Positions 1 to 64,000 of a stretch of DNA of 64,000 nt are shown here, piece by piece; position 1 is the first letter of the stretch, and each line of letters starts with the position of its first letter. Where the stretch lies: positions 84,794 through 148,793 of the forward strand of contig CAVTGV010000003.1 in NCBI GenBank assembly GCA_963734365.1, read 5' to 3'. This stretch comes from an uncultured Thermoleophilaceae bacterium. Lineage in GTDB: Bacteria; Actinomycetota; Thermoleophilia; Solirubrobacterales; Thermoleophilaceae. The notes under the pieces were generated by a model. The model worked only from the letters and a program-made list of their open reading frames with translations. It was not told the origin of the DNA and did not search any database. Position numbers and translations under genes: made by a program.

Positions 1-2
1 GC

Positions 3-203
<201 letters not shown>

Positions 204-207
204 ACGG

Positions 208-1443
208 TCACTTGATCGCCGCGATCGCCTGGACCATCGCATCCTGGATGCTCCGGGCGCCGCCCGGATAGACGTTGTTCATCAGGATCGAGAACGCCAC
301 CTGCTCGCTCGAGCGCAGCTCGCAGTAACCCGACAGCGCGCTCACGTTCGAGAGCGTGCCGGTCTTGCCCACGCAGTGCGATCGGGCGGGCCCGCGGCGC
401 ATCCGCGTGGCCAGCGTGCCGTCGCGTCCCGCGATCGACAGCGAGTCCCGGTACTCGCCCCCGAGCTCCTCCGTGTCCTGCTCGCTCATCGCGGTCAGGA
501 GGTTGACCACCTGGCGCGGCGAGGCCCGGTCCCCGCGCGAGAGTCCGGAGCCGTCGACCATCCGCACGCGCGAGCCCAGGCGCCGGGCGTAGCCGGAAGC
601 GAGCCGCGCTCCGCCGCGGGTGGTGCCCCGGCCGTTGGCCTGGAGGGCAAGGTCCTTGAGCAGCATCTCCGCGAAGAAGTTGTCCGAGGGCTTGTTGGTC
701 AGCTCGATCAGGCGCTCCATGGGCGGCGAGTCGACGCTGGCCAGGACCTCGCTCTCGACGGGGGCCACCCTCGAGCGGGGCCGCAGGCGGACCTTTACGC
801 CGCGCCGCTCGAGCGCGGCGTCCAGCTGGAGCGCCGCGAACGCCGGCGGGTTGGCCTGGAACGAGCTGCCGCGCTCGTTGCCGAGGCCGCGGTTGAAGGA
901 GAGGGCACTGAGCGGGCCGACCCAGATCGACGTGCCGTAGCCCGAGTCGGGACCACCGCGCAGTGAGTCGAAGCGCGACTCGTCGCCGTACACGCGCCCG
1001 CTCACGCGCTCGATCCCCGTGTCCTCGAGCAGCGCGGCCAGCCGCTCCACGCTGGCCCCGCCCCCGTAGCTGCGGCCCACGAAGCTCTTGGTGCCGAAGG
1101 TGGGGTCCCCGCCGCCGCGCAGGTACAGGCTGCCGCGCCAGACCCCGTCCGCGTCGAGCGCCCCGGCGCCCAGCACCTCGGTGCCCAGCGTGCCCTCGCT
1201 GCCGTAGCGGGCCAGGGCGGCCGCGGTGGTGAACAGCTTCGTGTTGGAGGCGAGGATGCGCGCTCGGTTCTGCCTGTAGTGGAACAGGGTCTCGCCCGTG
1301 GTCAGGTTGACCACGTGGGCGCCGGAGCTGGCCCCGGCCCCCCGCATGTAGCGGGTGAGACGCTTGACGAGGGCGTCGTCGGCCGCCGCCGTGGCGGGCG
1401 CGAGGAGCATCAGCAGCAGGCTGAGAAAGGCGATCCGGCGCAT
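208..1443 (-). CDS. D-alanyl-D-alanine carboxypeptidase/endopeptidase, PBP4 (peptidase S13) family
   Basis: 411 aa. Signal peptide MRRIAFLSLLLMLLAPATAAA, SxxK motif (ASNTK), KTG box (GKTGTL). Confidence 0.85.
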   Translation of the reverse strand: MRRIAFLSLLLMLLAPATAAADDALVKRLTRYMRGAGASSGAHVVNLTTGETLFHYRQNRARILASNTKLFTTAAALARYGSEGTLGTEVLGAGALDADGVWRGSLYLRGGGDPTFGTKSFVGRSYGGGASVERLAALLEDTGIERVSGRVYGDESRFDSLRGGPDSGYGTSIWVGPLSALSFNRGLGNERGSSFQANPPAFAALQLDAALERRGVKVRLRPRSRVAPVESEVLASVDSPPMERLIELTNKPSDNFFAEMLLKDLALQANGRGTTRGGARLASGYARRLGSRVRMVDGSGLSRGDRASPRQVVNLLTAMSEQDTEELGGEYRDSLSIAGRDGTLATRMRRGPARSHCVGKTGTLSNVSALSGYCELRSSEQVAFSILMNNVYPGGARSIQDAMVQAIAAIK

Positions 1444-1512
1444 GGAGCCCGGAACACGCTAGCGGGGCGTCCGGAGCGGTCCGTCAGCGGCTCGGCCATA
1501 CTTGCCGGACCT

Positions 1513-2781
1513 ATGGGCGAAGTCGTAAAGCTCCAGAAACCCGCCGCCAAGGCCAAGCCGAAGCGGGCGAAGGCGCGCACGCGCCGGCCCCGGCGCTCGC
1601 GCACCGCGCTCGTGCTCGGGGGCGGCGGATTCACCGGCGGCGTCTACGAGATCGGCGCCCTGCGCGCCCTCGACCTGCTGGCCGTCAACCGGACGGTCAA
1701 CCAGTTCGACGTCTACGTGGGCACCAGCGCGGGCTCGTTCGTGGCCTCCCTGGCCGCCAACGGGGTGACCCCCGAGGAGATGATGCGGGTGGTCAACCAG
1801 CAGGTGCCCACTCCCTTCCGCGATGTGGACCGCGGCACCCTGATGCGTCCCAACGCCCTCGAGTTCGCCCAGAGCGCGGCGCTGCTGCCGCTGCGGATGC
1901 TCGGCCTGGCCCGCAACTTCGTGAGCCAGTTGAGCAGCACGTCGCTGATCGATCTGGCCGTGGGGGTGGCCGAGTCGATGCCCTCGGGCCTGTACGACGG
2001 CAGCGGCATACAGGAGTACCTCGAGGCGGTCCTCTCCGATCCGGACCGCGTGAACGACTTCCGCCTGCTCGACAACGAGCTGTTCCTGCCGGCCACCGAT
2101 CTCGACACCTGCGAGCGGATCATCCTGGGCGGCGCCGAGTGGGACGACGTCCCGATCGCCCGCGCCGTGGCCGCGTCCACGGCGCTGCCGATGGTCTACA
2201 AGCCGGTGGAGATCAAGGGTCGCCACCTGGTGGACGGCGGGCTGCGCTCCACCACGAACGTCGACGTGGCGGTGGAGGCGGGGGCGAAGTTCGTGATCGT
2301 GGTCAACCCGCTCGTGCCCTACGTGAACGACTTCCAGAAGGTGATTCCCACCATGCTCGGCAGCCGGGTGCGCCGGGTGCGCGACATGGGCTTCCCCCAG
2401 ATCGGCTACCAGGCCTTCAAGCTGATCGCGCATCAGCGCCTGCACGAAGCGGTGGCGCGCTGGAAGGAGCGCTACCCGGGCGTGGACATCATCCTGATCG
2501 AGCCCGACCCCAACGACGAGCTGATGTTCGAGACCAACATCCTCAACTTCACCCGCCGCGTGGAGATCGCCCGCCACGGCTTCGAGTCGGTCACGCTGAG
2601 GCTGGCGTCGGACTACGACGACATCAAGGCGGTGTGCGCCAAGCACGGGATCGAGATCTCGGCCACGCGTGTGCGCAAGGTGGTGCGCAAGTTCTCCAAG
2701 GAGCGCGAGCGCTCGGCCGGCTGGCGGCGGATCCTCGAGCAGACCACCGGCGCGCTGCTGCGCCAGACCGACCAGGCCTGA
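1513..2781 (+). CDS. Patatin-like phospholipase
   Basis: GGGGFTG oxyanion motif, GTSAGS (GxSxG) nucleophile, DGG catalytic Asp motif. ATG 1513 (MGEVVKL) was chosen because the upstream part of the tracked ORF overlaps the PBP4 gene and reads as non-coding. Confidence 0.85.
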   Translation: MGEVVKLQKPAAKAKPKRAKARTRRPRRSRTALVLGGGGFTGGVYEIGALRALDLLAVNRTVNQFDVYVGTSAGSFVASLAANGVTPEEMMRVVNQQVPTPFRDVDRGTLMRPNALEFAQSAALLPLRMLGLARNFVSQLSSTSLIDLAVGVAESMPSGLYDGSGIQEYLEAVLSDPDRVNDFRLLDNELFLPATDLDTCERIILGGAEWDDVPIARAVAASTALPMVYKPVEIKGRHLVDGGLRSTTNVDVAVEAGAKFVIVVNPLVPYVNDFQKVIPTMLGSRVRRVRDMGFPQIGYQAFKLIAHQRLHEAVARWKERYPGVDIILIEPDPNDELMFETNILNFTRRVEIARHGFESVTLRLASDYDDIKAVCAKHGIEISATRVRKVVRKFSKERERSAGWRRILEQTTGALLRQTDQA

Positions 2782-2785
2782 CCGG

Positions 2786-3874
2786 CTAGCCCAGGGCCGT
2801 CTCGAGCGCGCGCAGCAGGCGATCGGTGGCGACGGCGTCACGGACCGTGGCCCGCACGTGGTCGTCCGCGCCCAGCGGCCCGCCCGGGGCGACGATCACG
2901 CCCTGGTCACGGAGCCTGCGCGCCAGCAGGGAGCCGCTCAGCCCCGGCGCAGCCAGCCAGATGAAGTTGGCCTGGGACGGCGTGGCGTCGATCGCCAGTT
3001 CACGCAGGCCGTCGAGCAGGCGCGCCCGCTCGCGCGCGACCGCATCCCGGCGGCGCTCGATCTCGGCGTCGCCGGTCCGGAGCGCGTGCTCCACGGCCGC
3101 CTGCGTCAGGGCGTTGACCCCGAGCACGGGGGCGATGGCGGCGAGCAGCTTGGCGTCCGAGGAGACCGCGTAGCCGGCACGTAGTCCCGAGAGGCCGTAG
3201 ACCTTCGAGAAGGTCCGCACCACCAATAGCCGGGGGAAGGCGTCCACCAGGCGCAGGCAGGCGTCCACCGGCTCGGCCTCCTGGAAGTGAACGAGCGCCT
3301 CGTCGAGCAGGACGTGAACGCTGTCGGGGAGGGCCGCCATCAGCTCCCCCAGCGCCTCGGCGGTCATGTGCTCACCCGTGGGGTCGTTGGGGTTGCAGAT
3401 CACGAGCGCGCGCGTGGCCGGCGTCACCGCGTCGAGCAGCGCCGCGCGGTCCACCGCCACGGGCGTGGCGTAGGCGTGCGCCGCCATCAGCGGATAGAGA
3501 GGATAGGAGGGCCAGGGCATCAGCAGCTCATCGCCTCGGCCGAGCAGGGCCATCGCCGCCGACTGCAGCAGCTCGGCGGCGCCGTTGCCGACAGCGATCC
3601 GCTCAGGCGCCACGCCGTGCCGCTCGGCCAGCAGCCGGCGCGCGGCGGAGGCGTGGCGGTCCGGATAGCCGTTCACGCGGCCGCGGGCTCTCGCGATGGC
3701 CGCGTTCACGATCTCGGAGTGCGGCAGGTCGGGCCACTCGGTGCCCGACAGGTCGAGGTCGGGCACCCGCTCGAGGGCGAGGCGGCGCTCGCGGTGGCGC
3801 CGCTCGCGCGCCGCGCGGTTGAGCTCGTCGGGATCGAGGTCGTCGAACTGGCGGTAGTAGTCGCGAAAGCCCAC
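2786..3874 (-). CDS. Class I/II PLP-dependent aminotransferase (HisC-like)
   Basis: This is the 3' third of the 963-aa tracked ORF. Motifs NPNDPTG and TFSKVYGLSGLRAGY (PLP lysine). GTG 3874 with GAGGG upstream. The rest of the tracked ORF is Arg/Pro-rich nonsense. Confidence 0.8.
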   Translation of the reverse strand: MGFRDYYRQFDDLDPDELNRAARERRHRERRLALERVPDLDLSGTEWPDLPHSEIVNAAIARARGRVNGYPDRHASAARRLLAERHGVAPERIAVGNGAAELLQSAAMALLGRGDELLMPWPSYPLYPLMAAHAYATPVAVDRAALLDAVTPATRALVICNPNDPTGEHMTAEALGELMAALPDSVHVLLDEALVHFQEAEPVDACLRLVDAFPRLLVVRTFSKVYGLSGLRAGYAVSSDAKLLAAIAPVLGVNALTQAAVEHALRTGDAEIERRRDAVARERARLLDGLRELAIDATPSQANFIWLAAPGLSGSLLARRLRDQGVIVAPGGPLGADDHVRATVRDAVATDRLLRALETALG

Positions 3875-3882
3875 GAGGGCCC

Positions 3883-4293
3883 TCAGTCGCTCGGCGCGAG
3901 GCTCGGACCCGGGCCCTGGATGATCAGGAACCAGACCGCGAACACCACCAGGGCCACGCCCACGCAGACCGCGAAGATGCGCTCGAGCGCGCCGCGTTCC
4001 TGGCGATAGCCGGCGGCGCGCCGCACGAGCTTCCAGGCGTGGTCGACGCGCTTGCCCGCAGCCATGGTGAGCATCAGCGACGCCAGGCAGCCCAGCAGGA
4101 TCGTGGCGATCCCCGCCGTCACGTAGCCGGTCAGATAGTCGACCTGTGAGCCGATCCACAGCCAGGCGAGCGGCTGGGGGCCGAACAGCGACAGGCACAG
4201 CAGGACCTCGACCGCCAGGAGGCCCACCGCGAGCACGTCGTCGAAGCGCCGCCGCCGCTCCGAAGAGGGAGCCGCGTCGTCGCTCCAGCGCAC
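3883..4293 (-). CDS. Small integral membrane protein, unknown function
   Basis: 136 aa with 3-4 hydrophobic helices (LAVGLLAVEVLLCLSLF, TAGIATILLGCLASLMLTMAA, VGVALVVFAVWFLII). High third-position GC (GC3). Confidence 0.5.
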   Translation of the reverse strand: MRWSDDAAPSSERRRRFDDVLAVGLLAVEVLLCLSLFGPQPLAWLWIGSQVDYLTGYVTAGIATILLGCLASLMLTMAAGKRVDHAWKLVRRAAGYRQERGALERIFAVCVGVALVVFAVWFLIIQGPGPSLAPSD

Positions 4294-4386
4294 CGGCGCT
4301 GTGCCCGGCCGGCGCCCGACGAAGAGGCCGCCCGTATCGGTGGGATCGTTGCTGGCCAGTGTCCTCAGGGTAGTGGGAGCCCGGCG

Positions 4387-6204
4387 TCAGCGGGCGCGGG
4401 CGTAGACGTCCTCGATCACGCCCTCGAACTTCTCGTGCACCACGTTGCGCTTGACCTTGAGCGTCGGGGTGAGCTCGCCGGTCTCCTGTGACAGGTCGTG
4501 GTCGAGGATCTCGAACCGCTTGACCTGCTCCACCGGACCCACGTGCGAGTTCACGTCGTCGAGCACCTTCTGAACCTCGGCCTGGACTCGCTCGTCGGCG
4601 CGCAGCGCCTCGATCGAGTCGTCCTCGAGCCCCAGCGACTGCGCCAGCGCCGGCAACTCCTCGGGATCGAGCGTGACCAGCGCGATCAGGTACGGGCGGC
4701 GGTCGCCCACCACCACCGCCTGGGAGATCCAGCGGTTCTGCTTGAGTCCGTTCTCGAGGTTGGCCGGCGTGATGTTCTTGCCGCCGGCGGTGATGATGAT
4801 GTCCTTCTTGCGGCCCGTGATGTAGAGGAATCCGTCCTCGTCGAGCCGGCCCAGGTCGCCCGTGTGCAGCCAGCCGTCCTCGAGTGTCTCGGCGGTGGCG
4901 CCCTCGTTCTTGTAGTAGCCCTGGAAGATGTTCGGTCCCTTGACCAGCACCTCGCCGTCGCCGGCGATCTTCACCTCCACGCCGAACATGGGCTTGCCCA
5001 CGGAGCCGAAGCGGAACTGGTTGCCGTCGGGCCGGTTGACCGTGGCGCTCGTCGCCGTTTCGGTCATTCCGTAGCCCTCCATCACCGGCACGCCGCAGGC
5101 GTAGAAGAACTCGAGGATCTCGGGCGCGATCGGGGCGGCGCCGGTCACGCACTCGCGGATGTTCTGGCCGAACAGGCCGCGGACGTTCTTGAACAGCTTC
5201 TCCTCGGCCTGGTCGAAGCCCGCCTCGAGCTCCGCGGGCACCTCCTGGCCGGCCTCGCGCATCATGCGCACCTTCACGCCCACCTGCACCGCCTGGCGCA
5301 GCTGCTCCGGGTCCTCCACCGAGCTCGTGGCCAGCGTGTAGATCTTCTCGAACATGCGCGGCACCGAGGGGAAGTAGCTCGGGTTCAGCTGCGCGATGTC
5401 GGCGATGATCATCTTGGGGTCGCGGGACCAGTAGGCCAGCGTCACGCCCAGCTCGAACGACGCGAACTGGATCAGGATCGCGAACGCGTGGGCGAGGGGC
5501 AGGAAGAGGTAGGACGAGTCGCCCTCCTCGAGCACGCTCTGGGCCACCACGGCGTCGGTGATGGCCCGGTAGTTGCGGTGCGAGAGGAGGCAGCCCTTGG
5601 GAGGCCCGGTGGTGCCGGAGGTGTAGATGTAGAGACAGATGTCCTCGGGGGTGACGGCCTCGTAGCGCGCCCGCCACTCGGACTCGTCACGCGCGGCGCC
5701 GCGCTCGCGCAGGGCTTCGAGCGAGATCGCGTCGTCGCCCAGGTCCACGCCGGACGGGTCGATCACGATGATGTGGCGCAGCTCCGGGCACTGCTCGCGG
5801 ACCTCGCGTACCTTGGCCAGCTGCTCCGCGTCCTCCACGAACACCGCCCGCGAATCGGAGTGGTGGAGCACGTACTGGCATTCCTCGGGCGAGTTGGTCT
5901 GGTAGATCGTGACCAGCGTGGCGCCGGCGGAGAGGATGCCGAAGCAGGCGTCGGTCCACTCCGGACGGGTATGGGCGAGGATCGAGACCTTCTCGCCCCG
6001 CTCGACTCCGAGGTCTGCCAGTCCCAGCGCCACCTCGCGCACCGCCTTGCCGAGCTCGGCGTAGGAGATGTCGACCCACTCTTCACCGACCTTGTGCCGC
6101 TGGGCCGGCCGGTCGGCGTACTTCTTCACCGCCAGCGGCAGCAGGTCGGCGATGGTCTTCGAGCCCGTGCCCTCCGCGGCGACCCGGGCGGTCACTGCTT
6201 CCAT
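4387..6204 (-). CDS. Long-chain fatty-acid--CoA ligase (AMP-dependent synthetase)
   Basis: 605 aa. AMP-binding motif YIYTSGTTGPPKG, plus TGDLG and GGKNI motifs. Strong RBS GGAGAAGGGGAAGAGGA before the ATG. Confidence 0.9.
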   Translation of the reverse strand: MEAVTARVAAEGTGSKTIADLLPLAVKKYADRPAQRHKVGEEWVDISYAELGKAVREVALGLADLGVERGEKVSILAHTRPEWTDACFGILSAGATLVTIYQTNSPEECQYVLHHSDSRAVFVEDAEQLAKVREVREQCPELRHIIVIDPSGVDLGDDAISLEALRERGAARDESEWRARYEAVTPEDICLYIYTSGTTGPPKGCLLSHRNYRAITDAVVAQSVLEEGDSSYLFLPLAHAFAILIQFASFELGVTLAYWSRDPKMIIADIAQLNPSYFPSVPRMFEKIYTLATSSVEDPEQLRQAVQVGVKVRMMREAGQEVPAELEAGFDQAEEKLFKNVRGLFGQNIRECVTGAAPIAPEILEFFYACGVPVMEGYGMTETATSATVNRPDGNQFRFGSVGKPMFGVEVKIAGDGEVLVKGPNIFQGYYKNEGATAETLEDGWLHTGDLGRLDEDGFLYITGRKKDIIITAGGKNITPANLENGLKQNRWISQAVVVGDRRPYLIALVTLDPEELPALAQSLGLEDDSIEALRADERVQAEVQKVLDDVNSHVGPVEQVKRFEILDHDLSQETGELTPTLKVKRNVVHEKFEGVIEDVYARAR

Positions 6205-6311
6205 TCCTCTTCCCCTTCTCCGAAGCGACGTTGGCCACGGAGCCAGGCCGCGGCCCGGCCGATTCTATGGGGAGAAGAGGGGCGGGGCCACTCGTAGGCC
6301 CGCCTGGATGT

Positions 6312-6488
6312 CTAGGCCTTGGCCGGTTCCTTGTGCCGCTTCGCCTGCTTGAGGCTGTTGCTGAAGAGGGTCTTGTCGATCCGACCCTGGAAGATCGGGA
6401 CGCCCAGTTCCATGCACTTCGAGATGACCTCGCGACGGTGCATTCCCGCCTCTCGGCCTAGCTCGGTGGGCGTCAAGTGGATCGCCAT
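6312..6488 (-). CDS. Small HTH / IF2_N-like domain protein
   Basis: MAIHLTPTELGREAGMHRREVISKCMELGVPIFQGRIDK... RBS GAGGAGGAAG lies upstream of the internal ATG at 6488, so the tracked start at 6560 is unlikely. Confidence 0.55.
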   Translation of the reverse strand: MAIHLTPTELGREAGMHRREVISKCMELGVPIFQGRIDKTLFSNSLKQAKRHKEPAKA

Positions 6489-6593
6489 GTACTGCTTCCT
6501 CCTCGTCGCTGTCTGCGGTACCACTGAGAGTATCGGTTGGGCCAGTCGGCGCAACCACAATTCCTGCCGGTTTGTAGGACCTCCGGCCAGGCC

Positions 6594-7352
6594 TCAGATC
6601 GGGTTCGGCACGTCGACGAAACGGTGCGAGATTCCGAAGCGCTTGGCCACCAGCTCGCCCAGTCGACGCACGCCGAAGGTCTCGGTTGCGTAGTGGCCCG
6701 CGGCGATGAAATGGACGTTGTTCTCGAGGGCGTCGGCCATCACGTGCTCGGCGGGCTCGCCGGTGAGGAAGGCGTCCAGACCCGACGTGATCGCATCGGC
6801 GAGCGTCGACGCCGCCCCGCCCGACAGTACGCCCACGCTGTGGACGATCTCCGGTCCACCGTCCCAGATGAACGGCGGTCGCCCGAAGACGCGCTCGCAG
6901 CGCTCGCGCAACTCGGCAAAGGCGAGCCCCTCCGGCGAGCGGCCGACAAAGCCGATCTTGCGACCCTGGTGCTCCCCGAAGGATTCCCCCCTCTCCAGGC
7001 CGAGGGCGTCGCAGATCAGGGCGTTGTTGCCCACCTCGGGATGAGCGTCGAGCGGCAGGTGGTATCCGGCGAGGGAGATGTCGCTCTCGAACAGGATCTC
7101 CAGGCGACGGCGCATGGCCGGCGAGATCGTGCGGGGTTGGAAGTCCCAGAACAGACCGTGGTGGGTGATCACGAGCTGCGCGCCCGCCTCGGCGGCCCGT
7201 GAGAACAGCTCGCGCTGGGCGGACACGCCCGTCACCACCAGCTCGACCTCGGCTGCCCCCGGTACCTGCAGGCCGTTCGGGCCGTAGTCGTCGAAGCCGT
7301 CCACGTCGAGAAATTCGTCGAGAAACTCGATGATCCGATCGCGCTCCGCCAC
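6594..7352 (-). CDS. Nif3-like dinuclear metal centre protein (GTP cyclohydrolase 1 type 2 homologue)
   Basis: VITHHGLFW and AAGHYATE motifs. GTG 7352 (VAERDRIIEFLDEFL) was chosen; the upstream tracked residues look non-coding. Confidence 0.8.
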   Translation of the reverse strand: MAERDRIIEFLDEFLDVDGFDDYGPNGLQVPGAAEVELVVTGVSAQRELFSRAAEAGAQLVITHHGLFWDFQPRTISPAMRRRLEILFESDISLAGYHLPLDAHPEVGNNALICDALGLERGESFGEHQGRKIGFVGRSPEGLAFAELRERCERVFGRPPFIWDGGPEIVHSVGVLSGGAASTLADAITSGLDAFLTGEPAEHVMADALENNVHFIAAGHYATETFGVRRLGELVAKRFGISHRFVDVPNPI

Positions 7353-7371
7353 CGAAGGAACCCTATTACGG

Positions 7372-7399
7372 CCCGTTTTTGGGCCGGACGAAAAACGGG
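7372..7399. promoter_or_regulatory. AT-rich inverted repeat CCCGTTTTT-N10-AAAAACGGG in the nif3/sigma divergent intergenic region
   Basis: Perfect 9-bp arms read directly from the sequence. An alternative hairpin CGGCCC-GTTTTT-GGGCCG is nested inside. Function unknown (operator or hairpin). Confidence 0.3.
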
Positions 7400-7412
7400 G
7401 TAGGCAGATTTC

Positions 7413-7436
7413 GAACTGAAGCTTTGGGGGTACGTT
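7413..7436 (+). promoter_or_regulatory. Candidate ECF-type promoter GAAC-N16-CGTT upstream of the sigma factor gene
   Basis: GAAC at 7413-7416, a 16-nt spacer, CGTT at 7433-7436, about 35 nt before ATG 7471. It matches the generic ECF -35/-10 pattern (AAC...CGT) by recall. Confidence 0.35.
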
Positions 7437-7470
7437 GCCGATCACGAGGATCAGGCAGGGGAATTCAGGG

Positions 7471-8844
7471 ATGACCATCACCCGCTGTGAAGTTGCCGAC
7501 CGCGACCTGGTCGCCGCCGTGCGCGGTGGAGACGAGGCTGCCTTCGACGAGCTCTACACCCGCTACCGGCCCCAGATCGCCGCGCACCTGCGCGGAATGC
7601 TGCGCGACGACGGCCGGGCGGAGGACGTGACCCAGGAGGCCTTCCTGTCCGCGCTGCGGCGTATGCGCGAGACCGACGGAGAGCTCGACTTCCGGCCCTG
7701 GATCTACCAGATCGCCCACAACGCGGCGATCGACTCCCACCGGCGCTCCACGCGTGCCGAGGAGATCTCGATGGACGCCGAGACGGGCCTGCGAAAGTCC
7801 GACCGCGCGCGGCTCGTGGGGGGAACGCTCCCGGAGTCGGCGCTGATCGCCAAGGAGCGTCTCGATCACCTGCGCGGCGCCTTCGACGAGCTGCCCGAAG
7901 TGCAGGCGCGCGTGCTCGTGATGCGCGACGTGGACGGACTCTCCTATCGCGAGATCGGAGAGCGTCTCCACATGGGCCGTCCGGCCGTGGAGCGAACGCT
8001 GCTGGGCGCCCGCACCCGCCTCGAGAGCGAGTACGAGCAGCTCTCCGAGGGCCGGCGCTGCGCGCTCGCGCGCGGTGCCATCGTGCGCCTCGCCGAGGGC
8101 GAGGGGGCGCGCGGCGACGAGTACCGGCTCGCGCGCCACGCGCGGCGCTGCAGCCTCTGCCGGCGCCTGGCCCGCGAGATGGGTGTCGAGCCGCTCCAGC
8201 CCACCACCCTGCGCCAGAAGCTCGCCGGTCTGCTGCCATTGCCCTGGACCCTTTCCACCGGTGGAGGCGGCGCGGGCGCGCTCGGCGGGCTGGCCTCCGA
8301 GCGCGTGGCGGCACTGGTGGCCGCGGTGGCCATCGCCGGCGCGGGCGGAGCGGCGCTCGAGGTGACCCGCGACAACGGACCCCCGGCCGATCGTCAGACC
8401 GGCAAGAGCGCGGCCGCGCTCACCGGCGCTCCGGTCGAGAGAGGCGCGGGCCAGCCCGGCCCGACCGCTTCTCGCAACGTGTCCCGCTCCCGCAGGCCGG
8501 GTCAGCCGGCGCGCCGTAGGGCCGAGCGCCGTCGCCGCTCCGGCGGCACCCAGGCGGGCCCCGCAACGGGAGCGCCCCAGCTGCAGGACGCGGGCGCCGC
8601 GCAATCCCCGCCGCCCGCCGGCCCCTCCCAGCCGGCCCCGGCCGGCTCGCTGCCGACCCAGGCCGCCCCCGCGCCGAAGGTGCAGGTGCCCGCCGTGAAG
8701 GCGCCGCAGCTGCCCGTCCCGCAGGTCGGGACCCCGGCCCCGGGTGAGACGCTGCCGCCCGTGACGGTGCCGCAGCCGGCACCCCCCGTCGTGAACGACA
8801 CGGTTGAGGGAGTCCGGGACACGGTCAACGGCCTGGTTCCCTGA
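7471..8844 (+). CDS. ECF sigma-70 family factor fused to a ZAS anti-sigma domain, a TM helix and a Pro-rich tail
   Basis: Sigma regions 2 and 4 (DVTQEAFLSAL, YREIGERLHMGRPAVERTL). HxxxCxxC motif (HARRCSLC). TM helix VAALVAAVAIAGAGGAAL. P/A/Q-rich C-terminus. The start could also be 7435. Confidence 0.8.
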   Translation: MTITRCEVADRDLVAAVRGGDEAAFDELYTRYRPQIAAHLRGMLRDDGRAEDVTQEAFLSALRRMRETDGELDFRPWIYQIAHNAAIDSHRRSTRAEEISMDAETGLRKSDRARLVGGTLPESALIAKERLDHLRGAFDELPEVQARVLVMRDVDGLSYREIGERLHMGRPAVERTLLGARTRLESEYEQLSEGRRCALARGAIVRLAEGEGARGDEYRLARHARRCSLCRRLAREMGVEPLQPTTLRQKLAGLLPLPWTLSTGGGGAGALGGLASERVAALVAAVAIAGAGGAALEVTRDNGPPADRQTGKSAAALTGAPVERGAGQPGPTASRNVSRSRRPGQPARRRAERRRRSGGTQAGPATGAPQLQDAGAAQSPPPAGPSQPAPAGSLPTQAAPAPKVQVPAVKAPQLPVPQVGTPAPGETLPPVTVPQPAPPVVNDTVEGVRDTVNGLVP

Positions 8845-8883
8845 GCCAGACGGCGCGCCGGGCGCAGGTAACCTGCCCCTGCG

Positions 8884-9138
8884 ATGGCCGCCGACCGCAG
8901 CCGGACCGAGGGCGACGAGTTCCTCGAGACCCTCATGGACACGAGCCTCTACTCGATGGGGGCTTTCTTCTCCGATCAGCACCCGGACCTCGTCGACGAG
9001 GTGATCACGCAGAGCGAGGCGATCGAGGAGGCCGGGCTCGCCAACTACGCCGAGGCCCATGAGATGACGCTCGAGGCCTGCTTCGAGACGCTCCTGACCG
9101 GCCTGGCGGTGCGCTACTACAACGCCGTCGCGGCCTGA
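8884..9138 (+). CDS. Small acidic hypothetical protein
   Basis: 84 aa with high GC3. Its stop lies 1 nt before the ATG of the next gene, suggesting translational coupling. Confidence 0.5.
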   Translation: MAADRSRTEGDEFLETLMDTSLYSMGAFFSDQHPDLVDEVITQSEAIEEAGLANYAEAHEMTLEACFETLLTGLAVRYYNAVAA

Positions 9139-9139
9139 G

Positions 9140-10219
9140 ATGGCCCCTTCCGCCACCGCGGCGGCCGAGGTCGTGGTGGTCGGGGCGGGAATCGTGGGGC
9201 TGTCCACCGCCTACGCGCTCGCCGAGCGCGGCGTGGACTTCCGGGTGTTCGAGGGCGCCCGGCCCGGCGCGGGGCAGTCGGCAGGGCGCACCCGCATCTT
9301 CCGTCACGCGCACCGGCGCCCGGAGCTGGTGCGCCTGGCCGCCGAGTCGCGGGCCATCTGGGAGGAATGGCAGGAGCGTCTGGACGTGCAGCTGCTCGGC
9401 CGCCAGGGCCTTGTGGTCACCGGCTCCCACGCCCCTGACCTGGAGACCATGCTTGTGGCGGAGGGCCTGCCCGCACGGCTGCTCGACCCGGCCGATCGGC
9501 AGCGTGTGCTGCCGATCATGGGACCGGTGGAGGCGCCCGCCGTGCTCGACGAGCTGGCCGGCCCCACCGATGTCCGCGCGGCCATCGCCACCTTGGCGGC
9601 CGCGCTCGGCGACCGCCTGAGCGCCGGCCAGGTGTTCCGGGTCGATCCGGGCGAGCCCGCGGTGGTGGAGACCTCCGAGGGGATCTGGCACGCCGAGCGA
9701 GTGGTGATCTGCGCGGGGGTCGGCATCCGCGAGCTGGCTCCGGCCGCGGGTTTCCACGTCCCGGTGTCCGTGGGCTGTCACGTACGGGCGAGCTTTCCGC
9801 TGCGCGATCCGTCGCTGGCCGGCCGGCTGCCCTGTCTCCAGGAGCAGAGCGGCGACCACTGCGAGATGGTCTACGCCTCCCCGGTGCCCGGGGCCCCGCT
9901 CTACGGCGTGGGCCTCGTCGGCGACGATGCCGAGGTCTCGCTCGAAGCCGGCCGGGAGGCGGGGGTGGCGTCGATGGTGTCCCGGATCGCCGCGTACGTG
10001 CGGGAGGCCCTGCCCGGCCTCGACCCGGAGCCGGCCGAGCTCAGGCTGTGCCTGACCACGATGCTCCCCGAGGGTGACGACACGTGCCGGGTGTGGGAGA
10101 ACGGCTCGGTGCTCGCCGTGGCGGGCGACAACCTCTTCAAGTTCGGCCCACTGCTGGGAAGACGCCTCGCCGCGGCCGCGCTGGGCGAGGGCCTGCTGGA
10201 CCTCACACGCGCGTCGTGA
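9140..10219 (+). CDS. FAD-dependent oxidoreductase (DAO / sarcosine-oxidase-like family)
   Basis: N-terminal Rossmann motif VVVVGAGIVGLSTAYALAERG; 359 aa. Confidence 0.8.
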   Translation: MAPSATAAAEVVVVGAGIVGLSTAYALAERGVDFRVFEGARPGAGQSAGRTRIFRHAHRRPELVRLAAESRAIWEEWQERLDVQLLGRQGLVVTGSHAPDLETMLVAEGLPARLLDPADRQRVLPIMGPVEAPAVLDELAGPTDVRAAIATLAAALGDRLSAGQVFRVDPGEPAVVETSEGIWHAERVVICAGVGIRELAPAAGFHVPVSVGCHVRASFPLRDPSLAGRLPCLQEQSGDHCEMVYASPVPGAPLYGVGLVGDDAEVSLEAGREAGVASMVSRIAAYVREALPGLDPEPAELRLCLTTMLPEGDDTCRVWENGSVLAVAGDNLFKFGPLLGRRLAAAALGEGLLDLTRAS

Positions 10220-10220
10220 C

Positions 10221-10775
10221 CTAGACGGACGATTCCACGGGCGTGTCGACCTCACGGATCAGAGCCTCGAGCAGGTCGTACAGGCGCTCGCCCAGCTCCG
10301 GCATCACGAGCTCGTCGTCGGGGCTCAAGGCCAGCTCGGCGGTGGGCACCGGGAGCTCCTCGTCGAGCACGCGGGCGCCCGCGTGGCGCAGGACTTTACG
10401 CAACTCGGCCTGGGCCCAGACGGCCCCGAACAGGCCGGTGCTCGCGCCGATCACCGCCGCCGGCTGATCGCGCAGCGCGTTGTCGGGAAAAGGCCGCGAG
10501 GCCCAGTCGACGGCGTTCTTCAAGAGCCCCGGAATGGAGGCGTTGTACTCGGGTGTGCTGAAGAGCAACGCGTCGGCCGCGGCGATCTCGTCGCGCAGGT
10601 TCCGCACGGAGGGCGGCGGATCGGTCTCGTGGTCCTCGTCGAAGGGCGGGATCTGCGCCAGCTCCCGGTAGAGGTCGAGCTCCGCTCCGGGCGGCAGCGA
10701 ACGGGCCGCCGCCCGGAGCAGACGGGAGTTGTACGAACCGCGCCTGAGCGATCCCGAGATGCCCAGGATGCGCAT
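10221..10775 (-). CDS. NADPH-dependent FMN reductase
   Basis: MRILGISGSLRRGSYNSRLL N-terminus and TPEYNASIPG motif. Confidence 0.85.
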   Translation of the reverse strand: MRILGISGSLRRGSYNSRLLRAAARSLPPGAELDLYRELAQIPPFDEDHETDPPPSVRNLRDEIAAADALLFSTPEYNASIPGLLKNAVDWASRPFPDNALRDQPAAVIGASTGLFGAVWAQAELRKVLRHAGARVLDEELPVPTAELALSPDDELVMPELGERLYDLLEALIREVDTPVESSV

Positions 10776-10779
10776 CGCC

Positions 10780-11334
10780 CTAGCCCTGTGACTCGTCAGC
10801 CGCCGACAGCGCCAGATTCACGCTGAGCGTGACCTCGTAGTCGAGCGCGATGCCGCCGCCCGGCAGCTCCATCTGCCAGTCGAAGCCGAAGTCGCGGCGG
10901 TCGAAGGAGGTCTCGAGCTCGAGGCCGGCCTTTGTGCCTCCGGGACCGGGGCGAGGCTCGAACCACGTGCCGGTGGCCACCACCGGACGTGTGGTCTCGC
11001 GGATGGTGAGCTCACCCTCGACGCGGGCGCTGCCGTCCTCGGCAAGGTCCACGTTCGTCGACCGAAACGACACCGTGGGGTGGTTCTCGACGTCGAAGAA
11101 CTCGGGGCCGAGCACGTGCGCCCGAAACTGGGGCGGGTTCTGGATGGAGATCGAATCCACGTTCGCGCCGCCCTCCAGCGACAGTCCGGAGTCGCCGGAG
11201 CGGAGGGTCGCCTCGACGTCGCTGAGGGTCCCGCGATAGTCGGACAGGCCCGAATAGCGGACGGCGAAGCCGAACGAGGAGTGGATCGGATCGGATACGT
11301 AGGTGCCCGAGAAGGGCTGCACTGCGGTGGTCAT
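10780..11334 (-). CDS. YceI family periplasmic/lipid-binding-like protein
   Basis: YceI-like sequence (HSSFGFAVRYSGLSDYRG...). AGGAGG lies 7 nt before ATG 11334 (MTTAVQPF). Confidence 0.85.
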   Translation of the reverse strand: MTTAVQPFSGTYVSDPIHSSFGFAVRYSGLSDYRGTLSDVEATLRSGDSGLSLEGGANVDSISIQNPPQFRAHVLGPEFFDVENHPTVSFRSTNVDLAEDGSARVEGELTIRETTRPVVATGTWFEPRPGPGGTKAGLELETSFDRRDFGFDWQMELPGGGIALDYEVTLSVNLALSAADESQG

Positions 11335-11352
11335 TCGAAGGACCTCCTGATA

Positions 11353-11367
11353 GTGGTTCGTAACCAC
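11353..11367. promoter_or_regulatory. Candidate MarR operator GTGGTT-N3-AACCAC
   Basis: Perfect 6-bp inverted repeat in the low-GC yceI/marR divergent intergenic region. A larger imperfect repeat GATAGTGG...CCAGTATC surrounds it. Confidence 0.35.
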
Positions 11368-11420
11368 AATGGTACACTACCAGTATCGTGATGATGTGCG
11401 ACGGCGTTAATCTCGACGAC

Positions 11421-11933
11421 ATGGCCCATGTCCCCGCCTCGATCTCCGCTCAAGACGAGACGCGGCTCCCCTACGGAGTGCTGCTCGCCCGCCTCGGGCA
11501 GGAATCGACCGCGCGCTTCCGGCGTGCGCTGCGCCCGCTCAACCTGACCGCCCAGCAGTTCATCGTGATGAAGCAGCTGGAGGCGCTCGGCCCGTCCTCA
11601 CAGGCCGCTGTGGCCGACGGCCTGGGGATCGACTACAGCAACCTCGCCGGCGTGACCTCGAGCCTCTACGAGCGCGGCCTGATCGGGCGCACCCGCGACG
11701 AGTCCGACCGCCGCCGCTACGTGATCGAGCTCACCGGCGACGGGCGCCGGCTGCTGCGCGACGCCGACAACGCGATCGGGACCGGTGAGGACGACCTGCT
11801 GGGCTCCCTGGACGAGCTCGAACGCGAGCAGCTGTGGGACCTGCTGCGGCGCCTGGCCGACTCGCTGGAGCTGTGCCCCGGCGCCGAGGTCGAGGAGTGC
11901 TCGAAGGCGCTCTCGTCCGAAGCCTCCGGCTGA
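11421..11933 (+). CDS. MarR family transcriptional regulator
   Basis: Winged-HTH core LTAQQFIVMKQLEALGPSSQAAVADGLGIDYSNLAGVTSSLYERGLIGR..DRRR. The start could be 11388. Confidence 0.8.
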   Translation: MAHVPASISAQDETRLPYGVLLARLGQESTARFRRALRPLNLTAQQFIVMKQLEALGPSSQAAVADGLGIDYSNLAGVTSSLYERGLIGRTRDESDRRRYVIELTGDGRRLLRDADNAIGTGEDDLLGSLDELEREQLWDLLRRLADSLELCPGAEVEECSKALSSEASG

Positions 11934-11957
11934 GACCGACCACGGTTGCCAGCGGGG

Positions 11958-12515
11958 TTACAGCGGCTTCTCGTAGATCGCCAGGTCGCACGGGGTGGCC
12001 AGCAGGGGCGCGAGGTGCGGATAGGCGTCGTCCAGCGTGCTGATCCGGCTGAGGCGGTAGCCGCGCCGGCCGTACCACGCCCTGAGGAACTCCTTCTCAG
12101 GATGGCTCCAGCCGCGTGGGAGGAGCAGCTCGAGCTGCATGGCGCGGAGCCCGCGGTCACGGCTCGAGCCTTCGGCGAAGTCGAGGAGCGCTCGGCCGAT
12201 ACCGGAGCCGCGCCGCTCTGGGGCGGCCACCAGCAGCCCGAACTCGCTGACGTCGTCGGCGATGTCGTGGAGGCGGACGCTGCCGACGATCACATCCGCC
12301 GAGGCGGCTACCACCACCTCGCGCGCCCTGATCAGCTCTGCGAGCTCGGACGGCGTGGTTCGCGTGGCTCCGGTGCGCCATAGCCCGCTCTCGGTGGTCG
12401 CGTAGACGGAGTTGATGAGATCGCTCAGGTGCTCGAGGAGCCGGCCGTCTTCACCTGCCGCGGGCTCCAGCGTCCGGACCTCGATGGCGGTCGTGGCTCG
12501 GCTCTCAAGGCTCAT
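11958..12515 (-). CDS. GNAT family N-acetyltransferase
   Basis: Acetyl-CoA motif RRGSGIGRALLDFAE; 185 aa. Confidence 0.8.
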   Translation of the reverse strand: MSLESRATTAIEVRTLEPAAGEDGRLLEHLSDLINSVYATTESGLWRTGATRTTPSELAELIRAREVVVAASADVIVGSVRLHDIADDVSEFGLLVAAPERRGSGIGRALLDFAEGSSRDRGLRAMQLELLLPRGWSHPEKEFLRAWYGRRGYRLSRISTLDDAYPHLAPLLATPCDLAIYEKPL

Positions 12516-12594
12516 GACCCGATGATGGCCAACGACATCGAGTGATGCAATTCATAGTTCTCACACAAGCGATCGTTTCGTATCATCCTTCGCC

Positions 12595-13476
12595 ATCGAT
12601 CTCCGGCAGCTGAAAAGCGTCGAGGCGGTGGCGCGCCACCGTCACTTCACCCGGGCCGCGGAGGAGCTCCACCTCTCGCAGTCGGCGCTGTCACACCAGA
12701 TTCGGCGGCTCGAGCGGGAGCTCGGCACCCCGCTGTTCGAGCGCACGAGCCGCCGCGTGACGCCCACTCAGGCAGGACTGGCGATCGCCGCTCGAGCCCG
12801 CCGTGTCCTAGCGGAGGTGAATGGAGCACGTGAGGAGGTCGACGAGCTCCGCGGCGTGCTGCGCGGCCGCATCTGGATCGGGGCGCTCCTGCCTGCAGGG
12901 GACCTGGACGTTCCCGGCCTGCTGGCGCGCTTCAGCCGAGACCACCCGGGCATCGAGGTCGGGCTCCGCGAGGGCATCGCCGCCGACATGCTCCAGTTCC
13001 TGGCTGCCGACGAGCTCGACGCGGCCTTCTGCCTACTGGCCGGCGAGATCCCCGACGAGCTCGACTCCGAGCGACTTACCGACGAGGAGGTGGTGGCCGC
13101 CTTCGCCCCCGACCGTGCGCCGCGGGGGCCCGACGTCGGCGCGGCCGAGCTCGCCGAAGCCGTGCTCGTCGCGCCTCGCCGCGGCTCGGCGATCACCTCG
13201 GCCTTGGACGAGCTGTTCGCCGGAGCGGGGCAGCCACTTCGGCTCGCCCTCGAGAGCGGCGACCCGTTCCTACTGCGCTCCCTCGCCGCACGAGGCTTCG
13301 GCACGGCGATTCTGCCTCGCTCGATGATCGGGCTGGAAGGACCGGCCGTGGCAGTGCGAAGACTGCGCCCGGCCATTCGCCTGCCCGTGGCTCTGGTCTG
13401 GCGCCGCGAGCGCAACGCGCCGCCCGCGGCACGCAAGTTCATCGAGTTCGTCCGGCGGGAGACGGCCGGCTCCTAG
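12595..13476 (+). CDS. LysR family transcriptional regulator (apparent ATC at the expected start position)
   Basis: HTH HFTRAAEELHLSQSALSHQIRRLERELG. The conserved N-terminal I-DLRQLKSVEAV lies upstream of the first canonical start (GTG 12628). The frame is open only from 12526 and has no ATG/GTG/TTG before 12628. Confidence 0.75.
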   Translation: MDLRQLKSVEAVARHRHFTRAAEELHLSQSALSHQIRRLERELGTPLFERTSRRVTPTQAGLAIAARARRVLAEVNGAREEVDELRGVLRGRIWIGALLPAGDLDVPGLLARFSRDHPGIEVGLREGIAADMLQFLAADELDAAFCLLAGEIPDELDSERLTDEEVVAAFAPDRAPRGPDVGAAELAEAVLVAPRRGSAITSALDELFAGAGQPLRLALESGDPFLLRSLAARGFGTAILPRSMIGLEGPAVAVRRLRPAIRLPVALVWRRERNAPPAARKFIEFVRRETAGS

Positions 13477-13889
13477 CGTCGGCCGGACCGCCGCTGGGCA
13501 TCTGCCCTGCCTGCGGCTCAGGCCGTCCGTCGGGATCTTTCGCTCCTCTGAGCCCTCGTCGGCCAGGGGTACGGGTCGAGCCGGTCGAGGCGGGTCGTGG
13601 GCTCGTCGGAGCAGCTGCGCCTCGGTGGGCGATGGGGGCCGTTTGGCGGCCGGCCGACACCGGTTGTGAAGTAGCCGGGGCGCCCCTGGTGGAGGCGGTT
13701 TTGCGTATACGTGCACGGGTTTTCGGGGGTTAAAAATTCGCAATTTGCGGGAAAACCGAGCGAATCTTGTGCGTTGGTTGGTCGAGCAGTGCGAAGTGGT
13801 GGGTAGGTCGAAACGGTCTCGAGGGATCCCTTTGTGAGTGTCGAACGAACAGCACCAGTAGTGGCCCGGCCGGAGGTCGGGGGCTCCGC

Positions 13890-16800
13890 ATGAAGCGTCT
13901 GGCGACAGCAGCGGCTGTCGCCTGCGCAGCCTTGGCGGCCTGGGCACCCAGCGCCGGTGCCCAGCTTCCCGCCGCTCCCGCTGCTCCGTCGTTGACCGAT
14001 CCCGCCGCGGCGGTTTCCGATGTCACGGAAGCGGTTCCCGCGGTGGCCGAGGCGGTCCCCGAGGTCGTCGAAGCGGTCCCGGACGCGACCGAGGTGGCTG
14101 CCGCGCCGACGCCGGCGGCCGACCCGCCGGCCGCGCCTCAGCCTGAGGCCGCCCCGGCTCCGGTCGACTCGCCGTCGTCCACTCCGGCCGCGCCTTCGGA
14201 CGGCGGTGGCCGAGCCATCGACCCAGCAGGCCGATCCGGTGAGCGCGCCGGCCGAGGACAGCGCGCCGGCCCCTGCTCCCTCCGAGAGCGTGGCCTCGCC
14301 GAGCGACGGCACCGACAGCGCACCGGCTTCGCTGCCGGCGAGCCGCCGATGTCGTCGCGCCGGTGACCGATGCCGCGGACGACGTGGTCGCCGCGCTGCC
14401 GCTCGAGACGACCGACACCAGCGAAACGATCGACACGCCCGACGCGCCCGTGCCGCCTCTGCCCGAAGCGGACGCTGCCCCCTCGACGCCGGGGACGACC
14501 GAGACTCCGGCCCTGCCCGTCCCGGCACCCGCCCCGGCCGCTGCCGACGACCCGCCCCTGGCGGCAGTCGAGCCGCCGACGGGCTGCTCGCCGGTGACCG
14601 ACACAACCAATGACCTGGTCGGCCCCGACAGACACCGCCGACGACGTTGCGGGCGTTCTCACCCAGCCGGCCGATCCGGTGGCCCCGGCCGAGACGTCCG
14701 GCGACGTGGTTGCCCCGCTGACTGACGCGGGCGACGATCTGGTGGCGCCGGTGGCCGAGACGTCCGGCGATGTGGTTTCTCCGCTGGGCGACGTCGCCAC
14801 CGATCTGATGGCACCGGTCACCGACATCGCGGACGACGTGGCGGCCCCGGTGACGGACGCCGCTGACGATCTGGTCGCGCCGGTCACGGATGCCACGGAC
14901 GGTCTGGTCGCGCCGGTCGCGGACGTCACGGATGATCTGCTGGCACCGGTCGCGGATGCCGCGGACGATCTGGTCGCCCCGGTCGCCGACGCCACGGATG
15001 ATCTGCTCGCCCCGGTCGCGGATGCCACGGACGATCTGCTGGCACCGGTCGCGGACGTCACGGATGATCTGCTGGCCCCGGTCACGGACGTCACGGACGA
15101 TCTGCTGGCCCCGGTCGCGGACGTCGACGGACGATCTGGTCGCCCCGGTCGCCGGACGTCACGGACGATCTGCTCGCCCCGGTCGCCGACGTGACGGACG
15201 ATCTGGTCGCCCCGGTCACGGACGTCACGGACGATCTGCTGGCCCCGGTCGCCGACGTGACGGACGATCTGCTCGCCCCGGTCACGGACGTGACGGACGA
15301 TCTGCTCGCCCCGGTCACGGACGTCACGGACGATCTGCTGGCCCCGGTCGCCGACGTGACGGACGATCTGGTCGCCCCGGTCACGGACGTCACGGACGAT
15401 CTGCTGGCCCCGGTCGCCGACGTGACGGATGATCTGCTGGCCCCGGTCGCGGACGTCACGGACGATCTGCTGGCCCCGGTCGCCGACGTCACGGATGATC
15501 TGCTGGCCCCGGTCGCCGACGTCACGGATGATCTGCTGGCCCCGGTCGCCGACGTCACGGACGATCTGCTGGCCCCGGTCGCGGACGTCACGGATGATCT
15601 GCTGGCCCCGGTCGCCGATCTCACGGACGATCTGCTGACCCCGGTCGCCGACGTCACGGACGATCTGCTCGCTCCGGTCACGGACGTGACGGATGATCTG
15701 CTGGCCCCGGTCGCCGATCTCACGGATGATCTGCTGGCCCCGGTCACGGACGTGACGGATGATCTGCTGGCCCCGGTCGCCGATCTCACGGATGATCTGC
15801 TGGCCCCGGTCGCCGACGTCACGGATGATCTGCTGGCCCGGTGGCCGATCTCACGGATGATCTGCTGGCGCCGGTCACGGACGTCACGGATGATCTGCTG
15901 GCCCCGGTCGCCGACTCACGGATGATCTGCTGGCCCCGGTCGCCGACGTCACGGATGATCTGCTGGCCCCGGTCGCCGATCGTCACGGATGATCTGCTGG
16001 CCCCGGTCGCCGATGTCACGGATGATCTGCTCGCCCCGGTCGCGGATGTCACGGATGATCTGCTGGCGCCGGTCACGGACGTGACGGATGATCTGCTGGC
16101 CCCGGTGGCCGATCTCACGGATGATCTGCTGGCGCCGGTCACGGACGTCACAGATGATCTGCTCGCCCCGGTTGCGGACGCTGCCGACGATCTGCTCGCC
16201 CCGGTCACCAACACCGCCGACGATCTGCTGGCTCCGGTGACTGATGCCGCGGATGATCTGCTCGCCTCGGTGCTCGACGAGGCCGGCGCTCTTGTCGGAC
16301 CGTTGGTTGCACCGGTGACGGGGACGCTGGCGCCCATCGTTGATTCAGTCGCACCGGTGTTCGCTGGGCTGGATCAGGCCCTTTCACCGGTAGGCGGACT
16401 GGTGGCGCCCCTTACCGGCTCGCTCCCCCGGGTGGATGTCGATCTGGGCGTCGAACTCCCTGGCCCCCACGCCGGTTCCCCGGTGCCGACCTCGGGACCC
16501 GTGGTCAACGACCGCGGTGTGGCCGCGCTCAAGGATCCGCCGGTGAGCTCGTCCCCGACCGGGATGGGTCTCGGGTCGCCGACACTCTCGCCGACGCCGG
16601 CTGACTCCGGCTCGTCGGTTCACGCCCGCAACTTCGCCGCCGGAACTGGCAACGCGGCCGAATCCATGCCGCTATGGGCCGCAGCCCCGTTCGCGCATGC
16701 TGTTGCTGTCGCCACCGTGGGTGTGCCTGCTGGTGACGTTGGGTCCTCGCAGCGGCCGGTGGGTGGCGGTTCGGCGCCTGCGCCGGCGCCGGCGGCGAGT

Positions 16801-16968
16801 TCGGCTGCGGGTTCGGCGGGTGGGTTTGGGTTTGGTTTCAGCTCTTTGTTTGCTCTTCTTGCTTCTCTGGCGGCGTTTGCCGCTTTCCGCTATGGCCGGC
16901 GTTTGCGTTTGGCGCCGGTGTTGTGGCGGCCGGCGGCTTTTGTGGCCGTCATCGAGCGGCCTGGTTAG
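13890..16968 (+). pseudogene. Secreted, C-terminally anchored acidic tandem-repeat protein (~1000 codons), interrupted by at least 8 single-base indels in this sequence
   Basis: GGAGG plus ATG 13890. Signal peptide MKRLATAAAVACAALAAWAPSAGA. The coding sense passes through frames 0,1,2,0,2,1 across tracked ORFs 13767-, 14020-, 14363-, 14610-, 15191- and 15841-. C-terminal helix LFALLASLAAFAAF followed by RYGRRLR. Confidence 0.7.
14700..16290 (+). repeat. 33-bp (11-codon) tandem coding repeat array, consensus GACGTCACGGACGATCTGCTGGCCCCGGTCGCC = DVTDDLLAPVA
   Basis: The period is visible directly in the sequence. Roughly 45-50 units, estimated from length divided by period and not counted one by one. 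More degenerate units flank the core at about 14640-14700 and 16290-16400. Confidence 0.9.
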
Positions 16969-17039
16969 CCCTTTCGGGGTCGATCAGGTCTGCCTGGGTG
17001 CTGTGCGTGCCTGGGCCAATCGCTCGATGAGGAGAAACC

Positions 17040-17237
17040 ATGTTTTCGACATATGGCTCGGGCATCCGGCGAGCCGGGCTGGTGGCAGTGATTGCCGCTG
17101 TGGTCCTGTTGTGGGTGCCCGCTACCGGCTTTGCCGCCGGCGCCTCGGGGACGGCGACGTTGCGTCCCGTGCTGGCACCGGTCGGCGCAGGCCGGGACGG
17201 CCCCGGTGGCGAGGTGGGCGGGGTATTGGACCCCTAG
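17040..17237 (+). CDS. Small signal-anchor ORF, possibly the severed N-terminus of the downstream gene
   Basis: GAGGAG lies 6 nt before ATG 17040. MFSTYGSGIRRAGLVAVIAAVVLLWVPATGFAAG reads as a positive N-region followed by a TM helix. Confidence 0.5.
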   Translation: MFSTYGSGIRRAGLVAVIAAVVLLWVPATGFAAGASGTATLRPVLAPVGAGRDGPGGEVGGVLDP

Positions 17238-17262
17238 GGCCCATTCGCGTGCCGAGGGGCTA

Positions 17263-18498
17263 GTGCAGCGGCGCGTGAGGGTGATTCAGCGTGTGCTGAC
17301 TCGGTTGGGTAAGCGTCCGGGGCCGGTGGACGGGTTGTTTGGTCCGTTGACCGAGGCTGGTGTGGTGCGCTTTCAGCGCTCGGTGGGTATCGCCGCGGAC
17401 GGGGTCGTTGGGCGCCAGACCGCCCGGCAGCTGTTGGCTGCCGCGACACGCCTGTCTGACACGCGGCTGGCGCGCAACCCGGGCGCGGCTCGGGACACGG
17501 GTCGGTTTGCCAGTGCGCGTTTGCCGAGGGGCGGGACGGTCGACCAGGCCGCACAGAACGGGCCCACTGGGCTCGGTGCTTCGGTCTCGCAGGCCGCCGC
17601 GCCGGGCCAGGAGGAAGAGGTCGAGCCGGCTCTGATGCTGGCGTTGGCGCTGCCTCTGCTGCTGGTCTCGGCGCTGCTGGGTGCGCTGCGGGGACGCGTC
17701 ACACCCGCACGCGAACCGAAGACAAACGGAGGAACCATGAACAACTCAGTAATGATCCCGGCCGCCCCCCGGCCGGCGCCGGAAACCACCGGCCACAGCG
17801 GTAACACCGGTAACAACAACAAGGCCCCGGCCAGGCCGGAGCAGCGCGAGGCGTTGCGGGCGATCGGGTATGTGACCGGCGGCCCGCAGGGGGATGTCGA
17901 GGAGTCGGGGGTGCGCGACCAGATGGCCGCCATCGCCGCCAGCTGTGTGCAACGCGGCTGGGATCTGCTGGAGATCGTCCGCGATGTGGAACGCGAAGGC
18001 GTCCGGGCCCCCGAACGACCCGGACTGGTCCACGCCCTCAAACGCCTGGAGGCCGGTGAGGCCGGCTGCCTGATCATCTACTCGCTGCCAAGGCTGAGCC
18101 CCACGGTGACCGAGCTGGGCAGCATCCTCAAGCAGATCGGCCGCGGCGGCGGGCGGTTTGTCTCGCTAGAGGACCAGATCGACACCGCCGAACCGGCCGG
18201 ACGAAAGGCGGCCAACGTGATCGTCTCGGTCAGCGGCTGGGAACGCGAACGACTCGGCGAACGCACCCGCGAAGGGCTCGCCGCGGCCCGCGCCAAAGGC
18301 AGCTCGATCAGCCGCCCCTCGGTACAAGACGTGCCCATGCTCAAAGAACGCGTCGCCGAAATGAGAGCCGAAGGCATGACCCTCCAAGCGATCGCCGACT
18401 GGCTCAACGACGCCGGCGTACCCACCCTAAGAGGCGGACAGAAATGGCGCCCCTCAAGCGTCCAAGCCGCCGCCGGCTACAAAAGACCCAAACGATGA
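17263..18498 (+). CDS. Peptidoglycan-binding domain + TM helix + catalytically degenerate serine-recombinase (resolvase)-like domain with C-terminal HTH
   Basis: PG_binding_1 pattern VIQRVLTRLGKRPGPVDGLFGPLTEAGVVRFQRSVGIAADGVVGRQTARQL. TM helix ALMLALALPLLLVSALLGAL. Resolvase core AIGYVTGGPQ...RPGL...YSLPRLSP...WERERLGERTREGL. GTG 17263 is tentative. Confidence 0.75.
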   Translation: MQRRVRVIQRVLTRLGKRPGPVDGLFGPLTEAGVVRFQRSVGIAADGVVGRQTARQLLAAATRLSDTRLARNPGAARDTGRFASARLPRGGTVDQAAQNGPTGLGASVSQAAAPGQEEEVEPALMLALALPLLLVSALLGALRGRVTPAREPKTNGGTMNNSVMIPAAPRPAPETTGHSGNTGNNNKAPARPEQREALRAIGYVTGGPQGDVEESGVRDQMAAIAASCVQRGWDLLEIVRDVEREGVRAPERPGLVHALKRLEAGEAGCLIIYSLPRLSPTVTELGSILKQIGRGGGRFVSLEDQIDTAEPAGRKAANVIVSVSGWERERLGERTREGLAAARAKGSSISRPSVQDVPMLKERVAEMRAEGMTLQAIADWLNDAGVPTLRGGQKWRPSSVQAAAGYKRPKR

Positions 18499-18545
18499 CC
18501 CCACGGTCACACAAGCGGGATCAACGTCCACACCGCGAGACCGTC

Positions 18546-19541
18546 CTAGCTGAGCCATTCGTAGAGGGGGCCCTCGGCGACGGTGACCAGCTCGGGCTCG
18601 ATCTCGTTGCCGGCGGCGACGAGCGCCTCGGCCACCGCGACGTAGTCGCGCCCGGGCAGGGCGTGGGCGCCCGAGCCGTGCGCGGCCCACGCCAGGGGCG
18701 TGCCGGAGGCGGTGGCCGGGTTCGCTTCCGCTCCTCGAGCCAGCAGCCGCCGGACGACGTCCGGGCTGCCCACCCAGGCGGCGTGGTGAAGCAGGCTGCC
18801 GTTGGGTGAACCTCCCACCACACCGGCGAAGTCGGGGCCCACGGCGTCAACGACCGCGTCGAGCTCCCCGCGCAGGGCGGCGAGGATCAGCACCTCCTGA
18901 GGATCCGGATCGAGCGCGTCCGGCAACGGTGCCTCGGGGCGCTCGCCACGAGCCACCGCCGCCACTGCCAGATCCGCGGCGGCCACATCCGTGGCCGCGC
19001 CCTGGCCCGCCAGCAGCCGCGCCTCCTCGGCGCGATTTCTCAGCAGCGCGTGCTGGTAGGGGGTGCGAAGGGGTACGCGACCGCGCCAGGTCTCGCCCCC
19101 GGGCCGATCGAGCTCGGCCCCGCGGTCGGCCAGCAGGGCCAGGAACTCCGTCCCGCGGCCGCGCCGCACGGCGTGGGCCAGCAGGGCTCCCTCGTTGGGG
19201 TCGGCCCCGGCGTCGAGCAGCAGGCGGACGTGCTCCAGGCGTTCGTCGTCGAGCGCGTGCGCCAAGGCGTTGGTGCCGTTCGGCTGGGCGCCGTGGCCCA
19301 AGAGCAGCGCCAGGCATGCCGGATCCTCGGCTTCGGTGGCGTGGTAGAGCGACTCGCCGTCGTCGGGATCGGCTCCGGCCTCGAGCAGCAGGCGGGTGAG
19401 CTGGGGATCGTGGGCGATGCCGGCCGCGCCGTAGAGGGCCGACATGCGCCCGTGCTCGTTCACGAAGGAGGCGTTGGGATCGGCGCCGCGCCGGAGCAGC
19501 GCTTGGGCGAGCTCGGCCGACGCGAAGCACGAGTGGCACAC
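18546..19541 (-). CDS. Ankyrin-repeat protein (the coding signal appears to continue upstream to about 19742-19757)
   Basis: Repeated LLLxxGADPN ankyrin units. The first canonical start is GTG 19541, but the frame stays open and protein-like for 72 more codons. Confidence 0.8.
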   Translation of the reverse strand: MCHSCFASAELAQALLRRGADPNASFVNEHGRMSALYGAAGIAHDPQLTRLLLEAGADPDDGESLYHATEAEDPACLALLLGHGAQPNGTNALAHALDDERLEHVRLLLDAGADPNEGALLAHAVRRGRGTEFLALLADRGAELDRPGGETWRGRVPLRTPYQHALLRNRAEEARLLAGQGAATDVAAADLAVAAVARGERPEAPLPDALDPDPQEVLILAALRGELDAVVDAVGPDFAGVVGGSPNGSLLHHAAWVGSPDVVRRLLARGAEANPATASGTPLAWAAHGSGAHALPGRDYVAVAEALVAAGNEIEPELVTVAEGPLYEWLS

Positions 19542-19821
19542 GTAGACGAGCGGCGCCCAGGCGCGCGGCCCGCCGGGCTCGTTGGGATCGCCCTCCCAGC
19601 CGTGCCCGAGTACGAGCCGGGCCCAATCGTCCTCGGCGATGGCCGGTTGGGCGGCGAGCAGCGCCTCGGCGCGTGTCCTGTGGCGCCCGGTGGCGGCGAG
19701 GACGAACTCGTCGGCGGGGGTGGCGAGGGGCTGAGAGCCGATGACCGGCGGATTGAATCAAGTCTGCTGCGCCGGCCCTCTGAGACAATCCTCCTGCGTG
19801 CGTGGCCTACGCCCGGATCGG

Positions 19822-20577
19822 ATGGCTCTTCGGCTCTGCGCCTTCTGCGCCTGTGCAGCCGCGCTCTGGCTCGCGACGCCGCCGCCGCCGGCGCTCGCCG
19901 CGCCGCGGTGCGGCCCGGGGCAGTCCGACGCTCACGTGGTCGGCCGGCCTGGATCCGACACGGCCTGGCGGGCCGGGCCCCTCGCGCGCACGCGGCTCTG
20001 GCGCTCGGTGCCGAAGCGCAATGACAGCAGCATCGGCTGGGTCGGGTCGGGAGAGGCACCCTGGCTGCTGGTGCTGCGCACGGCACGGGATCGCCAGGGG
20101 CGCTGCTGGCTGCGCGTACGGCTGCCGTCCCGGCCCAACGACGCCGCCGCCTGGATCAACGCCGAGCGCGTGGAACTGCGGCCCACGCGCTGGCGCATCG
20201 TCGTGTCGCGACGCGCCCGGACGCTCACGGTCTACCGCGACAGTCGCCGGCTGCGTCGCTTTCGAGTGGTCGTCGGCACGCCCTCGACCCCCACGCCGCA
20301 CGGCCTCTTCTCGATCGTGGGCGTCTGGCCCTGGGATCCGGCGGACTTCCTCGGCTCGTACATCCTTCCGATCACCGCGCACAGCAACGTGCTCCAGGAG
20401 TTCGGTGGGGGCGACGGGCGGGTGGGCATCCACGGACGCGGCGGGCCCAGCCTGCTCGATCCGCTCGGGGCCGCGCGCAGCCACGGCTGCATACGCCTGG
20501 CCAACGGCGCGATCGAATGGCTCGTCCGCAGGGTGGGCGCGCATCGGCTGCCCGGCATTCCCCTGCGCGTGCGCTGA
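19822..20577 (+). CDS. L,D-transpeptidase (YkuD domain)
   Basis: Signal peptide MALRLCAFCACAAALWLATPPPPALA. Catalytic motif SHGCIRL. Confidence 0.85.
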   Translation: MALRLCAFCACAAALWLATPPPPALAAPRCGPGQSDAHVVGRPGSDTAWRAGPLARTRLWRSVPKRNDSSIGWVGSGEAPWLLVLRTARDRQGRCWLRVRLPSRPNDAAAWINAERVELRPTRWRIVVSRRARTLTVYRDSRRLRRFRVVVGTPSTPTPHGLFSIVGVWPWDPADFLGSYILPITAHSNVLQEFGGGDGRVGIHGRGGPSLLDPLGAARSHGCIRLANGAIEWLVRRVGAHRLPGIPLRVR

Positions 20578-20669
20578 GCGGCCTCTGGGCGCCGCGTTCC
20601 CGTCCCGGGCGGGGCTTTTCTGCCAAGGGGTGACGGCGACCGGAGTCTGCGGTACGTTGCCGTCCACAT

Positions 20670-21038
20670 GTGGTGAAGACGGCGCCTCGCGTTGCGCGCG
20701 TGGGCACCCGGATTCGCTTCAGGCTGACCGTGACGAACGTCGGGTCGGTCGCTGCGCGGAGCGTGGTGATGGCGGACGTCCCGCCGGCGGCAGTCGCGCT
20801 GGCCGCTCTCAAGACTCGCACCCGAGGGCAGGTCGTCCGGGGAAACGCCGTATGGCGCCTCGGAACGCTCGCCCCGGGAGCGAAGCGCACCGTGAGCGGA
20901 ACCGTCCGCATAAAGGCCGGGACCCCTGGCCTCAAGCGCAATCTGGTGCTGGTCACGGCCGCCAACGCCAAGCTGGCAAGGGATCGGGCCGATTCGAGGG
21001 TCAAGGCCCGGCAGCGGGTCTCGCCGGTCACCGGATAG
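20670..21038 (+). CDS. Single DUF11-like (conserved repeat) domain protein, possibly a fragment
   Basis: Pattern RIRFRLTVTNVGSVAARSVVMADVPP...VWRLGTLAPGAKRTVSGTVRI. No signal peptide. GTG start. Confidence 0.5.
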   Translation: MVKTAPRVARVGTRIRFRLTVTNVGSVAARSVVMADVPPAAVALAALKTRTRGQVVRGNAVWRLGTLAPGAKRTVSGTVRIKAGTPGLKRNLVLVTAANAKLARDRADSRVKARQRVSPVTG

Positions 21039-21055
21039 GCAGACAGCGGCTACCT

Positions 21056-21075
21056 CGAGGGCACGCCTGCCCTCG
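21056..21075. terminator. Bidirectional hairpin CGAGGGCA-CGCC-TGCCCTCG between convergent genes
   Basis: Perfect 8-bp stem with a 4-nt loop, read from the sequence. It sits between the DUF11 stop (21038) and the GS-like stop (21077). No U-tract. Confidence 0.5.
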
Positions 21076-21076
21076 G

Positions 21077-22432
21077 TCACAGGTGATGCAGGTACTCGGC
21101 GATCTCCCAGTCGGAGACCCAAGCGCGGTGGCGTCCGATCTCGAAGCGCTTGACGGCGAGGAAGGTCTCCACGATCTCCGGGCCGAGCGCCCGGCACAGG
21201 ATCTCGTCGCTCTCGAGCGCCTCGAGTGCCGCGTCCAGCGATACGGGGAGTGCTCGGCCGATCGCCTCGTGGTCCGCTCGGTAGGCATCACCGTGAACCG
21301 GGGGCGGCGGACGCAGGCCCTCCCGTATGCCGTGTGCGCCGGCGGACAGCACCGCCGCGATCGCCAGATACGGGTTCGCGCCACCGTCAGCGACCCGGAT
21401 CTCTATCCGTGTGCCGGCTCCGCGCTCTGGCGGGACACGGATGAAAGTGCCTCGGTTGTCCCACCCCCAGTTCGCGTGGGTCGGTGCAAGCGAGTCAGGC
21501 TGGATGCGCCGGTAGGCGTTGACGGTGGGGTTGAGAAGCGCCATCAGGCCCGCCGCGTGGGCGAGCACACCCGCGCTGAACGCGCGGAGCTCGGCACTGA
21601 CGCCCTCCTCCTCCGCGGGCGCGCCGAACGCGTTGCGCTCGCCCCGGTTGAGAGAGACGTGGAGATGGGTGCCCGAGCCGCCCTGGTCGTTGAACGGCTT
21701 CCCCATGAACGTGGCCAGGAGTCCGTGCTGCGCCGCGATGTCCTTCACGGCGGCCTTCAGTCGAAACGCCCAATCGGCCGCCCGCAGGGCGTCGGTGTGG
21801 CGCAGATTGATCTCGTACTGGCTGTTCATGAACTCGTGGCTGAAGGAGAGGACCCGCAGCCCCAGCCCGGCCAGGCCCTCGGTAATCGCCCGCACGATCC
21901 CGCCGGGGTCCGCCTGCGGACCGACCGCGTAGACCATGCTCGGTTGGTCGACTTGGCGCCGGACGCCGCGTTCCGCGGTGGGGTCGGGGCGGAGCAGGAA
22001 GAACTCGAGCTCGGGCCCCACGATCGGGTCGAGGCCGCTTGCCCTCAGGTCTCGAACCGCCCGGCGCAGCGCGCCGCGCGGGTCCGCTATGGGAGCGCCG
22101 CCCTCGGCCGGCTCGAGATCCGCCAGGCAGCTCGCCACCCCCGGCTCCCACGGCAGCGTCGCCATGGTCGTCATGTCGGGGCGAGCGATGAAATCGGGAT
22201 AGCCCTCGTCGCCGCCGACCACGGGCGTGCCACGCAGGTCGGTGCCCATCACGGCGGCGCAGAAGCGAAGACCGTGATCGAGTACGTGGTCGAACTCCGC
22301 GATCGGCACGTCCTTGCCGCGGGCGACGCCGTGGAGATCGGCGTAGAGCACCCGGATCACCCTCACCGGCGTGCCGGTGGACAGCTCGGTGACCGTCTCG
22401 GACCGGGGGTCGCTGCGCGCGGAATCAGTCAT
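21077..22432 (-). CDS. Glutamine synthetase family protein (gamma-glutamyl-amine ligase type, substrate unknown)
   Basis: 451 aa. GS beta-grasp and catalytic domain patterns (LYADLHGVARGK, GPELEFFL, GSGTHLHVSL, NPYL). Last gene of the fae-mtdB operon. Confidence 0.85.
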   Translation of the reverse strand: MTDSARSDPRSETVTELSTGTPVRVIRVLYADLHGVARGKDVPIAEFDHVLDHGLRFCAAVMGTDLRGTPVVGGDEGYPDFIARPDMTTMATLPWEPGVASCLADLEPAEGGAPIADPRGALRRAVRDLRASGLDPIVGPELEFFLLRPDPTAERGVRRQVDQPSMVYAVGPQADPGGIVRAITEGLAGLGLRVLSFSHEFMNSQYEINLRHTDALRAADWAFRLKAAVKDIAAQHGLLATFMGKPFNDQGGSGTHLHVSLNRGERNAFGAPAEEEGVSAELRAFSAGVLAHAAGLMALLNPTVNAYRRIQPDSLAPTHANWGWDNRGTFIRVPPERGAGTRIEIRVADGGANPYLAIAAVLSAGAHGIREGLRPPPPVHGDAYRADHEAIGRALPVSLDAALEALESDEILCRALGPEIVETFLAVKRFEIGRHRAWVSDWEIAEYLHHL

Positions 22433-23509
22433 CTAAGCCAGACTGATCCCATCGGCTCCGTGCATGCGCAGGTGGTCCAGCGCGGTGCCGCTCGCCTCGC
22501 GCAGGCGGAGCCGCTCGACCAGCGGCGCGTATCGCCCTCCGGCCAGGCCGTCCGCAATCAGGGCCGCGCCCTGCGCTGACGTCTTGGCGCGCGGCCCCGG
22601 CCCGGTGGCGGCCGCGACGGGCGCCACACCAGCGAGCCGTTCCTCGAGCGCCTCGAGCATGCCGGGAGCTCCCGCCAGGCGGCCCGCGACGAGGATCTCG
22701 CGCGGCGCTGGGACCGAGGCCGTCAGGGCAAGCGCGGCCTTGACCGCGCCCTCCTCGAGCCCGAGCCATCCCTCGTGTGCGTCGGGGTCGCTGCGCAGCG
22801 CTTCGAGCGCGTCGGGCGACGAGAGGTCAAGCCGTCCGCGGGCGTCGAGCGCCCCGCCACTGAAGACGGTCTCCTTGGAGAGCGCCGCACCCAGCAGGTA
22901 GGCCACCTCCGCGTCGAGCGCCCCGCAGGAGCGAGCACCGATCGGCGCGCAGGAGCCGCCGATCCCGTCGACGATCTGTCCACCGTCGATGGCCAGCGCG
23001 GCGCTGAATGCGCCGCCGAGCTCGAGCATGACGAACGACGTCTCCTCGTAGGCCAGGCCGAGCCGCTCCGCCTGGTCGGCGATGCACAGCGCCGCGCTAC
23101 ACACCTTGTCCGCCGTCCCGAGGTCGATGCGGTTCCACTTGCGGTGGTCAGGGACCGTGGGCAGGTGGATCGCTCCGGGGCCGAAGACCAGCGGGAGCCC
23201 GGCGCCGATGAGCGCGCGAATCAGTGCGCGCAAGCCGCCGATGCCCGCGTGCGCGCCGGCTTCGTCGCTGCGCAGCAGCAGCATCAGTCCCAGCTCGTGC
23301 TCGCCGACCCGTTCGCCGGAAACCAGCGGCAGGCCATACCCGGCGGGCCCGAGCACGAGGTCGAGCGGGCCCTGAGCCAGGAGCGCATCGACCAGGGGCG
23401 CCGGATCGAGTGCGAGGTCGGACGAGCGAAAGCTCTCGGCGAGCAGCAGCTCGCCGCCGTCGAGTGCGCACACGTCGATGGAGACGGTCCCGGGATCGAT
23501 GCCCGCCAC
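22433..23509 (-). CDS. ASKHA-fold (DUF1464-like) protein of the H4MPT cluster
   Basis: GIDPGTVSIDV phosphate-1-like motif and LELGGAFSAALAIDGGQIVDGIGG. GTG 23509 was chosen to avoid overlapping mtdB. Confidence 0.65.
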   Translation of the reverse strand: MAGIDPGTVSIDVCALDGGELLLAESFRSSDLALDPAPLVDALLAQGPLDLVLGPAGYGLPLVSGERVGEHELGLMLLLRSDEAGAHAGIGGLRALIRALIGAGLPLVFGPGAIHLPTVPDHRKWNRIDLGTADKVCSAALCIADQAERLGLAYEETSFVMLELGGAFSAALAIDGGQIVDGIGGSCAPIGARSCGALDAEVAYLLGAALSKETVFSGGALDARGRLDLSSPDALEALRSDPDAHEGWLGLEEGAVKAALALTASVPAPREILVAGRLAGAPGMLEALEERLAGVAPVAAATGPGPRAKTSAQGAALIADGLAGGRYAPLVERLRLREASGTALDHLRMHGADGISLA

Positions 23510-23528
23510 CCGTGGAGCGGACGACGAG

Positions 23529-24392
23529 TCAGACGATCTCTTTGGCGACGTCGTAGACGCCATCCGCGTCAAGCAGGAGATCGCTGCTCTCGAAAAGCCT
23601 GCGCACGCAGGCCTTGTGCGTCTTCATCTTCTTGCCGCCGATGCCGAGCGCGCCGAGCACGAGCTTTCCCTCCCGCTCGACCAGATCGTCCCCGGCCTCG
23701 ACTCCCTCGATGCCGAGCGGCTCGGCCGCGTTGTAGTCGCCCAGCACCTCGATCGACGTGTTGGCGCTCCATACCTCCTGGCGGAGCACCTCCACACGAG
23801 CCGGCGCCGAGGCCAACACGATGTTCGCCCCCTCGAGCGCAGCCTCCATCTCCGCCCGGTCGGCCGGCTCGCGAGTGTCGATGCCCAGCTTCTCGGCGGC
23901 GGCAAGGCCGCGCGGCCGGCGGTAGGAGTCGGTGCCGAGCACGTCGCCCGGGATCGACGTAGCCAGCACCTCGCACCCCTCTTGTGCCAGGAGCGTCGCC
24001 GAACGCAGCCCGACGGGCCCCACGCCCAGGATCACCGCGCGGCTCCCGTCCAGGTCACGAGCCTTGGCGATCATCGCGACGGCGGTGGCCGCCGTGGTGT
24101 TGCAGCCGTCGGAGTCGAGCATCGTGGACACGCGAAACGGCCCGAAGTACGTGTCCTGCACCTCGGCGAGGACCTCCTCGCCCGCGCCCACGTCCGAGCC
24201 TCCGACCCACACGGCCAGCGAGGGGTCGCCCGGGGCGCGCGTGAAGAACGCGCCCTGGACGAGATCCTGTACGTCTTCCGGCGTCACGCCCCCGTGGCTG
24301 AGCAGGGCGTCCACGCCCGCGTCGTACGCCACGATGGCGTCGAAGGGGCTCGGATGTGGATCGGTATCGAGCTGTAGAAGGACCTTCTTCAC
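23529..24392 (-). CDS. mtdB: NAD(P)-dependent methylene-tetrahydromethanopterin dehydrogenase (MtdA/MtdB family)
   Basis: 287 aa. MKKVLLQLDTDPHPSPFDAIVAYDAG...FGPFRVSTMLDSDGCNTTAA closely resembles Mtd sequences from methylotrophs by recall. Confidence 0.85.
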   Translation of the reverse strand: MKKVLLQLDTDPHPSPFDAIVAYDAGVDALLSHGGVTPEDVQDLVQGAFFTRAPGDPSLAVWVGGSDVGAGEEVLAEVQDTYFGPFRVSTMLDSDGCNTTAATAVAMIAKARDLDGSRAVILGVGPVGLRSATLLAQEGCEVLATSIPGDVLGTDSYRRPRGLAAAEKLGIDTREPADRAEMEAALEGANIVLASAPARVEVLRQEVWSANTSIEVLGDYNAAEPLGIEGVEAGDDLVEREGKLVLGALGIGGKKMKTHKACVRRLFESSDLLLDADGVYDVAKEIV

Positions 24393-24419
24393 GGCGTGGG
24401 CCCGCGGCCCGGCGCCGGG

Positions 24420-24932
24420 CTAACCCTCGGTGCCGCCGGCGAACGGGTGGCGCGCCTCGGCCGACTGCTCGATCACGCTGCTGACGGCGGGCTCGCCGCC
24501 CATCGCGCGGGCGATCGACTCCTTGGTGGCCTGGTAGTTCCAGTCGAAGACCTTCTTGTCGTCCTCGGCCAGCCAGTGGATGAAGACGCCGACGATGATG
24601 CAGAGGTCGTCGACCTCGCCCTCGGGGATCACTCCCTCGCTGACCGAGTCGACGACGGCGCGGGCCACGGCCGCCTGGGCGGGCCCGAATATCTGCCCCA
24701 CCTGCTTCTCGCCCTTGATCGTCACCTTGTTGGCCATGATCGTGTCGGGCTTTGCGGGCAGGTTGGGCGCCACCACGGCGAGCAGGTTCGTGTGGCCCTC
24801 CTTCTGGTTCAGGAGAGCGCCGGCGAACGCCTCGCCGACGGGCCCGTCCTTGGATCCGATCAGCAGATCGATGTGAGCAACCTCGTTGCCGTCGCCTACA
24901 AGCGACTCTCCTACGGACAGGGTCCTGGCCAT
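24420..24932 (-). CDS. fae: Formaldehyde-activating enzyme (5,6,7,8-tetrahydromethanopterin hydro-lyase)
   Basis: 170 aa. [20 protein letters not shown]...[13 protein letters not shown]...FGPAQAAVA...VGVFIHW...HPFA matches Fae along its whole length by recall. RBS GAGAGGAG. Confidence 0.95.
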
Positions 24933-25042
24933 GTGTGAGCTCCTCTCTCGGGTCTCCGTGAAGGCGGCGCGAGTCTAGCGCGGCGCGCCGGTTCGGCGCG
25001 GGGCGGGCCGCCGAGCCCTCGCGGGTATGCTCCGGCGCGCGG

Positions 25043-26275
25043 ATGGTTGAGCACGCAGCGACCTGTGCCGGCTGCGGATGCGCATGCGACGACATCGAGG
25101 TCGCGGTGGCCGCCGGAGCGATCGAGGGCGCGACCGGCACCTGCCCGCTGGGCGACACGTGGCTTGCCGAGCAGACGGCCCAGGAACTTCCGCCGGCCCG
25201 CGTCGACGGCCGCGAGGTGGCCTTCGCCGACGCGGTCGAGGCCGCGGCCGCGATTCTCGGCGAGGCTCGGCTGCCGCTGGTGTGCGGCCTCGGGGAGACC
25301 GACTGCGAGAGCCAGCGCGCGGCCGTGAGCCTGGCCGAGGCGGTCGGTGCGGTGATCGACCCATCGGGGGCCGCGGGCCCGGCTTCGCAGGCCATCGGGT
25401 TGAGCACCGCCACGTTCGGCGACATCCGCGACCGGGCCGATCTGGTCGTCGCCTGGCGTGCGGACCCGGTGGCCTCCAATCCCCGGCTGCTTCCCCGCCT
25501 GCGGCTCGACCGCGCGGGGCGGGCGGCCGAGCGCATGCTGGTGGTCATCGACTCGCAGCGCAGCGCGACCGCCGGGGAAGCGGACGAGTTCATCGAGCTC
25601 TCGCCTGAGCTCGACTTCGAGGCGCTCTGGGCGCTGCGAGCGCTTGTGCGCGACATCCCGCTCGACCGCGACCTGGCGGCCCGGCTGCCGCTCGATGCTC
25701 TCGGCGAGCTGGCGAGCCGCCTCCGCGCGACGCAATACGGGGCGATTCTCCACGCACCAACCGGGTACGCGAACGGGTTCGCGCTGCTCGCACTCGTGCG
25801 CGACCTGGCCCGCAGCGCGCACGTGGTCGCGCTGGCGTTGCGGCAAGAGGGCAACGCGCGCGGCGCCGAGGACGTGCTCGCGTGGCAGACCGGGTACCCA
25901 GCCGCGGTGAGCTTCGCGCGCGGTCATCCGCGGGCGCGGCCCGGCGAGTTCAGCGCCGCCGGCCTGCTCGAGCGCGGCGAGCCCGATGCGGCGCTCATCG
26001 TGGGCTTCGACGCGCTGCGCCATCTCCCGCCACGGGCGGTCGAACACCTACGCGGGATCCCCATGGTGGTGGTCGATCCGCGCGCCACCGAGACCGCCGC
26101 GGCGGCCCGCGTTGCGTTCGCCACGGCCGCCGCCGGCGTACAGCGTGAGGGCACCGCCCACCGCATGGACGGGGTGCCCGTGACGCTCCGCGCGCCGCTC
26201 GCCTCCGAGCGTGTGGGTGACGGCGACGTCCTCGCCGCGATCGGTGCACTCATCCCCGGGGACGAGAGGACCTAG
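25043..26275 (+). CDS. fhcB: Formyltransferase/hydrolase complex subunit B (formylmethanofuran dehydrogenase subunit B-like)
   Basis: N-terminal Cys cluster CAGCGCACDD and a molybdopterin-oxidoreductase-like fold. Positioned ahead of fhcA/D/C. Confidence 0.85.
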   Translation: MVEHAATCAGCGCACDDIEVAVAAGAIEGATGTCPLGDTWLAEQTAQELPPARVDGREVAFADAVEAAAAILGEARLPLVCGLGETDCESQRAAVSLAEAVGAVIDPSGAAGPASQAIGLSTATFGDIRDRADLVVAWRADPVASNPRLLPRLRLDRAGRAAERMLVVIDSQRSATAGEADEFIELSPELDFEALWALRALVRDIPLDRDLAARLPLDALGELASRLRATQYGAILHAPTGYANGFALLALVRDLARSAHVVALALRQEGNARGAEDVLAWQTGYPAAVSFARGHPRARPGEFSAAGLLERGEPDAALIVGFDALRHLPPRAVEHLRGIPMVVVDPRATETAAAARVAFATAAAGVQREGTAHRMDGVPVTLRAPLASERVGDGDVLAAIGALIPGDERT

Positions 26276-26281
26276 CGCCCG

Positions 26282-27925
26282 ATGCTGCGCATCGCACAGG
26301 GGCGCGTCTACGACCCGGCCAACGGGATCGACGGCGAGGTGCGCGACGTCTGTCTGGACGGCGGCAAGGTGGTCGAGGAGCTGCCGGCGCACGCCCCGCG
26401 CATCGACGCAAGCGGCATGGTCGTGATGCCGGGCGGGGTGGACATCCACTCCCACATCGCCGGTCCGGCGGTCAACGCGGCGCGCAAGCTCAGCCCCGAG
26501 GAGCACCGCGGGGACGTGCTCGACCGCACGGAGATCATGCGCTCGGGCACGGGCGGCACCGTGCCCTCGACCTTCACGACGGGTTACCGCTACGCACTGC
26601 TCGGCTACACGACCGTCGTCGACGCGGCCACGCCGCCGCTCGCCGCGCGCCACACGCTCGCCGAGCTGCGCGACACACCGATCGTCGACGCGGCCTTCCT
26701 CGTGCTGATGGGGAACAACCTGCCGCTGTTCAAGCTCATCCGCGACGGGGGCCCGGTGACCGAGGCCGTGGCCTGGCTGCTCGAGGCCACCGGCGGCTAC
26801 GGCGTCAAGCTGGTCAACCCGGGCGGCGTCGAGATGTGGAAGCACGGCAACGGCAACGTCACGGCGCTGGACGACGAGGTGGAGGGTCTGGGCGTCACGC
26901 CGCGCCGCGTGCTGGAGGCGATCGCGGGCTCGGTGGACGAGCTGGGTCTCCCGCACCCCGTCCACGTCCACTGCAACAACCTCGGGGTCGCGGGCAACTG
27001 GCGCACCACGCTCGACACCCTCGACGCCCTGCAGGGGCGGCGGGCGCATCTCGCGCACCTGCAGTTCCACGCCTACGGCGGGACCCCCGGCAAGCGGCCG
27101 CGCTCGCGCGCGCCGGAGCTGGCCGAGCACCTCGACGCGCACCCCGAGCACAGCGCCGACATCGGCCAGGTGATGTTCGGGCCGGCGACCACGATGACCG
27201 CCGACGCGCCCGTCTCCGCCGTCCTGCGCGAGGTCACCGGCGGCAAGTGGGTGAACGCCGATGTCGAGGCTGAGACCGGCTGCGGCATCGTGCCCTTCGA
27301 GTACCGCGAGCGCAACTACGTTCACGCACTGCAGTGGGGGATCGGCCTGGAGCTGTTCCTGCTCAGTCGCGACCCATGGCGGGTGGTGCTCTCAACCGAC
27401 CACCCCAACGGCGGCTCCTTCCTGAGCTACCCGCGTCTTATCCGCCTGCTGATGGATCGCGAGTTCCGAAACGAGCAGATCGGGCGCGTCAACCAGAAGG
27501 CGATCGGGCGCACGATGCTCCGCGACGACCTCGAGCGCGAGTACACGCTCGGGGAGATCGCGATCATCACCCGTGCCGGGCCCGCCAGGCTGCTCGGGCT
27601 GGCCGACAAGGGCCATCTCGGGGTTGGCGCCGACGCCGACGTGACCGTCTACCGCGAGCAGGAGGACGTCGAGCTGATGTTCGCCACGCCGCGCTACGTG
27701 ATCAAGGACGGAACCGTGATCGTCGAGGAGGGTGAGCTGCGCGACACGCCGGCCGGGAACCTCCTCCGCGTGGCGGCGGATCACGACGAGGCGATCGAGC
27801 GCACGCTGCAACCGCTGTTCGACGAGCACTACAGCGTTCAGCTCGCCAACTACCCCGTGCGTGAGCCCTGGCTGCTGGAGCCGGCCCGCCGGATCCCGGC
27901 CCGGCGCAACGGGAGCGGGCGATGA
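26282..27925 (+). CDS. fhcA: Formyltransferase/hydrolase complex subunit A (amidohydrolase, FwdA-like)
   Basis: 547 aa. Metal-binding motif PGGVDIHSHIAGP. FwdA-like throughout. Confidence 0.9.
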   Translation: MLRIAQGRVYDPANGIDGEVRDVCLDGGKVVEELPAHAPRIDASGMVVMPGGVDIHSHIAGPAVNAARKLSPEEHRGDVLDRTEIMRSGTGGTVPSTFTTGYRYALLGYTTVVDAATPPLAARHTLAELRDTPIVDAAFLVLMGNNLPLFKLIRDGGPVTEAVAWLLEATGGYGVKLVNPGGVEMWKHGNGNVTALDDEVEGLGVTPRRVLEAIAGSVDELGLPHPVHVHCNNLGVAGNWRTTLDTLDALQGRRAHLAHLQFHAYGGTPGKRPRSRAPELAEHLDAHPEHSADIGQVMFGPATTMTADAPVSAVLREVTGGKWVNADVEAETGCGIVPFEYRERNYVHALQWGIGLELFLLSRDPWRVVLSTDHPNGGSFLSYPRLIRLLMDREFRNEQIGRVNQKAIGRTMLRDDLEREYTLGEIAIITRAGPARLLGLADKGHLGVGADADVTVYREQEDVELMFATPRYVIKDGTVIVEEGELRDTPAGNLLRVAADHDEAIERTLQPLFDEHYSVQLANYPVREPWLLEPARRIPARRNGSGR

Positions 27926-28821
27926 GGCTCAACGACACCGAGGTCGTCGACACCTTCGCGGAGGCGTTCCCGATGTGGGGAGCGCGCATCGTCATCACCG
28001 CCGAGAGCCCCGCCTGGGTGCACGAGGCGGCTCGCTCGATGACCGGCTTCGCCACGTCGGTGATCGGCTGCAAGTGCGAGGCCGGCATCGAGCGCGAGCT
28101 CGATCCCGCCGAGACGCCCGACGGACGGCCCGGGGCCAGCGCGCTGCTGTTCGCAAACGATCGCGAGGGTCTGGCCAAACGACTCGTGGAGCGGATAGGC
28201 CAGAGCGTGCTCACCTGTCCCACCACGGCCTGCTTCAACGGCCTCGACGGCGAGGAGAAGGTCGACGTCGGGGGACAGCTGCGCTTCTTCGGCGACGGCT
28301 ACCAGGCGAGCAAGATGCTCGACGGGCGCCGCTACTGGCGGGTGCCTGTGATGGAGGGCGAGTTCCTTGTCGAGGAGCGCTTCGCCGTGGCCGAGGGGGT
28401 GGCCGGCGGCAACATCATCATCCTCGGCCGGGACGTGGCCGAGGCACTGCACGCGGCCGAGGAGGCGGTGGCGGCGATGCGCGGGGTCCGCGACGTGATC
28501 CTGCCCTTCCCGGGCGGCATCGCTCGCAGCGGCAGCAAGGTCGGCTCCCGCTACAGCAGCCTGATCGCGTCGACCAACGAGGTGCTGTGCCCCACGCTGC
28601 GGGTCCAGGTCGAGGACACCCACGTGCCGCCGGACATCGGCTCGGTGTTCGAGATCATCATCGACGGCCTGAGCTTCGACGCCGTGCGCGAAGCCATGGC
28701 GCGCGGCCTCGAGGCCGCTGCCGGGGCAGGTGCCCGCCAGGTCACGGCCGGCAACTACGGCGGCGACCTGGGCCCACACCACATCGACCTGCGCGGCCTG
28801 GTGCCCGGTATGAGCGACTGA
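27922..28821 (+). CDS. fhcD: Formylmethanofuran--tetrahydromethanopterin formyltransferase
   Basis: 299 aa. DTFAEAFPMWGARIVITA...GFATSVIGCKCEAGIE is typical of Ftr. Its start overlaps the fhcA stop (ATGA). Confidence 0.9.
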   Translation: MRLNDTEVVDTFAEAFPMWGARIVITAESPAWVHEAARSMTGFATSVIGCKCEAGIERELDPAETPDGRPGASALLFANDREGLAKRLVERIGQSVLTCPTTACFNGLDGEEKVDVGGQLRFFGDGYQASKMLDGRRYWRVPVMEGEFLVEERFAVAEGVAGGNIIILGRDVAEALHAAEEAVAAMRGVRDVILPFPGGIARSGSKVGSRYSSLIASTNEVLCPTLRVQVEDTHVPPDIGSVFEIIIDGLSFDAVREAMARGLEAAAGAGARQVTAGNYGGDLGPHHIDLRGLVPGMSD

Positions 28822-29639
28822 TGACGCTGACGCTCACGCTCCGCGAGCAGCCGACGGTGCCGCTCGAGACTGAAGGCCTCACCCCCGACGGCCTGGCGGG
28901 GATGGGCCGCGCCGAGATCGAGGACATGGCGGTCTGGCACGGCAACCGGCGGGCCCGGCTCGGCGACTTCTTCAGCGTCTCGGGCGACGGCGAGGAGGAG
29001 CTGCGGGTGGAGGGCGACCTGCGGCGCGTCAAGTTCGTGGGGGCCGGCATGACCTCCGGCCGGCTCACTGTCGTGGGCGACGCGGGCATGCACACAGGAG
29101 CGGAGATGCGCGGCGGCGAGCTGGTGGTGGAAGGTGACGTGGGCGACTTCGCCGGCACGGCCATGCGAGGCGGCCGGCTCGTGGTGCGGGGCTCCGCCGG
29201 CCACCAGCTCGGCGGCGCGTACCCGGGCGAGCGAGCGGGGATGCGCGGCGGCGAGATCCTGGTCGGTGGCGACGCCGGCGACCAGCTCGGCGCGGGCCTC
29301 CGGCGCGGGCTGATCGCCGTCGCGGGGCGGGTGGGAGACGCCGCGGGGCTGCGCATGCTGGCGGGGACGATCGTCTGCCTCGGCGCGCTCGGGGCCGCGC
29401 CGGGAGCGGACATGCGGCGAGGCACGATCGTGGCGATGACGGAGGTGACGCTGCTGCCGACGTTCGCGCTCGCGTGCTCGTACCGCCCGGCATTCCTGCG
29501 CCTGTACCTGCGCCACCTGCGCGGGTTGGGCCTGCCGCTGGCCGACGAGCAGATCGAGGGTCGCTACGCGCGCTGGAGCGGCGACGGCCTGGAGCTGCGC
29601 CGCGGCGAGATCCTGGTGCTCGAGGCCGCGGGCGGCTGA
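28821..29639 (+). CDS. fhcC: Formyltransferase/hydrolase complex subunit C (FwdC-like)
   Basis: Repeated G-x-x-G-G-x-(L/I)-x-V-x-G-(D/S)-x-G units (MRGGELVVEGDVG, MRGGRLVVRGSAG, MRGGEILVGGDAG). ATG 28821 overlaps the fhcD TGA by 1 nt. Confidence 0.85.
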   Translation: MTLTLTLREQPTVPLETEGLTPDGLAGMGRAEIEDMAVWHGNRRARLGDFFSVSGDGEEELRVEGDLRRVKFVGAGMTSGRLTVVGDAGMHTGAEMRGGELVVEGDVGDFAGTAMRGGRLVVRGSAGHQLGGAYPGERAGMRGGEILVGGDAGDQLGAGLRRGLIAVAGRVGDAAGLRMLAGTIVCLGALGAAPGADMRRGTIVAMTEVTLLPTFALACSYRPAFLRLYLRHLRGLGLPLADEQIEGRYARWSGDGLELRRGEILVLEAAGG

Positions 29640-31699
29640 GCGCCGACGGTCTCGAGCACGGAGCGCGCCTTCAGCAGCATCTCCTCGACCTCAGCCTCGG
29701 GGTTGGATCCCGCCACGATCGCCCCGCCGGCGCCGACACTGAGTCCATCCGGGCACGCCACCAGCGTGCGTATGACGACGCTGAGGTCGGCGGTGCCGTT
29801 GACGGCGAAGAACCCCAGGGCGCCGGAGTAGACGCCGCGCGGACGGCCCTCGAGGCGGTCGATGATCTCGAGCGTGCGGAGCTTCGGCGCACCCGTCATC
29901 GATCCGGGCGGGAACGCGGCGCGCACGCAGTCGATCGCGTCGCAGCCCTCGCGCAGCCGGCCGCGCACCACGGTCACCAGCTGGTGGACGGTGGCGTACG
30001 GCTCCACGGACATCAGCGCCGGCACCTCGACGGTGCCCAGCGCGGAGACCCGGCCGAGGTCGTTGCGCACCAGGTCCGCGATCATCAGGTTCTCGGCGCG
30101 GGTCTTCCTGTCGCGGCGCAGCTCCGCTGCCCGGCAGGCGTCCTCGTACGGCTCGGCCACCCGCGCCGTGGTCCCCTTCATCGGGCGCGACTCGAGCACG
30201 CCGTCCCTGTCCACGCGGAGGAAGCGCTCGGGCGAGGAGCTCAGCACCGACTGCTCGCCGAGCCGCAGCAGCGCAGCGAAGGGCGCGGGGTTCCGCGCCC
30301 TCAGCGCGCGGTAGGCCGGCAGAGGTTCGATGCTTCCGTCGCTGCGGAGCTCCGTGGTCAAGCAGACCTCGTAGGTCTCGCCCTCGATGATCTCGCGCCG
30401 GCATGCGGCGATGTTGTCCAGATACGCCTCCGGGGAGTCATGCAGCTCGAAGCGCAGCGTGCCGGGCGCAGCAGCCGGCGCCGGCAGCGGTGGCGGCTCG
30501 CAGGCGATCTCGCCCAACCGCCCGGCGGTCGAGTCAAGCCAGCTGCAGGCCGCGTCCGTGCCGGAGGGGTCCGCGAGTGCGAGCAGGTAGACCTGGCGCT
30601 CGGCGTGGTCGAAGGCGATCAGCCGGTCGCAGAGGATGAGCGCCGCGTCCGGCAGCGGCGAGGCTGTGCGCCGCTGAGCGCCGCACTCGGCCTTGAGCTC
30701 GAAACCGAGGTAGCCGGCGAAGCCGCACGTGAAATCGAACGGCAGCTCGGGAGCATCGGTCCGCAGGCAGGCGAGCCGATCGCGGCAGTAGTCGAGCACG
30801 CTCTCGGTCCGGAGCTCCCGCCCGGAGTGACGCTCGACGGCGAGCCTCCGCGTTTCGACGTCGTAGCGCACCACCTCGCCGAGCGGCCCGTCGGGGGCTC
30901 CGACGAACGAGAACCGCCCCAGGCCCGGTCCCTCGGTCGCGCTGTCGAGCCAGACCGCGTGCTGATGGTCGCCGTAGAGCGTGGCGAACACCGCCTCGGG
31001 CTCACACCAGGTCTCAAGCCGGCGATGGTGGACGCGCGCGCCCATCTGCCCAGCGCGCGCGGCGGGCCCCGCCACGCGCTTTCGCCGGCCGGCACCGCGG
31101 GCGGCCGGCGCACGTCGCGCACGGGTCAGGTCGCGGAAGTTCTCGATCAGGCGACGGCCGTGCCGGGTGCTCACCGACTCGGGATGGAACTGCACGCCGA
31201 ACAGCGGCCGCGCGCGGTGCTCCAGCCCCATGACCACCCCGTCGGGCGTCCAGGCCGTGACCCGCAGCCCGGCGGGCACCGCACCCACCACCAGCGAGTG
31301 GTAGCGCACCGCGAGGAAGTCCTGCGGGATCCCGGCGAACAGCGCGCTCTCGTCGTGCTGAATCGGGCTCAGGCGCCCGTGCATCACCTCGGGCGCGTGC
31401 ACCACCGTACCGCCCGTGACATGTGCGAGAGCCTGGTGGCCCAGGCAGACGCCGAGCACCGGCACCTCGGCGCGGCGCAGGACGTCCAGGGAGACACCGG
31501 CGTCGCGGGCGTGCTCGGGCCGGCCGGGACCCGGCGAGATCACCACGTTGTCGGCACCCAGGGCGGCGAGCTCCTCCCACGGCAGCTCGTCGTTGCGCAC
31601 GACCATGGGCTCGCTGTCGTTGACCTCGCCCAGCAGGTGGAAGAGGTTGAACGTGTACGAGTCGTAGTTGTCGATCAGCAGCGTGCGCACCCGGCCCAT
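29564..31699 (-). CDS. pabB: Fused aminodeoxychorismate synthase (PabA glutamine amidotransferase + PabB)
   Basis: N-terminal GATase (LLIDNYDSYTFNL, GVCLGHQAL) and C-terminal chorismate-binding domain (PGSMTGAPK). ATG 31699 (MGRVRTLL). Confidence 0.85.
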   Translation of the reverse strand: MGRVRTLLIDNYDSYTFNLFHLLGEVNDSEPMVVRNDELPWEELAALGADNVVISPGPGRPEHARDAGVSLDVLRRAEVPVLGVCLGHQALAHVTGGTVVHAPEVMHGRLSPIQHDESALFAGIPQDFLAVRYHSLVVGAVPAGLRVTAWTPDGVVMGLEHRARPLFGVQFHPESVSTRHGRRLIENFRDLTRARRAPAARGAGRRKRVAGPAARAGQMGARVHHRRLETWCEPEAVFATLYGDHQHAVWLDSATEGPGLGRFSFVGAPDGPLGEVVRYDVETRRLAVERHSGRELRTESVLDYCRDRLACLRTDAPELPFDFTCGFAGYLGFELKAECGAQRRTASPLPDAALILCDRLIAFDHAERQVYLLALADPSGTDAACSWLDSTAGRLGEIACEPPPLPAPAAAPGTLRFELHDSPEAYLDNIAACRREIIEGETYEVCLTTELRSDGSIEPLPAYRALRARNPAPFAALLRLGEQSVLSSSPERFLRVDRDGVLESRPMKGTTARVAEPYEDACRAAELRRDRKTRAENLMIADLVRNDLGRVSALGTVEVPALMSVEPYATVHQLVTVVRGRLREGCDAIDCVRAAFPPGSMTGAPKLRTLEIIDRLEGRPRGVYSGALGFFAVNGTADLSVVIRTLVACPDGLSVGAGGAIVAGSNPEAEVEEMLLKARSVLETVGAQPPAASSTRISPRRSSRPSPLQRA

Positions 31700-31723
31700 A
31701 TTCTCGCGGCTTGTGAGGCGCGT

Positions 31724-32611
31724 GTGAGCAGACGCCGGTTGCGCGTCGCGATCCTGGGCTCCACCGGCGGCTGGCACGCTCGCCGGCTGGAGCGGGCGCT
31801 TGCGGTGCGCGGCCACGAGTGCAGCTTCGCGCCGGTCACACGGATGGTGGGCCGCGTGGGGGGCGATGCCGGCGTGCGCTCGCGCGACGTCGCGCTCGAC
31901 GACTGCAACGTCGTGCTCGTGCGCGGCATCCCGCGCGGCTCACTCGAGCAGGTCGTGTTCCGCGTGGACGTGCTGCATGCGCTGGCGGCCGCCGGCGTGC
32001 GGGTGGTCAACAGCGCGCACGCGATCGAGCGGACCGTGGACAAGTTCCTCGCCTCGACCCTGCTCGCGCGCGCCGGCCTGACCACACCCCGCACGATCGC
32101 GTGCGAGCGGCCCGCGGACGCCCTGGAGGCGTTTGCCGAGCTCGGAGGCGACGTGATCGTCAAGCCGCTGTTCGGCTCCATGGGCTTCGGCATGGTGCGC
32201 GTGGACGATCCCGACGTCGCGGAGCGGGTGTTCCGTGCGCTGGAGCTCGAGCGGGGCGTGTACTACCTGCAGGAGACGCTGCCGCACGCGGGCCGCGACG
32301 TGCGAGGGCTGGTGGTCGGCGAGCAGTTGGTGGCCGCGATCGAGCGGACCGGTGACGGCTGGCGCACGAACCTCGCGCGGGGTGGACGCGCGCAGGCCGT
32401 ACGGCTCGACTCCGAACAGGAGCGCCTGTGCGTGGCGGCCGCGGCCGCCCTGGGCGCCGACTACGCCGGCGTGGATCTGCTTCGGGGCGCCGACGGGCGC
32501 GACTACGTGCTGGAGGTCAACGGGATCCCCGGCTGGCAGGGGGTCGAGCGCTCGACGGGTGTCGACGTGGCGGCTGCGCTGGCAGAGCATCTTGAGACCG
32601 TCCCGGGCTGA
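31724..32611 (+). CDS. mptN: RimK-type ATP-grasp ligase (tetrahydromethanopterin:glutamate ligase MptN-like)
   Basis: This is the 3' part of the 1045-aa tracked ORF. LRVAILGSTGGWHARRL...VIVKPLFGSMGFGM...VLEVNGIPGW. GTG 31724 (or TTG 31739). Confidence 0.7.
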   Translation: MSRRRLRVAILGSTGGWHARRLERALAVRGHECSFAPVTRMVGRVGGDAGVRSRDVALDDCNVVLVRGIPRGSLEQVVFRVDVLHALAAAGVRVVNSAHAIERTVDKFLASTLLARAGLTTPRTIACERPADALEAFAELGGDVIVKPLFGSMGFGMVRVDDPDVAERVFRALELERGVYYLQETLPHAGRDVRGLVVGEQLVAAIERTGDGWRTNLARGGRAQAVRLDSEQERLCVAAAAALGADYAGVDLLRGADGRDYVLEVNGIPGWQGVERSTGVDVAAALAEHLETVPG

Positions 32612-33329
32612 GCGCGCGCAGCTCCTCGGATCCGATCGCGCCACCGTGCAGGGCTGTGGCCACGAGCGCGCCCGCCGCCCCGGCCTCGGCGAGAGCGCGC
32701 AGGTCCGCGAGGTCGCGCACGCCGCCGCCGGCCAGCAGGTCGAGTTCGGGAAAGCGCGAGCAGAGCTCGCGGACGAGCGCGACATCGGGGCCGGCGCCCG
32801 ATCCGACGCGCGCGAGGTCGAGCACGATCACCTCATCCACGCCCGACTCGATGAAGCGCGCCAGCGCCCCTGCCGCCCCGAGCCGGGCGAGGCCGGGATC
32901 GCGAGAGACGACGTGCTCTCCCCGGAGATCGATGCTGAGCACGAGCGGGGCGTCGGGTAGCTCCGCCCGCAGCCGCCCGAGCGCGGCCGGGTCGCCCAAC
33001 GTCTCGGTGCCGATCACGACGCGCGCTGCCCCCAGCTCGAGCAGCCGCCGGACGGCGGCGGCGCCGGTCACACCGGCGTCGACCATCACGCGCGCCTCGA
33101 GCGCCAGGGCGGCGAGGGCATCGCGATGCAGCGGGCCGCCCGCGATCGCGTCGAGATCGGCGACGTACAGCTCGTCCAGGCCGAGTTGCTCCCGGAAGGC
33201 GCGAGCGACGTCGAGGGGTTCTGAGCCGGCGACGAGCCCACTCTGGAGCGGGCGGTAGCGTTCGCGCTGCCCCCGTGCGGCGTGCACGACGGCTCCGCTC
33301 TTGAGATCGATGACCGGGATCACTCGCAT
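32517..33329 (-). CDS. HisA/HisF-family (beta/alpha)8 barrel protein of the H4MPT biosynthesis cluster
   Basis: MRVIPVIDLKSGAVVHA...LYVADLDAI...GGGVR. ATG 33329. The 3' tail overlaps mptN convergently. Confidence 0.7.
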   Translation of the reverse strand: MRVIPVIDLKSGAVVHAARGQRERYRPLQSGLVAGSEPLDVARAFREQLGLDELYVADLDAIAGGPLHRDALAALALEARVMVDAGVTGAAAVRRLLELGAARVVIGTETLGDPAALGRLRAELPDAPLVLSIDLRGEHVVSRDPGLARLGAAGALARFIESGVDEVIVLDLARVGSGAGPDVALVRELCSRFPELDLLAGGGVRDLADLRALAEAGAAGALVATALHGGAIGSEELRALSPGRSQDALPAQPPRRHPSSARPPASRGSR

Positions 33330-33509
33330 TTGTGGTCGCCTCCGCAAATACGCTCGCGTTCGGCGGCTGCGAACCTTCGCCTGGCCGCACCCGCGATGCT
33401 CGCCAATGCGTTGCATTGGCTGCGCTCGCGTGCACGCCCATGCTCGGTTCTCGCTCGCCGAGCCACGACCGTATTTCCATCGGAGACCACTTGCCAGGGA
33501 GGGTCGCGC

Positions 33510-34514
33510 ATGGGCGGCGTGATCGGGCTCGACGTGGGCGGCGCCAACACGAAGGCGGTGTGGCTGGGTGGGCACGAGCGCCGCGCGCTGTCGCGACCGT
33601 TCGAGGTCTGGGGCGACCGGGACGCGCTCGCGGCCGTGATCCGCGAGGTCGTCGCCGGCGTTGCGGCCGAGCCCCCGGAGGTGACGGCCCTCACCACGAC
33701 CGCCGAGCTGTCGGACGCGTTTCGCACCAAGCGCGAGGGCGTGGAGTTCGTGCTCGACGCGGCGGAGACGGCGCTGGACGGCTCCGAGCTGCTCGCCTTC
33801 ACGACCTCGGGGGAACTGGTCCCGTTCGCCGAGGCACGTGCGCGCGCAGCGGAGGTGGCGGCCGCCAACTGGCTGGCGAGCGCGCACGCGGTGGCCGCGC
33901 TGCACCCGGAGGCCCTGATGGTCGACGTCGGCAGCACGACCGTCGACGTGATCCCGATCGCCGCCGGGCGGGTGGTCGCCGCCGGCCGCACCGACCTCGA
34001 CCGGCTGCTGGCCGGCGAGCTCGTCTACACCGGCGCGCTGCGCACCAACCTCGCGGCGATCGCCGCGCGAGTGCCGGTGCGCGGCGGCTCGTGTCCGATT
34101 GCGTCGGAGCTGTTTGCGATCAGCGCCGACGTCCACCTGATCCTCGGCCACCTCGCGCCGGCCGAGTACACCTGCGCCACGCCGGACGGGCGGCCCGCGA
34201 GCGTCGAGTTCGCACGCGAGCGCGTCGCGCGGCTGGTGTGTGCCGACGTGGATCAGCTCGCGACGGCGGAGGTCGATGCGATCGCCGCGTTCCTGCACGC
34301 GGAGCAGGTCCGCCAGATCGAGGCCGCGGTCCAGCGGGTGAGCGAGCGGCTGGAGGGCGACCCCGCCGTGGTCCCGCTCGGCACGGGCGCCTTCCTGGCG
34401 CGGGAGGCCGCCGAGCGCCTGGGCCGGCCGGTCGTCGAGCTCCCCTGGAGCGCGGCCGAGCGCGACGCGGCGCCTGCCGCCGCCCTTGCCGAGCTCGTGG
34501 CCGCGCGGTGCTGA
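33510..34514 (+). CDS. Hydantoinase-A/ASKHA-like 'H4MPT-linked C1 transfer pathway' protein (possibly MfnF-like)
   Basis: MGGVIGLDVGGANTKAV N-terminus. RBS CAGGGAGGG. The MfnF assignment is from memory and tentative. Confidence 0.6.
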   Translation: MGGVIGLDVGGANTKAVWLGGHERRALSRPFEVWGDRDALAAVIREVVAGVAAEPPEVTALTTTAELSDAFRTKREGVEFVLDAAETALDGSELLAFTTSGELVPFAEARARAAEVAAANWLASAHAVAALHPEALMVDVGSTTVDVIPIAAGRVVAAGRTDLDRLLAGELVYTGALRTNLAAIAARVPVRGGSCPIASELFAISADVHLILGHLAPAEYTCATPDGRPASVEFARERVARLVCADVDQLATAEVDAIAAFLHAEQVRQIEAAVQRVSERLEGDPAVVPLGTGAFLAREAAERLGRPVVELPWSAAERDAAPAAALAELVAARC

Positions 34515-35182
34515 CCGTCGTCAAGGTCGGCGGCGGGCTGGCGCGCGCGGCGGGTGACGACGCGCTCCGGAGGCTGTGCCGCGCGCTCGGCGAGGCCGGC
34601 GCCCGCCATCCGCTCCTCGTCGTGCCGGGCGGCGCCGCCTTCGCGGACGCCGTGCGCGAGCACGACGGCCGCTTCGGCCTGCAGCCCGCGACGTCGCACC
34701 GGATGGCGATCCTCGCGATGGACCAGTTCGGCTGGCTCCTGTCCGATCTGATCCCGGGCGGCGTTCCGTGCACCGACGTGGCGGCCGACCCTCGAGGACG
34801 CATCCCCGTCCTGCTGCCCGCCGGGCTGCTCGCCTCGGACCCGCTCCCCGCCTCGTGGGAGGTGACCTCCGACTCGATCGCCGCCTGGGTGGCCGGCGCC
34901 GCGAACGCTGGACGCCTGGTCCTCGTCAAGCCGGTCGAGGGGCTCTACCGCGACTGGCCGGCGGACGGCCGGCCGATCGCCCGGCTGAGCGTGGACGAGC
35001 TCGCCGAGCTGCGTGCGGCGGGGCACGCCGCGGGCGTCGACCCGCACCTACCTGAGGCGCTGCGGACGGCCGGCGTCGAAGCCTGGGTGATCGACGGCCG
35101 CGAGCCCGCCCGGCTCGTGACGCTGCTGGATCGCGGCAGCACCGAGGGGACGCTTGTGACGGCGTCGGGCGGGACGCCCTAG
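34508..35182 (+). CDS. Amino-acid-kinase-fold protein (possibly MfnE-like kinase of methanofuran biosynthesis)
   Basis: VLTVVKVGGGLARA...LLVVPGGAAFAD is typical of the Asp/Glu/UMP kinase fold. GTG 34508 overlaps the upstream stop (GTGCTGA). Confidence 0.6.
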   Translation: MLTVVKVGGGLARAAGDDALRRLCRALGEAGARHPLLVVPGGAAFADAVREHDGRFGLQPATSHRMAILAMDQFGWLLSDLIPGGVPCTDVAADPRGRIPVLLPAGLLASDPLPASWEVTSDSIAAWVAGAANAGRLVLVKPVEGLYRDWPADGRPIARLSVDELAELRAAGHAAGVDPHLPEALRTAGVEAWVIDGREPARLVTLLDRGSTEGTLVTASGGTP

Positions 35183-35884
35183 CCCTCGCACTCCGCGCGC
35201 AGGCGCCCGATCCGCTCGGCGTCGAGGGGCGCCGTGCGCCGGCCGCCGCGGCAGGCCGCGGAGCGCACGCCGGCTATGTCGGCGCCGGTCGCCCGCACCA
35301 GGCTCAGTTCCTCGGCCCGTAGGGCTCCCGCGAGCGCCATCTCCAGGCCCGCGGCGTGCCCCTCGTCCACCAGCGCCTCGAGCGCTGCCGGCGTGAGCCA
35401 TTCGAACAGGCCGCGGCCGTCCTTGACCGCCGTGTCCAGAAGGCAGCCCCCGACGCCCGCGCGGCGGGCGGCCTCGACGACGTGACCGGGTGGCAGAGGC
35501 CGGCCGGGCACGCGCTCGGCGTCGGCGTACGCGGCGGCGATCACGGCCGCGCCGCCGTCGATGTGCGTCACGAACGGCGCTCAGGACCGCCACCGCCTCA
35601 TCCGTGCCGGACGTGCCCCACAGTCCCACCTTCACGTAGGCAGCGCCGGAGCGTGCGGCGCCCAGTGCGGCCAGCGCGGCGGTGCCGGGCAGGTTGGGCA
35701 GGTCGCCGATGGCGGCGCTCACCGGGCGCTCCGGCGGCACCACCTCGCGGACTCGCCCGATCACACCGGGGCCGGGGGCGCCCAGCGCGCCCTCCGCGGG
35801 GTTCTTGACGTCGACGATGTCCACACGGGCCTCCACCGCGACACGCGCCTCATCGGCATCGACGACGCTCACCAGCAGTCTCAT
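35179..35884 (-). pseudogene. mfnB: (5-formylfuran-3-yl)methyl phosphate synthase (MfnB, DUF556), split by a 1-nt frameshift near 35575-35583
   Basis: The N-terminal half MRLLVSVVDADEARVAVEARVDIVDVKNPAEGALGA...YVKVGLWG is in one frame. The C-terminal half FVTHIDGGAAVIAAAYADAE...CLLDTAVKDGRGLFEW is in another. Confidence 0.75.
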
Positions 35885-36822
35885 CCGGCCTCCACACGCG
35901 CGCCACGATTGTCGAAGCTCACGACCTCCACCCGGCCGTCCCCGGCCAGCTCGGCATCCAAGCTCCGGGCCAGCTCACGGCCCGCCTGCTCGTCCCCGAC
36001 GATCCCGTAGACGGCGGGTCCCCACGAGCTCTGTCCCGCGCCCGCCGCCCCCAGGCGAAGCAGCGCGTCGACGAGGTCGCCCGCACGCGGGTGGAAGACA
36101 CCACCCTGAACCGAGGCGAATGACTCGCCCACAAGCTGCTGAACACGTGTGAGCGCGGCCCCGAACTCGGCCAGATCGCCCTCGGCAAGCCCGGGGAGCA
36201 GCGAGGTGAGCACCAGCTGGGCGATGAGCGCGGCGCGGTCTGGGTCCGGGCGCAGCTCGCCGAATGCCTCCTCCTCGGCCCGGCCCGAGAGGCCCGGCTC
36301 GGCCTGGGGGATCACGAGCACGCAGCGCCATTCCTCCGGCATCGCGTGCTGGGCCAGCAAGGGCGCCGGCCGGTCCACGCCGGGACGCCTGCCGCCCTCC
36401 ACGACCAGTCCGCCGAGGACGAATGTCCACAGTCCGACTGCCGAGCGCGCGCCGCGCCCGGCGGCGCGGGCGATCGTCTCCGGCCCCGGCGTCTGCCCCG
36501 CCAGGGCGGCCACGGCCGCCGTGACTGCGAGCGCGAGCTTGGTGCCCGAGCCGAGGCCGACATGAGGTGGGATCGCCTCGAGCACACGGACGTGCACGCC
36601 GCCCAGGAGTCCAAGCGCCTCCCGGGAGCGGCGCGCGACGGCGAGCGCCCGCTCGGCATCCGGGCCGTCGGCGGTGAGTTCGTCGCTCGGGCTCGCTTCG
36701 ACGACTGCGGCGGGACGGCCGAGGGCCACTCCCAGGCCGCCGAACCGCCGTGTGCCGCCGCCGGCGGCGTCGAGCATGCCCATGTGCAGGCGCGCGGGCG
36801 CCTCGACGCGGACGGACTTCAT
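35881..36822 (-). CDS. mptG: Beta-ribofuranosylaminobenzene 5'-phosphate synthase
   Basis: 313 aa, GHMP-kinase-like. VEAPARLHMGMLD, PPHVGLGSGTKLALAV. Confidence 0.8.
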   Translation of the reverse strand: MKSVRVEAPARLHMGMLDAAGGGTRRFGGLGVALGRPAAVVEASPSDELTADGPDAERALAVARRSREALGLLGGVHVRVLEAIPPHVGLGSGTKLALAVTAAVAALAGQTPGPETIARAAGRGARSAVGLWTFVLGGLVVEGGRRPGVDRPAPLLAQHAMPEEWRCVLVIPQAEPGLSGRAEEEAFGELRPDPDRAALIAQLVLTSLLPGLAEGDLAEFGAALTRVQQLVGESFASVQGGVFHPRAGDLVDALLRLGAAGAGQSSWGPAVYGIVGDEQAGRELARSLDAELAGDGRVEVVSFDNRGARVEAG

Positions 36823-37400
36823 CCGCTGCCCACGGCAGTGTGCACGTGTCGCCGCACGAGCTCCATCGCCTCGTGCTCCCGCGGTCCGGCCGTCTTGTCG
36901 ACGAGCACCTGCAGGCGCTCCAGCTCCGCCCGGATCTCGGAGGCGGGCAGCCGGCGCGCGCGCGAGGCGATGATCGATGCCTCGAGCACCGCATGGCAGG
37001 CGCGGTTGAAGCCGAGGAACTCCCGGCCGGTCCCGCGATCCACGACGTGAGTGGTCACACGGGCGCGCGGCCCGCTCGCGTCGATCGCGTGGACCGTCAC
37101 CTCACGCCACGAGCAGGCATCCGCCAGCACGGCCCCGTCGATCGTCGTTGCGGGCCGCGTGGGCGGGTGCGGATCGCCGAGAGCGGCCTGCGTGAACACC
37201 AGGATGTCGTCTGTGATGTTGACCACCGCCGCCCCCGTGGCCTCGAGGTTGCGCAGCGTGCGCGTGGAGGCGTAGGGCTTGATGACGATCGCGTCGTCTC
37301 CCCACTCCACTCCCATCGCGGCGCAGTTGACCGTCCCGTCCGGGTTGATCGTCGTGGTGACGGTCTCGATGATCGCGGCGCCGGGCAGGCGGTCGCTCAT
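36819..37400 (-). CDS. DUF447 family protein (H4MPT-cluster associated)
   Basis: 193 aa. IIETVTTTINPDGTVNCAAMGV is typical of this family by recall. Overlaps its neighbours by 4 nt on both sides. Confidence 0.65.
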   Translation of the reverse strand: MSDRLPGAAIIETVTTTINPDGTVNCAAMGVEWGDDAIVIKPYASTRTLRNLEATGAAVVNITDDILVFTQAALGDPHPPTRPATTIDGAVLADACSWREVTVHAIDASGPRARVTTHVVDRGTGREFLGFNRACHAVLEASIIASRARRLPASEIRAELERLQVLVDKTAGPREHEAMELVRRHVHTAVGSG

Positions 37401-38347
37401 CCCCGGAAGGACCGCTCGAGCACGCCGATGTCCACGTCCCCGGCGTGAAAGCTACGACCGCTCGCCACGCTCACCAGGCGCACCTCGGCGGGGCTGAAGA
37501 GCAGCGGGTCGATCTTGTAGAAGTCCCAGTCCGCCGCCTCGAGCACGTTGCCGAACGGCTCGCCGTAGTCATCCGAGGCCGAGGACGGGAGGCGGGGCAC
37601 GACCGCCTCGAGCTCCTCATCGGGTGCGTCGACGGTGAGCTCCACCTGGCCGCCGTACAGCACGGCGTCGTTCGTGCGGCCGATCGCCTCGGGGTCCTTG
37701 CGGGCCACGGGCGGCAGCGGGCAGCTCCCGAAGCCGCTCACCACGCGACCCACGTCGAACTCGAGCTCGTGCAGCTTGTGGAGCGCGGTCTCGACCACGC
37801 GGGCGGCGACCTGCACACTGCCTGCCAGGCAGGCGGTTGGAGCGAACAGCAGGGTCAGATCCGCGGCGGCCACGCCCGCCTTCTCGGCCACGAAGCCGGC
37901 GACCTCCTCCGGCGGAGCGTCGCGCGTCTCGAGACACAGCACAGCGTGGCGGGCACTCTCGTCGACCTCGAGATCGTCGTAGAGGTCCTCGGCCCGGATC
38001 AGCGCCCGGCCCGGTCCACTGGCCATCGCGAAGTAGTCCTCGGGGTCCAGACGCCAGCCCGCGTACTGCGAAGCGAGGCAAGCCAGCGCCGGCCTATCGG
38101 TGATGACCGTGAGCCCGGGGAGCCAGCGGCTGTCGAGAACCAGGGGCGCGAACGACACCGTGCCCAGGCCGGCCATGCAGATCTCCGCGAAGCGCCGTCC
38201 GGCCTCCAGTCCGCCCGGGACCGCGCTGCCGCAGTCGATCAGCCGCGTGCCGTTCGGCAACGTGGTCACGGCCACGCGCAGGGCTTCGGCGTCGGCCGCG
38301 AGGCTGTCGGCGAGCTCCTGGGCGCGATCGTTGAGCGAGAGCGTCAC
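37397..38347 (-). CDS. mch: Methenyltetrahydromethanopterin cyclohydrolase
   Basis: 316 aa. LIDCG...GGLEAG, ACLASQYAGW, GRTNDAVLYGG match the Mch pattern by recall. Confidence 0.9.
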   Translation of the reverse strand: MTLSLNDRAQELADSLAADAEALRVAVTTLPNGTRLIDCGSAVPGGLEAGRRFAEICMAGLGTVSFAPLVLDSRWLPGLTVITDRPALACLASQYAGWRLDPEDYFAMASGPGRALIRAEDLYDDLEVDESARHAVLCLETRDAPPEEVAGFVAEKAGVAAADLTLLFAPTACLAGSVQVAARVVETALHKLHELEFDVGRVVSGFGSCPLPPVARKDPEAIGRTNDAVLYGGQVELTVDAPDEELEAVVPRLPSSASDDYGEPFGNVLEAADWDFYKIDPLLFSPAEVRLVSVASGRSFHAGDVDIGVLERSFRG

Positions 38348-38371
38348 GGTTCGGGCCGGAGCATAGGCCGG

Positions 38372-39511
38372 TCAGCCGAGCGCCCGGAGCCCGGCGCGGT
38401 CACCGAGCTCGGCGCGGAGCGCGGCGGCACGCTCCTCGAGGTCGGCGAGAACCGCCTGTGGGGACTCCTGCATCGAGACGAGCGTGCACACAGGATGGCC
38501 GGCGGCGATGCGCTCATCCGGGTGCGGCACGTCGCGGATGCCGCGCGCAGGCCAGCCGCCGGTGTCGCCGACGCGCACGTCTCGGGTGGCGAACAGAATC
38601 GCCTTGCCGGCCGCCCGGCGCGGGCTGGCAGCGGGAGCGAACGAGGGTAGGCGCCCGGCGCAACCGTCGAGGTGAGCGGAGAAGACGCCGACGTCGTGCG
38701 CGGCCTCGATGCATTCGAGCGACCCCGTCGGACGGGGGTTGACCTCGACGACCCAGGCGCGCTCGCCGTCCCACACGAGATCCACGCCGAACAGCCCGCG
38801 CAGTTCGAACGCCGACGCCAGATGCGTGCATACCGTCCGCGCCGCTTCGGCCAGCGCGCTTTGCTCCACCTCGCCGAGCCGCGGCGGCACCAGGTTTCCG
38901 CTCCAGGCGTATCCGCGCGCGCCGAGCTTGCGGTGTCCGATCAGCTGCTCGCTCACGCCGAGCAGGACGGCCGAATGCCCGTCGGCGACGGCCGCGGCAG
39001 AGCACGCGAGCCCCGAGATGTGCTCCTGCACGACCACCTCGCCGTCGAGCGTGCCGCCGCGCCACTCGCGAACGCCCCGTCCGCCGCCGCCGCGCACCGG
39101 TTTGCGCAGCCAGCGACGCGAGCGCTCGGCCAGTCGCGCGGCGTCGGCGGCGCCGAACGTCGACGGATAGGCGAGGCCGGCCGAGCGCAGGGAGGCGGCC
39201 AGCGTTGCCGGGTCGCGCACCCGCTCGAGCGTCTCAGCCGTGCACCCCAGGAGCCTCCTGCCGGATGCCAGCCGGGCGACGAGGTCGGGCCGGTTCTCGA
39301 GTCCCGCGCCGTAGATCACGCTCGGCGCCGGAATCCGCTCCGCCGCGTCCACCAGCGCGGCCATCCCGCCCCGGCCTCCGAGGTCGCGCAGCACGGAGAC
39401 GCTCGGGCAGAGCCGCTGCAGGTCGAGATCACCGAAGCGATCGACCGCCACCACGTCGTGCCCGGCCCTCACCGCGAGCTCGGCCAGCATGCGCGCGCTG
39501 ACGGAGATCAC
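38372..39511 (-). CDS. ATP-grasp ligase of the H4MPT/methanofuran cluster (MfnD-like?)
   Basis: This is the C-terminal 380 aa of the 675-aa tracked ORF. ISVSARMLAELAVRAGHDVVAVDRFGDLD...VVEVNPRPTGS. GTG 39511 (or ATG 39490). Confidence 0.7.
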   Translation of the reverse strand: MISVSARMLAELAVRAGHDVVAVDRFGDLDLQRLCPSVSVLRDLGGRGGMAALVDAAERIPAPSVIYGAGLENRPDLVARLASGRRLLGCTAETLERVRDPATLAASLRSAGLAYPSTFGAADAARLAERSRRWLRKPVRGGGGRGVREWRGGTLDGEVVVQEHISGLACSAAAVADGHSAVLLGVSEQLIGHRKLGARGYAWSGNLVPPRLGEVEQSALAEAARTVCTHLASAFELRGLFGVDLVWDGERAWVVEVNPRPTGSLECIEAAHDVGVFSAHLDGCAGRLPSFAPAASPRRAAGKAILFATRDVRVGDTGGWPARGIRDVPHPDERIAAGHPVCTLVSMQESPQAVLADLEERAAALRAELGDRAGLRALG

Positions 39512-39537
39512 GAGGATCGGCTCGGCCGCGGGTCCGG

Positions 39538-40399
39538 TCAGAGCACGCCCTCCAGCAGCGCGACGAACAGCACGGCGGTCACGAGGTCGGCCGTGGTTCC
39601 GGGGTTGAGAGCGTTGCCGTCCCGGCGCAGCGTGCCATCGAACTCCGCGAGCGCAGTTCTGCCTCGAGCACTGCGCACACCGCCGGCGTCGAGCACCTCC
39701 CGAGCGCCGGCCGCCACGCGACCGGCCGCCTCGGCGCCGCGCTTGCGCGCGATCAGCGTGTCCGGCACGCTCGGCGAGGAGGCCCAGGGCCAACTCGACG
39801 GTCGCGTCGCGCGCACGCAGCCCGTCGCCCAGCGCATGCGCGAGAGCCGGCAGCCCAAGCTCGAAGGTCACCGCATAGTCAGAGACGTACTCGCTCGCGA
39901 TCGTGTCGCGCTGCGCTGCCGCCGCCATGGCTTCGCGCAGGCTCACGCGCGGCTCATCGCGAACGTCGTGCTCGACGGGCTCGTCGAGGCCCCCCGCACC
40001 CGCCAGCCGGATCGCCGCGTAGGCGGCGCGGGCGTCCTCGACGGTGAGCGCGCGCAGCACGTCGCCGAGGCGCTCGCGGAGCGGTTGACCCGTGAGCGCC
40101 GCGCGAGCGAGCGGCGTGAGCAGCAGCGCGATCCCGAGGTTGGTGTTGGCGCCGGCGGCGCCGCGCGAGGCGCGCACGGCGGCCAGCACGGTCTCGCCGA
40201 CTCCGCGATCGCCCGCGCAGCCCAGTTCGGGGCCGAGCGCAATCCCGCTGCGCAGCATGTCCTCGTAGGAGGTGTCCTCGAAGTCGTGGCTGGGCGTGAT
40301 GTTGCCGGGTTTCTCGGCGCTCGCCTCCAGCACGCAGGCCAGCTGCGCGGCGGATACGACATCGGTGCGCGCCGTCTGCTTGACCCGCGTGTCCGGCAT
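39538..40399 (-). pseudogene. Triphosphoribosyl-dephospho-CoA synthase (CitG/MdcB)-like protein, frameshifted near 39765-39800
   Basis: The N-terminal part (ASAEKPGNITP...) is in the 40399 frame. The C-terminal part VPDTLIARKRG...ALNPGTTADLV is in the frame of tracked ORF 39538..39858. Confidence 0.7.
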
Positions 40400-40416
40400 G
40401 CGTATAGCTTGGCGGG

Positions 40417-41187
40417 TTGGCTTCGACCGAGGACAGGTTGCAGCGGCTGGACGGCGTACGAGCCGTTGTCACTGGCGCGAGCAGCGGCATCGGCGCCGCG
40501 ATCGCCGAGGCGTTCGGAGCGGCGGGCGCGACCGTCCTCGTGACGCACCGGGACAGCCAAGAAGCGGCGTCCGCGGTCGCCGAGCGGATCGGCGGCCACG
40601 CCCTGGTCGCTCAGGCCGACCTGCGCACCCGCGGTGCCTGCGAGGCGCTCGTGGCTGAGGCCCGGGAACGCCTCGGCGGCCTCGACGTGTGGGTGAACAA
40701 CGCCGGCGCGGACGTGCTCACGGGCGAGGCGGCGGACTGGGACTGGGAGCGCAAGCTCGATCTGCTGCTTGCAGTCGATCTCAAGGGGACGGTGGCGTGC
40801 TCGTACGCCGCCGGTGCCGTCATGGGCAAGCAGCCGGGTGGTGGGACGATCCTGAACATGAGCTGGGACCACGTGGCGGCCGGAATGGCGGGCGACAACC
40901 CGGAGCTGTTCAGCGCGGTGAAGGGCGGGGTGCTCGCCTTCAGCAAGAGCCTGGCGCGAAGCCTGGCGCCCCGGGTCCGCGTGAACGTGCTGTGCCCGGG
41001 ATGGATCGAGACCGGGTTCGCCCGGGAGGCCGACAGCGACTTCCGCCGCTCGGTTGCAGAGTCCACGCCGCTCGGGCGCTGGGGCCGGCCGGAGGACGTG
41101 GCCGCGGCGGCGCTCTGGCTCGCGTCACCGGAGGCGGCGTTCATCACGGGTCAGGCCGTGAACATCAACGGTGGCGTTGTGATGTAG
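40417..41187 (+). CDS. Short-chain dehydrogenase/reductase (pteridine-reductase-like position in the cluster)
   Basis: TGASSGIGAAIA cofactor motif, NNAG, and S...YxxxK-type core (FSAVKGG). 256 aa. Confidence 0.8.
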   Translation: MASTEDRLQRLDGVRAVVTGASSGIGAAIAEAFGAAGATVLVTHRDSQEAASAVAERIGGHALVAQADLRTRGACEALVAEARERLGGLDVWVNNAGADVLTGEAADWDWERKLDLLLAVDLKGTVACSYAAGAVMGKQPGGGTILNMSWDHVAAGMAGDNPELFSAVKGGVLAFSKSLARSLAPRVRVNVLCPGWIETGFAREADSDFRRSVAESTPLGRWGRPEDVAAAALWLASPEAAFITGQAVNINGGVVM

Positions 41188-41203
41188 TGACCCGAAGGAG
41201 GCG

Positions 41204-41575
41204 ATGACAGTGGAGACGAACGCAAAGACCAAGCCCTACACCGACGATGAGGTCGAGGCCAAGATCCAGGAGGACGGCCTCGAGGGGTGGTACCTCGACG
41301 GTGACTGGCTGCGGCGCAAGTACAACACCGACGGCTGGCCGGCGACGCTCATGCTCGTCAACACGATCGGCTATCTGTCCGAGGCGGCCTACCACCATCC
41401 CGACCTGGCGGTCACGTGGGGCAAGGTCTGGGTGAAGCTGCAGACCCACTCGAGCGGCGGCATCACCGACAAGGACTTCGCGCTGGCACGCCAGATCGAG
41501 GATCACGTGCTGTGGCGGCCGGACGCCGACAGCGCGCTCGAGGGCACGCCCAACAAGTTCGTCCATAGCAAGTAG
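41204..41575 (+). CDS. Pterin-4-alpha-carbinolamine dehydratase
   Basis: EAAYHHPDLAVTWGKVWVKLQTHSSGGIT is typical of PCD/DCoH. Confidence 0.85.
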   Translation: MTVETNAKTKPYTDDEVEAKIQEDGLEGWYLDGDWLRRKYNTDGWPATLMLVNTIGYLSEAAYHHPDLAVTWGKVWVKLQTHSSGGITDKDFALARQIEDHVLWRPDADSALEGTPNKFVHSK

Positions 41576-41600
41576 GACCCCGCCGGATTCCGACACGCTC

Positions 41601-42974
41601 GTGGCCGAGCGGCTCCTGTTCGTTACCGGCAAGCTCGCCGCGCCGGCGCTCCGCGACACGCTTGACCGGACGGAGCTGCCGTTCGACTACGAGATCGCGG
41701 TCATGAAGATCACGGTGGCCGCGTTGATGACCACCACCTGGATCGCGCGCCGCCTCGAGCCGCCCGAGGCGACCACGAAGATCATGATCCCCGGTCTCTG
41801 CGAGGGCGAGACCGACGTCCTGGCGGAACGCTTCGGCATCCCCGTCGAGAAGGGGCCCGGCGACCTCAAGCGCCTGCCGAGCTGGTTCGGGCAGGCCGAA
41901 GCTCGCGCCAGCTACGGGGCACGCGACATCCGCGTGTTCGCGGAGATCAACCACGTGCCGCGGCTGAGCCGCGATGAGATCCTGGACGTGGCCGGCTACT
42001 ACCGCGAGAGCGGCGCCGACGTGATCGATCTCGGCCTCTCACTCGACCGCCGCTGGCTCGACGAAGGGCCCGAGGTGATCGCCGCGCTGCGCGAACGCGG
42101 CTTCGCGCTCAGCATCGACACGATGGACCGCGACGAGATCCTGATGGCCGACGAGGCGGGCGTGGACTACGTGCTCAGCCTCAACGGGTCGAACCGCGAC
42201 CTCGCCGAGCGCCTGCGTGCCACTCCCGTGCTGATCCCCGACACGCCGGAGGACCTCGACAGCCTCGAGGCCACGATCAACCACCTCGAGCGGCTCGGCA
42301 AGCCCTACATGGTGGACCCGATCATCGAGCCGATCGGCGCCGGCTTCGCCGCCAGCCTCGGGCGCTACCTCGAGGTGCGTCGCCGGCATCCCGAGGCGGA
42401 GATGTTCATGGGGATCGGCAACCTCACCGAGCTCACCGAGGCCGACAGCACCGGGGTCACCGCTCTGCTGATCGGCTTCTGCCAGGAGCTCGGCATTCGC
42501 AACGTCCTAACCACCGAGGTGATCGAGTGGGCGCGGGGCGCCGTGCAGGAGGCGGTGCTCGCTGCCCAGCTCATGCACTTCGCGCACGAGCAGGGCACGC
42601 AGCCCAAGCACGTCGACGGGCGGCTCTTGACGGTCAAGGACGAGGACCTGCGCCCCTATTCGGAAGCCGAGCTGCGCGAGCAGCACGCTCAGGTCACGGA
42701 CCCCAACTTCCGCATCTTCGCCGACGCCGACTGGATCTACGTCTTCAACTCCGAGCTCTTCGTCAAGGGCACCGACTTCAACGAGATCTTCGACCAGCTC
42801 GGGGTCGACGAGGCCACGCACGCCTTCTATCTCGGCAAGGAGCTGATGAAGGCCACGATCGCCCGCGCACTGCGTAAGAACTACCGCCAGGAGTCGCCGC
42901 TCGACTGGGGATATCTGACCTTCGAGGAGCCCCGTCGCAAGCGCGTCCGAGTGACAACGCGGCCAAGAAAGTAG
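41601..42974 (+). CDS. Dihydropteroate-synthase-like pterin-binding protein of methanopterin biosynthesis
   Basis: 457 aa. The central pterin-binding barrel (GADVIDLG...SIDT...VLSLNG) has N- and C-terminal extensions, as in the H4MPT-type DHPS homologues. GTG start. Confidence 0.75.
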   Translation: MAERLLFVTGKLAAPALRDTLDRTELPFDYEIAVMKITVAALMTTTWIARRLEPPEATTKIMIPGLCEGETDVLAERFGIPVEKGPGDLKRLPSWFGQAEARASYGARDIRVFAEINHVPRLSRDEILDVAGYYRESGADVIDLGLSLDRRWLDEGPEVIAALRERGFALSIDTMDRDEILMADEAGVDYVLSLNGSNRDLAERLRATPVLIPDTPEDLDSLEATINHLERLGKPYMVDPIIEPIGAGFAASLGRYLEVRRRHPEAEMFMGIGNLTELTEADSTGVTALLIGFCQELGIRNVLTTEVIEWARGAVQEAVLAAQLMHFAHEQGTQPKHVDGRLLTVKDEDLRPYSEAELREQHAQVTDPNFRIFADADWIYVFNSELFVKGTDFNEIFDQLGVDEATHAFYLGKELMKATIARALRKNYRQESPLDWGYLTFEEPRRKRVRVTTRPRK

Positions 42975-43017
42975 TAGCGTGCGACCCGGCAAGGATCGAC
43001 CCAAAAAGGGAGGGCGC

Positions 43018-43455
43018 GTGGCGACTGCCGAAGAGCTTCTGAGCAAGCAGAATGGCGCAACGCTAGGCCGAGTACTCGGGCGGGGAACCGTCGGAGAGGC
43101 GGAGGAGGGATCCGCCGGCACGATGACTGCCACCGTGCGGATCCCGGAGGACGAGCTCGTGTACGAGCCCGGGGTCCTAGTCCTGCCGCATGGGGGCGTG
43201 CTCGAGCTCACGCTCATCAACGACGACAAGAACACTCACTGCGCTGTCTTGCCGAGCAATGGCGACACCCAGTTCCTCTGGCTGGTCAACCATTCGAAGG
43301 GCACGGCCACTCTCGAGCTCGACGGACCGGGGTACTACTGGTACGGCTCCACGACCGGCAACGACGAGGGGCGCGGACTGACCGGAGCCATCGTCGTGCA
43401 AGGGGACGTACCGGACGAGGCTCGCCTCGACCGCCCGCCCCAACCCCAACCGTAG
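43018..43455 (+). CDS. Small cupredoxin-like beta-sandwich protein adjacent to the PQQ dehydrogenase; canonical copper ligands not evident
   Basis: Strong SD AAAGGGAGGG before GTG 43018 (the tracked start 42979 has poor codon usage). Fold hint VLELTLINDDKNTHCAVLP...GYYWYGSTTGNDEGRGLTGAIVVQG. Confidence 0.5.
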   Translation: MATAEELLSKQNGATLGRVLGRGTVGEAEEGSAGTMTATVRIPEDELVYEPGVLVLPHGGVLELTLINDDKNTHCAVLPSNGDTQFLWLVNHSKGTATLELDGPGYYWYGSTTGNDEGRGLTGAIVVQGDVPDEARLDRPPQPQP

Positions 43456-43491
43456 ACCGCCCGCCACGCACCCCATCGGAAGGAGCACTCG

Positions 43492-45187
43492 ATGGCAACT
43501 GAGTACGTAGACGCAGGATCTGCCATCCCCTACGCGACCCTGAGCACCTCGGTCGGCAAGGCCCCGCCGGTGACCAAGGGCGTCAACTACGAGCGGATCG
43601 TCAATGCTCGTGATGAACCGCAGAACTGGCTGACCTACTACGGCGCCTACAACGGGCAGCGCTACAGCCCGCTCGACCAGATCAACGCGAGCAACGTCGG
43701 GCAAATCACTCCTCAGTGGGTGTTTCAGGCCGGCAACACCGGCCTGCGCTCGGGCGCGACGACCTACGCGTGGGAGGCCTCGCCGATCATCGTGGACGGG
43801 GTCATGTACGTCTCCGGCTGGGACGGCCAGCTGTGGGCGCTCGACGCGACGAACGGCCAGGAGCTGTGGCGCTACAGGCACGCGTCCCCGTTCGACGTGT
43901 CGCTGTGCTGCGGCAACGTCAACCGCGGGGTTGCCGTAGCCGAGGGCAAGGTCTTCATGACCACCCTGAACGCCCACATCATCGCGCTCGACGCCGAGAC
44001 CGGCAAGAAGATCTGGGACAAGCCCTTCGGCGATGTGCGGGCCGGCGAGAGCGCCACCGTCGCTCCCCTGGTCGTGAAGGACATGGTCATCGTCGGAAGC
44101 TCCGGCGGCGAGTTCGGGGTGCGCGGCCACACCGACGCGTTCAATCGCGAGACCGGGGAGCACGTCTGGCGCTGCTACATGATCCCGAAGCCCGGGGAGC
44201 CGGGCTCCGAGACCTGGCCCGCAGACGGCGAGGCCTGGCAGCGGGGCGGGGCGAACTGCTGGATCACGCCCAGCTACGACCCGGACCTGAACCTCCTCTA
44301 CTACGGGACCGGCAATCCGTGTCCGGACTTCGACGGAGGGGTCCGCGAGGGCGACAACCTATTCACCGATTCCGGTGTCGCCGTGGACGCCGACACCGGC
44401 GAGATCAAGGCGCACTTCCAGTACACCCCGCACGACCTGTGGGACTACGACTCCGTCGATGGAGCACCTCCTGTTCGACCTCGATGGGCAGAAGCTGGCC
44501 GCCCACTTCGACAAGAACGGGTTCCTCTACATCCTGGATCGCACGGACATGTCCGCGGTCCGGGTGGTGCCGTTCGTCGATCGCATCGACTGGGGCGAGG
44601 TCGACGAGAAGGGCAACGTGACGCCGAAGGTCTACCCCGACAAGGAGGGCGACCCGGTGCACTTCTGGCCGGGCCCGGCGGGCGCCAAGGAGTGGACGCA
44701 CGCCTGCTACAGCCCGGATACCGAGCTCCTGTACGTCCCTGTGCAGGACGTGGGCGCGACGGCCACGCGGCGGCGCAGGGAGTTCAAGGAGAGCATCCCG
44801 TACTGGGGCGCCGGCGTCGCCGTTGACGCCGACGACCAGACCGGTTACGTGAGCGCCTACGACCCGCGCACAGGCCAGGAGCGCTGGCGCTGGACCAGCC
44901 CGAAGGACCTGTGCATGTGCTCGTCGCTGCTGGCCACGGGCGGCGGCCTCGTTTTCGGGGGCGAGCCCAGCGGGGAGTTCAACGCGTGGAACGCCGAGAG
45001 CGGTGACCTGCTGTGGCAGTTCCAGTGCGGCAGTGGGCACCACTCGAGCCCGTCGACCTACAGCGTCGACGGACGCCAGTACATCGTCGCGCCGAGCGGC
45101 TGGGGCGGTTGGGCCGAGGGCTTCCTGCCCAAGATGCTCGGGTCGGGCCACGGCAGCGCGCTGTTCGCGTTCGCCCTGCCCGAGTAG
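43492..45187 (+). pseudogene. PQQ-dependent alcohol dehydrogenase, methanol/ethanol family, with a D-Y-D lanthanide-type signature; frameshifted near 44452-44460
   Basis: RBS GGAAGGAG. NWLTYYGAYNGQRYSPL, vicinal SLCCGNVNRG, GNPCPDF...GDNLFTDS, TPHDLWDYDSV. Continues in another frame as EHLLFDLDGQKLAAHFDKNGFLYILDR... Confidence 0.9.
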
Positions 45188-45206
45188 CGGCGGCAGCCAA
45201 GAATGC

Positions 45207-45234
45207 GGGGCCGGCCGCCTAGGCGGCCGGCCCC
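45207..45234. terminator. Perfect 28-nt palindrome GGGGCCGGCCGCCTAGGCGGCCGGCCCC downstream of the PQQ-ADH
   Basis: Read from the sequence. It would fold as a 12-13 bp GC stem. It lies 20 nt after the TAG stop at 45185-45187. No U-tract. Confidence 0.5.
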
Positions 45235-45325
45235 ACTACCTCCAAATGCGGATGTTCACGTGCGCACCGAGGTTGCCGGCGGAGCTCGCCGATCGCCTCG
45301 CGGAGCCTAGGGTCCACGCTCGACC

Positions 45326-45997
45326 ATGATCGGCACGCTGCTGCTCGTGGGGATCACCCTCAGCTTGGACAACTTCCGGACCGCGCTCGCGCTCGGGGCG
45401 CTTCGGCTCACCCGGCGCCGCGCCCTGCACGTCGCCCTGGTGTTCGGGTTCTGGGATGGCGTCGCACCGAAGACGTGCTGGGGCGAGTCGAGGGCCCTCG
45501 GTGGGGATACTGATCGCGGCGCCGGTGACTATCGCCGGCAATTGCGACAGGACCGCCATCCCGAGGCTCGGCCAGCCCGGGTACCTGAGCCCCGTGCCGA
45601 ACGGCATCATGGCGGCAACGGCCTCCTGCCGGTCAGGCGCGGCGTCTGCGTCGAGCTTTGGGCTCCCTCGTAGCTAGGGGCGTACGGGCTGTATCTCATC
45701 ATTCACGCTTGGCTAACACCGGCGGAGGAGCTGGACGAGCGATGGGCGCTGTTTGGCCTTCCTCTGCCGCTGAGCCTCGACAACGTGGTCGCTGGCACCA
45801 GCCTGGGCTTACTTGGGTACTCGCCCTGGCTCGCGCCCCCGCTCTTCGGCGCTATCACTTTCCTGATGACGTTCGTCGGGTTGGAGCTGGGGAAAGCAGC
45901 CACCCGCTTCATACACATCCGGGCCGATCTCCTGACGGGCGTGGCGCTCATCATCGTGGCGGTTGTTGGAGGACTAGGGCTGGACGGGTTGCATTAG
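45326..45997 (+). pseudogene. mntP: MntP-like (DUF204) manganese efflux pump, central region disrupted
   Basis: The first half-repeat LSLDNFRTALALGA...VFGFWDGVAP and the second PLSLDNVVAGTSLGLLG...FVGLELG are in the same frame. About 200 nt of non-membrane-like sequence with an in-frame TAG (45671) separates them. Confidence 0.5.
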
Positions 45998-46027
45998 GGT
46001 GGAAGGCCGAACAGCGCCGATCATCCG

Positions 46028-46639
46028 TCAGCCGTCGGCACCATCGACCGCGCGCAGGGCGGGCCAGGCGTCCGAGGCGGACTCGTCGAGCTCCGCGGAC
46101 AGGGCTTCGCTCTCGAAACGGGCGAGCGCCTCCTCGCACGACGCGACGGCTGTGGCGGCTTCCTCGCCCCCGGGCGCCTCGAAGTAGTCGCGCGCGCGGA
46201 TCGCGGCGAGCCACTTCTGGTGGCGGGCAAGGTCGACGTCGGACTCCTCGAGCTCGGTATATGTCGCCCGGCCGCGGCGGCGCTCCTGCTCGAGCTCCTC
46301 GTGAAACTGCCGCGTGCTCTCGATCAGCTCGCGGTACTCGTCGGCCCGCTCGCGCTGCATCGAGTCGATGACCCCGGCCTCCTGCCTTGCATCTGTCAGC
46401 TGGATGCGAAGCATCTCGCCGCGGCCGTCCTCCGCGCGCAGGCGCGTCACGAGCCGCGTCGTGGCCCGCGTGGTCTTCGGCGTGGCCGGGAGCACGCACA
46501 CCGATTGCTGGAGGTAGTGGGCGCCGAGGCGGCGCAGGTTGCGCCAGGCGTAGACGCGCAGCGTCGACGATGCGCCGCCCGGCGTGGAGACCGTGATCAG
46601 CAGCCAGTCGCGTGCCAACGTAGGACCATGATTCCACAC
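46028..46639 (-). CDS. ChrB N-terminal-domain-like protein
   Basis: DWLLITVSTPGGASSTLRVYAWRNLRRLGAHYLQQSVCVLP resembles the ChrB N-terminal domain by recall. Start uncertain (GTG 46639, ATG 46672 or ATG 46681). Confidence 0.55.
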   Translation of the reverse strand: MWNHGPTLARDWLLITVSTPGGASSTLRVYAWRNLRRLGAHYLQQSVCVLPATPKTTRATTRLVTRLRAEDGRGEMLRIQLTDARQEAGVIDSMQRERADEYRELIESTRQFHEELEQERRRGRATYTELEESDVDLARHQKWLAAIRARDYFEAPGGEEAATAVASCEEALARFESEALSAELDESASDAWPALRAVDGADG

Positions 46640-46679
46640 GCACGCTTCGCGGTTGCGCGGTCGACGTATCATTCGTTTC

Positions 46680-49203
46680 ATGGCGAGCGCAACGCCGGCG
46701 TCGCGTCCCGCCGATGGGGCGCCGGCTGTCCCGGTCCACGCAGAGCCGCTCGCGGCCCTGTGGGAGCGGACCGGCAGTCGCCCGGGCGGACTGACGCCCG
46801 AGGAGGTCGAGCAGCGGCGCGGCACAGCGGCGGTGCGGACCGAGGGCAGCCAGACCATGGCGGTTCTCGGGGAGCTGGTCGAGTCGGTCGTGGAGCCCCT
46901 CCAGCTGCTGCTGGTAGCGGTCGGCGTGCTCTCGGCGATCTTCGGGGAGCTGCGCGACGCGATCGCGATCTTCGCGATCATCGCGCTGGTCAGCGCCGTC
47001 GAGGCGATCTCCGAGGTGCGGGCGAAGCGCGCGCTTCGGGCGCTGCGCGACCTCAGCGCCCCCAACGCGCTCGTCCGGCGCGCGGGCACCGTGGCCGCAG
47101 TTCCGGTCGACGCGCTCGTCATCGGCGACGTGCTGCTCGTCGAGGCCGGCAGCGTGGTGGCCGCCGATGCCCGCGTCGTCGAGGCCGACGGCCTGGCCAC
47201 GGACGAGTCGCGGCTGACGGGCGAGCCTGTGGCGGCTGCCAAGGGACCCGAGCCGGTCGCTGCCGACGCGCCGCTCGCCGAGCGGTCCTCGGTGCTCTAC
47301 GCCGGCAGCGCCGTCGTGTCCGGAGCCGGCGAGGGTGTCGTGGTCGCGGTGGGGCCGGACACCGAGATCGGGCGTCTCGGGCGACTTGTCGCGGAGGCCA
47401 GGGAGCCGCCCACGCCGCTTCAACGCGCGATGGCGGAGCTGGCGCGTGCGGCGCTCATCGTGGCCGTTACCGCATGCGTGGTCGTGCCGCTCATCGGCGT
47501 GCTCCGCGGCCAGCCCGCACGCGAGATGCTGCTCGACGGGCTGACGCTCGCGTTCGCCACGATCCCCGAGGAGCTGCCGATCCTCGTCACCGTGCTGGTG
47601 GCGATCGGCGGCCTGCGCCTGGCGCAGCGGGGTGTTCTTCTCCGGCGGCTGCGCGCCGCCGAGGCCGTCGGCGCGATGACCGTGCTGCTCGCCGACAAGA
47701 CCGGGACGCTGACCGAGAACCGGCTGCTGATCGAGCGCATCGACGGCGACCGCGAGCACGTGCTGACCGTCGCCGCCGCGGCGCACGGGGCGGCGGCCGC
47801 ACAGGACCCGGTTGATCGCGCGCTGGCGGACGCCGCCGGCGAACGAGCGTCGAGCGAGCGGCCGGCGCGGAATCCGTTCGACCCGGTGCGCCGGCGCGAG
47901 AGCGCGGTGTGGCGGGAGGCCGACGGCGCCTGGGTGGCCGTGAAGGGCGCGCCGGAGGCCGTGCTGGAGGCGTGCGCGATGTCCGAGGCGGACCGCGCAG
48001 CCGTGCTCGAGCGCGTCGGGCGGCTCGCAGACGACGGGTTACGGGTCATCGCCGTGGCGGAGCGTCGCGTCGCCGCGGTTCCGGGCGATGCCGCCGACGC
48101 CGAGACCGACCTCGCATTCGTGGGTCTGGCCGCCTTCCGCGATCCGTTGCGCCCCGGGGTGCGCGAGGCCGTGGCCGAACTCGCCCATGCGGGCGTGCGG
48201 ACGATCGTCGTCAGCGGCGACCACCCCGAGACGGTCGCCGCGACCGCGCGCGAGGCGGGGGTCAACGAGTTCCAACGTCATGCACGGCGGCGCGCCCCTC
48301 GCCGCGCTCGACGACGACGAGCTCGCTGAGCGGCTGCGTGGCGAGGCCGTCATCGCCCGTGCCACGCCCGAGGACAAGCTGCGGCTCGTCAGCGTCCTGC
48401 AGGACAGAGGAGAGGCCGTCGCGGTCACCGGCGATGGCGTCAACGACGCACCCGCTCTCGCCGCGGCGAACGTCGGCATCGCGATGGGCGCGCGCGGGAC
48501 CGATCTCGCCCGCGAGGCGTCCGATCTCGTGCTCGTCGACGACGCCTACCCGACGATCGTCGGCGCCGTCGAGGGCGGTCGCGGCCTCGCCTCCCAGCTC
48601 CGGCGTGCGGTCGCGTTCTACCTCGGCGCCAAGGTCGCGCTCATCGTGGTCGTCGCCGTGCCGCTGGTGCTGGGGCTCCCCGCCCCGTTCCACCCGGTCC
48701 ACATCGTCATCCTGGAGCTGTTCATGGACGTCGGCGCGTCGGTGGCCTTCGTCTCCGAGCCACCGGCGCCGGGCGCCATGGACCAGCCCCCGCGCGATCC
48801 TGCGCGCCGGTTCCTCGACGACACGCAACTGTCCGCCATCGCGCTCACGGCCGTGGCGCTCACGGCCGCGGTCCTTCCGACGTTCCTCCTCGTCGAGGCG
48901 CGGTGGGGCACCGACATGGCGATCGCCGCCGCCGTGGCCGGTTGGCTCGTCGCGAACGTGGCGATCGCGTGGACGCTGCGCGCCCGGCCGGGTCTGGCCT
49001 GGCGGAGCAACGTCGCGTTCCCGGCGTGGGCGCTGATCGCCGTCGCCAGCGCGGTGATGCTGTCCCTCACCGCGGCCGGGGCCACGCTCGGCGTGGACCC
49101 GCTGACCGCCCGAGCGGCCGGTATCACGGTCGGCGTCGCGGCGGCCGGGGTCGCCCTCGCCGCCGCAGGACGCGTCGCGCTGTCGCTCTCCCGGCGTCTC
49201 TGA
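46680..49203 (+). pseudogene. Cation-transporting P-type ATPase (P2-like), frameshifted near 48262-48278
   Basis: DKTGTLTEN phosphorylation motif in the first frame. [11 protein letters not shown] and C-terminal TM helices in the second frame (tracked ORF 48088..49203). Confidence 0.85.
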
Positions 49204-49221
49204 TCCGCGCTGCGTGCGCGA

Positions 49222-49239
49222 CAGCGCCCGCAGGCGCTG
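49222..49239. terminator. Hairpin CAGCGCC-CGCA-GGCGCTG after the ATPase stop
   Basis: 7-bp stem read from the sequence. An upstream GCGCTG (49208-49213) could pair with the same arm instead. Confidence 0.3.
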
Positions 49240-49447
49240 CGTCCGCCACGTGACGCCCCGCGCGCCACCCGAGGACGACTGCGCCGTGTTTGGGCTAGCA
49301 CGGCTCGGCCGTGAAGTGCTCGTACGACGTTCTACCGAGCGCCGTGTGCGTCGGGATCTGAGGCTCCGCTGTCGACTGTCGCGACACTTCGGCGGCTGCA
49401 ATCGTTCGGTAGAGTAGGCGCTCTGTACCCGAAGAGGGAGACGGCGT

Positions 49448-49522
49448 ATGAAGTGGATCAAGCCTGAGTTCGAGATCATCGACCTCTGCACCGAGGTCAC
49501 CCTCTACCTCTACAACCGGTAG
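49448..49522 (+). CDS. pqqA: PQQ precursor peptide PqqA (24 aa): MKWIKPEFEIIDLCTEVTLYLYNR
   Basis: Not in the ORF track. GGGAG RBS about 7 nt before the ATG. Conserved E-x-x-x-Y (EVTLY) and (K/W)KP N-terminus. Lies immediately upstream of pqqB. Confidence 0.85.
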   Translation: MKWIKPEFEIIDLCTEVTLYLYNR

Positions 49523-49564
49523 TCAAGAGCCCACAGCGGGCGTGGCCTCCTCGGCTGCGTCCCG

Positions 49565-50475
49565 GTGGTGCCACACGTGCGAGTTCGAATTCTGGGCTCG
49601 GCCGCCGGCGGGGGATTTCCGCAATGGAACTGCCATTGCGAGACGTGTGAGGCCGCGCGCGTCGGTGAACGCGCGCGCCCTCGTACGCAGTCGTCGCTGG
49701 CGATCCGCGGTGACGAGGGGCCATGGTTTCTCGTCAACGCCTCACCCGACGCGCGCCAGCAGCTCGAGGCGCTCCCAGCTCGTGAGCTGAACGGCGTCCG
49801 GGTCCCGCCGGTCAGCGGCGTGCTGCTGACGGATGCGGAGATCGACCACACGGCAGGGCTTCTGCTCCTGCGGGAGTCGCAGGCGCCGGTGCGGATATTC
49901 GGCGCCGAGGGCGTCGAGCACGCGCTGCAGGAGCGGCTTTCCCGTGCTGGAGATCCTGGAGCGCTACTGCGGCGCCGAGTGGCAGACGCTCGAGCCGGAG
50001 CGGGCGAGGCAGCTCGAGGGGTCGAGCCTCACGGTCGAGCCGTTCGAGACGGGCGGCGACGCGCCGCGCTACCTGGACGGGCTCGGACGCCCAGCTTCAG
50101 GCCAGCGGGTTCGTCTTCCGTGACGGCGGGAGCGGCGGCGTCGTGACCTACGTCCCCGGTCTCGCCCGGCTGGACGACGGCGTGCTCAGCCGGCTCGCCG
50201 CGTCCGACGTCGTGCTCGTCGACGGCACCTTCTGGCGCAACGACGAGCTCGCCCGGCTCGGCATCTCGACGCGCAGCGCCCGCGACATGGGACACCTGCC
50301 GCTCTCCGGGCCCGACGGGACGCTCGCGGCGCTCGAGCGGCTCGAGCGACCGCGCAAGGTGCTCGTCCACATCAACAACACGAACCCGATCCTGCTCGAG
50401 GACTCCCCCGAGCGGGAGGCGGTCCGAGGCGCGGGCGTGGAAGTTGCCTACGATGGCCTCGAGATCGAGCTATGA
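49565..50475 (+). pseudogene. pqqB: PqqB (metallo-beta-lactamase fold), with two frameshifts (about 49930-49942 and about 50070-50090)
   Basis: RILGSAAGGGFPQWNCHC in frame 2. FPVLEILERYCGAEWQTL...APRYLDG in frame 0. ASGFVFRDGGSGGVVTYVPGL...HINNTNPIL...VAYDGLEIEL in frame 1. Confidence 0.85.
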
Positions 50476-51212
50476 CGGAAATCGCCACCAAGCTCACGAC
50501 CGGCGAGCGCGCGCCATGGCCGCCCGAGGAGTTCGTCGCGCAGCTGCGCGCGCAGGGGACGCGCTACCACAACCTGCACCCCTTCCACAGGCGGATGGAC
50601 GCCGGCGAGCTCACGCGCGAGGAGCTGCAGCGCTGGGTCGCGAACCGCTTCTACTACCAGAAGTGCATCCCGCTGAAGGACGCGGCGATCCTGTCGAACT
50701 GCCCAGAGATCGAGGTACGGCGGGAGTGGATCGGGCGCATCATCGACCACGACGGCACGAGCGACGGAACGGGCGGCATCGAGTCGTGGCTGCGGCTCGG
50801 CGAGGCGCTCGGCGTCTCGCGGGAAGAACTGGTCTCGGAGCGGCGCGTGCTGCCGGCGGTGCGCTACGCGGTCGACGCCTACGTGAACTTCGCGCGCCAG
50901 AAGCCGTGGATCGAGGCGGTCGCGTCCTCGCTCACCGAGCTCTTCGGTCCGGCCGCGATCCGCGTGCGGCTGGAGGCGCTCGAGCGGCACTACGAGTGGA
51001 TCGACCCCGCCGGGCTCGAGTACTTCCGCGCGCGGCTCGTGCAGGCTCCACGCGACGCCCAGTACGCACTCGACCTCACCGTCGACCGCTGCCGGACGCG
51101 GGAGCAGCAGGAGGCCGCCGTGGCCGCGCTCCGGTTCAAGACGGAGATGCTGTGGGCCCAGCTCGAGGCAATCGAACGCGGCGACACGCAGCCGCCGGGG
51201 CCGGACGCTTGA
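50472..51212 (+). CDS. pqqC: Pyrroloquinoline-quinone synthase PqqC
   Basis: 246 aa. HPFHRRMDAGELTREELQRWVANRFYYQ...NCPEIEVRREWI is typical of PqqC. Overlaps the pqqB stop. Confidence 0.95.
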   Translation: MTEIATKLTTGERAPWPPEEFVAQLRAQGTRYHNLHPFHRRMDAGELTREELQRWVANRFYYQKCIPLKDAAILSNCPEIEVRREWIGRIIDHDGTSDGTGGIESWLRLGEALGVSREELVSERRVLPAVRYAVDAYVNFARQKPWIEAVASSLTELFGPAAIRVRLEALERHYEWIDPAGLEYFRARLVQAPRDAQYALDLTVDRCRTREQQEAAVAALRFKTEMLWAQLEAIERGDTQPPGPDA

Positions 51213-51472
51213 CCGGCCCTCGCCTGGCCACCGGCGCGCGGCTGCAGTACGACGACGTGCGCGAGGAGCACCTGCTGCTGGTGCCGGAGGGCGCCGTGCG
51301 GCTAAACCCCACCGCAGCGGCCGTGCTCGAGCTGTGCGACGGGGAGCGCTCGGTCGACGAGATCGCGAGCACCCTCGCGGAGCGCTACGAGGGCTCGGAT
51401 CTGCGTGGTGACGTCCAGGAGCTGGTCGAGGGCCTGGCCCAGAAAGGACTCGTGGTCGATGGATCAGCCTAG
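51209..51472 (+). CDS. pqqD: PqqD (PqqA-binding chaperone)
   Basis: ARLQYDDVREEHLLLVPEGAVRLNPTAAAVLELCDGERSVDEI. TTG 51209 overlaps the pqqC stop (CTTGA). Confidence 0.8.
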   Translation: MTGPRLATGARLQYDDVREEHLLLVPEGAVRLNPTAAAVLELCDGERSVDEIASTLAERYEGSDLRGDVQELVEGLAQKGLVVDGSA

Positions 51473-52556
51473 GCCCGCCACGCTGATCGCCGAGCTCTCC
51501 TACCAGTGCCCGCTGCACTGCCCGTACTGCTCGAACCCGCTCGACATCGGCCACGAGAAGTATCGCCAGGAGCTCGAGACCGAGCACTGGACTCGCACCT
51601 TCCGGGAGGCGCGCGCGCTCGGCGTGCTGCAGCTCGCGCTCACGGGCGGCGAGCCGATGCTGCGCCGCGATCTGGCCGAGCTCTGCTCGGGCGCGCGCGA
51701 CGCCGGTCTCTACTCATCGCTCATCACCGCCGGGGTCAACTTCACGCGCGAGCGTGGCGAGGTGCTGAAGGCGGCCGGGCTCGACCATGTGCAGATCTCG
51801 ATCCAGAGCCCGGACGCCGAGGAGAACGACCGCATCGCCGGCAACCGGTCGTTCGAGAAGAAGATCGCGGCCGCGCGCGTCGTGAAGGAGCTCGACTTCC
51901 CGCTCACGATCAACTGCGTGCTGCACCGGCAGAATCTCGACCGGATCGAGGAGATACTCGAGCTCGCGCTCGAGCTCGGGGCGCAGCGACTCGAGCTTGC
52001 GAACACGCAGTACTACGGCTGGGCGGTGGCCAACCAGGATGCGCTGATGCCGTCCTGGGAGCAGCTCCAGCGCGCGGAGGAGGCGGTCCAGCGCTTCCGC
52101 GAGCGGGTCGGCCCCAAGGTGGACGTCCTCTGGGTGCTCCCCGACTTCTACGAGGATCTACCCAAGCCGTGCATGGGCGGGTGGGGGCGAACGGCGATAG
52201 TCGTCGCTCCGAACGGCGAGGTGCTGCCCTGCCAGGCGGCGTCGACGATCCCGGGGCTCGAGTTCGCCAACGTCCGCGAGCATCCGCTTGAGTGGATCTG
52301 GAACGAGTCCGACGCGTTCATGCGCTTCAGGGGCACGGACTGGATGCAGGAGCCGTGCCGCACGTGCCCGCTCGGACGCCAGGAGGTGGACTTCGGCGGC
52401 TGCCGCTGCCAGGCGCTGCGGCTGACGGGCGACGCCGCCGCCACGGACCCGGTGTGCCGGTTCTCGCCGCATCACGACCGCGTCGTCTCGGCACGCGAGT
52501 CGGCGCAGACCGACGAGTTCGTCTATCGCGCGATCACGCGGCCGGTGCGCGCCTGA
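51459..52556 (+). CDS. pqqE: PqqE radical SAM/SPASM enzyme
   Basis: CPLHCPYC radical SAM cluster motif and a Cys-rich SPASM C-terminus (CRTCPLGRQEVDFGGCRCQA). ATG 51459. Confidence 0.9.
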   Translation: MDQPRPATLIAELSYQCPLHCPYCSNPLDIGHEKYRQELETEHWTRTFREARALGVLQLALTGGEPMLRRDLAELCSGARDAGLYSSLITAGVNFTRERGEVLKAAGLDHVQISIQSPDAEENDRIAGNRSFEKKIAAARVVKELDFPLTINCVLHRQNLDRIEEILELALELGAQRLELANTQYYGWAVANQDALMPSWEQLQRAEEAVQRFRERVGPKVDVLWVLPDFYEDLPKPCMGGWGRTAIVVAPNGEVLPCQAASTIPGLEFANVREHPLEWIWNESDAFMRFRGTDWMQEPCRTCPLGRQEVDFGGCRCQALRLTGDAAATDPVCRFSPHHDRVVSARESAQTDEFVYRAITRPVRA

Positions 52557-53409
52557 CGGCTCGCTCCGCCGTCCCGTGCGGCTCGATGAGCCCGACCGCG
52601 ACGAGCCGATGGTGACACGCGTCCGCGATGTACTCCCGAGTCTCATCAGGGAGTACATCGCCCCAGGCTGCGGCGGCCTCGTCGGCGCGCGCCAGCAGCT
52701 CGTCGAGGAGCTCCCGAGACGGCTGGGCCTCGATCAGGCAGCGCAGGCCGAAGCCGACGTGCCAGCGCTCGTCGAGCTCGACGCGCGCGACACCCTCGCG
52801 CACCCCCGGCAGGGCGTCGTCGGCCAAGTCGATGCGCAGCGCGTGATGCGCGGCGTCGAAGATGATCCCCTCGAGCACCATGTGGTAGAGCGAGACGCCC
52901 TCGCCCAACCCGATGCGACCGGCGGCCAGCTCGGCTGCCATGGCGGGCAGCCGCTCTTCGAAGAGCTCGAGCACAGCGGGCGGGACGTAGGCCCGCGCCG
53001 CTTCGCGCCGCTCCGCGGGGGTGTCTCCGGGCAGCCCGAGTACCTCGGCGGCGATCCGGTCGAACCAAAGCGCATGGCGGTCCTCGTCGCGGCGCTGTAG
53101 GAAGAAGACCCAGGCCATCAGGCTCTCGTGGGAGGCCAAGGTCGCCTCCCTGGCCACGTCTGCGAACGGCGTGATGTGCTCGGAGACCGCGTCCTCGGCC
53201 ACGCGGAAGCCGGCGAAAAGAGTCATGAGAAGGCGGCGACGTTCAGCCGGCAGCTCCGGCCACGCGCGCGCATCTTCGGTGAGGTCGATGGTCGCCGGGT
53301 CCCACTGCAGGCGCGCGACGACCTTGGAAAAGAACTGGGGCCAGAAGGTGCGCCTCGGGAGGACGAAGTGCCCGCCCAGCGTGCTCTCCCAGAGCTGCCC
53401 GTCAGCCAT
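52534..53409 (-). CDS. Ferritin-like diiron protein, ribonucleotide reductase R2-like family
   Basis: Two ExxH motifs (DEDRH, DERWH) plus YHMVLEG. ATG 53409 (MADGQLW). Confidence 0.65.
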   Translation of the reverse strand: MADGQLWESTLGGHFVLPRRTFWPQFFSKVVARLQWDPATIDLTEDARAWPELPAERRRLLMTLFAGFRVAEDAVSEHITPFADVAREATLASHESLMAWVFFLQRRDEDRHALWFDRIAAEVLGLPGDTPAERREAARAYVPPAVLELFEERLPAMAAELAAGRIGLGEGVSLYHMVLEGIIFDAAHHALRIDLADDALPGVREGVARVELDERWHVGFGLRCLIEAQPSRELLDELLARADEAAAAWGDVLPDETREYIADACHHRLVAVGLIEPHGTAERAVRRAPAA

Positions 53410-53679
53410 AGGCTCGAAAGGGTATCCACCCGCCGTTTGGGACCAACCGCTCGTGCGATGGCCTTGAGCTCCGCCCGATATCGTTGGCTGGGCGCATGAC
53501 CGAGCGAAGCGCGCTTCTCGGCAGCGACGTCCAGGCGCGGCGCCCGTCGACCCAGCTGAGACGATCCACAAGCACACGGTGGTGGCCGAGCGCCACGGCC
53601 TGTTCGGCGACCTGCGCCACGAAGTCGCCTTCGGGCGAGCGGATGAGCCGCCACGTTACGAAGCGCGAGTGGCTCGAGG

Positions 53680-54429
53680 ATGTCTCCGGTCCCGACAGGC
53701 CCTAGGGCAAATCTCGCCGGCTACGCCCGCTCGGCCGCGGCGTACGAGCGCGGCCGTCCCGACTACCCGCCGGCTGCGATCGACTTCCTCGCCGCGAGAC
53801 TGCGCCTCGGGCCGGGTCGCGTGGTGGTCGACCTGGCCGCGGGCACCGGAAAGCTCACGCGTCCCCTGCTCGCCAGCGGCGCCGAGGTGGTCGCCGTGGA
53901 GCCGGTGGCCGAGATGCGAGCAGAGCTGCCGGCGGGTGCGCGGGCGATGAACGGAACGGCAGAGGAGATGCCGCTGAGCACCGGGAGTGCCGACGCCGTC
54001 GTCGTCGCTCAAGCCTTCCACTGGTTCGACGGCGATGCGGCCCTGGCCGAGATCCATCGCGTACTGCGGCCCGGTGGCTCGCTCGCCCTGGTCTGGAACC
54101 GCCGGCGGATGGACGACCCGCTGAACCAGGCGATCGAGGAGCTGCTCGCCCCGTACCGCGGCCACATGTCCACGTTGCACACGGGTGCCTGGGACGTCGC
54201 CTTTGAGAGCACCAAGCTGTTCGGGCCGCTCGAGGAGCGCGTATTTCCGAACCCTCAGTATCTGGACGCCGACGGCCTGGCCGACCGGATCGCCTCGGTC
54301 AACTTCGTTGCCAAGCTCGACGAGAAGGAGCGGACGAACGTGGTTCAGGCGGCGCGCGCCCTCGCCGGAGCCGGCGGCGTGACGATTCCTCAGGACACCG
54401 AAGTGCTGGTGGCGGAGCGGCTGGGGTAG
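53680..54429 (+). CDS. Class I SAM-dependent methyltransferase
   Basis: VVDLAAGTGKLT motif I and LRPGGSLALVW motif. Confidence 0.8.
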   Translation: MSPVPTGPRANLAGYARSAAAYERGRPDYPPAAIDFLAARLRLGPGRVVVDLAAGTGKLTRPLLASGAEVVAVEPVAEMRAELPAGARAMNGTAEEMPLSTGSADAVVVAQAFHWFDGDAALAEIHRVLRPGGSLALVWNRRRMDDPLNQAIEELLAPYRGHMSTLHTGAWDVAFESTKLFGPLEERVFPNPQYLDADGLADRIASVNFVAKLDEKERTNVVQAARALAGAGGVTIPQDTEVLVAERLG

Positions 54430-54440
54430 AAAGGAGCACC

Positions 54441-54749
54441 ATGGCCTACACGAGGGAACAGATCCGGGAAGCCGCCGAGCGCGCGGGGGACGAGCACTGG
54501 CAGGCCCTGATCCGCCATCACGAGGACGCCTATCCGGAGAGCCGCCCGACGCCGGGTGATGTCTGCCGGGCCGAGGCGGAGCGGCTCAACGAGCTCGGGT
54601 TCGGTGACGCCGGGGACCTCGAGTTGGTCGAGACCCGCGTCGAGCGCACCGATTCCACCGTTCGCCTCGTTCACGTCTTCGAGTACGGGCCTCAAAAGGC
54701 TCGCCTGCTGACGGAGCCCTTTGAGGGGTACGGAGGTGACACGGCGTGA
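54441..54749 (+). CDS. Hypothetical acidic protein
   Basis: 102 aa with good GC3. RBS GAAAGGAG before the ATG. Its stop abuts the tRNA. Confidence 0.45.
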   Translation: MAYTREQIREAAERAGDEHWQALIRHHEDAYPESRPTPGDVCRAEAERLNELGFGDAGDLELVETRVERTDSTVRLVHVFEYGPQKARLLTEPFEGYGGDTA

Positions 54750-54750
54750 A

Positions 54751-54824
54751 TCGGGCTGACTGGATTTGAACCAGCGACCTCTCCGACCCGAACGGAGCGC
54801 GCTACCAGGCTGCGCCACAGCCCG
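54751..54824 (-). tRNA. tRNA-Pro (anticodon CGG)
   Basis: Hand-folded cloverleaf: acceptor CGGGCTG/CAGCCCG, D arm GCGC-AGCCTGGTA-GCGC, anticodon arm CTCCG-TTCGGGT-CGGAG, T arm GCTGG-TTCAAAT-CCAGT. CCA is not encoded. Confidence 0.9.
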
Positions 54825-54898
54825 AGCGCCACACACTAGCGGTAGCTGGCGCGTTCAACCTGCGCGGGCCGGCGGGTCGATTGCCATACTCAGGCTGC

Positions 54899-56125
54899 GT
54901 GAGGTACCGCCGGTACGGAATCGCCGTGGCGCTGTCCGTTGCTGCTCTGATCGCGGGCTGCTCCTCGGATGACGAGGAGCGCGCGGCCGCTCCGCCTGCC
55001 GCCACCAGCACTCAGAGCGGGGGATCGGATGGGGGCTCGGAAGGGCAGTCTGCCGCCCGCCGCCAGGTTCGCCTGCTGCGGCTCGGGAGCTTCTCCGAGC
55101 CCACATATCTGACCGCTCCGCGCGGTGACAGGCGCCGCTTCGTGGTGGAGCGCAGCGGCCGGATATTGATCGTGAAGGGCGGCCGGGTGCTCGACGAGCC
55201 CTTCCTCGACATGTCGGGTGAAGTCAGCACCGGCGGCGAAAGCGGCCTGCTGTCGATGGCCTTTGCTCCGGACTACGCCCAGTCGCGGCGCTTCTACGTC
55301 TACTACACCGATCAGCAGGGCTACATCAACATCGCCCAGTACCAGGGTGAGGCCGGCAACCCGGACCGCGCCGACGCCGGCAGCAGGCGGACCGTGATCC
55401 GCGTGCCCCACCGGCGCTCCAACCACAAGGGTGGCCAGATCCAGTTCGGCCCCGACGGCCGGCTCTACGCGGGCTTCGGCGACGGTGGCGGAGGCGGGGA
55501 TCCAGATGAGAACGCCCAGAACCTCTCGCGCATGCTCGGCAAGCTCATCCGGATAGAGCCCAAGGCGGGCGGTGGGTACTCGATCCCGCGGAGCAACCCG
55601 TTCCGCAATCGCTCGGGCGCTCGCCCGGAAGTGTTCGCGTACGGGCTACGCAACCCCTATCGGTTCTCGTTCGACCGTCGCAGCGGCGCGCTCACCATCG
55701 GCGATGTCGGCCAGGATGCGGTGGAGGAGATCGACTACACACCGGGGCGCGGCCGCACGCGCGCGCCGCGTGCGGGCGAGAACTTCGGTTGGGACGTGTG
55801 GGAGGGCCGCAGCCGCTACGAGGGCGGCACGGCGCGCGGCTACGTGCCTCCTGCGATCGCCCACTCCCAGGACGGCGGTTACTGCTCGATCATCGGCGGC
55901 TACGTGATCCGCGACCGTGCGCTCGGGCGCGGCTGGAACGGCCGCTACGTGTACGGCGACTACTGCAACCCGGTGATCCGCCTCGCCCGTCTGCGACGCG
56001 GCAAGAGCGCCAACCGCGCAACCCGTCTGCGCGTGCCGGGCCTGGTCTCGTTCGGCGAGGACGGCCAGGGGCGCGTGTACGCGATCTCGCTCAACGGGCC
56101 GGTCTACCGCCTCGGCGTTCGCTGA
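54899..56125 (+). CDS. PQQ-dependent sugar (glucose/sorbosone) dehydrogenase family beta-propeller lipoprotein
   Basis: Lipobox LIAGC after RYRRYGIAVALSVAA. Motifs GLLSMAFAPDY, HKGGQIQFGPDGRLY, FAYGLRNPYRFSFD. The start could be TTG 54881. Confidence 0.85.
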   Translation: MRYRRYGIAVALSVAALIAGCSSDDEERAAAPPAATSTQSGGSDGGSEGQSAARRQVRLLRLGSFSEPTYLTAPRGDRRRFVVERSGRILIVKGGRVLDEPFLDMSGEVSTGGESGLLSMAFAPDYAQSRRFYVYYTDQQGYINIAQYQGEAGNPDRADAGSRRTVIRVPHRRSNHKGGQIQFGPDGRLYAGFGDGGGGGDPDENAQNLSRMLGKLIRIEPKAGGGYSIPRSNPFRNRSGARPEVFAYGLRNPYRFSFDRRSGALTIGDVGQDAVEEIDYTPGRGRTRAPRAGENFGWDVWEGRSRYEGGTARGYVPPAIAHSQDGGYCSIIGGYVIRDRALGRGWNGRYVYGDYCNPVIRLARLRRGKSANRATRLRVPGLVSFGEDGQGRVYAISLNGPVYRLGVR

Positions 56126-56177
56126 GAGGCCGCAGCCGCATGCAACACTGCGGGCTCCCCGAGCGAGGAGTTCGTGC

Positions 56178-57062
56178 ATGTACTTCGAGGGCGTGATCCC
56201 CGCCGCCTTGACGCCGTTCGACGCGACCGGCGCCGTGGACACCGCCGCGCTGGCGCGCAACACCCACTGGGTGCTCGAACAGGGCGCCACCGGGGTAGTG
56301 GGGACCGGCACGATGGGCGAGGCCCAGAGCCTCAGCCCGGCCGAGCGCCGCCTGGTGCTCGAGACGCTCGTGGAGGCGGCAGCGGGGCGGGTGACGGTCA
56401 CGGCCGGGGTGTCGAGTGAGACACCCGCCACCTCGATCGGCTATGCCGCCGACGCCGCCGCGGCAGGCGCGGGTGCCCTGATGTTGCTGCCCTCGCTCGG
56501 CTACGAGGGAGACGACCGCGAGATCGAGGCGTTCTATCGCTCGGTGGCCGCATCCACCGACCTGCCGATCATGGCCTACAACAACCCCAAGGCCAGCGGC
56601 ACCGACATGCGGCCTGAGCTCATCGCGAGGCTCGCCGAGATCGACGGGGTGGTGGCGATAAAGGAGTGCTCGGGCGACGCTCGGCGCATCTCCGAGATCC
56701 TCAATACCACCGCCGACTTCGAGGTGCTGGTGGGCGGCGACGACTGGGCGCTCGAGGGCTTCTGTGCCGGCGCGGTGGGCTGGGTGGCCGGCGTGGCCAA
56801 CATCGCACCCCGCGAGTGCGTCGAGATGCAGCGCCTGTGCAGCGACGGGCGCCTCGAAGAGGCTCGCGAGCTCTACGAACGTCTGCTCCCGCTCGGCCGC
56901 TTGGACATGCGGCCGAAGCTCGTGCAGTACTTCAAGGCGGCGATGGACCTGGTCGGGCGTGACGGCGGCTCCTGCCGCCTGCCGCGCCTCGCGCTCACCG
57001 AGTCCGAGCGACAGGAGGTCGAGGAGGCGGTGGCGATGCTCGGCGCACGGGTAGCCGGGTGA
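56178..57062 (+). CDS. DapA-family lyase (likely 1-pyrroline-4-hydroxy-2-carboxylate deaminase, given its context)
   Basis: IPAALTPFD...GTGTMGEAQSLS is typical of DHDPS/NAL. Followed by an epimerase, an FAD dehydrogenase and a convergently oriented ALDH. Confidence 0.8.
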   Translation: MYFEGVIPAALTPFDATGAVDTAALARNTHWVLEQGATGVVGTGTMGEAQSLSPAERRLVLETLVEAAAGRVTVTAGVSSETPATSIGYAADAAAAGAGALMLLPSLGYEGDDREIEAFYRSVAASTDLPIMAYNNPKASGTDMRPELIARLAEIDGVVAIKECSGDARRISEILNTTADFEVLVGGDDWALEGFCAGAVGWVAGVANIAPRECVEMQRLCSDGRLEEARELYERLLPLGRLDMRPKLVQYFKAAMDLVGRDGGSCRLPRLALTESERQEVEEAVAMLGARVAG

Positions 57063-58060
57063 AGGCAAGCCGGGTCTTCTCGGCCGTCGACTCGCATACC
57101 GAGGGCATGCCCACCCGCGTGGTCACCGGCGGGGTGGGGCCGATCCCCGGCGCCTCCATGCTCGAGCGCAAGCTCCACTTCGAGGAGCACCTCGACCACC
57201 TGCGCCTGCTCCTCATGCGCGAGCCGCGTGGCCACGGCGCGATGTCCGGAGCGATCCTCCAGCCGCCGCTCGCCGAGGGCGCGGACTGGGGAGTGCTGTT
57301 CATCGAGGTCTCGGGCTGCCTGCCGATGTGCGGCCACGGCACCATCGGCGTGGCCACCGTGCTCGTCGAGACGGGCATGGTCGAGGTCACCGAGCCCGAG
57401 ACCCTCGTCCGGCTCGACACCCCCGCCGGGCTGGTGGAGGCCCGGGTGGCGGTGGAGGGCGGCCGCGCGCGCTCGGTGTCGCTGCGCAACGTGCCCTCCT
57501 TCCTGCTGGGCGCCGGTCGCCGCGCGCAGGTCAACGGGGGCACCCTCGACTACGACATGGCCTTCGGCGGCAACTTCTACGCCCTGCTCCCGGCCGAGTC
57601 GGCGGGACTGACGGTGGACCCGGCCCGTTCCAGCGAGCTGATCGAGACGGGATTGGAGCTCATGGACGCGATCAACCGCTCGGAGCCGCCTGTGCACCCG
57701 GCCGACGAGCGGATCGCCGGTTGCCGGCACGTGGTGTTCACCGCCCCCGGCGAGGACGGGCCGCACTCGCAGCGCAGCGCCACCTCGATCCATCCGGGCT
57801 GGCTCGACCGTTCGCCGTGCGGCACCGGCACGTCGGCCAAGCTCGCGCAGCTCCACGCCCGCGGCGAGCTCGCGGTGGGCGACGAGTTCGTCAACCGGTC
57901 GGTGATCGGCACGCGCTTCGGAGCGCGGATCGTGGCCGAGACCGAGGTCGCCGGTCTTCCGGCCGTGGTGCCGGAGATCACCGGGCGGGCCTGGATCACG
58001 GGCATGGCCCAGTACGTGCTCGACCCCGAGGATCCGTTCCCGGCGGGCTTCGCGCTCTGA
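57059..58060 (+). CDS. Proline racemase family enzyme, 4-hydroxyproline 2-epimerase type (Cys/Cys pair)
   Basis: DSHTEGMPTRVV, catalytic PMCGHG and SPCGTGTSA. Confidence 0.85.
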   Translation: MKASRVFSAVDSHTEGMPTRVVTGGVGPIPGASMLERKLHFEEHLDHLRLLLMREPRGHGAMSGAILQPPLAEGADWGVLFIEVSGCLPMCGHGTIGVATVLVETGMVEVTEPETLVRLDTPAGLVEARVAVEGGRARSVSLRNVPSFLLGAGRRAQVNGGTLDYDMAFGGNFYALLPAESAGLTVDPARSSELIETGLELMDAINRSEPPVHPADERIAGCRHVVFTAPGEDGPHSQRSATSIHPGWLDRSPCGTGTSAKLAQLHARGELAVGDEFVNRSVIGTRFGARIVAETEVAGLPAVVPEITGRAWITGMAQYVLDPEDPFPAGFAL

Positions 58061-58077
58061 GCGTCCGCTCGTTCGAG

Positions 58078-59220
58078 GTGGCGGTGGTGGGCGCCGGGAT
58101 CGTCGGCTGCGCAACCGCCTGGGAGCTCGCTCGCCGGGGTGTGGCGGTATGCCTGCTCGAGCGGGGCGAGCTGTCGTCCGGAACCACGGGGCTGGGCGAG
58201 GGCAACGTGCTGTGCTGCGACAAGGAGCCGGGGCCGGAGCTCGAGCTGGCCAAGGCCGGGCTCGCTCTGTACGACGAGCTCGAGGATCTGCTGGGTCAGG
58301 AGGCGGGCATCCGGCGCAAGGGGGCGCTCGTGGTGCACGCGGAGGCCCAGGGCTGGGAGCGCGAGACTGAGCGGGTGGCCGGGCTCGGTGCGGCGGGAGT
58401 CGACTGCTCCCTGCTCGATCGAGCCGCCCTCCAAGAGGCCGAGCCCGAGCTGCGAGGGGAGCAGCTGCTGGGCGGATCGTGGTTTCCCCGGGACCTGCAG
58501 TGCGCGCCGCGAGCCATCGCCCGCGGTCTGGCCCGCGAGGCGGCCGCGCTCGGCGCGGAGCTGCGCACGGGGACGACGGTCGAGTCGATCGCGGTGGCCG
58601 GCGGCCGGGTGGAGGGTCTGCTGGTGGGCGCCGACACGGGTGTCGAGCGGGTCCGCGCCGACCACGTGGTGCTCGCCGCCGGAGCCTGGAGCGCGCCGTT
58701 GGCGCTCACGGCCGGACTCGAGTTGCCGCTCGAGCCGCGCAAGGGCCAGCTCGTCCAGCTGGAACGCCGCCCCGGCTTCATGCGACACAAGGTCATCGAC
58801 GGCGGCTACATGGCCGCGGTGGCCAATCCGGCTGCCGGGCTTCAGGTGAGCCCTGTGGTGGAGACCACCCTCGACGGGCACGTGCTCGTGGGGTCGAGCC
58901 GCGAGCGCCGCGGTTTCGATCTGGAGGTGGATCCGGCGGTGAGCACGGCCCTGCTCGACGCGGCCGCGCGGATCGCTCCCGGGCTCCGAGACCTACGGCC
59001 TCACTCGGCCTGGGCCGGCCTGCGGCCCTGGCTCCCGGGCGGCCTGCCGGCGATCGGGCCGACCGTCGCGGCGGAGGGCCTCTGGGCGGCCACCGGCCAC
59101 GAGGGTGCCGGCGTGGCTCACGGGCCGTTGACCGGCCGCCTCATCGCTCAGGCGATCTCGGGCGAACAGCCGGCGATCGGGCTCGCCCCCTTCGACCCCG
59201 ACCGCTTCAGGCCAGGTTGA
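58078..59220 (+). CDS. FAD-dependent oxidoreductase (D-hydroxyproline dehydrogenase-like)
   Basis: VAVVGAGIVGCATAWELARRG Rossmann motif. GTG 58078 is the first canonical start; an in-frame CTG at 58057 overlaps the upstream stop. Confidence 0.8.
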   Translation: MAVVGAGIVGCATAWELARRGVAVCLLERGELSSGTTGLGEGNVLCCDKEPGPELELAKAGLALYDELEDLLGQEAGIRRKGALVVHAEAQGWERETERVAGLGAAGVDCSLLDRAALQEAEPELRGEQLLGGSWFPRDLQCAPRAIARGLAREAAALGAELRTGTTVESIAVAGGRVEGLLVGADTGVERVRADHVVLAAGAWSAPLALTAGLELPLEPRKGQLVQLERRPGFMRHKVIDGGYMAAVANPAAGLQVSPVVETTLDGHVLVGSSRERRGFDLEVDPAVSTALLDAAARIAPGLRDLRPHSAWAGLRPWLPGGLPAIGPTVAAEGLWAATGHEGAGVAHGPLTGRLIAQAISGEQPAIGLAPFDPDRFRPG

Positions 59221-60706
59221 TCCAGACCGTCTTGTTCTCGAGATAGGCGTCGAGCCCCTCGCGGCCGTGTTCGCGGCCCACGCCCGAGGCCTTGAAGCCG
59301 CCGAACGGGGCCGACGGGTCGCCGGCGCTCCACGTGTTGACCCAGATGTCGCCCGCACGCAGCAGCGCGGCGAGCTGGTGCGCCTTCTTCAGGTCGCGCG
59401 TCCAGACGCCGGCGGCCAGGCCGTACGGGGTGTCGTTCGCGCGCCGGGCCACCTCCTCGATCGAGTCGTAGGGCAGCGCCACCAGGACGGGGCCGAAGAT
59501 CTCCTCGCGGGCGATCTTCAGGTCGTCCCGGGTGGCACTGAACAGGGTGGGCTCCACGAAATAGCCGTCGCCTCCTGAGTCAGGGGCGCCGCCGCCGGCC
59601 ACCAGCTCCGCCCCCTCGGAGCGGCCGCTCTCGATGTAGCCGCGCACCCGCTCCTCCTGCTCGGCCGAGATGAGCGGGCCCACCTGAGTGGAGGGGTCGA
59701 GCCCGGGACCGACCCGCGCTTTGGCCGCGGCCTCGGCCAGTCCGGCCATCACCTCGTCGTACTGGCCGGAGTGCACGAACAGGCGCGAGCCGGCGTTGCA
59801 GGCCTGACCGGCGTTGTAGTAGATCGCCTGGTAGGCCCCCTTGACCGCCCGGTCTAGATCGGCGTCGGGAAGGATGATGTTGGGCGATTTGCCGCCCAGC
59901 TCCAGCGTCACGCGCTTGAGCGCGCGGCCCGCCTTCGCGCCGATCTCGCGGCCGACGACGGTGGAGCCGGTGAAGGCGATCTTGTCCACGTCCTCGTGGT
60001 CCACCAGCGCCGCGCCGGTCTCGCCGTCGCCCGTGATCACGTTGAGCACTCCCTCGGGGAGCCCGGCCTCCAGCGCGAGCTCGCCGAGCCGCAGGGCCGT
60101 GAGGGGAGTCTGCTCCGCCGGCTTGAGCACCACCGTGCAGCCCGCCGCCAGCGCAGGCCCGAGCTTCCAGGCCGCCATCAGCAGGGGGAAGTTCCAGGGG
60201 ATGATCTGCCCGGCCACGCCCACGGGCTCCTTGCGCGTGTAGCAGTGCATGTCCGGGGTGGCCACTGGAAGCACCTCGCCCGCGATCCGCTGCGGCCAGC
60301 CCGCGAAGTAGCGCAGATGCTCGGCCGCCAGGCGCACGTCCACGCGCTTGGCGAGCTTGACCGGCTTGCCGTTGTCGAGCGACTCGAGCTCGGCCAGCTC
60401 GTCGGCGTGCGAGTCGATCGCGTCCGCGAGCGCCAGCAGCGCTTCGCCGCGCCGGGCGGCCACGAGTCCCGTCCAGCGCCCGTCCTCGAACGCCTCGCGT
60501 GCCGCGCGGACGGCGCGGTCGACGTCCTCGGCGCCGGCGTGGGGCACGTCGGCGATGGGCCGGCCGGTGGCCGGATCCACGGTTTGGAACGTGCGCCCGT
60601 CCACGGCCTCGAGCCGCTCGCCCCCGACGACGAAGCGGTGCGGGCCCGCGGCGAACGCACGGGCGGGCTCGGACAGGGCTTCGGGCAGGACGGCGGCGGT
60701 CGTCAT
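59207..60706 (-). CDS. NAD(P)-dependent aldehyde dehydrogenase (alpha-ketoglutarate semialdehyde dehydrogenase-like, given its context)
   Basis: 499 aa. ELGGKSP and the catalytic Cys region GQACNAGSR. Confidence 0.9.
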   Translation of the reverse strand: MTTAAVLPEALSEPARAFAAGPHRFVVGGERLEAVDGRTFQTVDPATGRPIADVPHAGAEDVDRAVRAAREAFEDGRWTGLVAARRGEALLALADAIDSHADELAELESLDNGKPVKLAKRVDVRLAAEHLRYFAGWPQRIAGEVLPVATPDMHCYTRKEPVGVAGQIIPWNFPLLMAAWKLGPALAAGCTVVLKPAEQTPLTALRLGELALEAGLPEGVLNVITGDGETGAALVDHEDVDKIAFTGSTVVGREIGAKAGRALKRVTLELGGKSPNIILPDADLDRAVKGAYQAIYYNAGQACNAGSRLFVHSGQYDEVMAGLAEAAAKARVGPGLDPSTQVGPLISAEQEERVRGYIESGRSEGAELVAGGGAPDSGGDGYFVEPTLFSATRDDLKIAREEIFGPVLVALPYDSIEEVARRANDTPYGLAAGVWTRDLKKAHQLAALLRAGDIWVNTWSAGDPSAPFGGFKASGVGREHGREGLDAYLENKTVWINLA

Positions 60707-60716
60707 GGCCCCAAAG

Positions 60717-61349
60717 CTAGTCCGTGAACGTCAGCTCAACCGCGCCCAGCGCGTCCAGCTCGAGCCGGACACGGTCTCCCGGCTCGGCGGGATGCGGCGG
60801 AGCCAGAACGCCGGTGATGATGCGGTCGCCGGGACGGAGGTCCTCGCCCGCCGCCGCCAGCCGAGCGGCCACGACCTCCACCATCGCCTCCAGCTGGCCG
60901 CCGGCGTGGTCGGCGCTGAACTCGTGCGCGATCTCGCCGTTGACCAGGATCCGTCCGGCCCCGGGCTCGCCCGTCTCGACCCGGGGGCCGAAGGCCACTC
61001 CGCGGTGGAAGATGTTGCCGGCCAGGATCGTCTCCACGTCCTGCGAGAGGTCCGGCGGATCGGCCACCTCGATCGCCGGCAACAGCGCAACGATCGAGCG
61101 GGCATCGTCGCCCAGCTCCACCGCGACCTCGGACTCCGCCACCAGCGGACCGTCCGCGAGCGAGACCTCGTCGCCGTCCTCGTGCAGTCCGCCCGTGGTC
61201 ATGAAGCCGGCGAGCGGAGCGTCGAGGCCGAGCTTCTCCTGGAGCTCCGGGACGTTGAAGCCGATCTTCCAGCCGATCGGCTCCGCCCCCTGCGCGACGA
61301 TCTCCCGCAGGCGGACGAGGAGTGCCGTGGTGCCCCGCTCGACGCTCAC
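60717..61349 (-). CDS. 2-oxopent-4-enoate hydratase/decarboxylase-like (FAH superfamily) protein
   Basis: GWKIGFNVPELQEKLGLDAPLAGFM and AIEVAD patterns. GTG 61349 overlaps the upstream stop (GTGA). Confidence 0.6.
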   Translation of the reverse strand: MSVERGTTALLVRLREIVAQGAEPIGWKIGFNVPELQEKLGLDAPLAGFMTTGGLHEDGDEVSLADGPLVAESEVAVELGDDARSIVALLPAIEVADPPDLSQDVETILAGNIFHRGVAFGPRVETGEPGAGRILVNGEIAHEFSADHAGGQLEAMVEVVAARLAAAGEDLRPGDRIITGVLAPPHPAEPGDRVRLELDALGAVELTFTD

Positions 61350-62380
61350 GGCGTCATCACGATCTTCAGGGCCTCGCGCCGGTCGTACACCGCGTAGGCC
61401 TCCACCGCGTCCTCGAGCTTCATGTGGTGCGTGACCAGCGGTCCGGGGTCGAGCACACCGGCGTCCAGCATGGCCAGCACGCGATCCACGTGGCCGATCA
61501 CGTTTGCCTGCCCGGTGCGCAGCGTCAGACCCTTGATCCACACGATGCCCATGTGGAGCTCCATGCGCTCGGCGTAGACGCCGGTGGCCGAGACCGTGCC
61601 CGCCTTGCGCGTGACGCGGCACGCCAGCTCGAGGGCGTCGGGATGGCCTACCGCGTCGATCGCGGCGTCCACGCCGCGGCCGTCCGTGGCCTCCCGCACC
61701 GCGCTGCGCGGATCCTCGTCGGTCAGGTGGACCGGCTGGGCGCCGAACGACCGCGCGAGCTCGAGCCGGTCGGCCACGCTGTCGATGGCGAGCACCCGCG
61801 CCGCGCCCGCCGCACGGGCCGCCTGCACCGCACAGAGGCCCACCGGTCCCAGCCCCAGGACGGCGACGCTGTCGCCCGGGCGGATCCCGGCCTGGTCGAC
61901 GGCGTGCCAGCCGGTGCCCATCACGTCGCCCGCGAACAACGCGACGTCGTCCGACATTCCCGGCGGGACCCGTCTCAGCGTGAGGTTGGCGTGCGGCACC
62001 AGCACCTGCTCGGCCTGCGCGCCCTGGAGCGAGCCGAGGGCCTTGCCGTGCCCGAACACGCGGCCATCGTCGCACTGGTGGAAGTCCCCGCGCCGGCAGA
62101 AGAAGCAGTTGCCGCAGGCCGAGCAGTAGCAGCCCAGCACGCGGTCGCCCGGCGCCACCTCGCTCACGCCCTCGCCCGCCGCGAGCACGGTGCCTACGAA
62201 CTCGTGGCCGAGCGTGAAGCCGGGCTCGATCGCGATGCGGCCGTGGTAGAGGTGCAGGTCCGAGCCGCAGACTCCGGTTGCCTCCACTCGGACGATCGCG
62301 TCGTCGCGGGCCTCCAACCCGGGCTCCGGCCGCTCTTCCACCCGGACCTCGCCGGGAGCTTGGAAGGTCACCGCCTGCAT
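61346..62380 (-). CDS. Zinc-dependent alcohol dehydrogenase (MDR family)
   Basis: GVCGSDLH, GHEFVG, structural zinc CxxCxxCxxxxxxxC (CSACGNCFFCRRGDFHQC), GLGPVG. Confidence 0.85.
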   Translation of the reverse strand: MQAVTFQAPGEVRVEERPEPGLEARDDAIVRVEATGVCGSDLHLYHGRIAIEPGFTLGHEFVGTVLAAGEGVSEVAPGDRVLGCYCSACGNCFFCRRGDFHQCDDGRVFGHGKALGSLQGAQAEQVLVPHANLTLRRVPPGMSDDVALFAGDVMGTGWHAVDQAGIRPGDSVAVLGLGPVGLCAVQAARAAGAARVLAIDSVADRLELARSFGAQPVHLTDEDPRSAVREATDGRGVDAAIDAVGHPDALELACRVTRKAGTVSATGVYAERMELHMGIVWIKGLTLRTGQANVIGHVDRVLAMLDAGVLDPGPLVTHHMKLEDAVEAYAVYDRREALKIVMTP

Positions 62381-62407
62381 CCGAGCGCACGCTATAGGGT
62401 CGAGCGC

Positions 62408-62683
62408 ATGACGAACGCCGTCGTGCTCATCAAGGCCGACCGCGCGCAGATGTCCACCCTGGGGAGCGCGCTCGCCGACGTCGACGGAGTGGCCGAGGTG
62501 TACTCGGTCACCGGGGAGTGGGACTTCGTCGCGATGCTGCGTGTGAAGGCCCCGGAGGACCTCGCCGTGCTGGTCACCGAGCGGCTCGCGGGCGTGTCCG
62601 GCATCAGCGACACCTACACCATGGTGGCGTTCGAGATGTTCTCCCAGCACGACATCGAGGCGATGTTCTCCATCGGCGCCTGA
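62408..62683 (+). CDS. Lrp/AsnC ligand-binding-domain-only protein
   Basis: 91 aa. VVLIKADRAQ...VAEVYSVTGEWDFVAMLRV pattern. No HTH. Confidence 0.65.
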   Translation: MTNAVVLIKADRAQMSTLGSALADVDGVAEVYSVTGEWDFVAMLRVKAPEDLAVLVTERLAGVSGISDTYTMVAFEMFSQHDIEAMFSIGA

Positions 62684-62684
62684 G

Positions 62685-63452
62685 GTGCCGGACGCGTTCT
62701 TCTCGCAGGACGGCGATCGCTTCGTTCCCAGCGAGCTCACGCGTGGTCCCTGGGATCCCCAGGCCCAGCACGCCGGGCCGCCGTCCGCGCTGATCGGCCG
62801 AGCGCTCGAGCGCTGCGAGCCGCGCGATGGGATGCGCCTGGGCCGCGTGACCTTCGAGATCCTCCGGCCGGTGCCACTCGAGCCGCTCGTGGTGGACGCC
62901 CGGGTGGTCCGCCCCGGGCGCAGCGTCGAGCTCCTGGAGGCCACCCTGTCGGGACCGGAGGGCGAGCTCGTGCGGGCGCGGGCGTGGCGCCTCGTACCCG
63001 GCGAGCTCCACCTCGAGGAGAGCGCCGGCGAGCAGCCGCCCGGACCGGAGGCGGGCGAGGAGGGTGATTTCTTCCCCACCGGCGAGCCCGTCGGCTACCA
63101 CACAGGCATGGAGTACCGCTTCGTGACCGGCGGCTTCCTGGAGCCGGGGCCGGCCACGGTCTGGATGCGTATGCGCGTCCCCCTCGTCGAGGGCGAGGAG
63201 CCCACCCAGCTGCAGCGGGTGCTGGTGGCCGCCGACTCCGGAAACGGTGTGAGTGCGGCCCTCGACTGGCGCCGCTACATCTTCATCAACACCGACCTGA
63301 GCGTGCACCTGTTGCGCGAGCCGAGCGGTCACTGGGTGTGCCTGGACGCGGTGACCCATGTCGACGGCCTGGGCCTGGCGGACACCGCCCTGTGGGACGA
63401 GAACGGCCGCATCGGCCGGGCGGCCCAGACCCTGCTCGTACGGGAGCGCTAG
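62685..63452 (+). CDS. Thioesterase-superfamily (double hotdog, TesB-like) protein
   Basis: 255 aa. WDPQAQHAGPPSALIGRA...VVRPGRSVELLEATL pattern by recall. GTG start 1 nt after the upstream stop. Confidence 0.6.
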   Translation: MPDAFFSQDGDRFVPSELTRGPWDPQAQHAGPPSALIGRALERCEPRDGMRLGRVTFEILRPVPLEPLVVDARVVRPGRSVELLEATLSGPEGELVRARAWRLVPGELHLEESAGEQPPGPEAGEEGDFFPTGEPVGYHTGMEYRFVTGGFLEPGPATVWMRMRVPLVEGEEPTQLQRVLVAADSGNGVSAALDWRRYIFINTDLSVHLLREPSGHWVCLDAVTHVDGLGLADTALWDENGRIGRAAQTLLVRER

Positions 63453-63515
63453 CGGGCCGGAGGCCCCCCGTCCCTAGACTCTCGCGGTCGCATCGGAGAA
63501 CTAGGAGTCTGAAAC

Positions 63516-63935
63516 GTGGCGTATTTCAACGACGCGGACGAGGTCTACGAGTACATCGGCCGTCTGTTCCGCGAGCTGTCGCAGGACGAGGAGCTGGCCC
63601 CCAAGTTCCGCAAGGCCAACACGATCGTGCAGTACCGGTACCGCGAGCCGGAGTCACAGATCACGGTCAGCATGGTGGAGGGCGAGGAGGGCCAGGTGGA
63701 TTGCGGCGAGACAGCCCTGGAGCCCGAGGTGGTGATGACCATGGACGCCGACACCGCCCACCGCTTCTGGCTGGGCAAGGTCAACGTGACCGTCGCCCTC
63801 GCACGCGGGCAGATGAAGGCCCAGGGCCCGGTGGCCAAGATCCTCAAGCTGGTCCCGCTGGTCAAGCCGGTCTTCCCGCGCTACCGGGCGATCCTCCAGG
63901 ACGCGGGCCGCGACGACCTGCTGAAAGCGGCATGA
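63516..63935 (+). CDS. SCP2 sterol-binding domain protein
   Basis: FWLGKVNVTVALARGQMKAQGPVAKILKL is typical of SCP2. Confidence 0.7.
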   Translation: MAYFNDADEVYEYIGRLFRELSQDEELAPKFRKANTIVQYRYREPESQITVSMVEGEEGQVDCGETALEPEVVMTMDADTAHRFWLGKVNVTVALARGQMKAQGPVAKILKLVPLVKPVFPRYRAILQDAGRDDLLKAA

Positions 63936-64000
63936 GCGAGCCCTCCGCCCTGGACGCCCTGCCGCTCAAGGGGTTCAAGGACTTCTACCAGTACGCGTCG
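63932..64000 (+). CDS. Unknown protein, 5' end only (runs off the window)
   Basis: ATG 63932 overlaps the SCP2 stop (ATGA). MSEPSALDALPLKGFKDFYQYA... Confidence 0.3.
   Translation, partial: MSEPSALDALPLKGFKDFYQYAS

Follow-up and report, generated by a model that had tools for sequence, protein, structure and literature searches.

A long acidic repeat protein and its peptidoglycan-binding partner form a conserved two-gene module in Thermoleophilaceae

INTRODUCTION

In the sortase-anchored LPXTG surface proteins of Gram-positive bacteria, a signal peptide leads into long tandem repeats, present in different copy numbers in different strains; a low-complexity linker then spans the wall, and the C terminus consists of a hydrophobic helix with a basic tail. 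The PEP-CTERM/exosortase and GlyGly-CTERM/rhombosortase systems use a short C-terminal module, in which a Gly-rich lead-in precedes a transmembrane (TM) helix and an Arg cluster, and the module is carried by variable low-complexity proteins. Tetrabrachion is a long stalk that forms a right-handed coiled coil and is anchored at its C terminus. The apolipoproteins A1, A4, and E have an exact 11-residue period, punctuated by proline, with a stripe at 3.67 residues per turn. Serine recombinases carry the canonical motif GYxRVSTxxQ, which holds the nucleophilic Ser and a neighboring Arg.

Here we compare these systems with a repeat gene located in a 64,000-nucleotide stretch of DNA from an uncultured Thermoleophilaceae bacterium (the window). 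Thermoleophilaceae are abundant soil actinobacteria, uncultured in this data set, and their envelope is essentially unstudied. What does the repeat gene encode, and what travels with it?

RESULTS

The repeat gene starts at ATG 13890, with a GGAGG 13 nt upstream, and opens with a Sec-type signal peptide (Table 1); the signal peptides of relatives likewise end in A-x-A, with the cut before Q[LV]P. Within the spacer that follows, Tandem Repeats Finder (TRF) detected degenerate 66-bp units ahead of the 33-bp array. The array units show 86% matches in TRF, their consensus GCCCCGGTCGCGGACGTCACGGACGATCTGCTG translates to APVADVTDDLL, and clean 33-mers account for 37 of the units. Differences between units fall mainly on the third codon position (34/9/82 at positions 1/2/3), and the codon differences are synonymous in 71 cases versus nonsynonymous in 41. 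Because this variation is mostly synonymous, the array has been under selection as protein. An earlier note, made from the letters of the DNA, had described the Shine-Dalgarno (SD) sequence, the start codon and signal peptide, an Ala/Pro-rich spacer, the array, and a Gly/Ser stretch leading to a hydrophobic helix and a basic tail; all of these were recovered here, the spacer being rich in Glu as well.

Table 1. Features of the repeat gene, the junction, and the partner gene (positions in the window)
Feature	Position	Strand	Basis
Start codon and Sec-type signal peptide MKRLATAAAVACAALAAWAPSAGA, cut before QLP	13890..13961	+	Direct reading
P/A/E-rich spacer and degenerate 11-aa units	13962..14801	+	Three-frame translation, four-way alignment
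Tandem array, 44.5 x 33 bp, encoding APVADVTDDLL	14802..16271	+	TRF, unit layout, codon-position statistics
Nonrepetitive low-complexity P/S/G/A linker	16272..16761	+	Modelled as disordered in a relative
G/S-rich stretch	16762-16845	+	Conserved in C-terminal family alignment
TM helix LFALLASLAAFAAF	16846-16887	+	Residues 985-998 of corrected protein; conserved in C-terminal family alignment
Basic RYGRRLRL, directly after TM helix	16888-16911	+	
Invariant C-terminal tail WRPAAFVAVIERPG and stop codon TAG	16924..16968	+	Family alignment, profile matches, 31 loci
Structured RNA, ~85 nt	16946..17030	+	Folding of individual sequences, covariance model
Partner gene: signal/anchor, PG_binding_1, TM helix, resolvase-like domain, HTH; broken by +1 indel at ~17182	17040..18498	+	

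The open reading frame (ORF) of about 1,000 codons that the earlier note had read here is not continuous. The gene spans 3,079 nt (13890 to 16968), a length not divisible by 3, and the ORF list shows five separate pieces. We located eight frame changes. Three are +1 indels in the spacer (at ~14199-14206, ~14341, and ~14621), where an additional compensated -1/-2 pair lies at ~14570-14590, and five are one-base indels in the array, at 15126 (+G), 15154 (+G), ~15839 (-C), ~15915 (-1), and 15981 (+C). A four-way alignment revealed that the indels at ~14199-14206 and ~14341 are private to the window and that the one at ~14621 is common to the window and the related locus L003; GC3 plots left the frame ambiguous across the Ala/Pro-rich part. 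Of the five in-array indels, four fall on columns that are polymorphic between units, with the inserted base matching the alternative allele, as if both alleles had been retained or lost, and the fifth lies within a CCCC run. None of the five ORF fragments had an exact match in the protein collection. After eight one-base edits, the corrected reading contains no in-frame stop and yields a protein of 1,024 amino acids with a net charge of about -178, made up of 17% Asp and 12% Pro. The region encodes a secreted, C-terminally membrane-anchored, strongly acidic repeat protein of ~1,024 amino acids, whose gene is probably consensus-damaged here. The view of the earlier note that this is a membrane-anchored, highly negative envelope fiber agrees with the signal peptide, the TM helix with its positive-inside tail, the charge, and the recurrence of the plan in relatives.

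The window protein belongs to an undescribed family, the hallmark of which is the invariant end WRPxAFVAVIERPG. Of the 328 representative clusters matched by a C-terminal profile, 63 reached E<=1e-10, and the listed matches all finish at the final residue of the protein. The family plan of signal peptide, acidic short repeats, G-rich stretch, TM helix, RLxL, and terminal WRPxAFVAVIERPG is complete in the window protein and is shared by the intact members P0051, P0095, L008 (1,090 amino acids), L014, L015, and L024. Intact relatives have 105 to 140 D+E versus 15 to 20 K+R. In relatives, Glu, Asn, or Thr replaces several of the Asp residues, and the units of most have two Pro per 11 residues along with many Val, Ile, and Thr. 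Pfam and NCBIfam contain no model for the family; in NCBIfam at E<=10, neither the 68-residue C terminus nor four family members gave a relevant match, and a literature search returned no paper on the family, on a PG-binding/resolvase fusion, or on the junction RNA. The 25 genome loci all come from metagenome-assembled genomes (MAGs) of Thermoleophilaceae, the exception being a contig of 3 kb assigned to an Asanoa sp. bin, and the family is confined to Thermoleophilaceae among the reference genomes scanned.

Motif scans of the repeat protein gave zero matches each for RTX GGxGxD, pentapeptide A[DN]LxX, and collagen G-X-Y; before the TM helix, the strict LPXTG pattern was absent, with loose matches only at residues 148 and 864, a long way from the helix. 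The same exclusions had been made in the earlier note. When the whole conceptual protein was used as a query, the search was swamped by low-complexity words and returned only four distant repeat proteins. One of these is an OmpA-family protein with LEPVTDPVD-type units. The search was uninformative on family assignment.

The repeat gene opens a module of two genes that is strictly conserved. In 30 of the 30 loci having downstream sequence (window included), the next gene, on the same strand, is the partner, and in the window a gene with PG_binding_1 and a resolvase-like domain follows, with the junction RNA between the two. The surrounding genes are tig-clpP-clpX...valS-folC in 16 to 17 of 27 loci. 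Several genomes hold two copies of the module, with the second copies at varying sites, and the window copy lies outside the clpX-valS position. The earlier note had overlooked the WRPxAFVAVIERPG end, the downstream partner, and the RNA that spans the stop codon.

The partner has hydrophobic segments at residues 6-36 and 192-220, with the PG_binding_1 domain(s) between them and the resolvase-like domain and helix-turn-helix (HTH) after the second. It is bitopic, with PG_binding_1 outside and the resolvase-like domain inside. The Pfam scores were 77.8 bits for Resolvase (PF00239; cutoff, 23.3) and 54.6 bits for PG_binding_1; Gin invertase matched at E 1.3e-16, γδ resolvase is also homologous, and alignments to PDB entries start only at residue ~36. 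The canonical Arg8/Ser10 catalytic motif is absent across the partner family; the window clade has GYVTGGPQ in its place and the rest of the family GYVS[VI]P, and LDRLGR is altered.

The junction between the two genes folds into an outer stem and two arms. The outer stem, P1, pairs the V-I-E-R codons (UCAUCGAGCG), among the last of the repeat gene, with CGCUCGAUGA, located immediately 5' to the SD sequence of the partner; P2 holds the stop codon, and P3 is a GC hairpin whose stem uses G-U pairs in the window. Misregistration around the TAG and TAA stops in a MAFFT alignment led RNAalifold to pick a small local hairpin over the long-range outer stem, and the structure was settled by folding the sequences separately and then realigning them with a covariance model. 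Folded independently, 27 distinct junction sequences adopted the same architecture. Trained on TAG-stop loci, a covariance model recovered the 10 held-out TAA-stop loci at 67 to 89 bits, and scores were 60 to 98 bits on the plus strand versus 17 to 32 bits on the minus strand (90.2 bits for the window RNA). Paired cells amounted to 92.7%, versus 30 to 42% with the partners slid. None of 500 shuffles exceeded the covariation score, the support for which comes mainly from P3, P1 and P2 being nearly invariant and overlapping coding sequence and SD. Rfam 15 gave zero matches at E<=10 over positions 16700 to 17400.

AlphaFold2 (AF2) runs on single sequences, as monomers, modelled the repeats as one helix (pLDDT, 85), and the helix was predicted for one-proline and two-proline units alike (pLDDT, 74 to 87). 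The hydrophobic moment was 1.51 at 98.2 degrees (the 3/11 harmonic) versus 0.72 to 0.84 at other harmonics. A hydrophobic stripe (P2 V6 L10 V3 T7 L11 A4) runs opposite an acidic face that carries all three Asp of each array unit in the model, and the 11-residue period with a stripe at 3/11 turn is that of hendecad repeats. The models suggest a rod, elongated and amphipathic with an acidic face, which may be a helical fiber of the hendecad type.

DISCUSSION

Are the frame changes real? They are, with good confidence, long-read consensus errors in a heterogeneous tandem array and not the marks of a pseudogene. Four versions of the gene, ~95% identical (the window and its syntenic relatives), are each broken at different positions; L003 has an array without a frameshift and is almost intact overall, L001 repeats the same indel motifs, and a family copy on a closed chromosome is intact. 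The related MAGs were assembled with Flye from Nanopore reads alone and given one Medaka round (PMC12313526). An improbable alternative is that the repeat gene and the 5' end of its partner are true pseudogenes, a second module copy decaying through real mutations. Counting the one in the partner, nine indels are packed in 3.3 kb and strike both genes, versus no private frameshift in the coding sequence of the ~17 kb of flanks compared; because the flanks are clean, the indels are strikingly local, which also fits decay of the module in this genome. The window copy, moreover, lies away from the conserved clpX-valS position, and, several genomes having two copies, one could be dispensable. Decay of this kind is difficult to reconcile with a corrected frame free of stops, with an array that is still homogeneous and varies mainly at codon position 3, with indels that resemble merged alleles at polymorphic columns, or with the different break points of near relatives, and the partner is broken in 9 of 30 loci (30%) from the same assemblies. 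Phase variation through repeat slippage was also considered and discarded: the unit length is divisible by three, and none of the indels lies in a simple-sequence tract. With consensus error as the preferred reading, long-read MAGs systematically break this type of gene, and therefore gene callers and protein databases carry only fragments.

The function of the module invites three further readings. The homology of the partner to Gin and γδ resolvase, its automatic annotation as a DNA invertase, a palindromic and highly conserved junction, and the varying sites of second copies would all suit an active site-specific recombinase acting on the junction as its DNA site, in a mobile or phase-variable surface-protein cassette. 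We consider this very improbable, since the catalytic Arg8/Ser10 motif is missing family-wide and LDRLGR altered, a TM helix in front of the domain keeps it tethered, and most copies keep a fixed housekeeping context; as for the junction, flanking inverted repeats were looked for and none were found, and the G-U pairs of the window P3 and the strand asymmetry favor RNA, on which grounds a DNA site was rejected. A role in sequestering cations at the surface (Ca2+, lanthanides) is likewise improbable. The earlier note had imagined such a sponge beside a lanthanide-type PQQ dehydrogenase in the window. The net charge and the three Asp on one helical face of each unit would fit it, but no known metal-binding motif (EF-hand or RTX type) is present in the repeat protein, relatives exchange several of the Asp, the conserved context is tig-clpPX and valS-folC and not metal metabolism, and a look through the large ORFs of the window turned up no XoxF/MxaF-type enzyme; the dehydrogenase is not among the 19 largest, which instead include a PF07995 sGDH-family gene and a radical-SAM/SPASM gene. 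The third reading concerns shape and is a serious, though less likely, alternative: the repeats may be an extended, proline-kinked or disordered polyanionic brush that spans the wall as other Pro-rich spacers do. In its favor are the one or two prolines in every 11 residues and the abundance of beta-branched residues throughout the family, the Asp- and Pro-rich composition, and the fact that the AF2 runs were made without an alignment; the helix modelled for both unit types, and an exact 11-residue period that gives a clean stripe and a moment doubled at the helical harmonic, speak against it.

Taken together, a consensus-damaged acidic fiber gene, a PG-binding partner, and a coupling RNA are the likely explanation of this locus. 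About 45 units at 1.5 Å per residue would give a fiber of about 70 nm, and the rod would project from the membrane through the wall. The ribosome finishing the repeat gene would melt P1 and expose the ribosome-binding site of the partner; we propose that both proteins would therefore be made together. The partner could tether the fiber to peptidoglycan noncovalently, through TM-TM contacts or through the fiber tail and the cytoplasmic domain of the partner, and such tethering would constitute a sortase-independent anchor. More tentatively, and with the balance of probability still against it, this may be a new way of displaying acidic fibers without sortase, in which the ERPG tail is the docking signal, the membrane-tethered pseudorecombinase, with its peptidoglycan-binding domain outside, serves as dedicated anchor or as an anchor-linked DNA-binding regulator, and the RNA, a new cis-acting element, enforces cotranslation. 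If true, this would be a previously unrecognized ERPG-tail display system for long acidic fibers on the Thermoleophilaceae envelope. The module offers an entry point to how these bacteria build their surface, a candidate C-terminal anchoring signal missing from curated libraries, and a clear case of a catalytic recombinase domain turned membrane-tethered module.

How does this locus compare with the known systems? Like tetrabrachion, the repeat protein resembles a long stalk anchored at its C terminus. It shares the exact period, the proline punctuation, and the stripe of apolipoproteins A1/A4/E, with a score of 21.6 to 22.0 bits against the apolipoprotein model PF01442 (cutoff, 90), and it differs from hendecad helical repeats in a polar face that is solely acidic and in the Pro present in every array unit. 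The partner has the Resolvase signature, RPGL motif, E-helix, and C-terminal HTH-like segment of the small serine recombinases (Gin/Hin, γδ/Tn3), but it has another sequence in place of the N-terminal catalytic motif, it is a fusion in which a signal/anchor, PG_binding_1, and a TM helix precede the domain, and its gene sits at a fixed chromosomal position in most genomes. From signal peptide to basic tail, the repeat protein follows the plan of LPXTG proteins; unlike theirs, its signature sits after the helix and basic cluster, and its linked gene encodes a PG-binding resolvase-like membrane protein and not a sortase. With PEP-CTERM and GlyGly-CTERM proteins it shares the short C-terminal module, the Gly-rich lead-in, the TM helix, and the Arg cluster, on variable low-complexity proteins of one lineage. 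A PEP motif is absent from the repeat protein, and 14 more conserved residues follow its basic cluster; in those loci where gene calls were inspected, no exosortase or rhombosortase gene lies beside the module.

An undescribed family of acidic repeat proteins

Does the gene of 11-residue repeats encode a real protein? In a sequence search, the unique C-terminal 245 aa of its conceptual protein matched ten proteins, which carry 11-residue acidic repeats (e.g., VEDLTAPLAPV and VETVTEPLIPI) and share a common end consisting of a G-rich stretch, LFALLxSLAAF, RLRL, and a final WRPxAFVAVIERPG (alignment A1 of family C termini). A profile of this C-terminal module gave 328 matches at E<=1e-3 and 63 at E<=1e-10 among 1.84 billion representatives; each of the matches listed terminates at the last residue of its protein. 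Two database proteins, P0051 and P0095, are complete smaller members with an identical plan, including the '...AQLP' end of the signal peptide. The 25 loci in GTDB species representatives belong to Thermoleophilaceae MAGs, except for a single 3-kb contig assigned to an Asanoa sp. bin, and several genomes contain two copies of the repeat gene. Repeat and tail have no model in Pfam or NCBIfam, the sole signal being the Pfam apolipoprotein domain at 22 bits, below its cutoff of 90, and our literature search found no paper on a family with the WRPxAFVAVIERPG tail. The repeat gene is real, though damaged in this assembly, and belongs to a lineage-restricted, so far undescribed family of envelope proteins with acidic repeats.

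Features of the repeat gene, the junction RNA, and the partner gene
Feature	Position	Strand	Details
Start of repeat gene	13890	+	GGAGG, then ATG; direct reading
Signal peptide		+	MKRLATAAAVACAALAAWAPSAGA, then QLP after the cleavage point
P/A/E-rich spacer		+	After signal peptide, 5' of array
33-bp array	14802-16271		44.5 copies, 86% matches; degenerate 66-bp units adjoin upstream (Tandem Repeats Finder)
Low-complexity linker		+	3' of array
G/S-rich stretch	16762-16845	+
Hydrophobic helix	16846-16887	+	LFALLASLAAFAAF
Basic cluster	16888-16911	+	RYGRRLRL
One-base indels, repeat gene	~14199-14206, ~14341, ~14621, 15126, 15154, ~15839, ~15915, 15981	+
Junction RNA	16946-17030	+	~85 nt; overlaps repeat-gene stop codon; ends at partner's Shine-Dalgarno
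Outer stem of junction RNA			UCAUCGAGCG pairs with CGCUCGAUGA, the latter directly 5' of GGAG and ATG 17040
Second arm			Stop codon inside its stem
Third arm			GC hairpin, 9-11 bp
Partner gene	17040-18498	+	+1 indel at ~17182; called as truncated 411-aa protein P0197

Once the array was set in register, 37 clean 33-mers were obtained, with the consensus GCCCCGGTCGCGGACGTCACGGACGATCTGCTG encoding APVADVTDDLL. Among these units, minor alleles at codon positions 1/2/3 numbered 34/9/82, and codon differences from the consensus were synonymous in 71 cases and nonsynonymous in 41, the latter being conservative (A/T, V/L/A, and L/V). This position-3-biased, mainly synonymous variation shows that the + frame of the array has been under selection as a protein. 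AF2 modelling, which the earlier note had suggested, was run without an alignment and returned a single 218-residue helix for 20 units (mean pLDDT 85.4). In a two-proline relative modelled in the same way, the repeats were again helical (pLDDT 74-87), the linker disordered, the TM segment a helix, and the tail a low-confidence beta-hairpin. At 11 residues per three turns, P2, V6, L10, V3, T7, L11, and A4 fall on one side and D8, A1, D5, and D9 on the opposite side; the hydrophobic moment is 1.51 at this harmonic versus 0.72 to 0.84 elsewhere. Because of the prolines, the beta-branched residues, and the alignment-free AF2 runs, we propose only as a hypothesis that the repeats form a helix with acidic residues on one side.

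The idea of a cation sponge working beside a lanthanide-type PQQ dehydrogenase found no support: EF-hand, RTX, or similar motifs are absent from the repeat protein, and no XoxF/MxaF-type enzyme was found among the 19 largest ORFs of the window. A radical-SAM/SPASM gene and a soluble glucose/sorbosone-dehydrogenase-family ORF (PF07995, sGDH) lie at 51306-52553 and 54770-56122. C1-transfer-type (tetrahydromethanopterin [H4MPT]-linked) genes occupy 20700-24000 and 33200-43000 in the window and 19607-20849 in the relative's locus L001; they comprise DUF1464, Mpt_N (L001), glutamine-synthetase-like, hydantoinase_A, a CitG + ATP-grasp fusion, and DUF6513 + pterin-binding. They were probably the prompt for the earlier note's methylotrophy remark.

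Frame breaks in the window and its relatives

The amino-acid-level features previously described (repeats, signal peptide, spacer, G/S stretch, helix, and basic tail) are present in translation; the single ORF of about 1000 codons is not. The interval 13890-16968 spans 3079 nt, and ORF calling yields five pieces in differing frames. The apparent coding path runs 0>1>2>0>1>2>1>0>1 through eight one-base indels, and eight one-base edits give a 1024-aa conceptual protein with no internal stops and a net charge of about -178. At 14560-14625, comparison with L001 and L002 shows a compensated pair of indels (-1/-2) that changes TADGLLAS to PPTGCSP with the frame kept, which brings the window's gene to at least ten indel events rather than eight.

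We consider it likely that these frame breaks arose as consensus errors in a heterogeneous repeat. Four of the five in-array indels fall in columns of the unit that vary from one unit to another (columns 12, 16, 16, and 18) and look as if both alleles had been kept or lost (GC[C+G]GAC, GT[C+G]ACG, GAT[C]GTC, and GAC_TC); the fifth is a shortened CCCC run. The products of the genes flanking the repeat gene have exact matches on a 337,656-bp NCBI/ENA contig. Four syntenic relatives were compared: L001, L002, and L003 (ENA ERZ25039591, with Flye-style contig names) and L004, an apparently short-read-assembled JGI contig that stops 105 bp into the repeat gene. The window is 95.8% identical to L001 across 13.5 kb, and all three long versions are broken too, at sites other than the window's: about nine units of L001 have odd lengths, L002 falls into pieces of 453+194+259 aa, and L003 falls into 271+711 aa with an array free of frameshifts. 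The window's in-array indel motifs reappear in other L001 units. Within the unique N-terminal region, only the window carries additional bases at ~14205 and ~14341, L001 and L002 each have private indels of their own, and the indel at ~14621 is the only one shared (with L003). Nearly all reference-genome relatives are 'MFD...bin' MAGs, which are Flye assemblies from Nanopore reads only with one round of Medaka polishing (PMC12313526). The background indel rate is sizeable, since only 21 of 30 of these loci have the nonrepetitive partner gene as one unbroken ORF. Some members are intact over their full length: L008 (1090 aa), L014 (785 aa), L024 (598 aa), which comes from a closed 4.18-Mb chromosome, and L015 (603 aa), whose contig has a k141 name and is apparently a short-read assembly.

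The window's copy could possibly be a true pseudogene instead, given how local the damage is. Across ~17 kb outside the repeat gene, comparison with relatives revealed no private coding frameshift except the +1 at ~17182, which lies within the partner gene's 5' end; relative to L004, all other gaps there are in-frame or intergenic. In L001, NIF3 (3960-4717) and GNAT (9330-9888) are each split in two, which reflects the indel error load of that assembly; both are intact in the window. An ankyrin-repeat gene (- strand) shows a +1/-1 pair four bases apart at 19299-19303 relative to L001, L002, and L003, a local compensated frame excursion with the rest of the gene intact.

A structured RNA joins the repeat gene to its partner

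Across 31 loci, the last seven repeat-gene codons (GCC GTC ATC GAG CGG CCT GGY, including the rare CCT) are nearly invariant as DNA, unlike the W-R-P-x-A-F-V codons, which vary synonymously. Folded individually, 27 distinct junction sequences adopted one common shape (-44 to -60 kcal/mol), and an Rfam search gave no match at E<=10. A covariance model trained on 13 TAG-stop sequences found one + strand match per locus in 30 loci (60 to 98 bits), recovered ten held-out TAA-stop loci (67 to 89 bits), and scored 17 to 32 bits on the reverse strand; scanning the 64-kb window revealed no second copy. In the model-guided alignment, which favours the model's structure, 92.7% of cells were paired versus 30 to 42% with slid partners, and the covariation score was 0.161 versus 0.113 ± 0.007 when shuffled (0 of 500 shuffles as high). 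Both-sided changes occur in six pairs, five within the GC hairpin; the outer stem is nearly invariant and so carries little information alone. Four G-U pairs in the window's hairpin speak for an RNA rather than a DNA site. The junction RNA, rather than the protein, may account for part of the invariance of '...VIERPG'.

The module is a strictly conserved protein-RNA-protein unit whose mechanism we infer: a ribosome finishing the repeat gene would open the outer stem and expose the partner's ribosome-binding site. Possibly, the RNA is instead an mRNA-stability or attenuation element. A PG_binding_1 + resolvase-like coding sequence follows the repeat gene on the same strand in the window, L001 to L003, L005, and L006, and in all 24 further loci with downstream sequence. 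Clustering of neighbouring ORFs placed 16-17 of 27 loci in tig-clpP-clpX-lactamase_B-[module]-valS-folC, which makes the module a core feature of the chromosome; the window's copy sits at another site. Five MAGs hold two whole modules (L008/L018, L027/L010, L016/L014, L021/L020, and L030/L028), one at clpX-valS and the other elsewhere; L020 and L021 have identical junction sequences. A search for inverted repeats indicative of an invertible segment found none. The two proteins have similar W-R-P ... R-P ends (WRPAAFVAVIERPG, 16924-16965, in the repeat protein; WRPSSVQAAAGYKRPKR, 18440-18495, in the partner), a likeness that could be coincidence or mimicry.

The partner resembles serine recombinases

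In Pfam searches, the intact L003 partner matched PG_binding_1 (54.6 bits, residues 78-131), Resolvase (77.8 bits, 298-428), and Recombinase (26.2 bits, 444-483); no NCBIfam model scored above its cutoff. Hydrophobic segments (6-36 and 192-220) flank the PG-binding domain, which puts the resolvase-like half on the cytoplasmic side; the predicted topology is bitopic, with PG_binding_1 outside and the resolvase-like domain inside. This architecture is common in soil metagenomes (at least 699 clusters, with automatic names only). Strongly conserved are RPGL, the E-helix, and a C-terminal GMTLQAIADxLNxEGVPTLRGGxxWRPSSVQAAAGYRRP. The partner shares homology with Gin invertase (E 1.3e-16) and with gamma-delta/Tn3 resolvases, with alignments starting only at residue ~36. 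Canonical serine recombinases carry Y-x-R-V-S-T-x-x-Q at the N-terminal catalytic site, whereas the partner lacks this Arg/Ser motif and has GYVS[VI]P, or GYVTGGP in the window's clade; in place of the recombinase LDRLGR, it has LERLSR or LPRLSP.

Follow-up and report, generated by a model that had tools for sequence, protein, structure and literature searches.

How a peptidoglycan-binding domain and a serine-recombinase domain devoid of its catalytic residues are combined in one membrane protein, and what such a protein may do, is the question raised by positions 17040-18498 of the window (the whole stretch of 64,000 nucleotides of Thermoleophilaceae DNA analysed here). Read from the N-terminus, the coding sequence at these positions (gene 2) specifies a signal peptide, a PG_binding_1 domain and a TM helix, which a flexible linker joins to a Resolvase fold and a truncated recombinase-domain HTH. 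It is the second of the two cistrons in a conserved operon; the first (gene 1) encodes a surface-exposed repeat protein that is anchored in the membrane by its C-terminal part and ends in a short cytoplasmic tail, which is conserved. The partner gene, an RNA between the two cistrons and a palindrome 5' of the operon are three linked features that are new here. All sequence features given in the preliminary description were confirmed; its structural reading holds, and the function it proposed, a wall-sensing one-component regulator that binds DNA, would agree with the evidence. It did not notice the partner gene, the RNA, the size of the family and its confinement to Thermoleophilia, or the probable origin of the gene 2 frameshift in long-read sequencing. 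As judged from sequence, the large, unstudied gene 2 family of soil Thermoleophilia probably relays the state of the cell envelope to DNA. Coordinates are given in Table 1.

Table 1. Features of the two-gene operon and its upstream region (positions of the window).
Feature	Position	Strand	Basis or remark
Conserved block TTGCGTATACGTGCAC with palindrome CGTATACG	13701..13716	+	several TGCGTA-type motifs lie near the operon palindrome, this one among them
Palindrome CGCAATTTGCG flanked by A-tracts	13739..13749	.	candidate operator or promoter element; ~150 nt 5' of gene 1 start
Gene 1 (partner gene)	13890..16968	+	broken over three frames by at least 4 frameshifts in the window
33-nt tandem repeat array, 44.5 copies	14802..16271	+	Tandem Repeats Finder; encodes the gene 1 11-residue unit VTDDLLAPVAD
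Three-way-junction RNA between cistrons	16949..17030	+	covariation, MFE, covariance model
RNA P1	16949-16957 paired with 17022-17030	+	
RNA P2/P3 hairpin		+	carries gene 1 stop codon (16966-16968)
RNA P4 hairpin	~16992-17016	+	
Gene 2 Shine-Dalgarno GAGGAG	17029..17034	+	5 nt 5' of ATG at 17040; conserved in 30-locus alignment
Gene 2, first 48 codons	17040..17183	+	residues 1-32 signal peptide MFSTYGSGIRRAGLVAVIAAVVLLWVPATGFA, then ectodomain start; matches N-termini of intact orthologues
One extra base, context CCGGTCGGCGCAGG	17184..17184	+	DNA alignment with intact contig L082
Gene 2, remaining coding sequence including stop codon	17185..18498	+	
PG_binding_1 domain, predicted extracytoplasmic	17272..17433	+	Pfam PF01471
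TM helix ALMLALALPLLLVSALLGAL	17629..17688	+	hydropathy and flank charges
Serine-recombinase catalytic-domain fold including long E helix	17857..18300	+	Pfam PF00239, AF2/Foldseek, Gin
Degenerate active-site motif Y-V-T-G-G-P-Q	17869..17889	+	Arg8 = Thr, Ser10 = Gly; alignment with gamma-delta resolvase and Gin
P-R-L-S-P where D67-R68-L-G-R71 is expected	18088..18102	+	phmmer alignment to Gin 4m6f; BLASTP against intact relative with LDRLSRS
C-terminal HTH, first sub-domain of the large-serine-recombinase 'recombinase domain'	18346..18465	+	PF07508; three helices in model

Architecture of the gene 2 protein and its family

The PG-binding domain named in the preliminary description was recovered by Pfam with an E value of 7.2e-15 (55.4 bits against a gathering cut-off of 23; residues 61-114 of the mechanical 468-aa ORF). 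The TM helix and the basic residues after it were likewise found, with a Kyte-Doolittle value of 2.55 for the helix and flank charges of -4 before and +3 after it, the predicted outer flank being acidic (GQEEEVEP) and the predicted inner one basic (RGRVTPAREPK). These charges point to an N-out/C-in orientation and, together with the N-terminal signal peptide (hydropathy 2.37), support the predicted location of the PG domain outside and of the recombinase domain in the cytoplasm, with one TM helix in between, as had been proposed. The gene 2 protein is a bitopic membrane protein, with a Sec signal peptide and one PG-binding domain on the outside and a recombinase-derived module on the cytoplasmic side, the sidedness being predicted from the signal peptide, the TM helix and the positive-inside rule. 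A twin-arginine signal (IRRAGL) was rejected because the RR pair is not conserved among homologues.

The N-terminus is split from the remainder of the gene in this copy. The upstream 65-codon ORF (17040-17237), which had been described as encoding a signal-anchor helix, is the true N-terminus according to intact orthologues, but it encodes a cleavable-looking Sec signal peptide (..ATGFA/AG) and not a signal anchor. It is separated from the rest by one indel, as supposed, and this is a single extra base; its position by DNA alignment to an Illumina contig is within 17181-17185 and not at 17190-17240. Dropping the base at 17184 restores a protein of 485 aa, which matches P0121 across the junction (..LAPV/IAQAGTAPVARW..). 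The intact orthologues P0002, P0003, P0005 and P0121 begin MxSTYGSGIRRAGLVA... and read through as a continuous protein of 485/486 aa.

After the TM helix, about 58 linker residues, many of them Pro, Thr or Asn, lead to the Resolvase domain (E 1.2e-21, 77.8 bits against a cut-off of 23.3), the alignment of which spans only profile positions 15-143 of 145, so that the Ser10 segment is left unaligned. The E value against Gin was 2e-16. For the AF2 model of the fold (pLDDT 85.9), Foldseek returned the TP901-1 catalytic domain (TM 0.83, rmsd 2.5) and Bxb1 (E 9e-10). The C-terminal HTH corresponds to PF07508 positions 8-46 of 102 (E 8e-6) and forms a three-helix module in the model, which upholds the resolvase fold with a recombinase-type HTH that had been read from the letters. 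The protein ends 10 residues past position 46 of that profile, and the complete recombinase domain, zinc ribbon and coiled coil of large serine recombinases are absent. No OmpR-type winged-helix domain was found by Pfam, the candidate DNA-binding module being C-terminal and recombinase-derived, and NCBIfam gave sub-threshold matches only, to XisF, CcrB, SleB and YneB.

The loss of the catalytic residues was borne out by alignment. Where resolvases have Y-x-R-V-S-T-x-x-Q with its nucleophilic Ser, the gene 2 protein has Y-V-T-G-G-P-Q, and its L-P-R-L-S-P aligns to L-D-R-L-G-R of Gin with both Asp67 and Arg71 replaced by Pro; the equivalents of Arg8, Ser10, Asp67 and Arg71 are all missing. Tyr6, Asp36, Arg45 and Arg68 are kept, and so is the E-R-x-x-x-x-E-R helix (E118, R119, E124 and R125). 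Among 120 homologues, neither Arg8 nor Asp67 was present in any, Ser10 was present in 15, and position 10 was Pro in 68. Arg8 and Ser10 were absent in 146 of the 150 best representative clusters, about 60% of those being membrane-anchored. The closest catalytically intact relatives are recombinases of about 215 aa encoded on viral contigs of high GC content (L084-L087). They show 45% identity over 200 aa, possess the full YxRVSTEEQ/LDRLSRS set and have the same C-terminal module as their sole DNA-binding domain. The cytoplasmic module of gene 2 descends from a small serine recombinase, and the canonical set in these closest active relatives makes the catalytic loss derived and family-wide.

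Gene 2 belongs to a Thermoleophilia-restricted, multi-paralogue family of recombinase modules without catalytic residues. More than 1,100 homologues were found in total, carrying one or two PG_binding_1 copies in the membrane architecture, together with soluble paralogues of 230-280 aa with the same recombinase module; none of these homologues is a characterised member, and exact-sequence look-ups of P0001, P0009 and P0121 returned nothing on record. The C-terminal HTH is the most conserved part of the family, with 22 invariant residues in 66 sequences. PADLOC gave no match for the gene 2 protein, the gene 1 partner or a soluble paralogue, so that this is not a known defence system.

Partner gene, intercistronic RNA and upstream palindrome

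The gene 1 product opens with a signal peptide (MKRLATAAAVACAALAAWAPSAGAQ) and continues with acidic, Pro/Val/Asp-rich tandem repeats over about 1,000 aa (period 33 nt, 86% matches, score 1863 by Tandem Repeats Finder). A Gly-rich stretch then leads to a TM helix, after which come RRLRL and a conserved tail (WRPAAFVAVIERPG-stop) that ends ERPG-stop. The gene 1 C-terminus is conserved in at least 40 loci, the presence of the gene and its spacing to gene 2 are conserved across loci, and intact copies with signal peptides were found at L004, L034 and L072. No Pfam, NCBIfam or PADLOC family was matched by gene 1, the homologues of which are all 'hypothetical'. Besides gene 1, no conserved gene neighbour of the family was found, bar the synteny of one orthologue group, and the genes around gene 2 have housekeeping or regulatory roles. 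As a DNA site shared by the surroundings of all family genes, GAGCGGCCTGG was rejected, since outside the ERPG stop it mostly represents the ERPGL codons within the recombinase domain.

The two cistrons are joined by a three-way-junction RNA, in which the 5' strand of P1 is formed by the I-E-R codons of gene 1 and the 3' strand extends two bases into the gene 2 Shine-Dalgarno sequence. Its MFE was -49.3 kcal/mol (z -4.3). In the alignment 93.5% of cells were paired and compensatory changes occurred in 9 of the 18 pairs, against 3.7+/-1.3 in shuffles (0/500 reached 9) and at most 5 in slid controls. Folded singly, each of the 41 distinct copies gives this topology, and the covariance model recovered 45 loci (one twice), always on the + strand and directly 5' of a family gene. 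No Rfam family matched the junction RNA in a scan of the intergenic region; a sub-threshold match to CC0196 at 17125-17140 on the opposite strand (13.5 bits against a gathering value of 35, E 1.6) was rejected as chance. The RNA is a covariation-supported candidate for a new cis-regulatory RNA family. It may couple gene 2 translation to gene 1 termination, by which the two proteins would be made together.

The upstream palindrome has the consensus CGCAAWTTGCG, with a single exact match in the window. With one mismatch at most, one copy was found 1.5-4.9 kb 5' of the ERPG stop in 41 of the 44 class-1 loci, and 5 matches in 665 kb were found in the other loci; in family members outside class 1 the HTH is common to them and the palindrome is absent nearby. 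The block TTGCGTATACGTGCAC is invariant in the six closest loci, its variants lie 34-37 nt before the palindrome in L010, L022, L036 and L041, and up to 100 nt from the palindrome TGCGTA shows a 25-fold enrichment. A sigma-70 promoter scan 5' of gene 1 found none near the palindrome. The palindrome has the form CGC-N5-GCG, possibly like that of ClgR operators; L001 has no copy upstream of clpP. At 11 bp the palindrome falls short of the usual dimer site of a serine recombinase and may therefore be the target of another regulator. The palindrome gives testable binding-site predictions.

Possible function and alternative readings

Of the functions considered for the gene 2 protein, that of a membrane-tethered, envelope-sensing DNA-binding regulator is the likeliest, and we give it slightly less than an even chance. 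Its cytoplasmic module would not perform DNA recombination, but would dimerise and bind DNA, and the PG-binding ectodomain would fix the protein to the cell wall or report on the wall, possibly with the gene 1 repeat protein acting beside it as a wall-spanning sensor. The protein would thereby control transcription at envelope-related genes and probably, by way of the CGCAAWTTGCG/TGCGTA region, at its own operon, with the cytoplasmic part acting either while membrane-bound or once released. Such a function would fit the retention of E118, R119, E124 and R125, the near invariance of the C-terminal module and its role as sole DNA-binding domain in the closest intact relatives. The soluble paralogues, which suggest that the recombinase module works on its own, and the conserved palindrome 5' of the operon fit it too. 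Against it speak the family members outside class 1, which have the HTH without the palindrome nearby, the small size of the palindrome, the lack of a sigma-70-type promoter close to it and the fact that, gene 1 apart, no envelope-stress genes were consistently linked to the family loci.

A wider scenario, somewhat doubtful at present, would have Thermoleophilia domesticate a small phage or plasmid serine recombinase into a lineage-specific DNA-binding signalling family, of which the membrane-anchored members and their wall-spanning repeat partner would form a new envelope-to-DNA module, held at a fixed ratio by the junction RNA coupling and autoregulated through a CGCAAWTTGCG operator.

It is rather unlikely that the protein is a structural tether or scaffold without a role in transcription, serving as a dimerisation or protein-protein platform, or as a clamp that binds DNA non-specifically and, with the repeat protein, physically holds nucleoid, membrane and wall together. 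Sequence-specific regulators that each have their own targets do not usually share an almost invariant HTH, and its constancy across paralogues could instead reflect one shared partner, be it a protein or a nucleic acid; the conserved gene 1 tail (WRPxAFVAVIERPG) could dock on the recombinase module, and the family has no recognisable ligand-binding domain. The one syntenic orthologue group, which sits in a tig-clpP-clpX ... ndk-maf-mreB neighbourhood, is also suggestive of a scaffold, but the mreB synteny is limited to that group and is absent from the window. The same module is moreover carried by the soluble paralogues and is used for site-specific DNA recognition by the closest active relatives, and the conserved palindrome likewise speaks for a regulator.

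The copy in the window was also considered as an unlikely but serious case of a pseudogene in a decaying operon, the frameshifts of both genes being real mutations. The frameshifts, one of them in gene 2 and at least 4 in gene 1, all lie in a stretch of 4.6 kb, whereas about 12 other inspected genes of the window are intact, so that this copy could be decaying, and the gene 2 GC3 of 0.79 is at the low end for the window. However, neither frame segment of gene 2 has stop codons or other damage, BLASTP gives 89% identity between the protein and P0002, an intact orthologue from Illumina data, and the intact 486-aa P0121 falls into the same cluster as the protein at 90% identity or more. Nine other long-read MAG copies of the family are split likewise, and the good conservation of both sides (50-92% identical to intact homologues) indicates systematic indel errors; the 33-nt x 44 tandem array of gene 1 is hard to polish. 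The gene 2 frameshift is most likely a long-read sequencing error.

A recombinase that is still active by way of a shifted nucleophile, the Ser or Thr conserved at position 8 (115 of 120 homologues), and that acts perhaps on the adjacent tandem-repeat gene, is highly improbable. Y6, D36, R45 and R68 are kept, and R71 and D67 are retained in 94 and 35, respectively, of the best 150 representative clusters of the wider family, but the window protein lacks all four of the lost residues together, and their derived loss is family-wide. Strand exchange by serine recombinases requires subunit rotation, which fits poorly with a membrane anchor, and an unsystematic look noticed no inverted-repeat crossover sites flanking a segment.

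An assembly artefact joining unrelated PG-binding and resolvase genes, as the in-frame internal ATG at 17737 with its strong Shine-Dalgarno sequence (ACGGAGGAACC) might suggest, has a negligible chance and is ruled out by the independent assemblies that yielded the homologues, by 227 family loci in Thermoleophilia genomes and by an identical intact 481-aa family protein on two unrelated Illumina (short-read) contigs, the internal start being confined to the nearest clade and rejected as a family feature. The fusion is real.

No description of the PG-binding plus recombinase architecture, nor of a serine recombinase reused without its catalytic residues, was found in full-text literature, and the serine recombinases listed in a 2022 review of MGE exaptation are all active. 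As a correction to the preliminary description, the architecture is not rare: more than 1,000 proteins in the database have it, every one with an automatic annotation. The size of the family means that gene 2 is not a single oddity. Should the envelope-sensing regulator be true, it would be, as far as found, the first case of a catalytically dead serine recombinase fold as a transmembrane signalling output domain, it would add a new class to the few membrane-tethered DNA-binding regulators, and it would provide a handle on cell-wall sensing in abundant, almost unstudied soil Actinomycetota.

Comparison with known systems

The catalytic-domain fold and the E helix are common to gene 2 and the small serine recombinases (Gin, gamma-delta and Tn3 resolvase), and the viral-contig recombinases also share its truncated recombinase-domain HTH. 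In contrast to all of these, gene 2 lacks Arg8, Ser10, Asp67 and Arg71, has a signal peptide, a PG-binding domain and a TM helix fused to its recombinase module, and is chromosomal, multi-paralogue and outside a mobile-element context. Tn3 and gamma-delta resolvase repress their own promoter by binding res, a precedent for regulatory use of the fold. The best structural matches are with the large serine recombinases (Bxb1, TP901-1, phiC31, LI integrase), and the C-terminal helices of gene 2 correspond to the start of their recombinase domain, whereas the rest of that domain, the zinc ribbon, the coiled coil and the catalytic residues are not found in gene 2.

ToxR, TcpP and CadC are membrane-bound one-component regulators with the co-transcribed bitopic partners ToxS and TcpH. 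They are single-pass proteins in which an extracytoplasmic domain is joined to a cytoplasmic DNA-binding domain, as predicted for gene 2, and a second single-pass membrane protein is co-expressed, as gene 1 is with gene 2. The orientation of gene 2 is opposite, with the sensor N-terminal behind a signal peptide and the DNA-binding module C-terminal; the module is recombinase-derived instead of an OmpR-type winged helix, and the sensor is PG_binding_1.

ExeA/GspA of type II secretion are bitopic, with a periplasmic PG_binding_1 and a cytoplasmic effector domain, and RodZ has a cytoplasmic HTH, a TM helix and a periplasmic domain, its HTH binding a protein (MreB) and not DNA, which makes it a model for a scaffold. 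In these proteins, as in gene 2, a single TM helix connects a wall-contacting domain with a cytoplasmic module, but the cytoplasmic domains and the domain order differ from those of gene 2 (sequence compared at Pfam level only). For gene 1 alone, an analogy is offered by the yeast cell-wall integrity sensors Wsc1 and Mid2, which have a signal peptide, a long repetitive ectodomain, a TM helix and a short conserved cytoplasmic tail. The gene 1 product has a like layout, although it is unrelated in sequence, comes from another kingdom and has repeats that are acidic and Pro/Val/Asp-rich instead of Ser/Thr-rich.

Architecture and reading frame of the recombinase-fold gene

In the window (G+C 71.6%), the gene of the recombinase-fold protein (gene 2) was distributed over two neighbouring frames, a long mechanical ORF (17092-18498, +) and a 65-codon ORF (17040-17237, +). 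Three Pfam domains were detected in the long ORF (see the table), the Resolvase alignment spanning profile positions 15-143 only and leaving the usual nucleophile segment unaligned. The transmembrane helix ALMLALALPLLLVSALLGAL (mean Kyte-Doolittle hydropathy 2.55) carried net charges of -4 and +3 in its 15-residue N-terminal and C-terminal flanks, respectively, from which the N-terminal part is predicted to lie outside and the C-terminal part inside. The cytoplasmic part (17737-18495) was modelled by AlphaFold2 with a 66-sequence alignment as input (mean pLDDT 85.9), giving a beta-alpha-beta core, an E helix of 34 residues and three short C-terminal helices. Foldseek matched this model in the PDB exclusively to serine recombinases, namely Bxb1 (9iu2; E 9e-10, 242 columns), the TP901-1 catalytic domain (3bvp; TM 0.83, rmsd 2.5 A), gamma-delta, Tn3, Gin and Sin. 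Pfam, hydropathy and modelling thus agree with the preliminary description, in which a PG_binding_1 domain, a transmembrane helix, a resolvase fold and a recombinase-type HTH had been read in one ORF. Right behind the helix, a strong internal Shine-Dalgarno sequence with an in-frame ATG (ACGGAGGAACCATG, 17725-17739) was kept in the nearest clade only (the window and loci L082 and L083), and a soluble cytoplasmic form could arise from it.

On comparison with homologous sequences, the 65-codon ORF is the true N-terminus of gene 2. The intact homologues P0002, P0003, P0005, P0006 and P0009 start with MxSTYGSGIRRAGLVA, the product of that ORF, and run unbroken into AQAGTAPLARWAGYW, the window's other frame; at the junction, P0121 (486 aa), which clusters with the annotated 411-aa product, has the sequence LRPVLAPIAQAGTAPVARW. 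DNA alignment with the intact short-read contig L082 placed one extra base of the window within CCGGTCGGCGCAGG (17181-17185), and joining 17040-17183 to 17185-18498 gave a 485-aa protein. The fusion by a single indel proposed earlier was therefore confirmed, with the indel lying upstream of the range 17190-17240 first assigned to it. The N-terminal hydrophobic stretch (hydropathy 2.37, ending PATGFA/AG) resembles a cleavable Sec signal peptide and not the signal anchor initially supposed; a Tat signal is unlikely because the Arg-Arg pair is not conserved among homologues.

Nine further family copies in long-read MAGs were split by frameshifts, with both halves 50-92% identical to intact homologues, which suggests systematic indel errors in those assemblies. 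The frameshift of gene 2 is probably a sequencing error as well. About 12 other genes of the window appeared intact, and recent decay of this copy into a pseudogene, which would not bear on the readings of function, is considered rather unlikely.

Catalytic residues, family and origin

By phmmer against PDB sequences, the window protein was aligned with Gin from Gin residue 36 on, L-P-R-L-S-P being set against L-D-R-L-G-R. Catalytic positions were counted in 120 homologues aligned with gamma-delta resolvase and Gin (reference sequences entered manually, the gamma-delta part being consistent with the phmmer result). The window protein has Thr at position 8 (homologues: Ser 63, Thr 52, Arg 0), Gly at position 10 (Pro 68, Ser 15, Gly 8, Ala 8, Arg 8, Glu 6), Pro at position 67 (Arg 67, Pro 16, Asp 0) and Pro at position 71 (Pro 59, Arg 28, His 14). 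Gly5, Tyr6, Asp36, Arg45, Arg68, Glu118, Arg119, Glu124 and Arg125 were retained. Both the loss of Arg8, Ser10, Asp67 and Arg71 and the retention of the E-helix motif (the last four of these residues) had been anticipated from the sequence, and both were borne out. The protein has the serine-recombinase fold and lacks the defining catalytic features, and is therefore not to be classed as a recombinase.

A word-indexed search (8,000 candidates scored) gave 1,142 proteins at E up to 1e-3. Nearly all of the best 120 matches (440-680 aa) combined PF01471 and PF00239, under pipeline-derived names only ('DNA invertase Pin-like', 'peptidoglycan-binding protein', 'recombinase family protein [Thermoleophilaceae]'). 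When one genome per GTDB species was searched, 227 loci encoded a relative, the named records all belonging to Thermoleophilaceae, Solirubrobacterales, Baekduia or unclassified Actinomycetota MAGs; among 80 of the 227 loci, several genomes had 2-4 each. These searches showed the architecture, proposed earlier from a single ORF, to be genuine and widespread within one lineage, to which it is confined, and a literature search gave no description of it. Fusion of separate genes by assembly error was ruled out by an identical intact 481-aa protein on two unrelated short-read contigs.

The cytoplasmic part was also searched exhaustively by phmmer against 1.84 billion cluster representatives, with 18,863, 3,062 and 275 matches at E up to 1e-3, 1e-10 and 1e-30, respectively. 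Arg8 and Ser10 were absent in 146 of the 150 best clusters, comprising 50 with PG-binding motifs and transmembrane helices, 38 with transmembrane helices only and 58 with neither; the full R-S-D-R-R set was found in 4 of the 150, all soluble. Genomic loci, when inspected, were similarly varied: some proteins carried one PG domain or two, others a short ectodomain of non-PG type, others again were soluble (230-280 aa), and tandem pairs occurred.

Relatives were encoded on 9 IMG/VR viral contigs, with similarity limited to the cytoplasmic part. Four high-GC contigs among them (L084-L087) encode proteins of about 215 aa with the canonical catalytic set (LYVRVSTEEQ and KLDRLSRS in L084-L086) and the family C-terminal module GLTLQAIADALN..IPTIRGGTHWRVSSVQSAAGYQRRRP, with no further domain. 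Over 200 residues, the L084 and window proteins shared 45% identity, in an alignment that begins immediately past the degenerate active-site segment and sets LDRLSRS opposite LPRLSPT. The family thus descends from one clade of active enzymes of the small serine recombinase type, and these proteins likely represent that ancestral clade. Judged by the domain content of the intact enzymes, the module must be their DNA-binding domain, which is the main reason to think that the family would retain DNA binding. It is the most conserved region of the family (22 invariant residues among 66 sequences).

Partner gene, intercistronic RNA and palindrome

All-against-all clustering of the ORFs of 80 loci gave one consistently linked gene (gene 1), located upstream and separated from the family gene by 73 nt in loci L001 and L002, where it encodes a tandem-repeat protein without Pfam match, and by 72 nt in the window. 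Its layout is a signal peptide (seen opening intact copies in L004, L034 and L072), a tandem-repeat region of hundreds of residues (unit 11-14 aa), a transmembrane helix and the invariant tail WRPxAFVAVIERPG-stop, the C-terminus reading LFALLASLAAFAA-R--RRL--AP- before this tail in about 40 of the fetched loci. The window copy starts with an ATG (MKRLATAAAVACAALAAWAPSAGAQ), contains 44.5 copies of a 33-nt repeat encoding VTDDLLAPVAD and is spread over three frames by at least 4 frameshifts. Pfam, NCBIfam and PADLOC gave no family match, barring weak similarity to apolipoprotein-type 11-mer repeats, and the few homologues are annotated 'hypothetical'. Long Ser/Thr/Gly-rich ORFs antisense to the repeats (14138-16337, -), the equivalent of which is annotated in L001 as a gene of 451 aa, were rejected as mirror-frame artefacts of the array. 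The ERPG of the tail (16954-16964) is also the tetrapeptide of the (D/E)RPGL motif in the Arg45 region of the recombinase domain (18009-18020), and the tail WRPAAFVAVIERPG is similar to the gene 2 C-terminus WRPSSVQAAAGYKRP (18444-18480); these likenesses may be fortuitous, or reflect mimicry or the remains of a 3'-end duplication.

In one orthologue group the pair stands within tig-clpP-clpX-[pair]-valS-folC-ndk-maf-mreB, a setting near cell-shape genes that is more suggestive of synteny by descent than of a functional connection. None of the LysR, ankyrin, YkuD and DUF11 neighbours in the window was conserved beside family genes in other loci.

Coordinates of the features (window positions unless a locus is named)
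Feature	Location	Strand	Remark
PG_binding_1 (PF01471)	residues 61-114 of long ORF		Pfam E 7.2e-15
Resolvase (PF00239)	residues 273-403 of long ORF		Pfam E 1.2e-21
Start of large-serine-recombinase 'Recombinase' domain	residues 419-458 of long ORF		E 8e-6; profile positions 8-46 of 102
LysR-family regulator	12628-13476	+	upstream of operon
Conserved block / palindrome	13701-13716 / 13739-13749
Gene 1	13890-16968; L001 6939-7928; L002 6480-7928; L004 7570-9927	+ (window)
Three-way-junction RNA	16949-17030	+	spans gene 1 stop codon, abuts gene 2 Shine-Dalgarno
Ankyrin-repeat protein	18546-19541	-
YkuD L,D-transpeptidase	19741-20577	+	downstream; cell-wall enzyme
DUF11 protein	20670-21038	+	downstream
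tig-clpP-clpX / valS-folC-ndk-maf-mreB setting	L001 1651-5094 and 10407-17641		also in ~20 other loci
Split family genes	L006, L008, L009, L010, L015, L020, L021, L025, L035; 10000-11800 in each		1-2 frameshifts each
Second operon class	L044, L048, L054, L059, L061, L067, L075, L077, L080; ~9770-10700 in each
Intact ~215-aa recombinases (IMG/VR)	L084 2306-3151; L085 4503-5633; L086 1911-2741; L087 2059-2898

Conservation at the nucleotide level covers the final codons at the gene 1 3' end as well as the spacer, and extends to rare codons (CCT for Pro and, in one clade, GAA). The segment 16948-17045 folded at -49.3 kcal/mol (z -4.3), helix P1 (UCAUCGAGC/GCUCGAUGA) enclosing the stop-codon hairpin and a second G+C-rich hairpin. 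From 30 loci aligned with MAFFT (unguided), RNAalifold predicted 18 pairs, with compensatory changes in 9 and numerous G-U pairs on the sense strand; 93.5% of cells were paired, the observed values were matched by 0 of 500 shuffles, and a control with slid partners gave at most 5 pairs with double changes. All 41 distinct copies folded individually to one three-way-junction topology. A covariance model found 46 copies in 45 loci (two in L016, one in the window), all on the + strand immediately upstream of a PG-type family gene, and no Rfam family matched. The 3' strand of P1 extends two bases into the gene 2 Shine-Dalgarno sequence, GAGGAG, and in L017 and L019 codons CUCCUC pair with the entire hexamer. 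Covariation supports the RNA strongly, and it is a candidate translational-coupling element: a ribosome terminating on gene 1 would melt P1 and thereby free the ribosome-binding site of gene 2.

Upstream, the closest loci shared the block TTGCGTATACGTGCAC and, 22 nt on, TCGCAATTTGCGGGAAAA. A single CGCAAWTTGCG (up to 1 mismatch) was present in 41 of 44 class-1 loci (gene pairs of the window type), at 1.5-4.9 kb upstream of the ERPG stop, the upstream sequence being too short to judge in two of the other three; 665 kb of other loci gave 5 matches. The palindrome is bordered by A-tracts, lies 100-150 nt upstream of gene 1 where the start is clear, and has TGCGTA hexamers 25-fold enriched within 100 nt. 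It stands out as a strong candidate for a regulatory site and is probably part of an operator or promoter. It was absent from family members not in class 1, and 11 bp is short for a recombinase-type dimer.

Loci of a second operon class encode another type of secreted protein, which again has ERPG-stop at its end (HRLERPG-stop). After it come a multi-stem RNA of 120-140 nt and a soluble recombinase-fold protein of about 230 aa without Arg8 and Ser10 (IGYASCALPG). The spacers form an analogous multi-stem junction whose closing helix consists of the ERPG-stop codons.

Proposed function and comparison with known systems

The finding is real, coherent and unexpected; the hosts are uncultured, and the mechanism is inferred. 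We tentatively propose that the gene 2 product is a membrane-tethered, cell-wall-reporting DNA-binding regulator, with the repeat protein as a possible wall-spanning co-sensor. The main rival, in which the protein acts as a structural element or tether and has no transcriptional output, appears unlikely. That the protein is still a working recombinase using a shifted nucleophile is highly improbable. As a regulator, the gene 2 product would be closest in working manner to the membrane-bound one-component regulators ToxR and TcpP with their co-transcribed partner, but its orientation is opposite to theirs and its DNA-binding fold is unrelated.

Follow-up and report, generated by a model that had tools for sequence, protein, structure and literature searches.

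The window analysed here, a 64,000-nt stretch of a soil actinobacterial contig, raises the question of whether its host carries a complete tetrahydromethanopterin (H4MPT) pathway for formaldehyde oxidation of its own. An earlier note, made from the sequence alone, had proposed that fae, mtdB, mch and fhcB-A-D-C are all encoded at 21077–42974. Curated HMMs bore this out with matches well past chance level: they identified each of the four catalytic steps together with 15 genes for the cofactors, most of them above equivalog cutoffs, with Mtd placed only as an mtdA/B-family member; the ORFs fell into H4MPT/methanofuran families, not folate-linked or unrelated ones (Table 1). Mtd matched PDB MtdA (1lu9_A, 2.3e-69) over its full length (residues 2–286), and alignment of FhcA with FwdA showed that all binuclear-metal ligand motifs are kept (HxH, carboxy-Lys, two His, Asp). 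In our main reading, which we put at a probability of about 0.8, the island is a supercluster that Thermoleophilaceae carry on the chromosome and inherit vertically, serving the cytoplasmic conversion of formaldehyde to formate via tetrahydromethanopterin and methylofuran.

Table 1 Genes of the island and its rightward extension, with positions in the window and supporting matches
Feature	Position	Strand	Evidence
Glutamine-synthetase (GS)-like ligase, first island gene	21077..22432	-	Gln-synt_C 6.3e-101
DUF1464 protein (ASKHA, butyrate-kinase-like)	22433..23572	-	PF07318 4.8e-78; weak butyrate-kinase match
mtd, methylene-H4MPT dehydrogenase (MtdA/B/C family)	23529..24392	-	Pfam Mpt_N 9.3e-27
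fae, formaldehyde-activating enzyme	24420..24932	-	TIGR03126 2.3e-73, 245.5 bits vs cutoff 118; Pfam Fae 1.4e-69
fhcB, scaffold subunit	25043..26275	+	TIGR03129 1.1e-91, 307.5 bits, just below cutoff 327.8
fhcA, formyl-methylofuran hydrolase subunit	26282..27925	+	TIGR03121 2.3e-205, 683 bits vs cutoff 393
fhcD, formylmethanofuran:H4MPT formyltransferase	27922..28821	+	TIGR03119 1.1e-123; Pfam FTR and FTR_C
fhcC	28821..29639	+	TIGR03122 4.4e-78, 262 bits vs cutoff 131
Fused PabA-PabB aminodeoxychorismate synthase	29564..31699	-	TIGR01823 5.5e-122, single stretch, residues 42-722; GATase and Chorismate_bind domains
RimK-family glutamate ligase, MyfB/MptN-like	~31724..32611	+	MptN_Meth 5.1e-69; rimK_fam 3e-58 (197 bits vs cutoff 143); Pfam RimK 2.9e-32
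HisA/HisF-like barrel, Orf17-like	32517..33329	-	His_biosynth 2e-41; TIGR00734 3.4e-34
MfnF-like (TIGR03123, Hydantoinase_A/ASKHA fold)	33510..34514	+	TIGR03123 4.6e-94, 315 bits vs cutoff 244; MfnF 3.3e-66; Hydantoinase_A 2e-33
MfnE-like kinase, amino-acid-kinase fold	34508..35182	+	NF040622 4.7e-29; AA_kinase 7e-21
mfnB (4-HFC-P synthase)	35179..35884	-	Two halves in different frames (profile positions 1-109 N-terminal, 113-227 C-terminal); joined in silico, full-length match 8e-67
mptG, beta-RFAP synthase	35881..36822	-	TIGR00144 1.2e-43, 149.6 bits vs cutoff 113.5; NF040726 6.7e-48
DUF447, FMN-binding split-barrel-like fold	36819..37400	-	DUF447_N 5.5e-21; DUF447_C 2e-11
mch, methenyl-H4MPT cyclohydrolase	37397..38347	-	TIGR03120 1.5e-117, 392 bits vs cutoff 229
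ATP-grasp ligase, MyfA/MfnD-like	38372..39511	-	ATP-grasp_3 6.1e-25; weak MfnD match
CitG-like	39538..40399	-	CitG 8.8e-44
SDR oxidoreductase	40417..41187	+	adh_short_C2 1.5e-53
PCD, pterin-4a-carbinolamine dehydratase, pcbD-like	41204..41575	+	NF002017 1.4e-24, 86 bits vs cutoff 80
Dihydropteroate-synthase (DHPS)-like, MptH-like	41601..42974	+	TIGR00284 2.7e-51, under its cutoff; DUF6513 9.4e-23 and pterin-binding domain
MSMEG_3727-family PQQ-associated protein	43018..43455	+	TIGR04339 9.7e-75, 249 bits vs cutoff 75; PF23509 4.2e-74
PQQ-dependent alcohol dehydrogenase (PQQ-ADH), lanthanide type	43492..45187	+	Joined in silico, TIGR03075 4e-177, 590 bits vs cutoff 480
pqqA	49448-49522	+	PqqA 25.6 bits vs cutoff 20
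pqqB	49565-50475	+	In three frames; joined 9.8e-104
pqqC	50472-51212	+	5.5e-96
pqqD	51209-51472	+	3.2e-24
pqqE	~51456-52556	+	9.7e-152

In the proposed pathway, Fae would join formaldehyde to (d)H4MPT, Mtd would oxidise methylene-H4MPT to methenyl-H4MPT, and Mch would open the ring to yield formyl-H4MPT, after which FhcD would move the formyl group onto methylofuran and FhcA would hydrolyse formyl-methylofuran to formate, with FhcB and FhcC as the putative scaffold. The direction of flux, from formaldehyde to formate, is likewise a prediction from sequence.

The cofactor genes listed in the earlier note (mptG, DHPS-like, PCD, SDR, pabAB, HisA-like, DUF447, CitG-like, ATP-grasp and mfnB) were all recovered by HMMs, and the amino-acid-kinase-fold gene and two ASKHA-fold proteins it mentioned correspond to the MfnE-like, DUF1464 and TIGR03123/MfnF-like proteins. 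Its mptN-like RimK ligase does belong to the RimK family, but the more apt comparison is with the characterised bacterial homologue MyfB, not MptN (PMC8141765). PabAB (start placed only to the range 31699–31816), which would provide pABA for H4MPT, together with MptG, the DHPS-like protein, PCD, the CitG-like protein, DUF447 and the SDR, would form a pterin arm, while a furan/polyglutamate arm would comprise MfnB, MfnE, the MfnF-like protein, the HisA-like Orf17, and the RimK-type MyfB-like and ATP-grasp MyfA-like ligases. The island genes correspond one-to-one to the "archaeal-like" genes of Methylorubrum to which methylofuran roles have been assigned (PMC8141765, PMC3615186), including Orf17, which Methylorubrum requires for methylofuran (PMC8141765). 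The 64-kb window contains neither a dihydromethanopterin reductase of the dmrA/afpA type nor mfnA, mfnC or pabC; the SDR, which is a candidate pterin (dihydromethanopterin) reductase, stands in an SDR–PCD–DHPS-like triad kept in Thermoleophilia and Gemmatimonadota loci.

At the left edge lies a GS-like ligase that the earlier list had not included. For GS I, GS III and PuuA its scores fell short of the NCBIfam cutoffs, and its best PDB match was GSI-alpha (1e-73), with glutamate–methylamine ligase at 2e-63; one possibility is that it may act as a gamma-glutamyl-amine ligase. The gene adjoins the island in 13 Thermoleophilaceae loci, and a homologue with 41–44% identity lies at the opposite island end in loci L025 and L061. 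The neighbouring DUF1464 gene is found beside mtd in one Chloroflexi locus and in practically every Thermoleophilia locus; a PDB search returned no relative for its product, which is a conserved island member.

To the right, the functional block runs past 42974 to the PQQ-ADH (ending at 45187) and pqqA-E (49448–52556). The PQQ-ADH carries the lanthanide "DYD" motif (WDYDSV), with vicinal Cys-Cys and the extra Asp as in lanthanide enzymes; it is without a signal peptide, and no recognised cytochrome partner lies close by. The idea of an alcohol-to-formaldehyde-to-formate module was strengthened, as in numerous independent contigs from soil the island is immediately followed by PQQ-ADH and pqqABCDE, and nine metagenome loci also carry pqqC/E. 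With its own pqqABCDE operon, the lanthanide-type enzyme would be the most likely source of formaldehyde. Because it is nearer to ethanol-type PedH (6zcv, 3.5e-107) than to XoxF (6dam, 1.4e-84), methanol can only be suggested as its substrate.

The same similarity to PedH leaves plausible, though tentative, the reading that the island serves formaldehyde detoxification or auxiliary energy gain and not methylotrophy, in which case the PQQ-ADH would be a general ethanol/higher-alcohol dehydrogenase (PedH/ExaF-like), formaldehyde would come from demethylations, and formate would be excreted or oxidised elsewhere. Consistent with this, the region downstream encodes an aldehyde dehydrogenase and a Zn-ADH, and neither formate dehydrogenase nor C1 assimilation genes were found within the 64-kb window. 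A 13C-methanol SIP study points both ways: its authors left Thermoleophilia/Solirubrobacteraceae MAGs out of their proposed methylotrophs and proposed a toxicity-related role for 12 Fae-only MAGs, yet those Thermoleophilia/Solirubrobacteraceae MAGs came from 13C-labelled DNA (PMC10994693). Against detoxification stands the tight and repeated linkage of PQQ-ADH and the pqq operon to the island, with the DHPS-like gene followed by an MSMEG_3727-like gene and PQQ-ADH in 26 of the 48 soil-metagenome contigs that were informative, which argues that the alcohol dehydrogenase feeds the pathway.

Eight frame disruptions at 35.5–50.1 kb (sites 35565, 39770, 44460, ~45470–45670, ~48275, ~49933 and ~50086) affect mfnB, the citG-like gene, PQQ-ADH, mntP, a P-type ATPase and pqqB. 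If those in mfnB, the citG-like gene, PQQ-ADH and pqqB were real, the strain would be unable to make methylofuran or PQQ, and the module would be decaying in this genome with its alcohol dehydrogenase also lost. The clustering fits such decay, the remaining ~49 kb of the window holding at most about two candidates, as does the finding that the three indels compared base by base with relatives are single-base insertions outside long homopolymers: in mfnB near 35565 (the extra base missing in four relatives), in the citG-like gene near 39770 (an extra C relative to locus L008) and in PQQ-ADH at ~44460, where the frame switches. Nevertheless, we consider decay rather unlikely. The affected genes are all single-frame in relatives' short-read contigs, including PQQ-ADH copies 95–99% identical at the protein level, and the halves of split genes show the same degree of conservation as intact genes. 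Where PQQ-ADH carries its insertion, relatives have G or C and the window has both ("CG"), which is typical of a mixed-strain consensus, and sister long-read MAGs are frameshifted in other genes (L006 mfnE, L041 mptG, L033 citG). Because relatives lack them, the disruptions are probably consensus errors.

An apparent 675-aa CitG+ATP-grasp fusion was rejected as frameshift read-through across two genes that are separate in relatives, whose CitG-like proteins (~320 aa) span two frames when aligned with the window and whose ATP-grasp is a gene of its own (~400 aa). Longest ORFs proved misleading at 72% GC, several genes lying on a different strand or frame. Minus-strand ORFs at 28755–29516, 31940–32785 and 34253–35047 had zero family matches and were rejected as genes; the true genes in place of longest ORFs are fhcC (its frame confirmed by a GC3 frame plot), the RimK ligase and the amino-acid-kinase gene on the plus strand, and the HisA-like gene on the minus strand.

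The product of the Fhc complex bears on whether it might instead run reductively, Fwd-like, fixing CO2/formate onto methanofuran/H4MPT as in methanogens. FhcA and FhcB are indeed closer to archaeal FwdA/FwdB than to the Methylorubrum subunits (FhcB vs 5t5i_B, 1.6e-63; vs 6s6y_B, 3.9e-13), and, unlike the characterised Methylorubrum protein, FhcB here retains all four Fe-S cysteines of the N-terminal part, along with Arg288. However, deletion has removed Cys118 and His119, the ligands of tungsten/molybdenum, from all 40 of 40 Thermoleophilia FhcB sequences, no FwdD, FwdF or FwdG was found, with no FwdD-like ORF within the island, and Fae, an NAD(P)-type Mtd and a linked alcohol dehydrogenase are present, making the reductive reading very improbable. 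Loss of Cys118/His119 and absence of FwdD match the published criteria for a formate-releasing Fhc (PMC6926001), and since FhcB lacks these two ligands, the Thermoleophilia complex would be expected to release formate.

Returning to the vertically inherited oxidative island, we compared FhcA, along with some 20 further proteins of the island, with their relatives. Identity was 85–95% with Thermoleophilaceae MAGs (the closest relatives), 75–81% with Solirubrobacteraceae and Conexibacter, 62–66% with Chloroflexota, and ~60% or lower with Proteobacteria (FhcB ~40%). The earlier guess of an actinobacterial-type host is thus right; from these identities, the host belongs to Thermoleophilaceae, class Thermoleophilia, Actinomycetota, and is not proteobacterial. 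Synteny is common to Thermoleophilaceae, Solirubrobacteraceae, Baekduia and Conexibacter, with gene order and content kept in dozens of soil contigs from short reads and in more than 50 genome loci of Thermoleophilia. In quick neighbour-joining trees, built without archaeal or planctomycete references, Thermoleophilia formed a single clade for 8 of 10 informative genes (monophyletic for fhcA, fhcB, fhcD, mch, mtd, mptG and the RimK ligase; trivially so for citG/ATP-grasp, where zero outgroups passed the coverage filter), the window sequence nested within Thermoleophilaceae, and the nearest outsiders were mostly Chloroflexota. Recent horizontal transfer from Proteobacteria or another phylum is scarcely credible: relatives' synteny ends at ~21 kb and a resolvase-like ORF lies at 17092–18498, but the GC profile is flat (the island equal to its flanks), tree topology follows families within the class, the island is found across Thermoleophilia, and Proteobacteria are far more distant than Thermoleophilaceae.

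H4MPT genes of "Actinomycetes" received a passing mention already in 2016 (PMC5020050). The pathway itself is well known and ordinary; its use by Thermoleophilaceae, a little-studied soil lineage, is undescribed.

HMM searches showed that all steps of H4MPT-linked formaldehyde oxidation are encoded in the island, with fae, mtd, mch and a contiguous fhcB-A-D-C set in which subunits A, D and C scored above their family cutoffs and subunit B scored below. The Mtd assignment holds at the level of the MtdA/B/C family, NAD(P) type. Because GC content lies at 67-77% throughout the window, long shadow ORFs occur in every region, and 107 ORFs of at least 100 aa were counted within 26 kb of the window. 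Genes were called from third-position GC and from a seven-state frame HMM, and each call was then checked against NCBIfam and Pfam. Three longest-ORF calls on the minus strand (28755-29516, 31940-32785 and 34253-35047) had no family match and were rejected, as the GC3 frame plot placed the genes on the plus strand, which there carries fhcC, the RimK ligase and the MfnE-like gene. The HisA-like gene lies on the minus strand, antisense to a 5' extension of the MfnF ORF. An apparent 675-aa fusion of CitG and ATP-grasp was rejected as well: its linker is Arg-rich, out-of-frame sequence, and in relatives a ~320-aa CitG-like protein and a ~400-aa ATP-grasp protein are encoded separately, each in its own frame. 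Owing to an extra C near 39770, the CitG-like gene here reads on through this linker and continues in the neighbouring gene's frame; in mfnB, a surplus base near 35565, absent from four relatives, breaks the gene into two frames. With these calls, every cofactor family listed in the earlier note was recovered by NCBIfam and Pfam, but the first gene of its interval, a GS-like ligase, had gone unnamed there.

Coordinates of the features discussed, in window positions
Feature	Position	Strand	Evidence or remark
ECF sigma ORF, putative ZAS fusion	7420-8844	+	474 aa
ORF with peptidoglycan-binding, resolvase and recombinase domains	17092-18498	+	
GS-like ligase	21077-22432	-	below cutoffs for true GS and PuuA
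DUF1464 protein	22433-23572		
mtd, MtdA/B family dehydrogenase	23529-24392	-	Mpt_N 9.3e-27; MtdA 1lu9 full-length 2.3e-69
fae	24420-24932	-	TIGR03126, 245.5 bits (cutoff 118)
fhcB	25043-26275	+	307.5 bits (cutoff 327.8)
fhcA	26282-27925	+	683 bits (cutoff 393)
fhcD	27922-28821	+	412 bits (cutoff 293)
fhcC	28821-29639	+	262 bits (cutoff 131)
mch	37397-38347	-	TIGR03120, 392 bits (cutoff 229)
MSMEG_3727-family PQQ-associated gene	43018-43455		249 bits (cutoff 75)
PQQ-ADH	43492-45187		frame change at 44460; joined, full-length TIGR03075, 590 bits (cutoff 480)
MntP-like permease	45326-45997		
P2-type cation ATPase	46632-49203		
pqqA	49448-49522		MKWIKPEFEIIDLCTEVTLYLYNR
R2-like ligand-binding-oxidase homologue (distant)	52534-53655	-	
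tRNA-Pro (CGG)	54750-54825	-	ARAGORN, Rfam
DapA-like lyase to aldehyde dehydrogenase cluster	55977-60730		
Frame disruptions	35565, 39770, 44460, ~45470-45670, ~48275, ~49933, ~50086		

In the formate-releasing Fhc of Methylorubrum, Cys118, His119 and Arg288 (FwdB numbering) are lost, subunit B lacks its N-terminal [4Fe-4S] domain and FwdD is absent (PMC6926001). We aligned 67 bacterial FhcB homologues with M. wolfeii FwdB, which confirmed the residue numbering. Cys118 and His119 were absent from all 40 Thermoleophilia sequences, being deleted in the window protein, so that FhcB lacks the catalytic Cys/His as in Methylorubrum, where FhcD is likewise encoded together with FhcABC; here, fhcD sits between fhcA and fhcC, and the metal-ligand motifs of FhcA are all conserved. 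Unlike Methylorubrum FhcB, which has neither (PMC6926001), window FhcB keeps Arg288 (39 of the 40 Thermoleophilia sequences) and the four N-terminal cysteines, CxxCxxxC...C (38 of 40), the latter suggesting that the [4Fe-4S] domain is retained. No FwdD-like ORF was found in the island, where each coding segment between 21 and 43 kb of the window falls in another family.

The subunits are homologous to those of archaeal Fwd/Fmd (FwdA, 2e-145 to 9e-137; FwdB, 1.6e-63), and for both FhcA and FhcB the archaeal Fwd subunits gave higher scores than the Methylorubrum Fhc subunits did. The amidohydrolase metal site, the Fe-S cysteine motif of subunit B and the biosynthetic families MfnB, MfnE, MfnF, MfnD, MptG, MptH and MptN are common to both systems. 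In contrast to the archaeal system, however, the window lacks Cys118/His119 as well as FwdD, FwdF and FwdG, has Fae and an Mtd of the NAD(P) type, and its pathway is expected to run oxidatively and end at formate. A reductive, Fwd-type role was rejected on the loss of Cys118/His119 together with the absence of FwdD from the island. The Thermoleophilia complex would thus be expected to release formate, and its residue pattern appears intermediate between those of Fwd and of the Fhc characterised so far.

The FhcB homologues from outside the class come from loci of Chloroflexota, uncultured Gamma- and Alphaproteobacteria, and Gemmatimonadota (L043-L080). Cys118-His119 are kept in 26 of these 27 sequences, and Arg288 and the four Fe-S cysteines in all of them; on this retention, 26 of the 27 look dehydrogenase-competent, unlike Methylorubrum FhcB and the 40 Thermoleophilia proteins. 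The Chloroflexota, Gemmatimonadota and uncultured gammaproteobacterial clusters among these loci share the fhcBADC core, mch, mtd and the CitG-like/ATP-grasp genes with the window at 40-66% identity, but differ in this subunit B motif. An SDR-PCD-DHPS-like triad is also present in the Gemmatimonadota clusters, while Chloroflexota provide the nearest outgroup for most island genes.

The cofactor genes comprise a fused pabAB, a RimK-type ligase (MptN_Meth, 5e-69), a HisA/HisF-like barrel, a TIGR03123/MfnF-like ASKHA protein, an MfnE-like protein of the amino-acid-kinase fold, MfnB, MptG, DUF447, a CitG-like protein, ATP-grasp_3, an SDR, PCD and a DHPS-like protein (DUF6513 and pterin-binding domains), with the DUF1464 protein as a second ASKHA member. 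All six families of the methylofuran set (MfnB, MfnE, MfnF, HisA-like Orf17, RimK-like MyfB and ATP-grasp MyfA; PMC8141765) are present, mfnB with a 1-nt insertion in the assembly. Each of these furan-arm and polyglutamate genes has a Methylorubrum counterpart whose role has been demonstrated, namely orf5 (MyfB), orfY (MyfA), orf17, orf22 (MfnB), orf21 (MfnE) and orf9 (MfnF) (PMC8141765), and family-level similarity suggests the RimK-type ligase as MyfB and the ATP-grasp protein as MyfA. For (d)H4MPT, we found MptG, the DHPS-like protein, pABA supply through PabAB, PCD, the CitG-like protein and DUF447; the DHPS-like protein scored below the TIGR00284 cutoff, and the CitG-like gene is frame-disrupted. 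The gene pcbD is a recognised member of H4MPT islands (PMC3615186).

In Methylorubrum (Methylobacterium) extorquens and in further methylotrophic Proteobacteria, the islands carry fae, mtdB, mch, fhcCDAB, orf5/myfB, orfY/myfA, orf7, orf9/mfnF, orf17, orf19-22, mptG, pcbD and pabB, and the window has all four catalytic steps in common with the Methylorubrum islands, along with a nearly identical range of cofactor families. It differs in lying in one ~22-kb block, whereas Methylosinus has several islands (PMC3615186), in lacking dmrA and afpA, in having the DUF1464, GS-like ligase and SDR genes, and in its Gram-positive-type actinobacterial host. Among the window ORFs, no DHFR or flavoprotein family match was found for a dihydromethanopterin reductase (DmrA/DHFR-like or AfpA/DmrX flavoprotein); the SDR or DUF447 may stand in for this enzyme, or its gene may lie elsewhere in the genome. 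The 64-kb window also lacks mfnA, mfnC and pabC, as well as formate dehydrogenase and any C1 assimilation cycle.

The DUF1464, GS-like ligase and SDR genes are conserved island members, and any roles given to them are guesses. The GS-like ligase flanks one end of the island in Thermoleophilaceae, and a homologue of 41-44% identity lies at the other end in other Thermoleophilia (loci L025 and L061, ~20.6 kb). A possible role for the GS-like ligase is that of the missing gamma-glutamyl-tyramine/tyrosine ligase in methylofuran synthesis, and another is that of a glutamate-methylamine ligase. The DUF1464 protein has no relative in the PDB. Among 8000 candidates scored, more than 4000 were homologous to it at E <1e-5, but the best 120 (P0001-P0120), mostly from JGI soil metagenomes, were all soil sequences 80-89% identical to it and gave no clue to function; these numbers indicate that the lineage and its island are very common in soils. 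The R2-like homologue lies after pqqE in Thermoleophilaceae and within the island, between mfnE and mfnB, in Solirubrobacteraceae; seen in L021, L025, L031, L033 and L061 (at ~17.5 kb) and in L088, L089, L097, L120 and L132, it is a recurrent and unexplained associate of the cluster.

To the right of the island, the DHPS-like gene is followed by the MSMEG_3727-family gene, PQQ-ADH, the MntP-like gene, the P-type ATPase gene and pqqA-B-C-D-E, of which all five are present in order, with pqqB spread over three frames in the assembly and PqqB matched after joining. Among solved structures, PQQ-ADH is closest to PedH, the lanthanide ethanol dehydrogenase (3.5e-107), and then to XoxF (1.4e-84). It shares with PedH of Pseudomonas putida, ExaF and XoxF the eight-bladed family signature, the vicinal Cys-Cys (here in SLCCGNVNRG), the Glu/Asn metal ligands and an extra Asp, with WDYDSV aligned to WDFDGV of PedH. 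An Asp at this place, two positions past the catalytic Asp (D-x-D), marks lanthanide-dependent PQQ-ADHs.

In contrast to PedH, ExaF and XoxF, the window enzyme has no signal peptide, has an MSMEG_3727-family upstream partner and is encoded by a gene physically joined to the H4MPT island. Its first 29 residues are hydrophilic, and the gap of only 36 nt to the upstream gene leaves no room for a signal peptide; none was recognisable in PQQ-ADH or in the MSMEG_3727-family protein. To our knowledge, all characterised PQQ-ADHs of the methanol/ethanol family are periplasmic. No cytochrome c (XoxG-like) or XoxJ-like domain was detected among the annotated window ORFs.

Searching metagenomes with the DHPS-like protein yielded 65 soil contigs, 48 of them informative for the downstream gene. 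The order DHPS-like, MSMEG_3727-like, PQQ-ADH was found in 26 of the 48, with pqqC/E present too in nine contigs, and these 26 included every informative locus with a best DHPS-like tblastn identity of at least 86%, except for the short L145. Linkage of the island to PQQ-ADH is therefore a family-level feature. The MntP-like permease and the P2-type cation ATPase also recur beside the island or the PQQ module, in varying positions: at 17110-20400 in L037, inside the island between mfnB and mfnE; at 12114-12641 and 17887-19779 in L097; and in L132. This recurrence hints at a metal-handling tie to PQQ-ADH, whether for Ca, Mn or a lanthanide.

Scanning one genome per GTDB species with FhcA gave 484 relatives, with taxon labels taken from MAG records. 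The best matches were Thermoleophilaceae MAGs (90-95% aa identity), followed by Solirubrobacteraceae, Baekduia, Conexibacter and Paraconexibacteraceae (69-85%), Chloroflexota (62-66%), and Gamma- and Alphaproteobacteria, Gemmatimonadota and Acidobacteria (56-63%). The other island proteins were 72-94% identical to those of Thermoleophilaceae loci. The island is conserved across Thermoleophilaceae, Solirubrobacteraceae, Baekduia and Conexibacter, with identical gene order across Thermoleophilaceae and a rearranged but equally compact order in Solirubrobacteraceae. None of the ankyrin, YkuD and resolvase-like genes of the left flank was matched in the flanks of relatives, which puts the start of the conserved block at ~21 kb.

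In quick neighbour-joining distance trees, built without archaeal or planctomycete references, the window FhcA was nested in Thermoleophilaceae and the topology mirrored the families of the class. Thermoleophilia were monophyletic for mtd, mch, fhcA, fhcB, fhcD, mptG and the RimK ligase, and trivially so for citG/ATP-grasp, for which no outgroup passed the filter. The midpoint-rooted fae, fhcC and DHPS-like trees gave no clean Thermoleophilia clade: for fae and fhcC, all outgroup tips lay inside the clade spanned by the Thermoleophilia common ancestor, which places the midpoint root among Thermoleophilia sequences, and for the DHPS-like tree the sole outgroup tip lay inside the Thermoleophilia clade. 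The best outsider was Chloroflexota for six of the nine genes with an outgroup match, plus FhcA, and the island has the same GC content as its flanks. A proteobacterial or recently transferred origin was ruled out by the identities, the trees and the flat GC profile. The contig belongs to Actinomycetota, Thermoleophilia, Thermoleophilales, with Thermoleophilaceae closest, and the proteobacterial contig that the earlier note had named as the case against its reading was not what we found.

Eight frame disruptions fall within 14.6 kb (35.5-50.1 kb): one each in mfnB, the citG-like gene, PQQ-ADH and the P-type ATPase gene, and two each in mntP and pqqB. The remaining ~49 kb of the window yielded no more than about two candidates (near 15129 and 54740). 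In the three cases compared base by base with relatives, the change is one inserted base that does not lie in a long homopolymer; where PQQ-ADH is hit, relatives have G or C and the window has both bases. The affected genes are single-frame in short-read contigs of relatives, including PQQ-ADH copies with 95-99% protein identity, and in sister long-read MAGs it is other genes that are frameshifted. Consensus errors are the likelier cause, and we consider them probable.

Further features lie outside the island. The ORF with resolvase and recombinase domains, just left of the start of synteny (~21 kb), may be a mobile-element remnant or a frame artefact. Of the ECF sigma factor described earlier as fused to a ZAS domain, only residues 29-205 match sigma-70 domains, and the fusion itself may not be real, given the other read-through artefacts in the window. 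A DapA-like lyase, a protein of the proline racemase/4-hydroxyproline epimerase family, a DAO-type FAD oxidoreductase and an aldehyde dehydrogenase look like a catabolic cluster for hydroxyproline or proline derivatives and appear to have no tie to the island. The tRNA-Pro is the only RNA gene in the window, in which the Rfam scan found no riboswitch.

From homology and gene context, on which all functional statements here rest, we propose that an alcohol, probably methanol, would be oxidised by PQQ-ADH in the cytoplasm, and that Fae, Mtd, Mch and Fhc would carry the C1 unit on to formate; the pterin arm would make dH4MPT, and the furan/polyglutamate arm would make methylofuran. What the window holds is a known pathway in a further lineage, with some lineage-specific traits. 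A bolder, joint reading, to which we give a probability of about 0.3, is that Thermoleophilia are overlooked lanthanide-dependent C1/alcohol oxidisers with a wholly cytoplasmic module, an Fwd-Fhc intermediate and non-orthologous cofactor enzymes. Under this joint reading, a signal-peptide-less PQQ-ADH with its MSMEG_3727-type partner would feed the H4MPT/methylofuran pathway; Fhc would stand as an evolutionary intermediate between archaeal Fwd and proteobacterial Fhc, having retained the Fe-S domain and lost the catalytic Cys/His; and the SDR or DUF447 would serve as dihydromethanopterin reductase, alongside a GS-like gamma-glutamyl ligase and a DUF1464 kinase.

Plant-derived methanol and formaldehyde have a major sink in soil, which is credited almost wholly to Proteobacteria, besides some Verrucomicrobia and Acidobacteria. 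Thermoleophilia rank with the most abundant Actinomycetota of soils, and we know of no recognised methylotrophs in the class. H4MPT/methanofuran genes in 'Actinomycetes' received a one-sentence mention in 2016 (PMC5020050), and our full-text literature search returned no description of the H4MPT/methylofuran pathway in Thermoleophilia. In a 13C-methanol SIP study, Thermoleophilia and Solirubrobacteraceae MAGs were recovered from labelled DNA and left out of the proposed methylotrophs, and 12 MAGs outside the proposed set had Fae and no other methylotrophy genes (PMC10994693).

If the module serves detoxification only, the island would be no more than a routine case of a known pathway in one more phylum. 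The island also offers natural variants for open questions, namely an Fhc with an Fe-S domain and a PQQ dehydrogenase without an export signal, as well as candidate enzymes for two gaps, the missing dihydromethanopterin reductase and the first glutamyl ligase. In one family, a lanthanide-type alcohol dehydrogenase and PQQ synthesis are firmly tied to the island. If the module is active, 13C-methanol labelling that was taken as cross-feeding would need re-examination, and an abundant, hard-to-culture actinobacterial class would have a part in C1 and lanthanide cycling.
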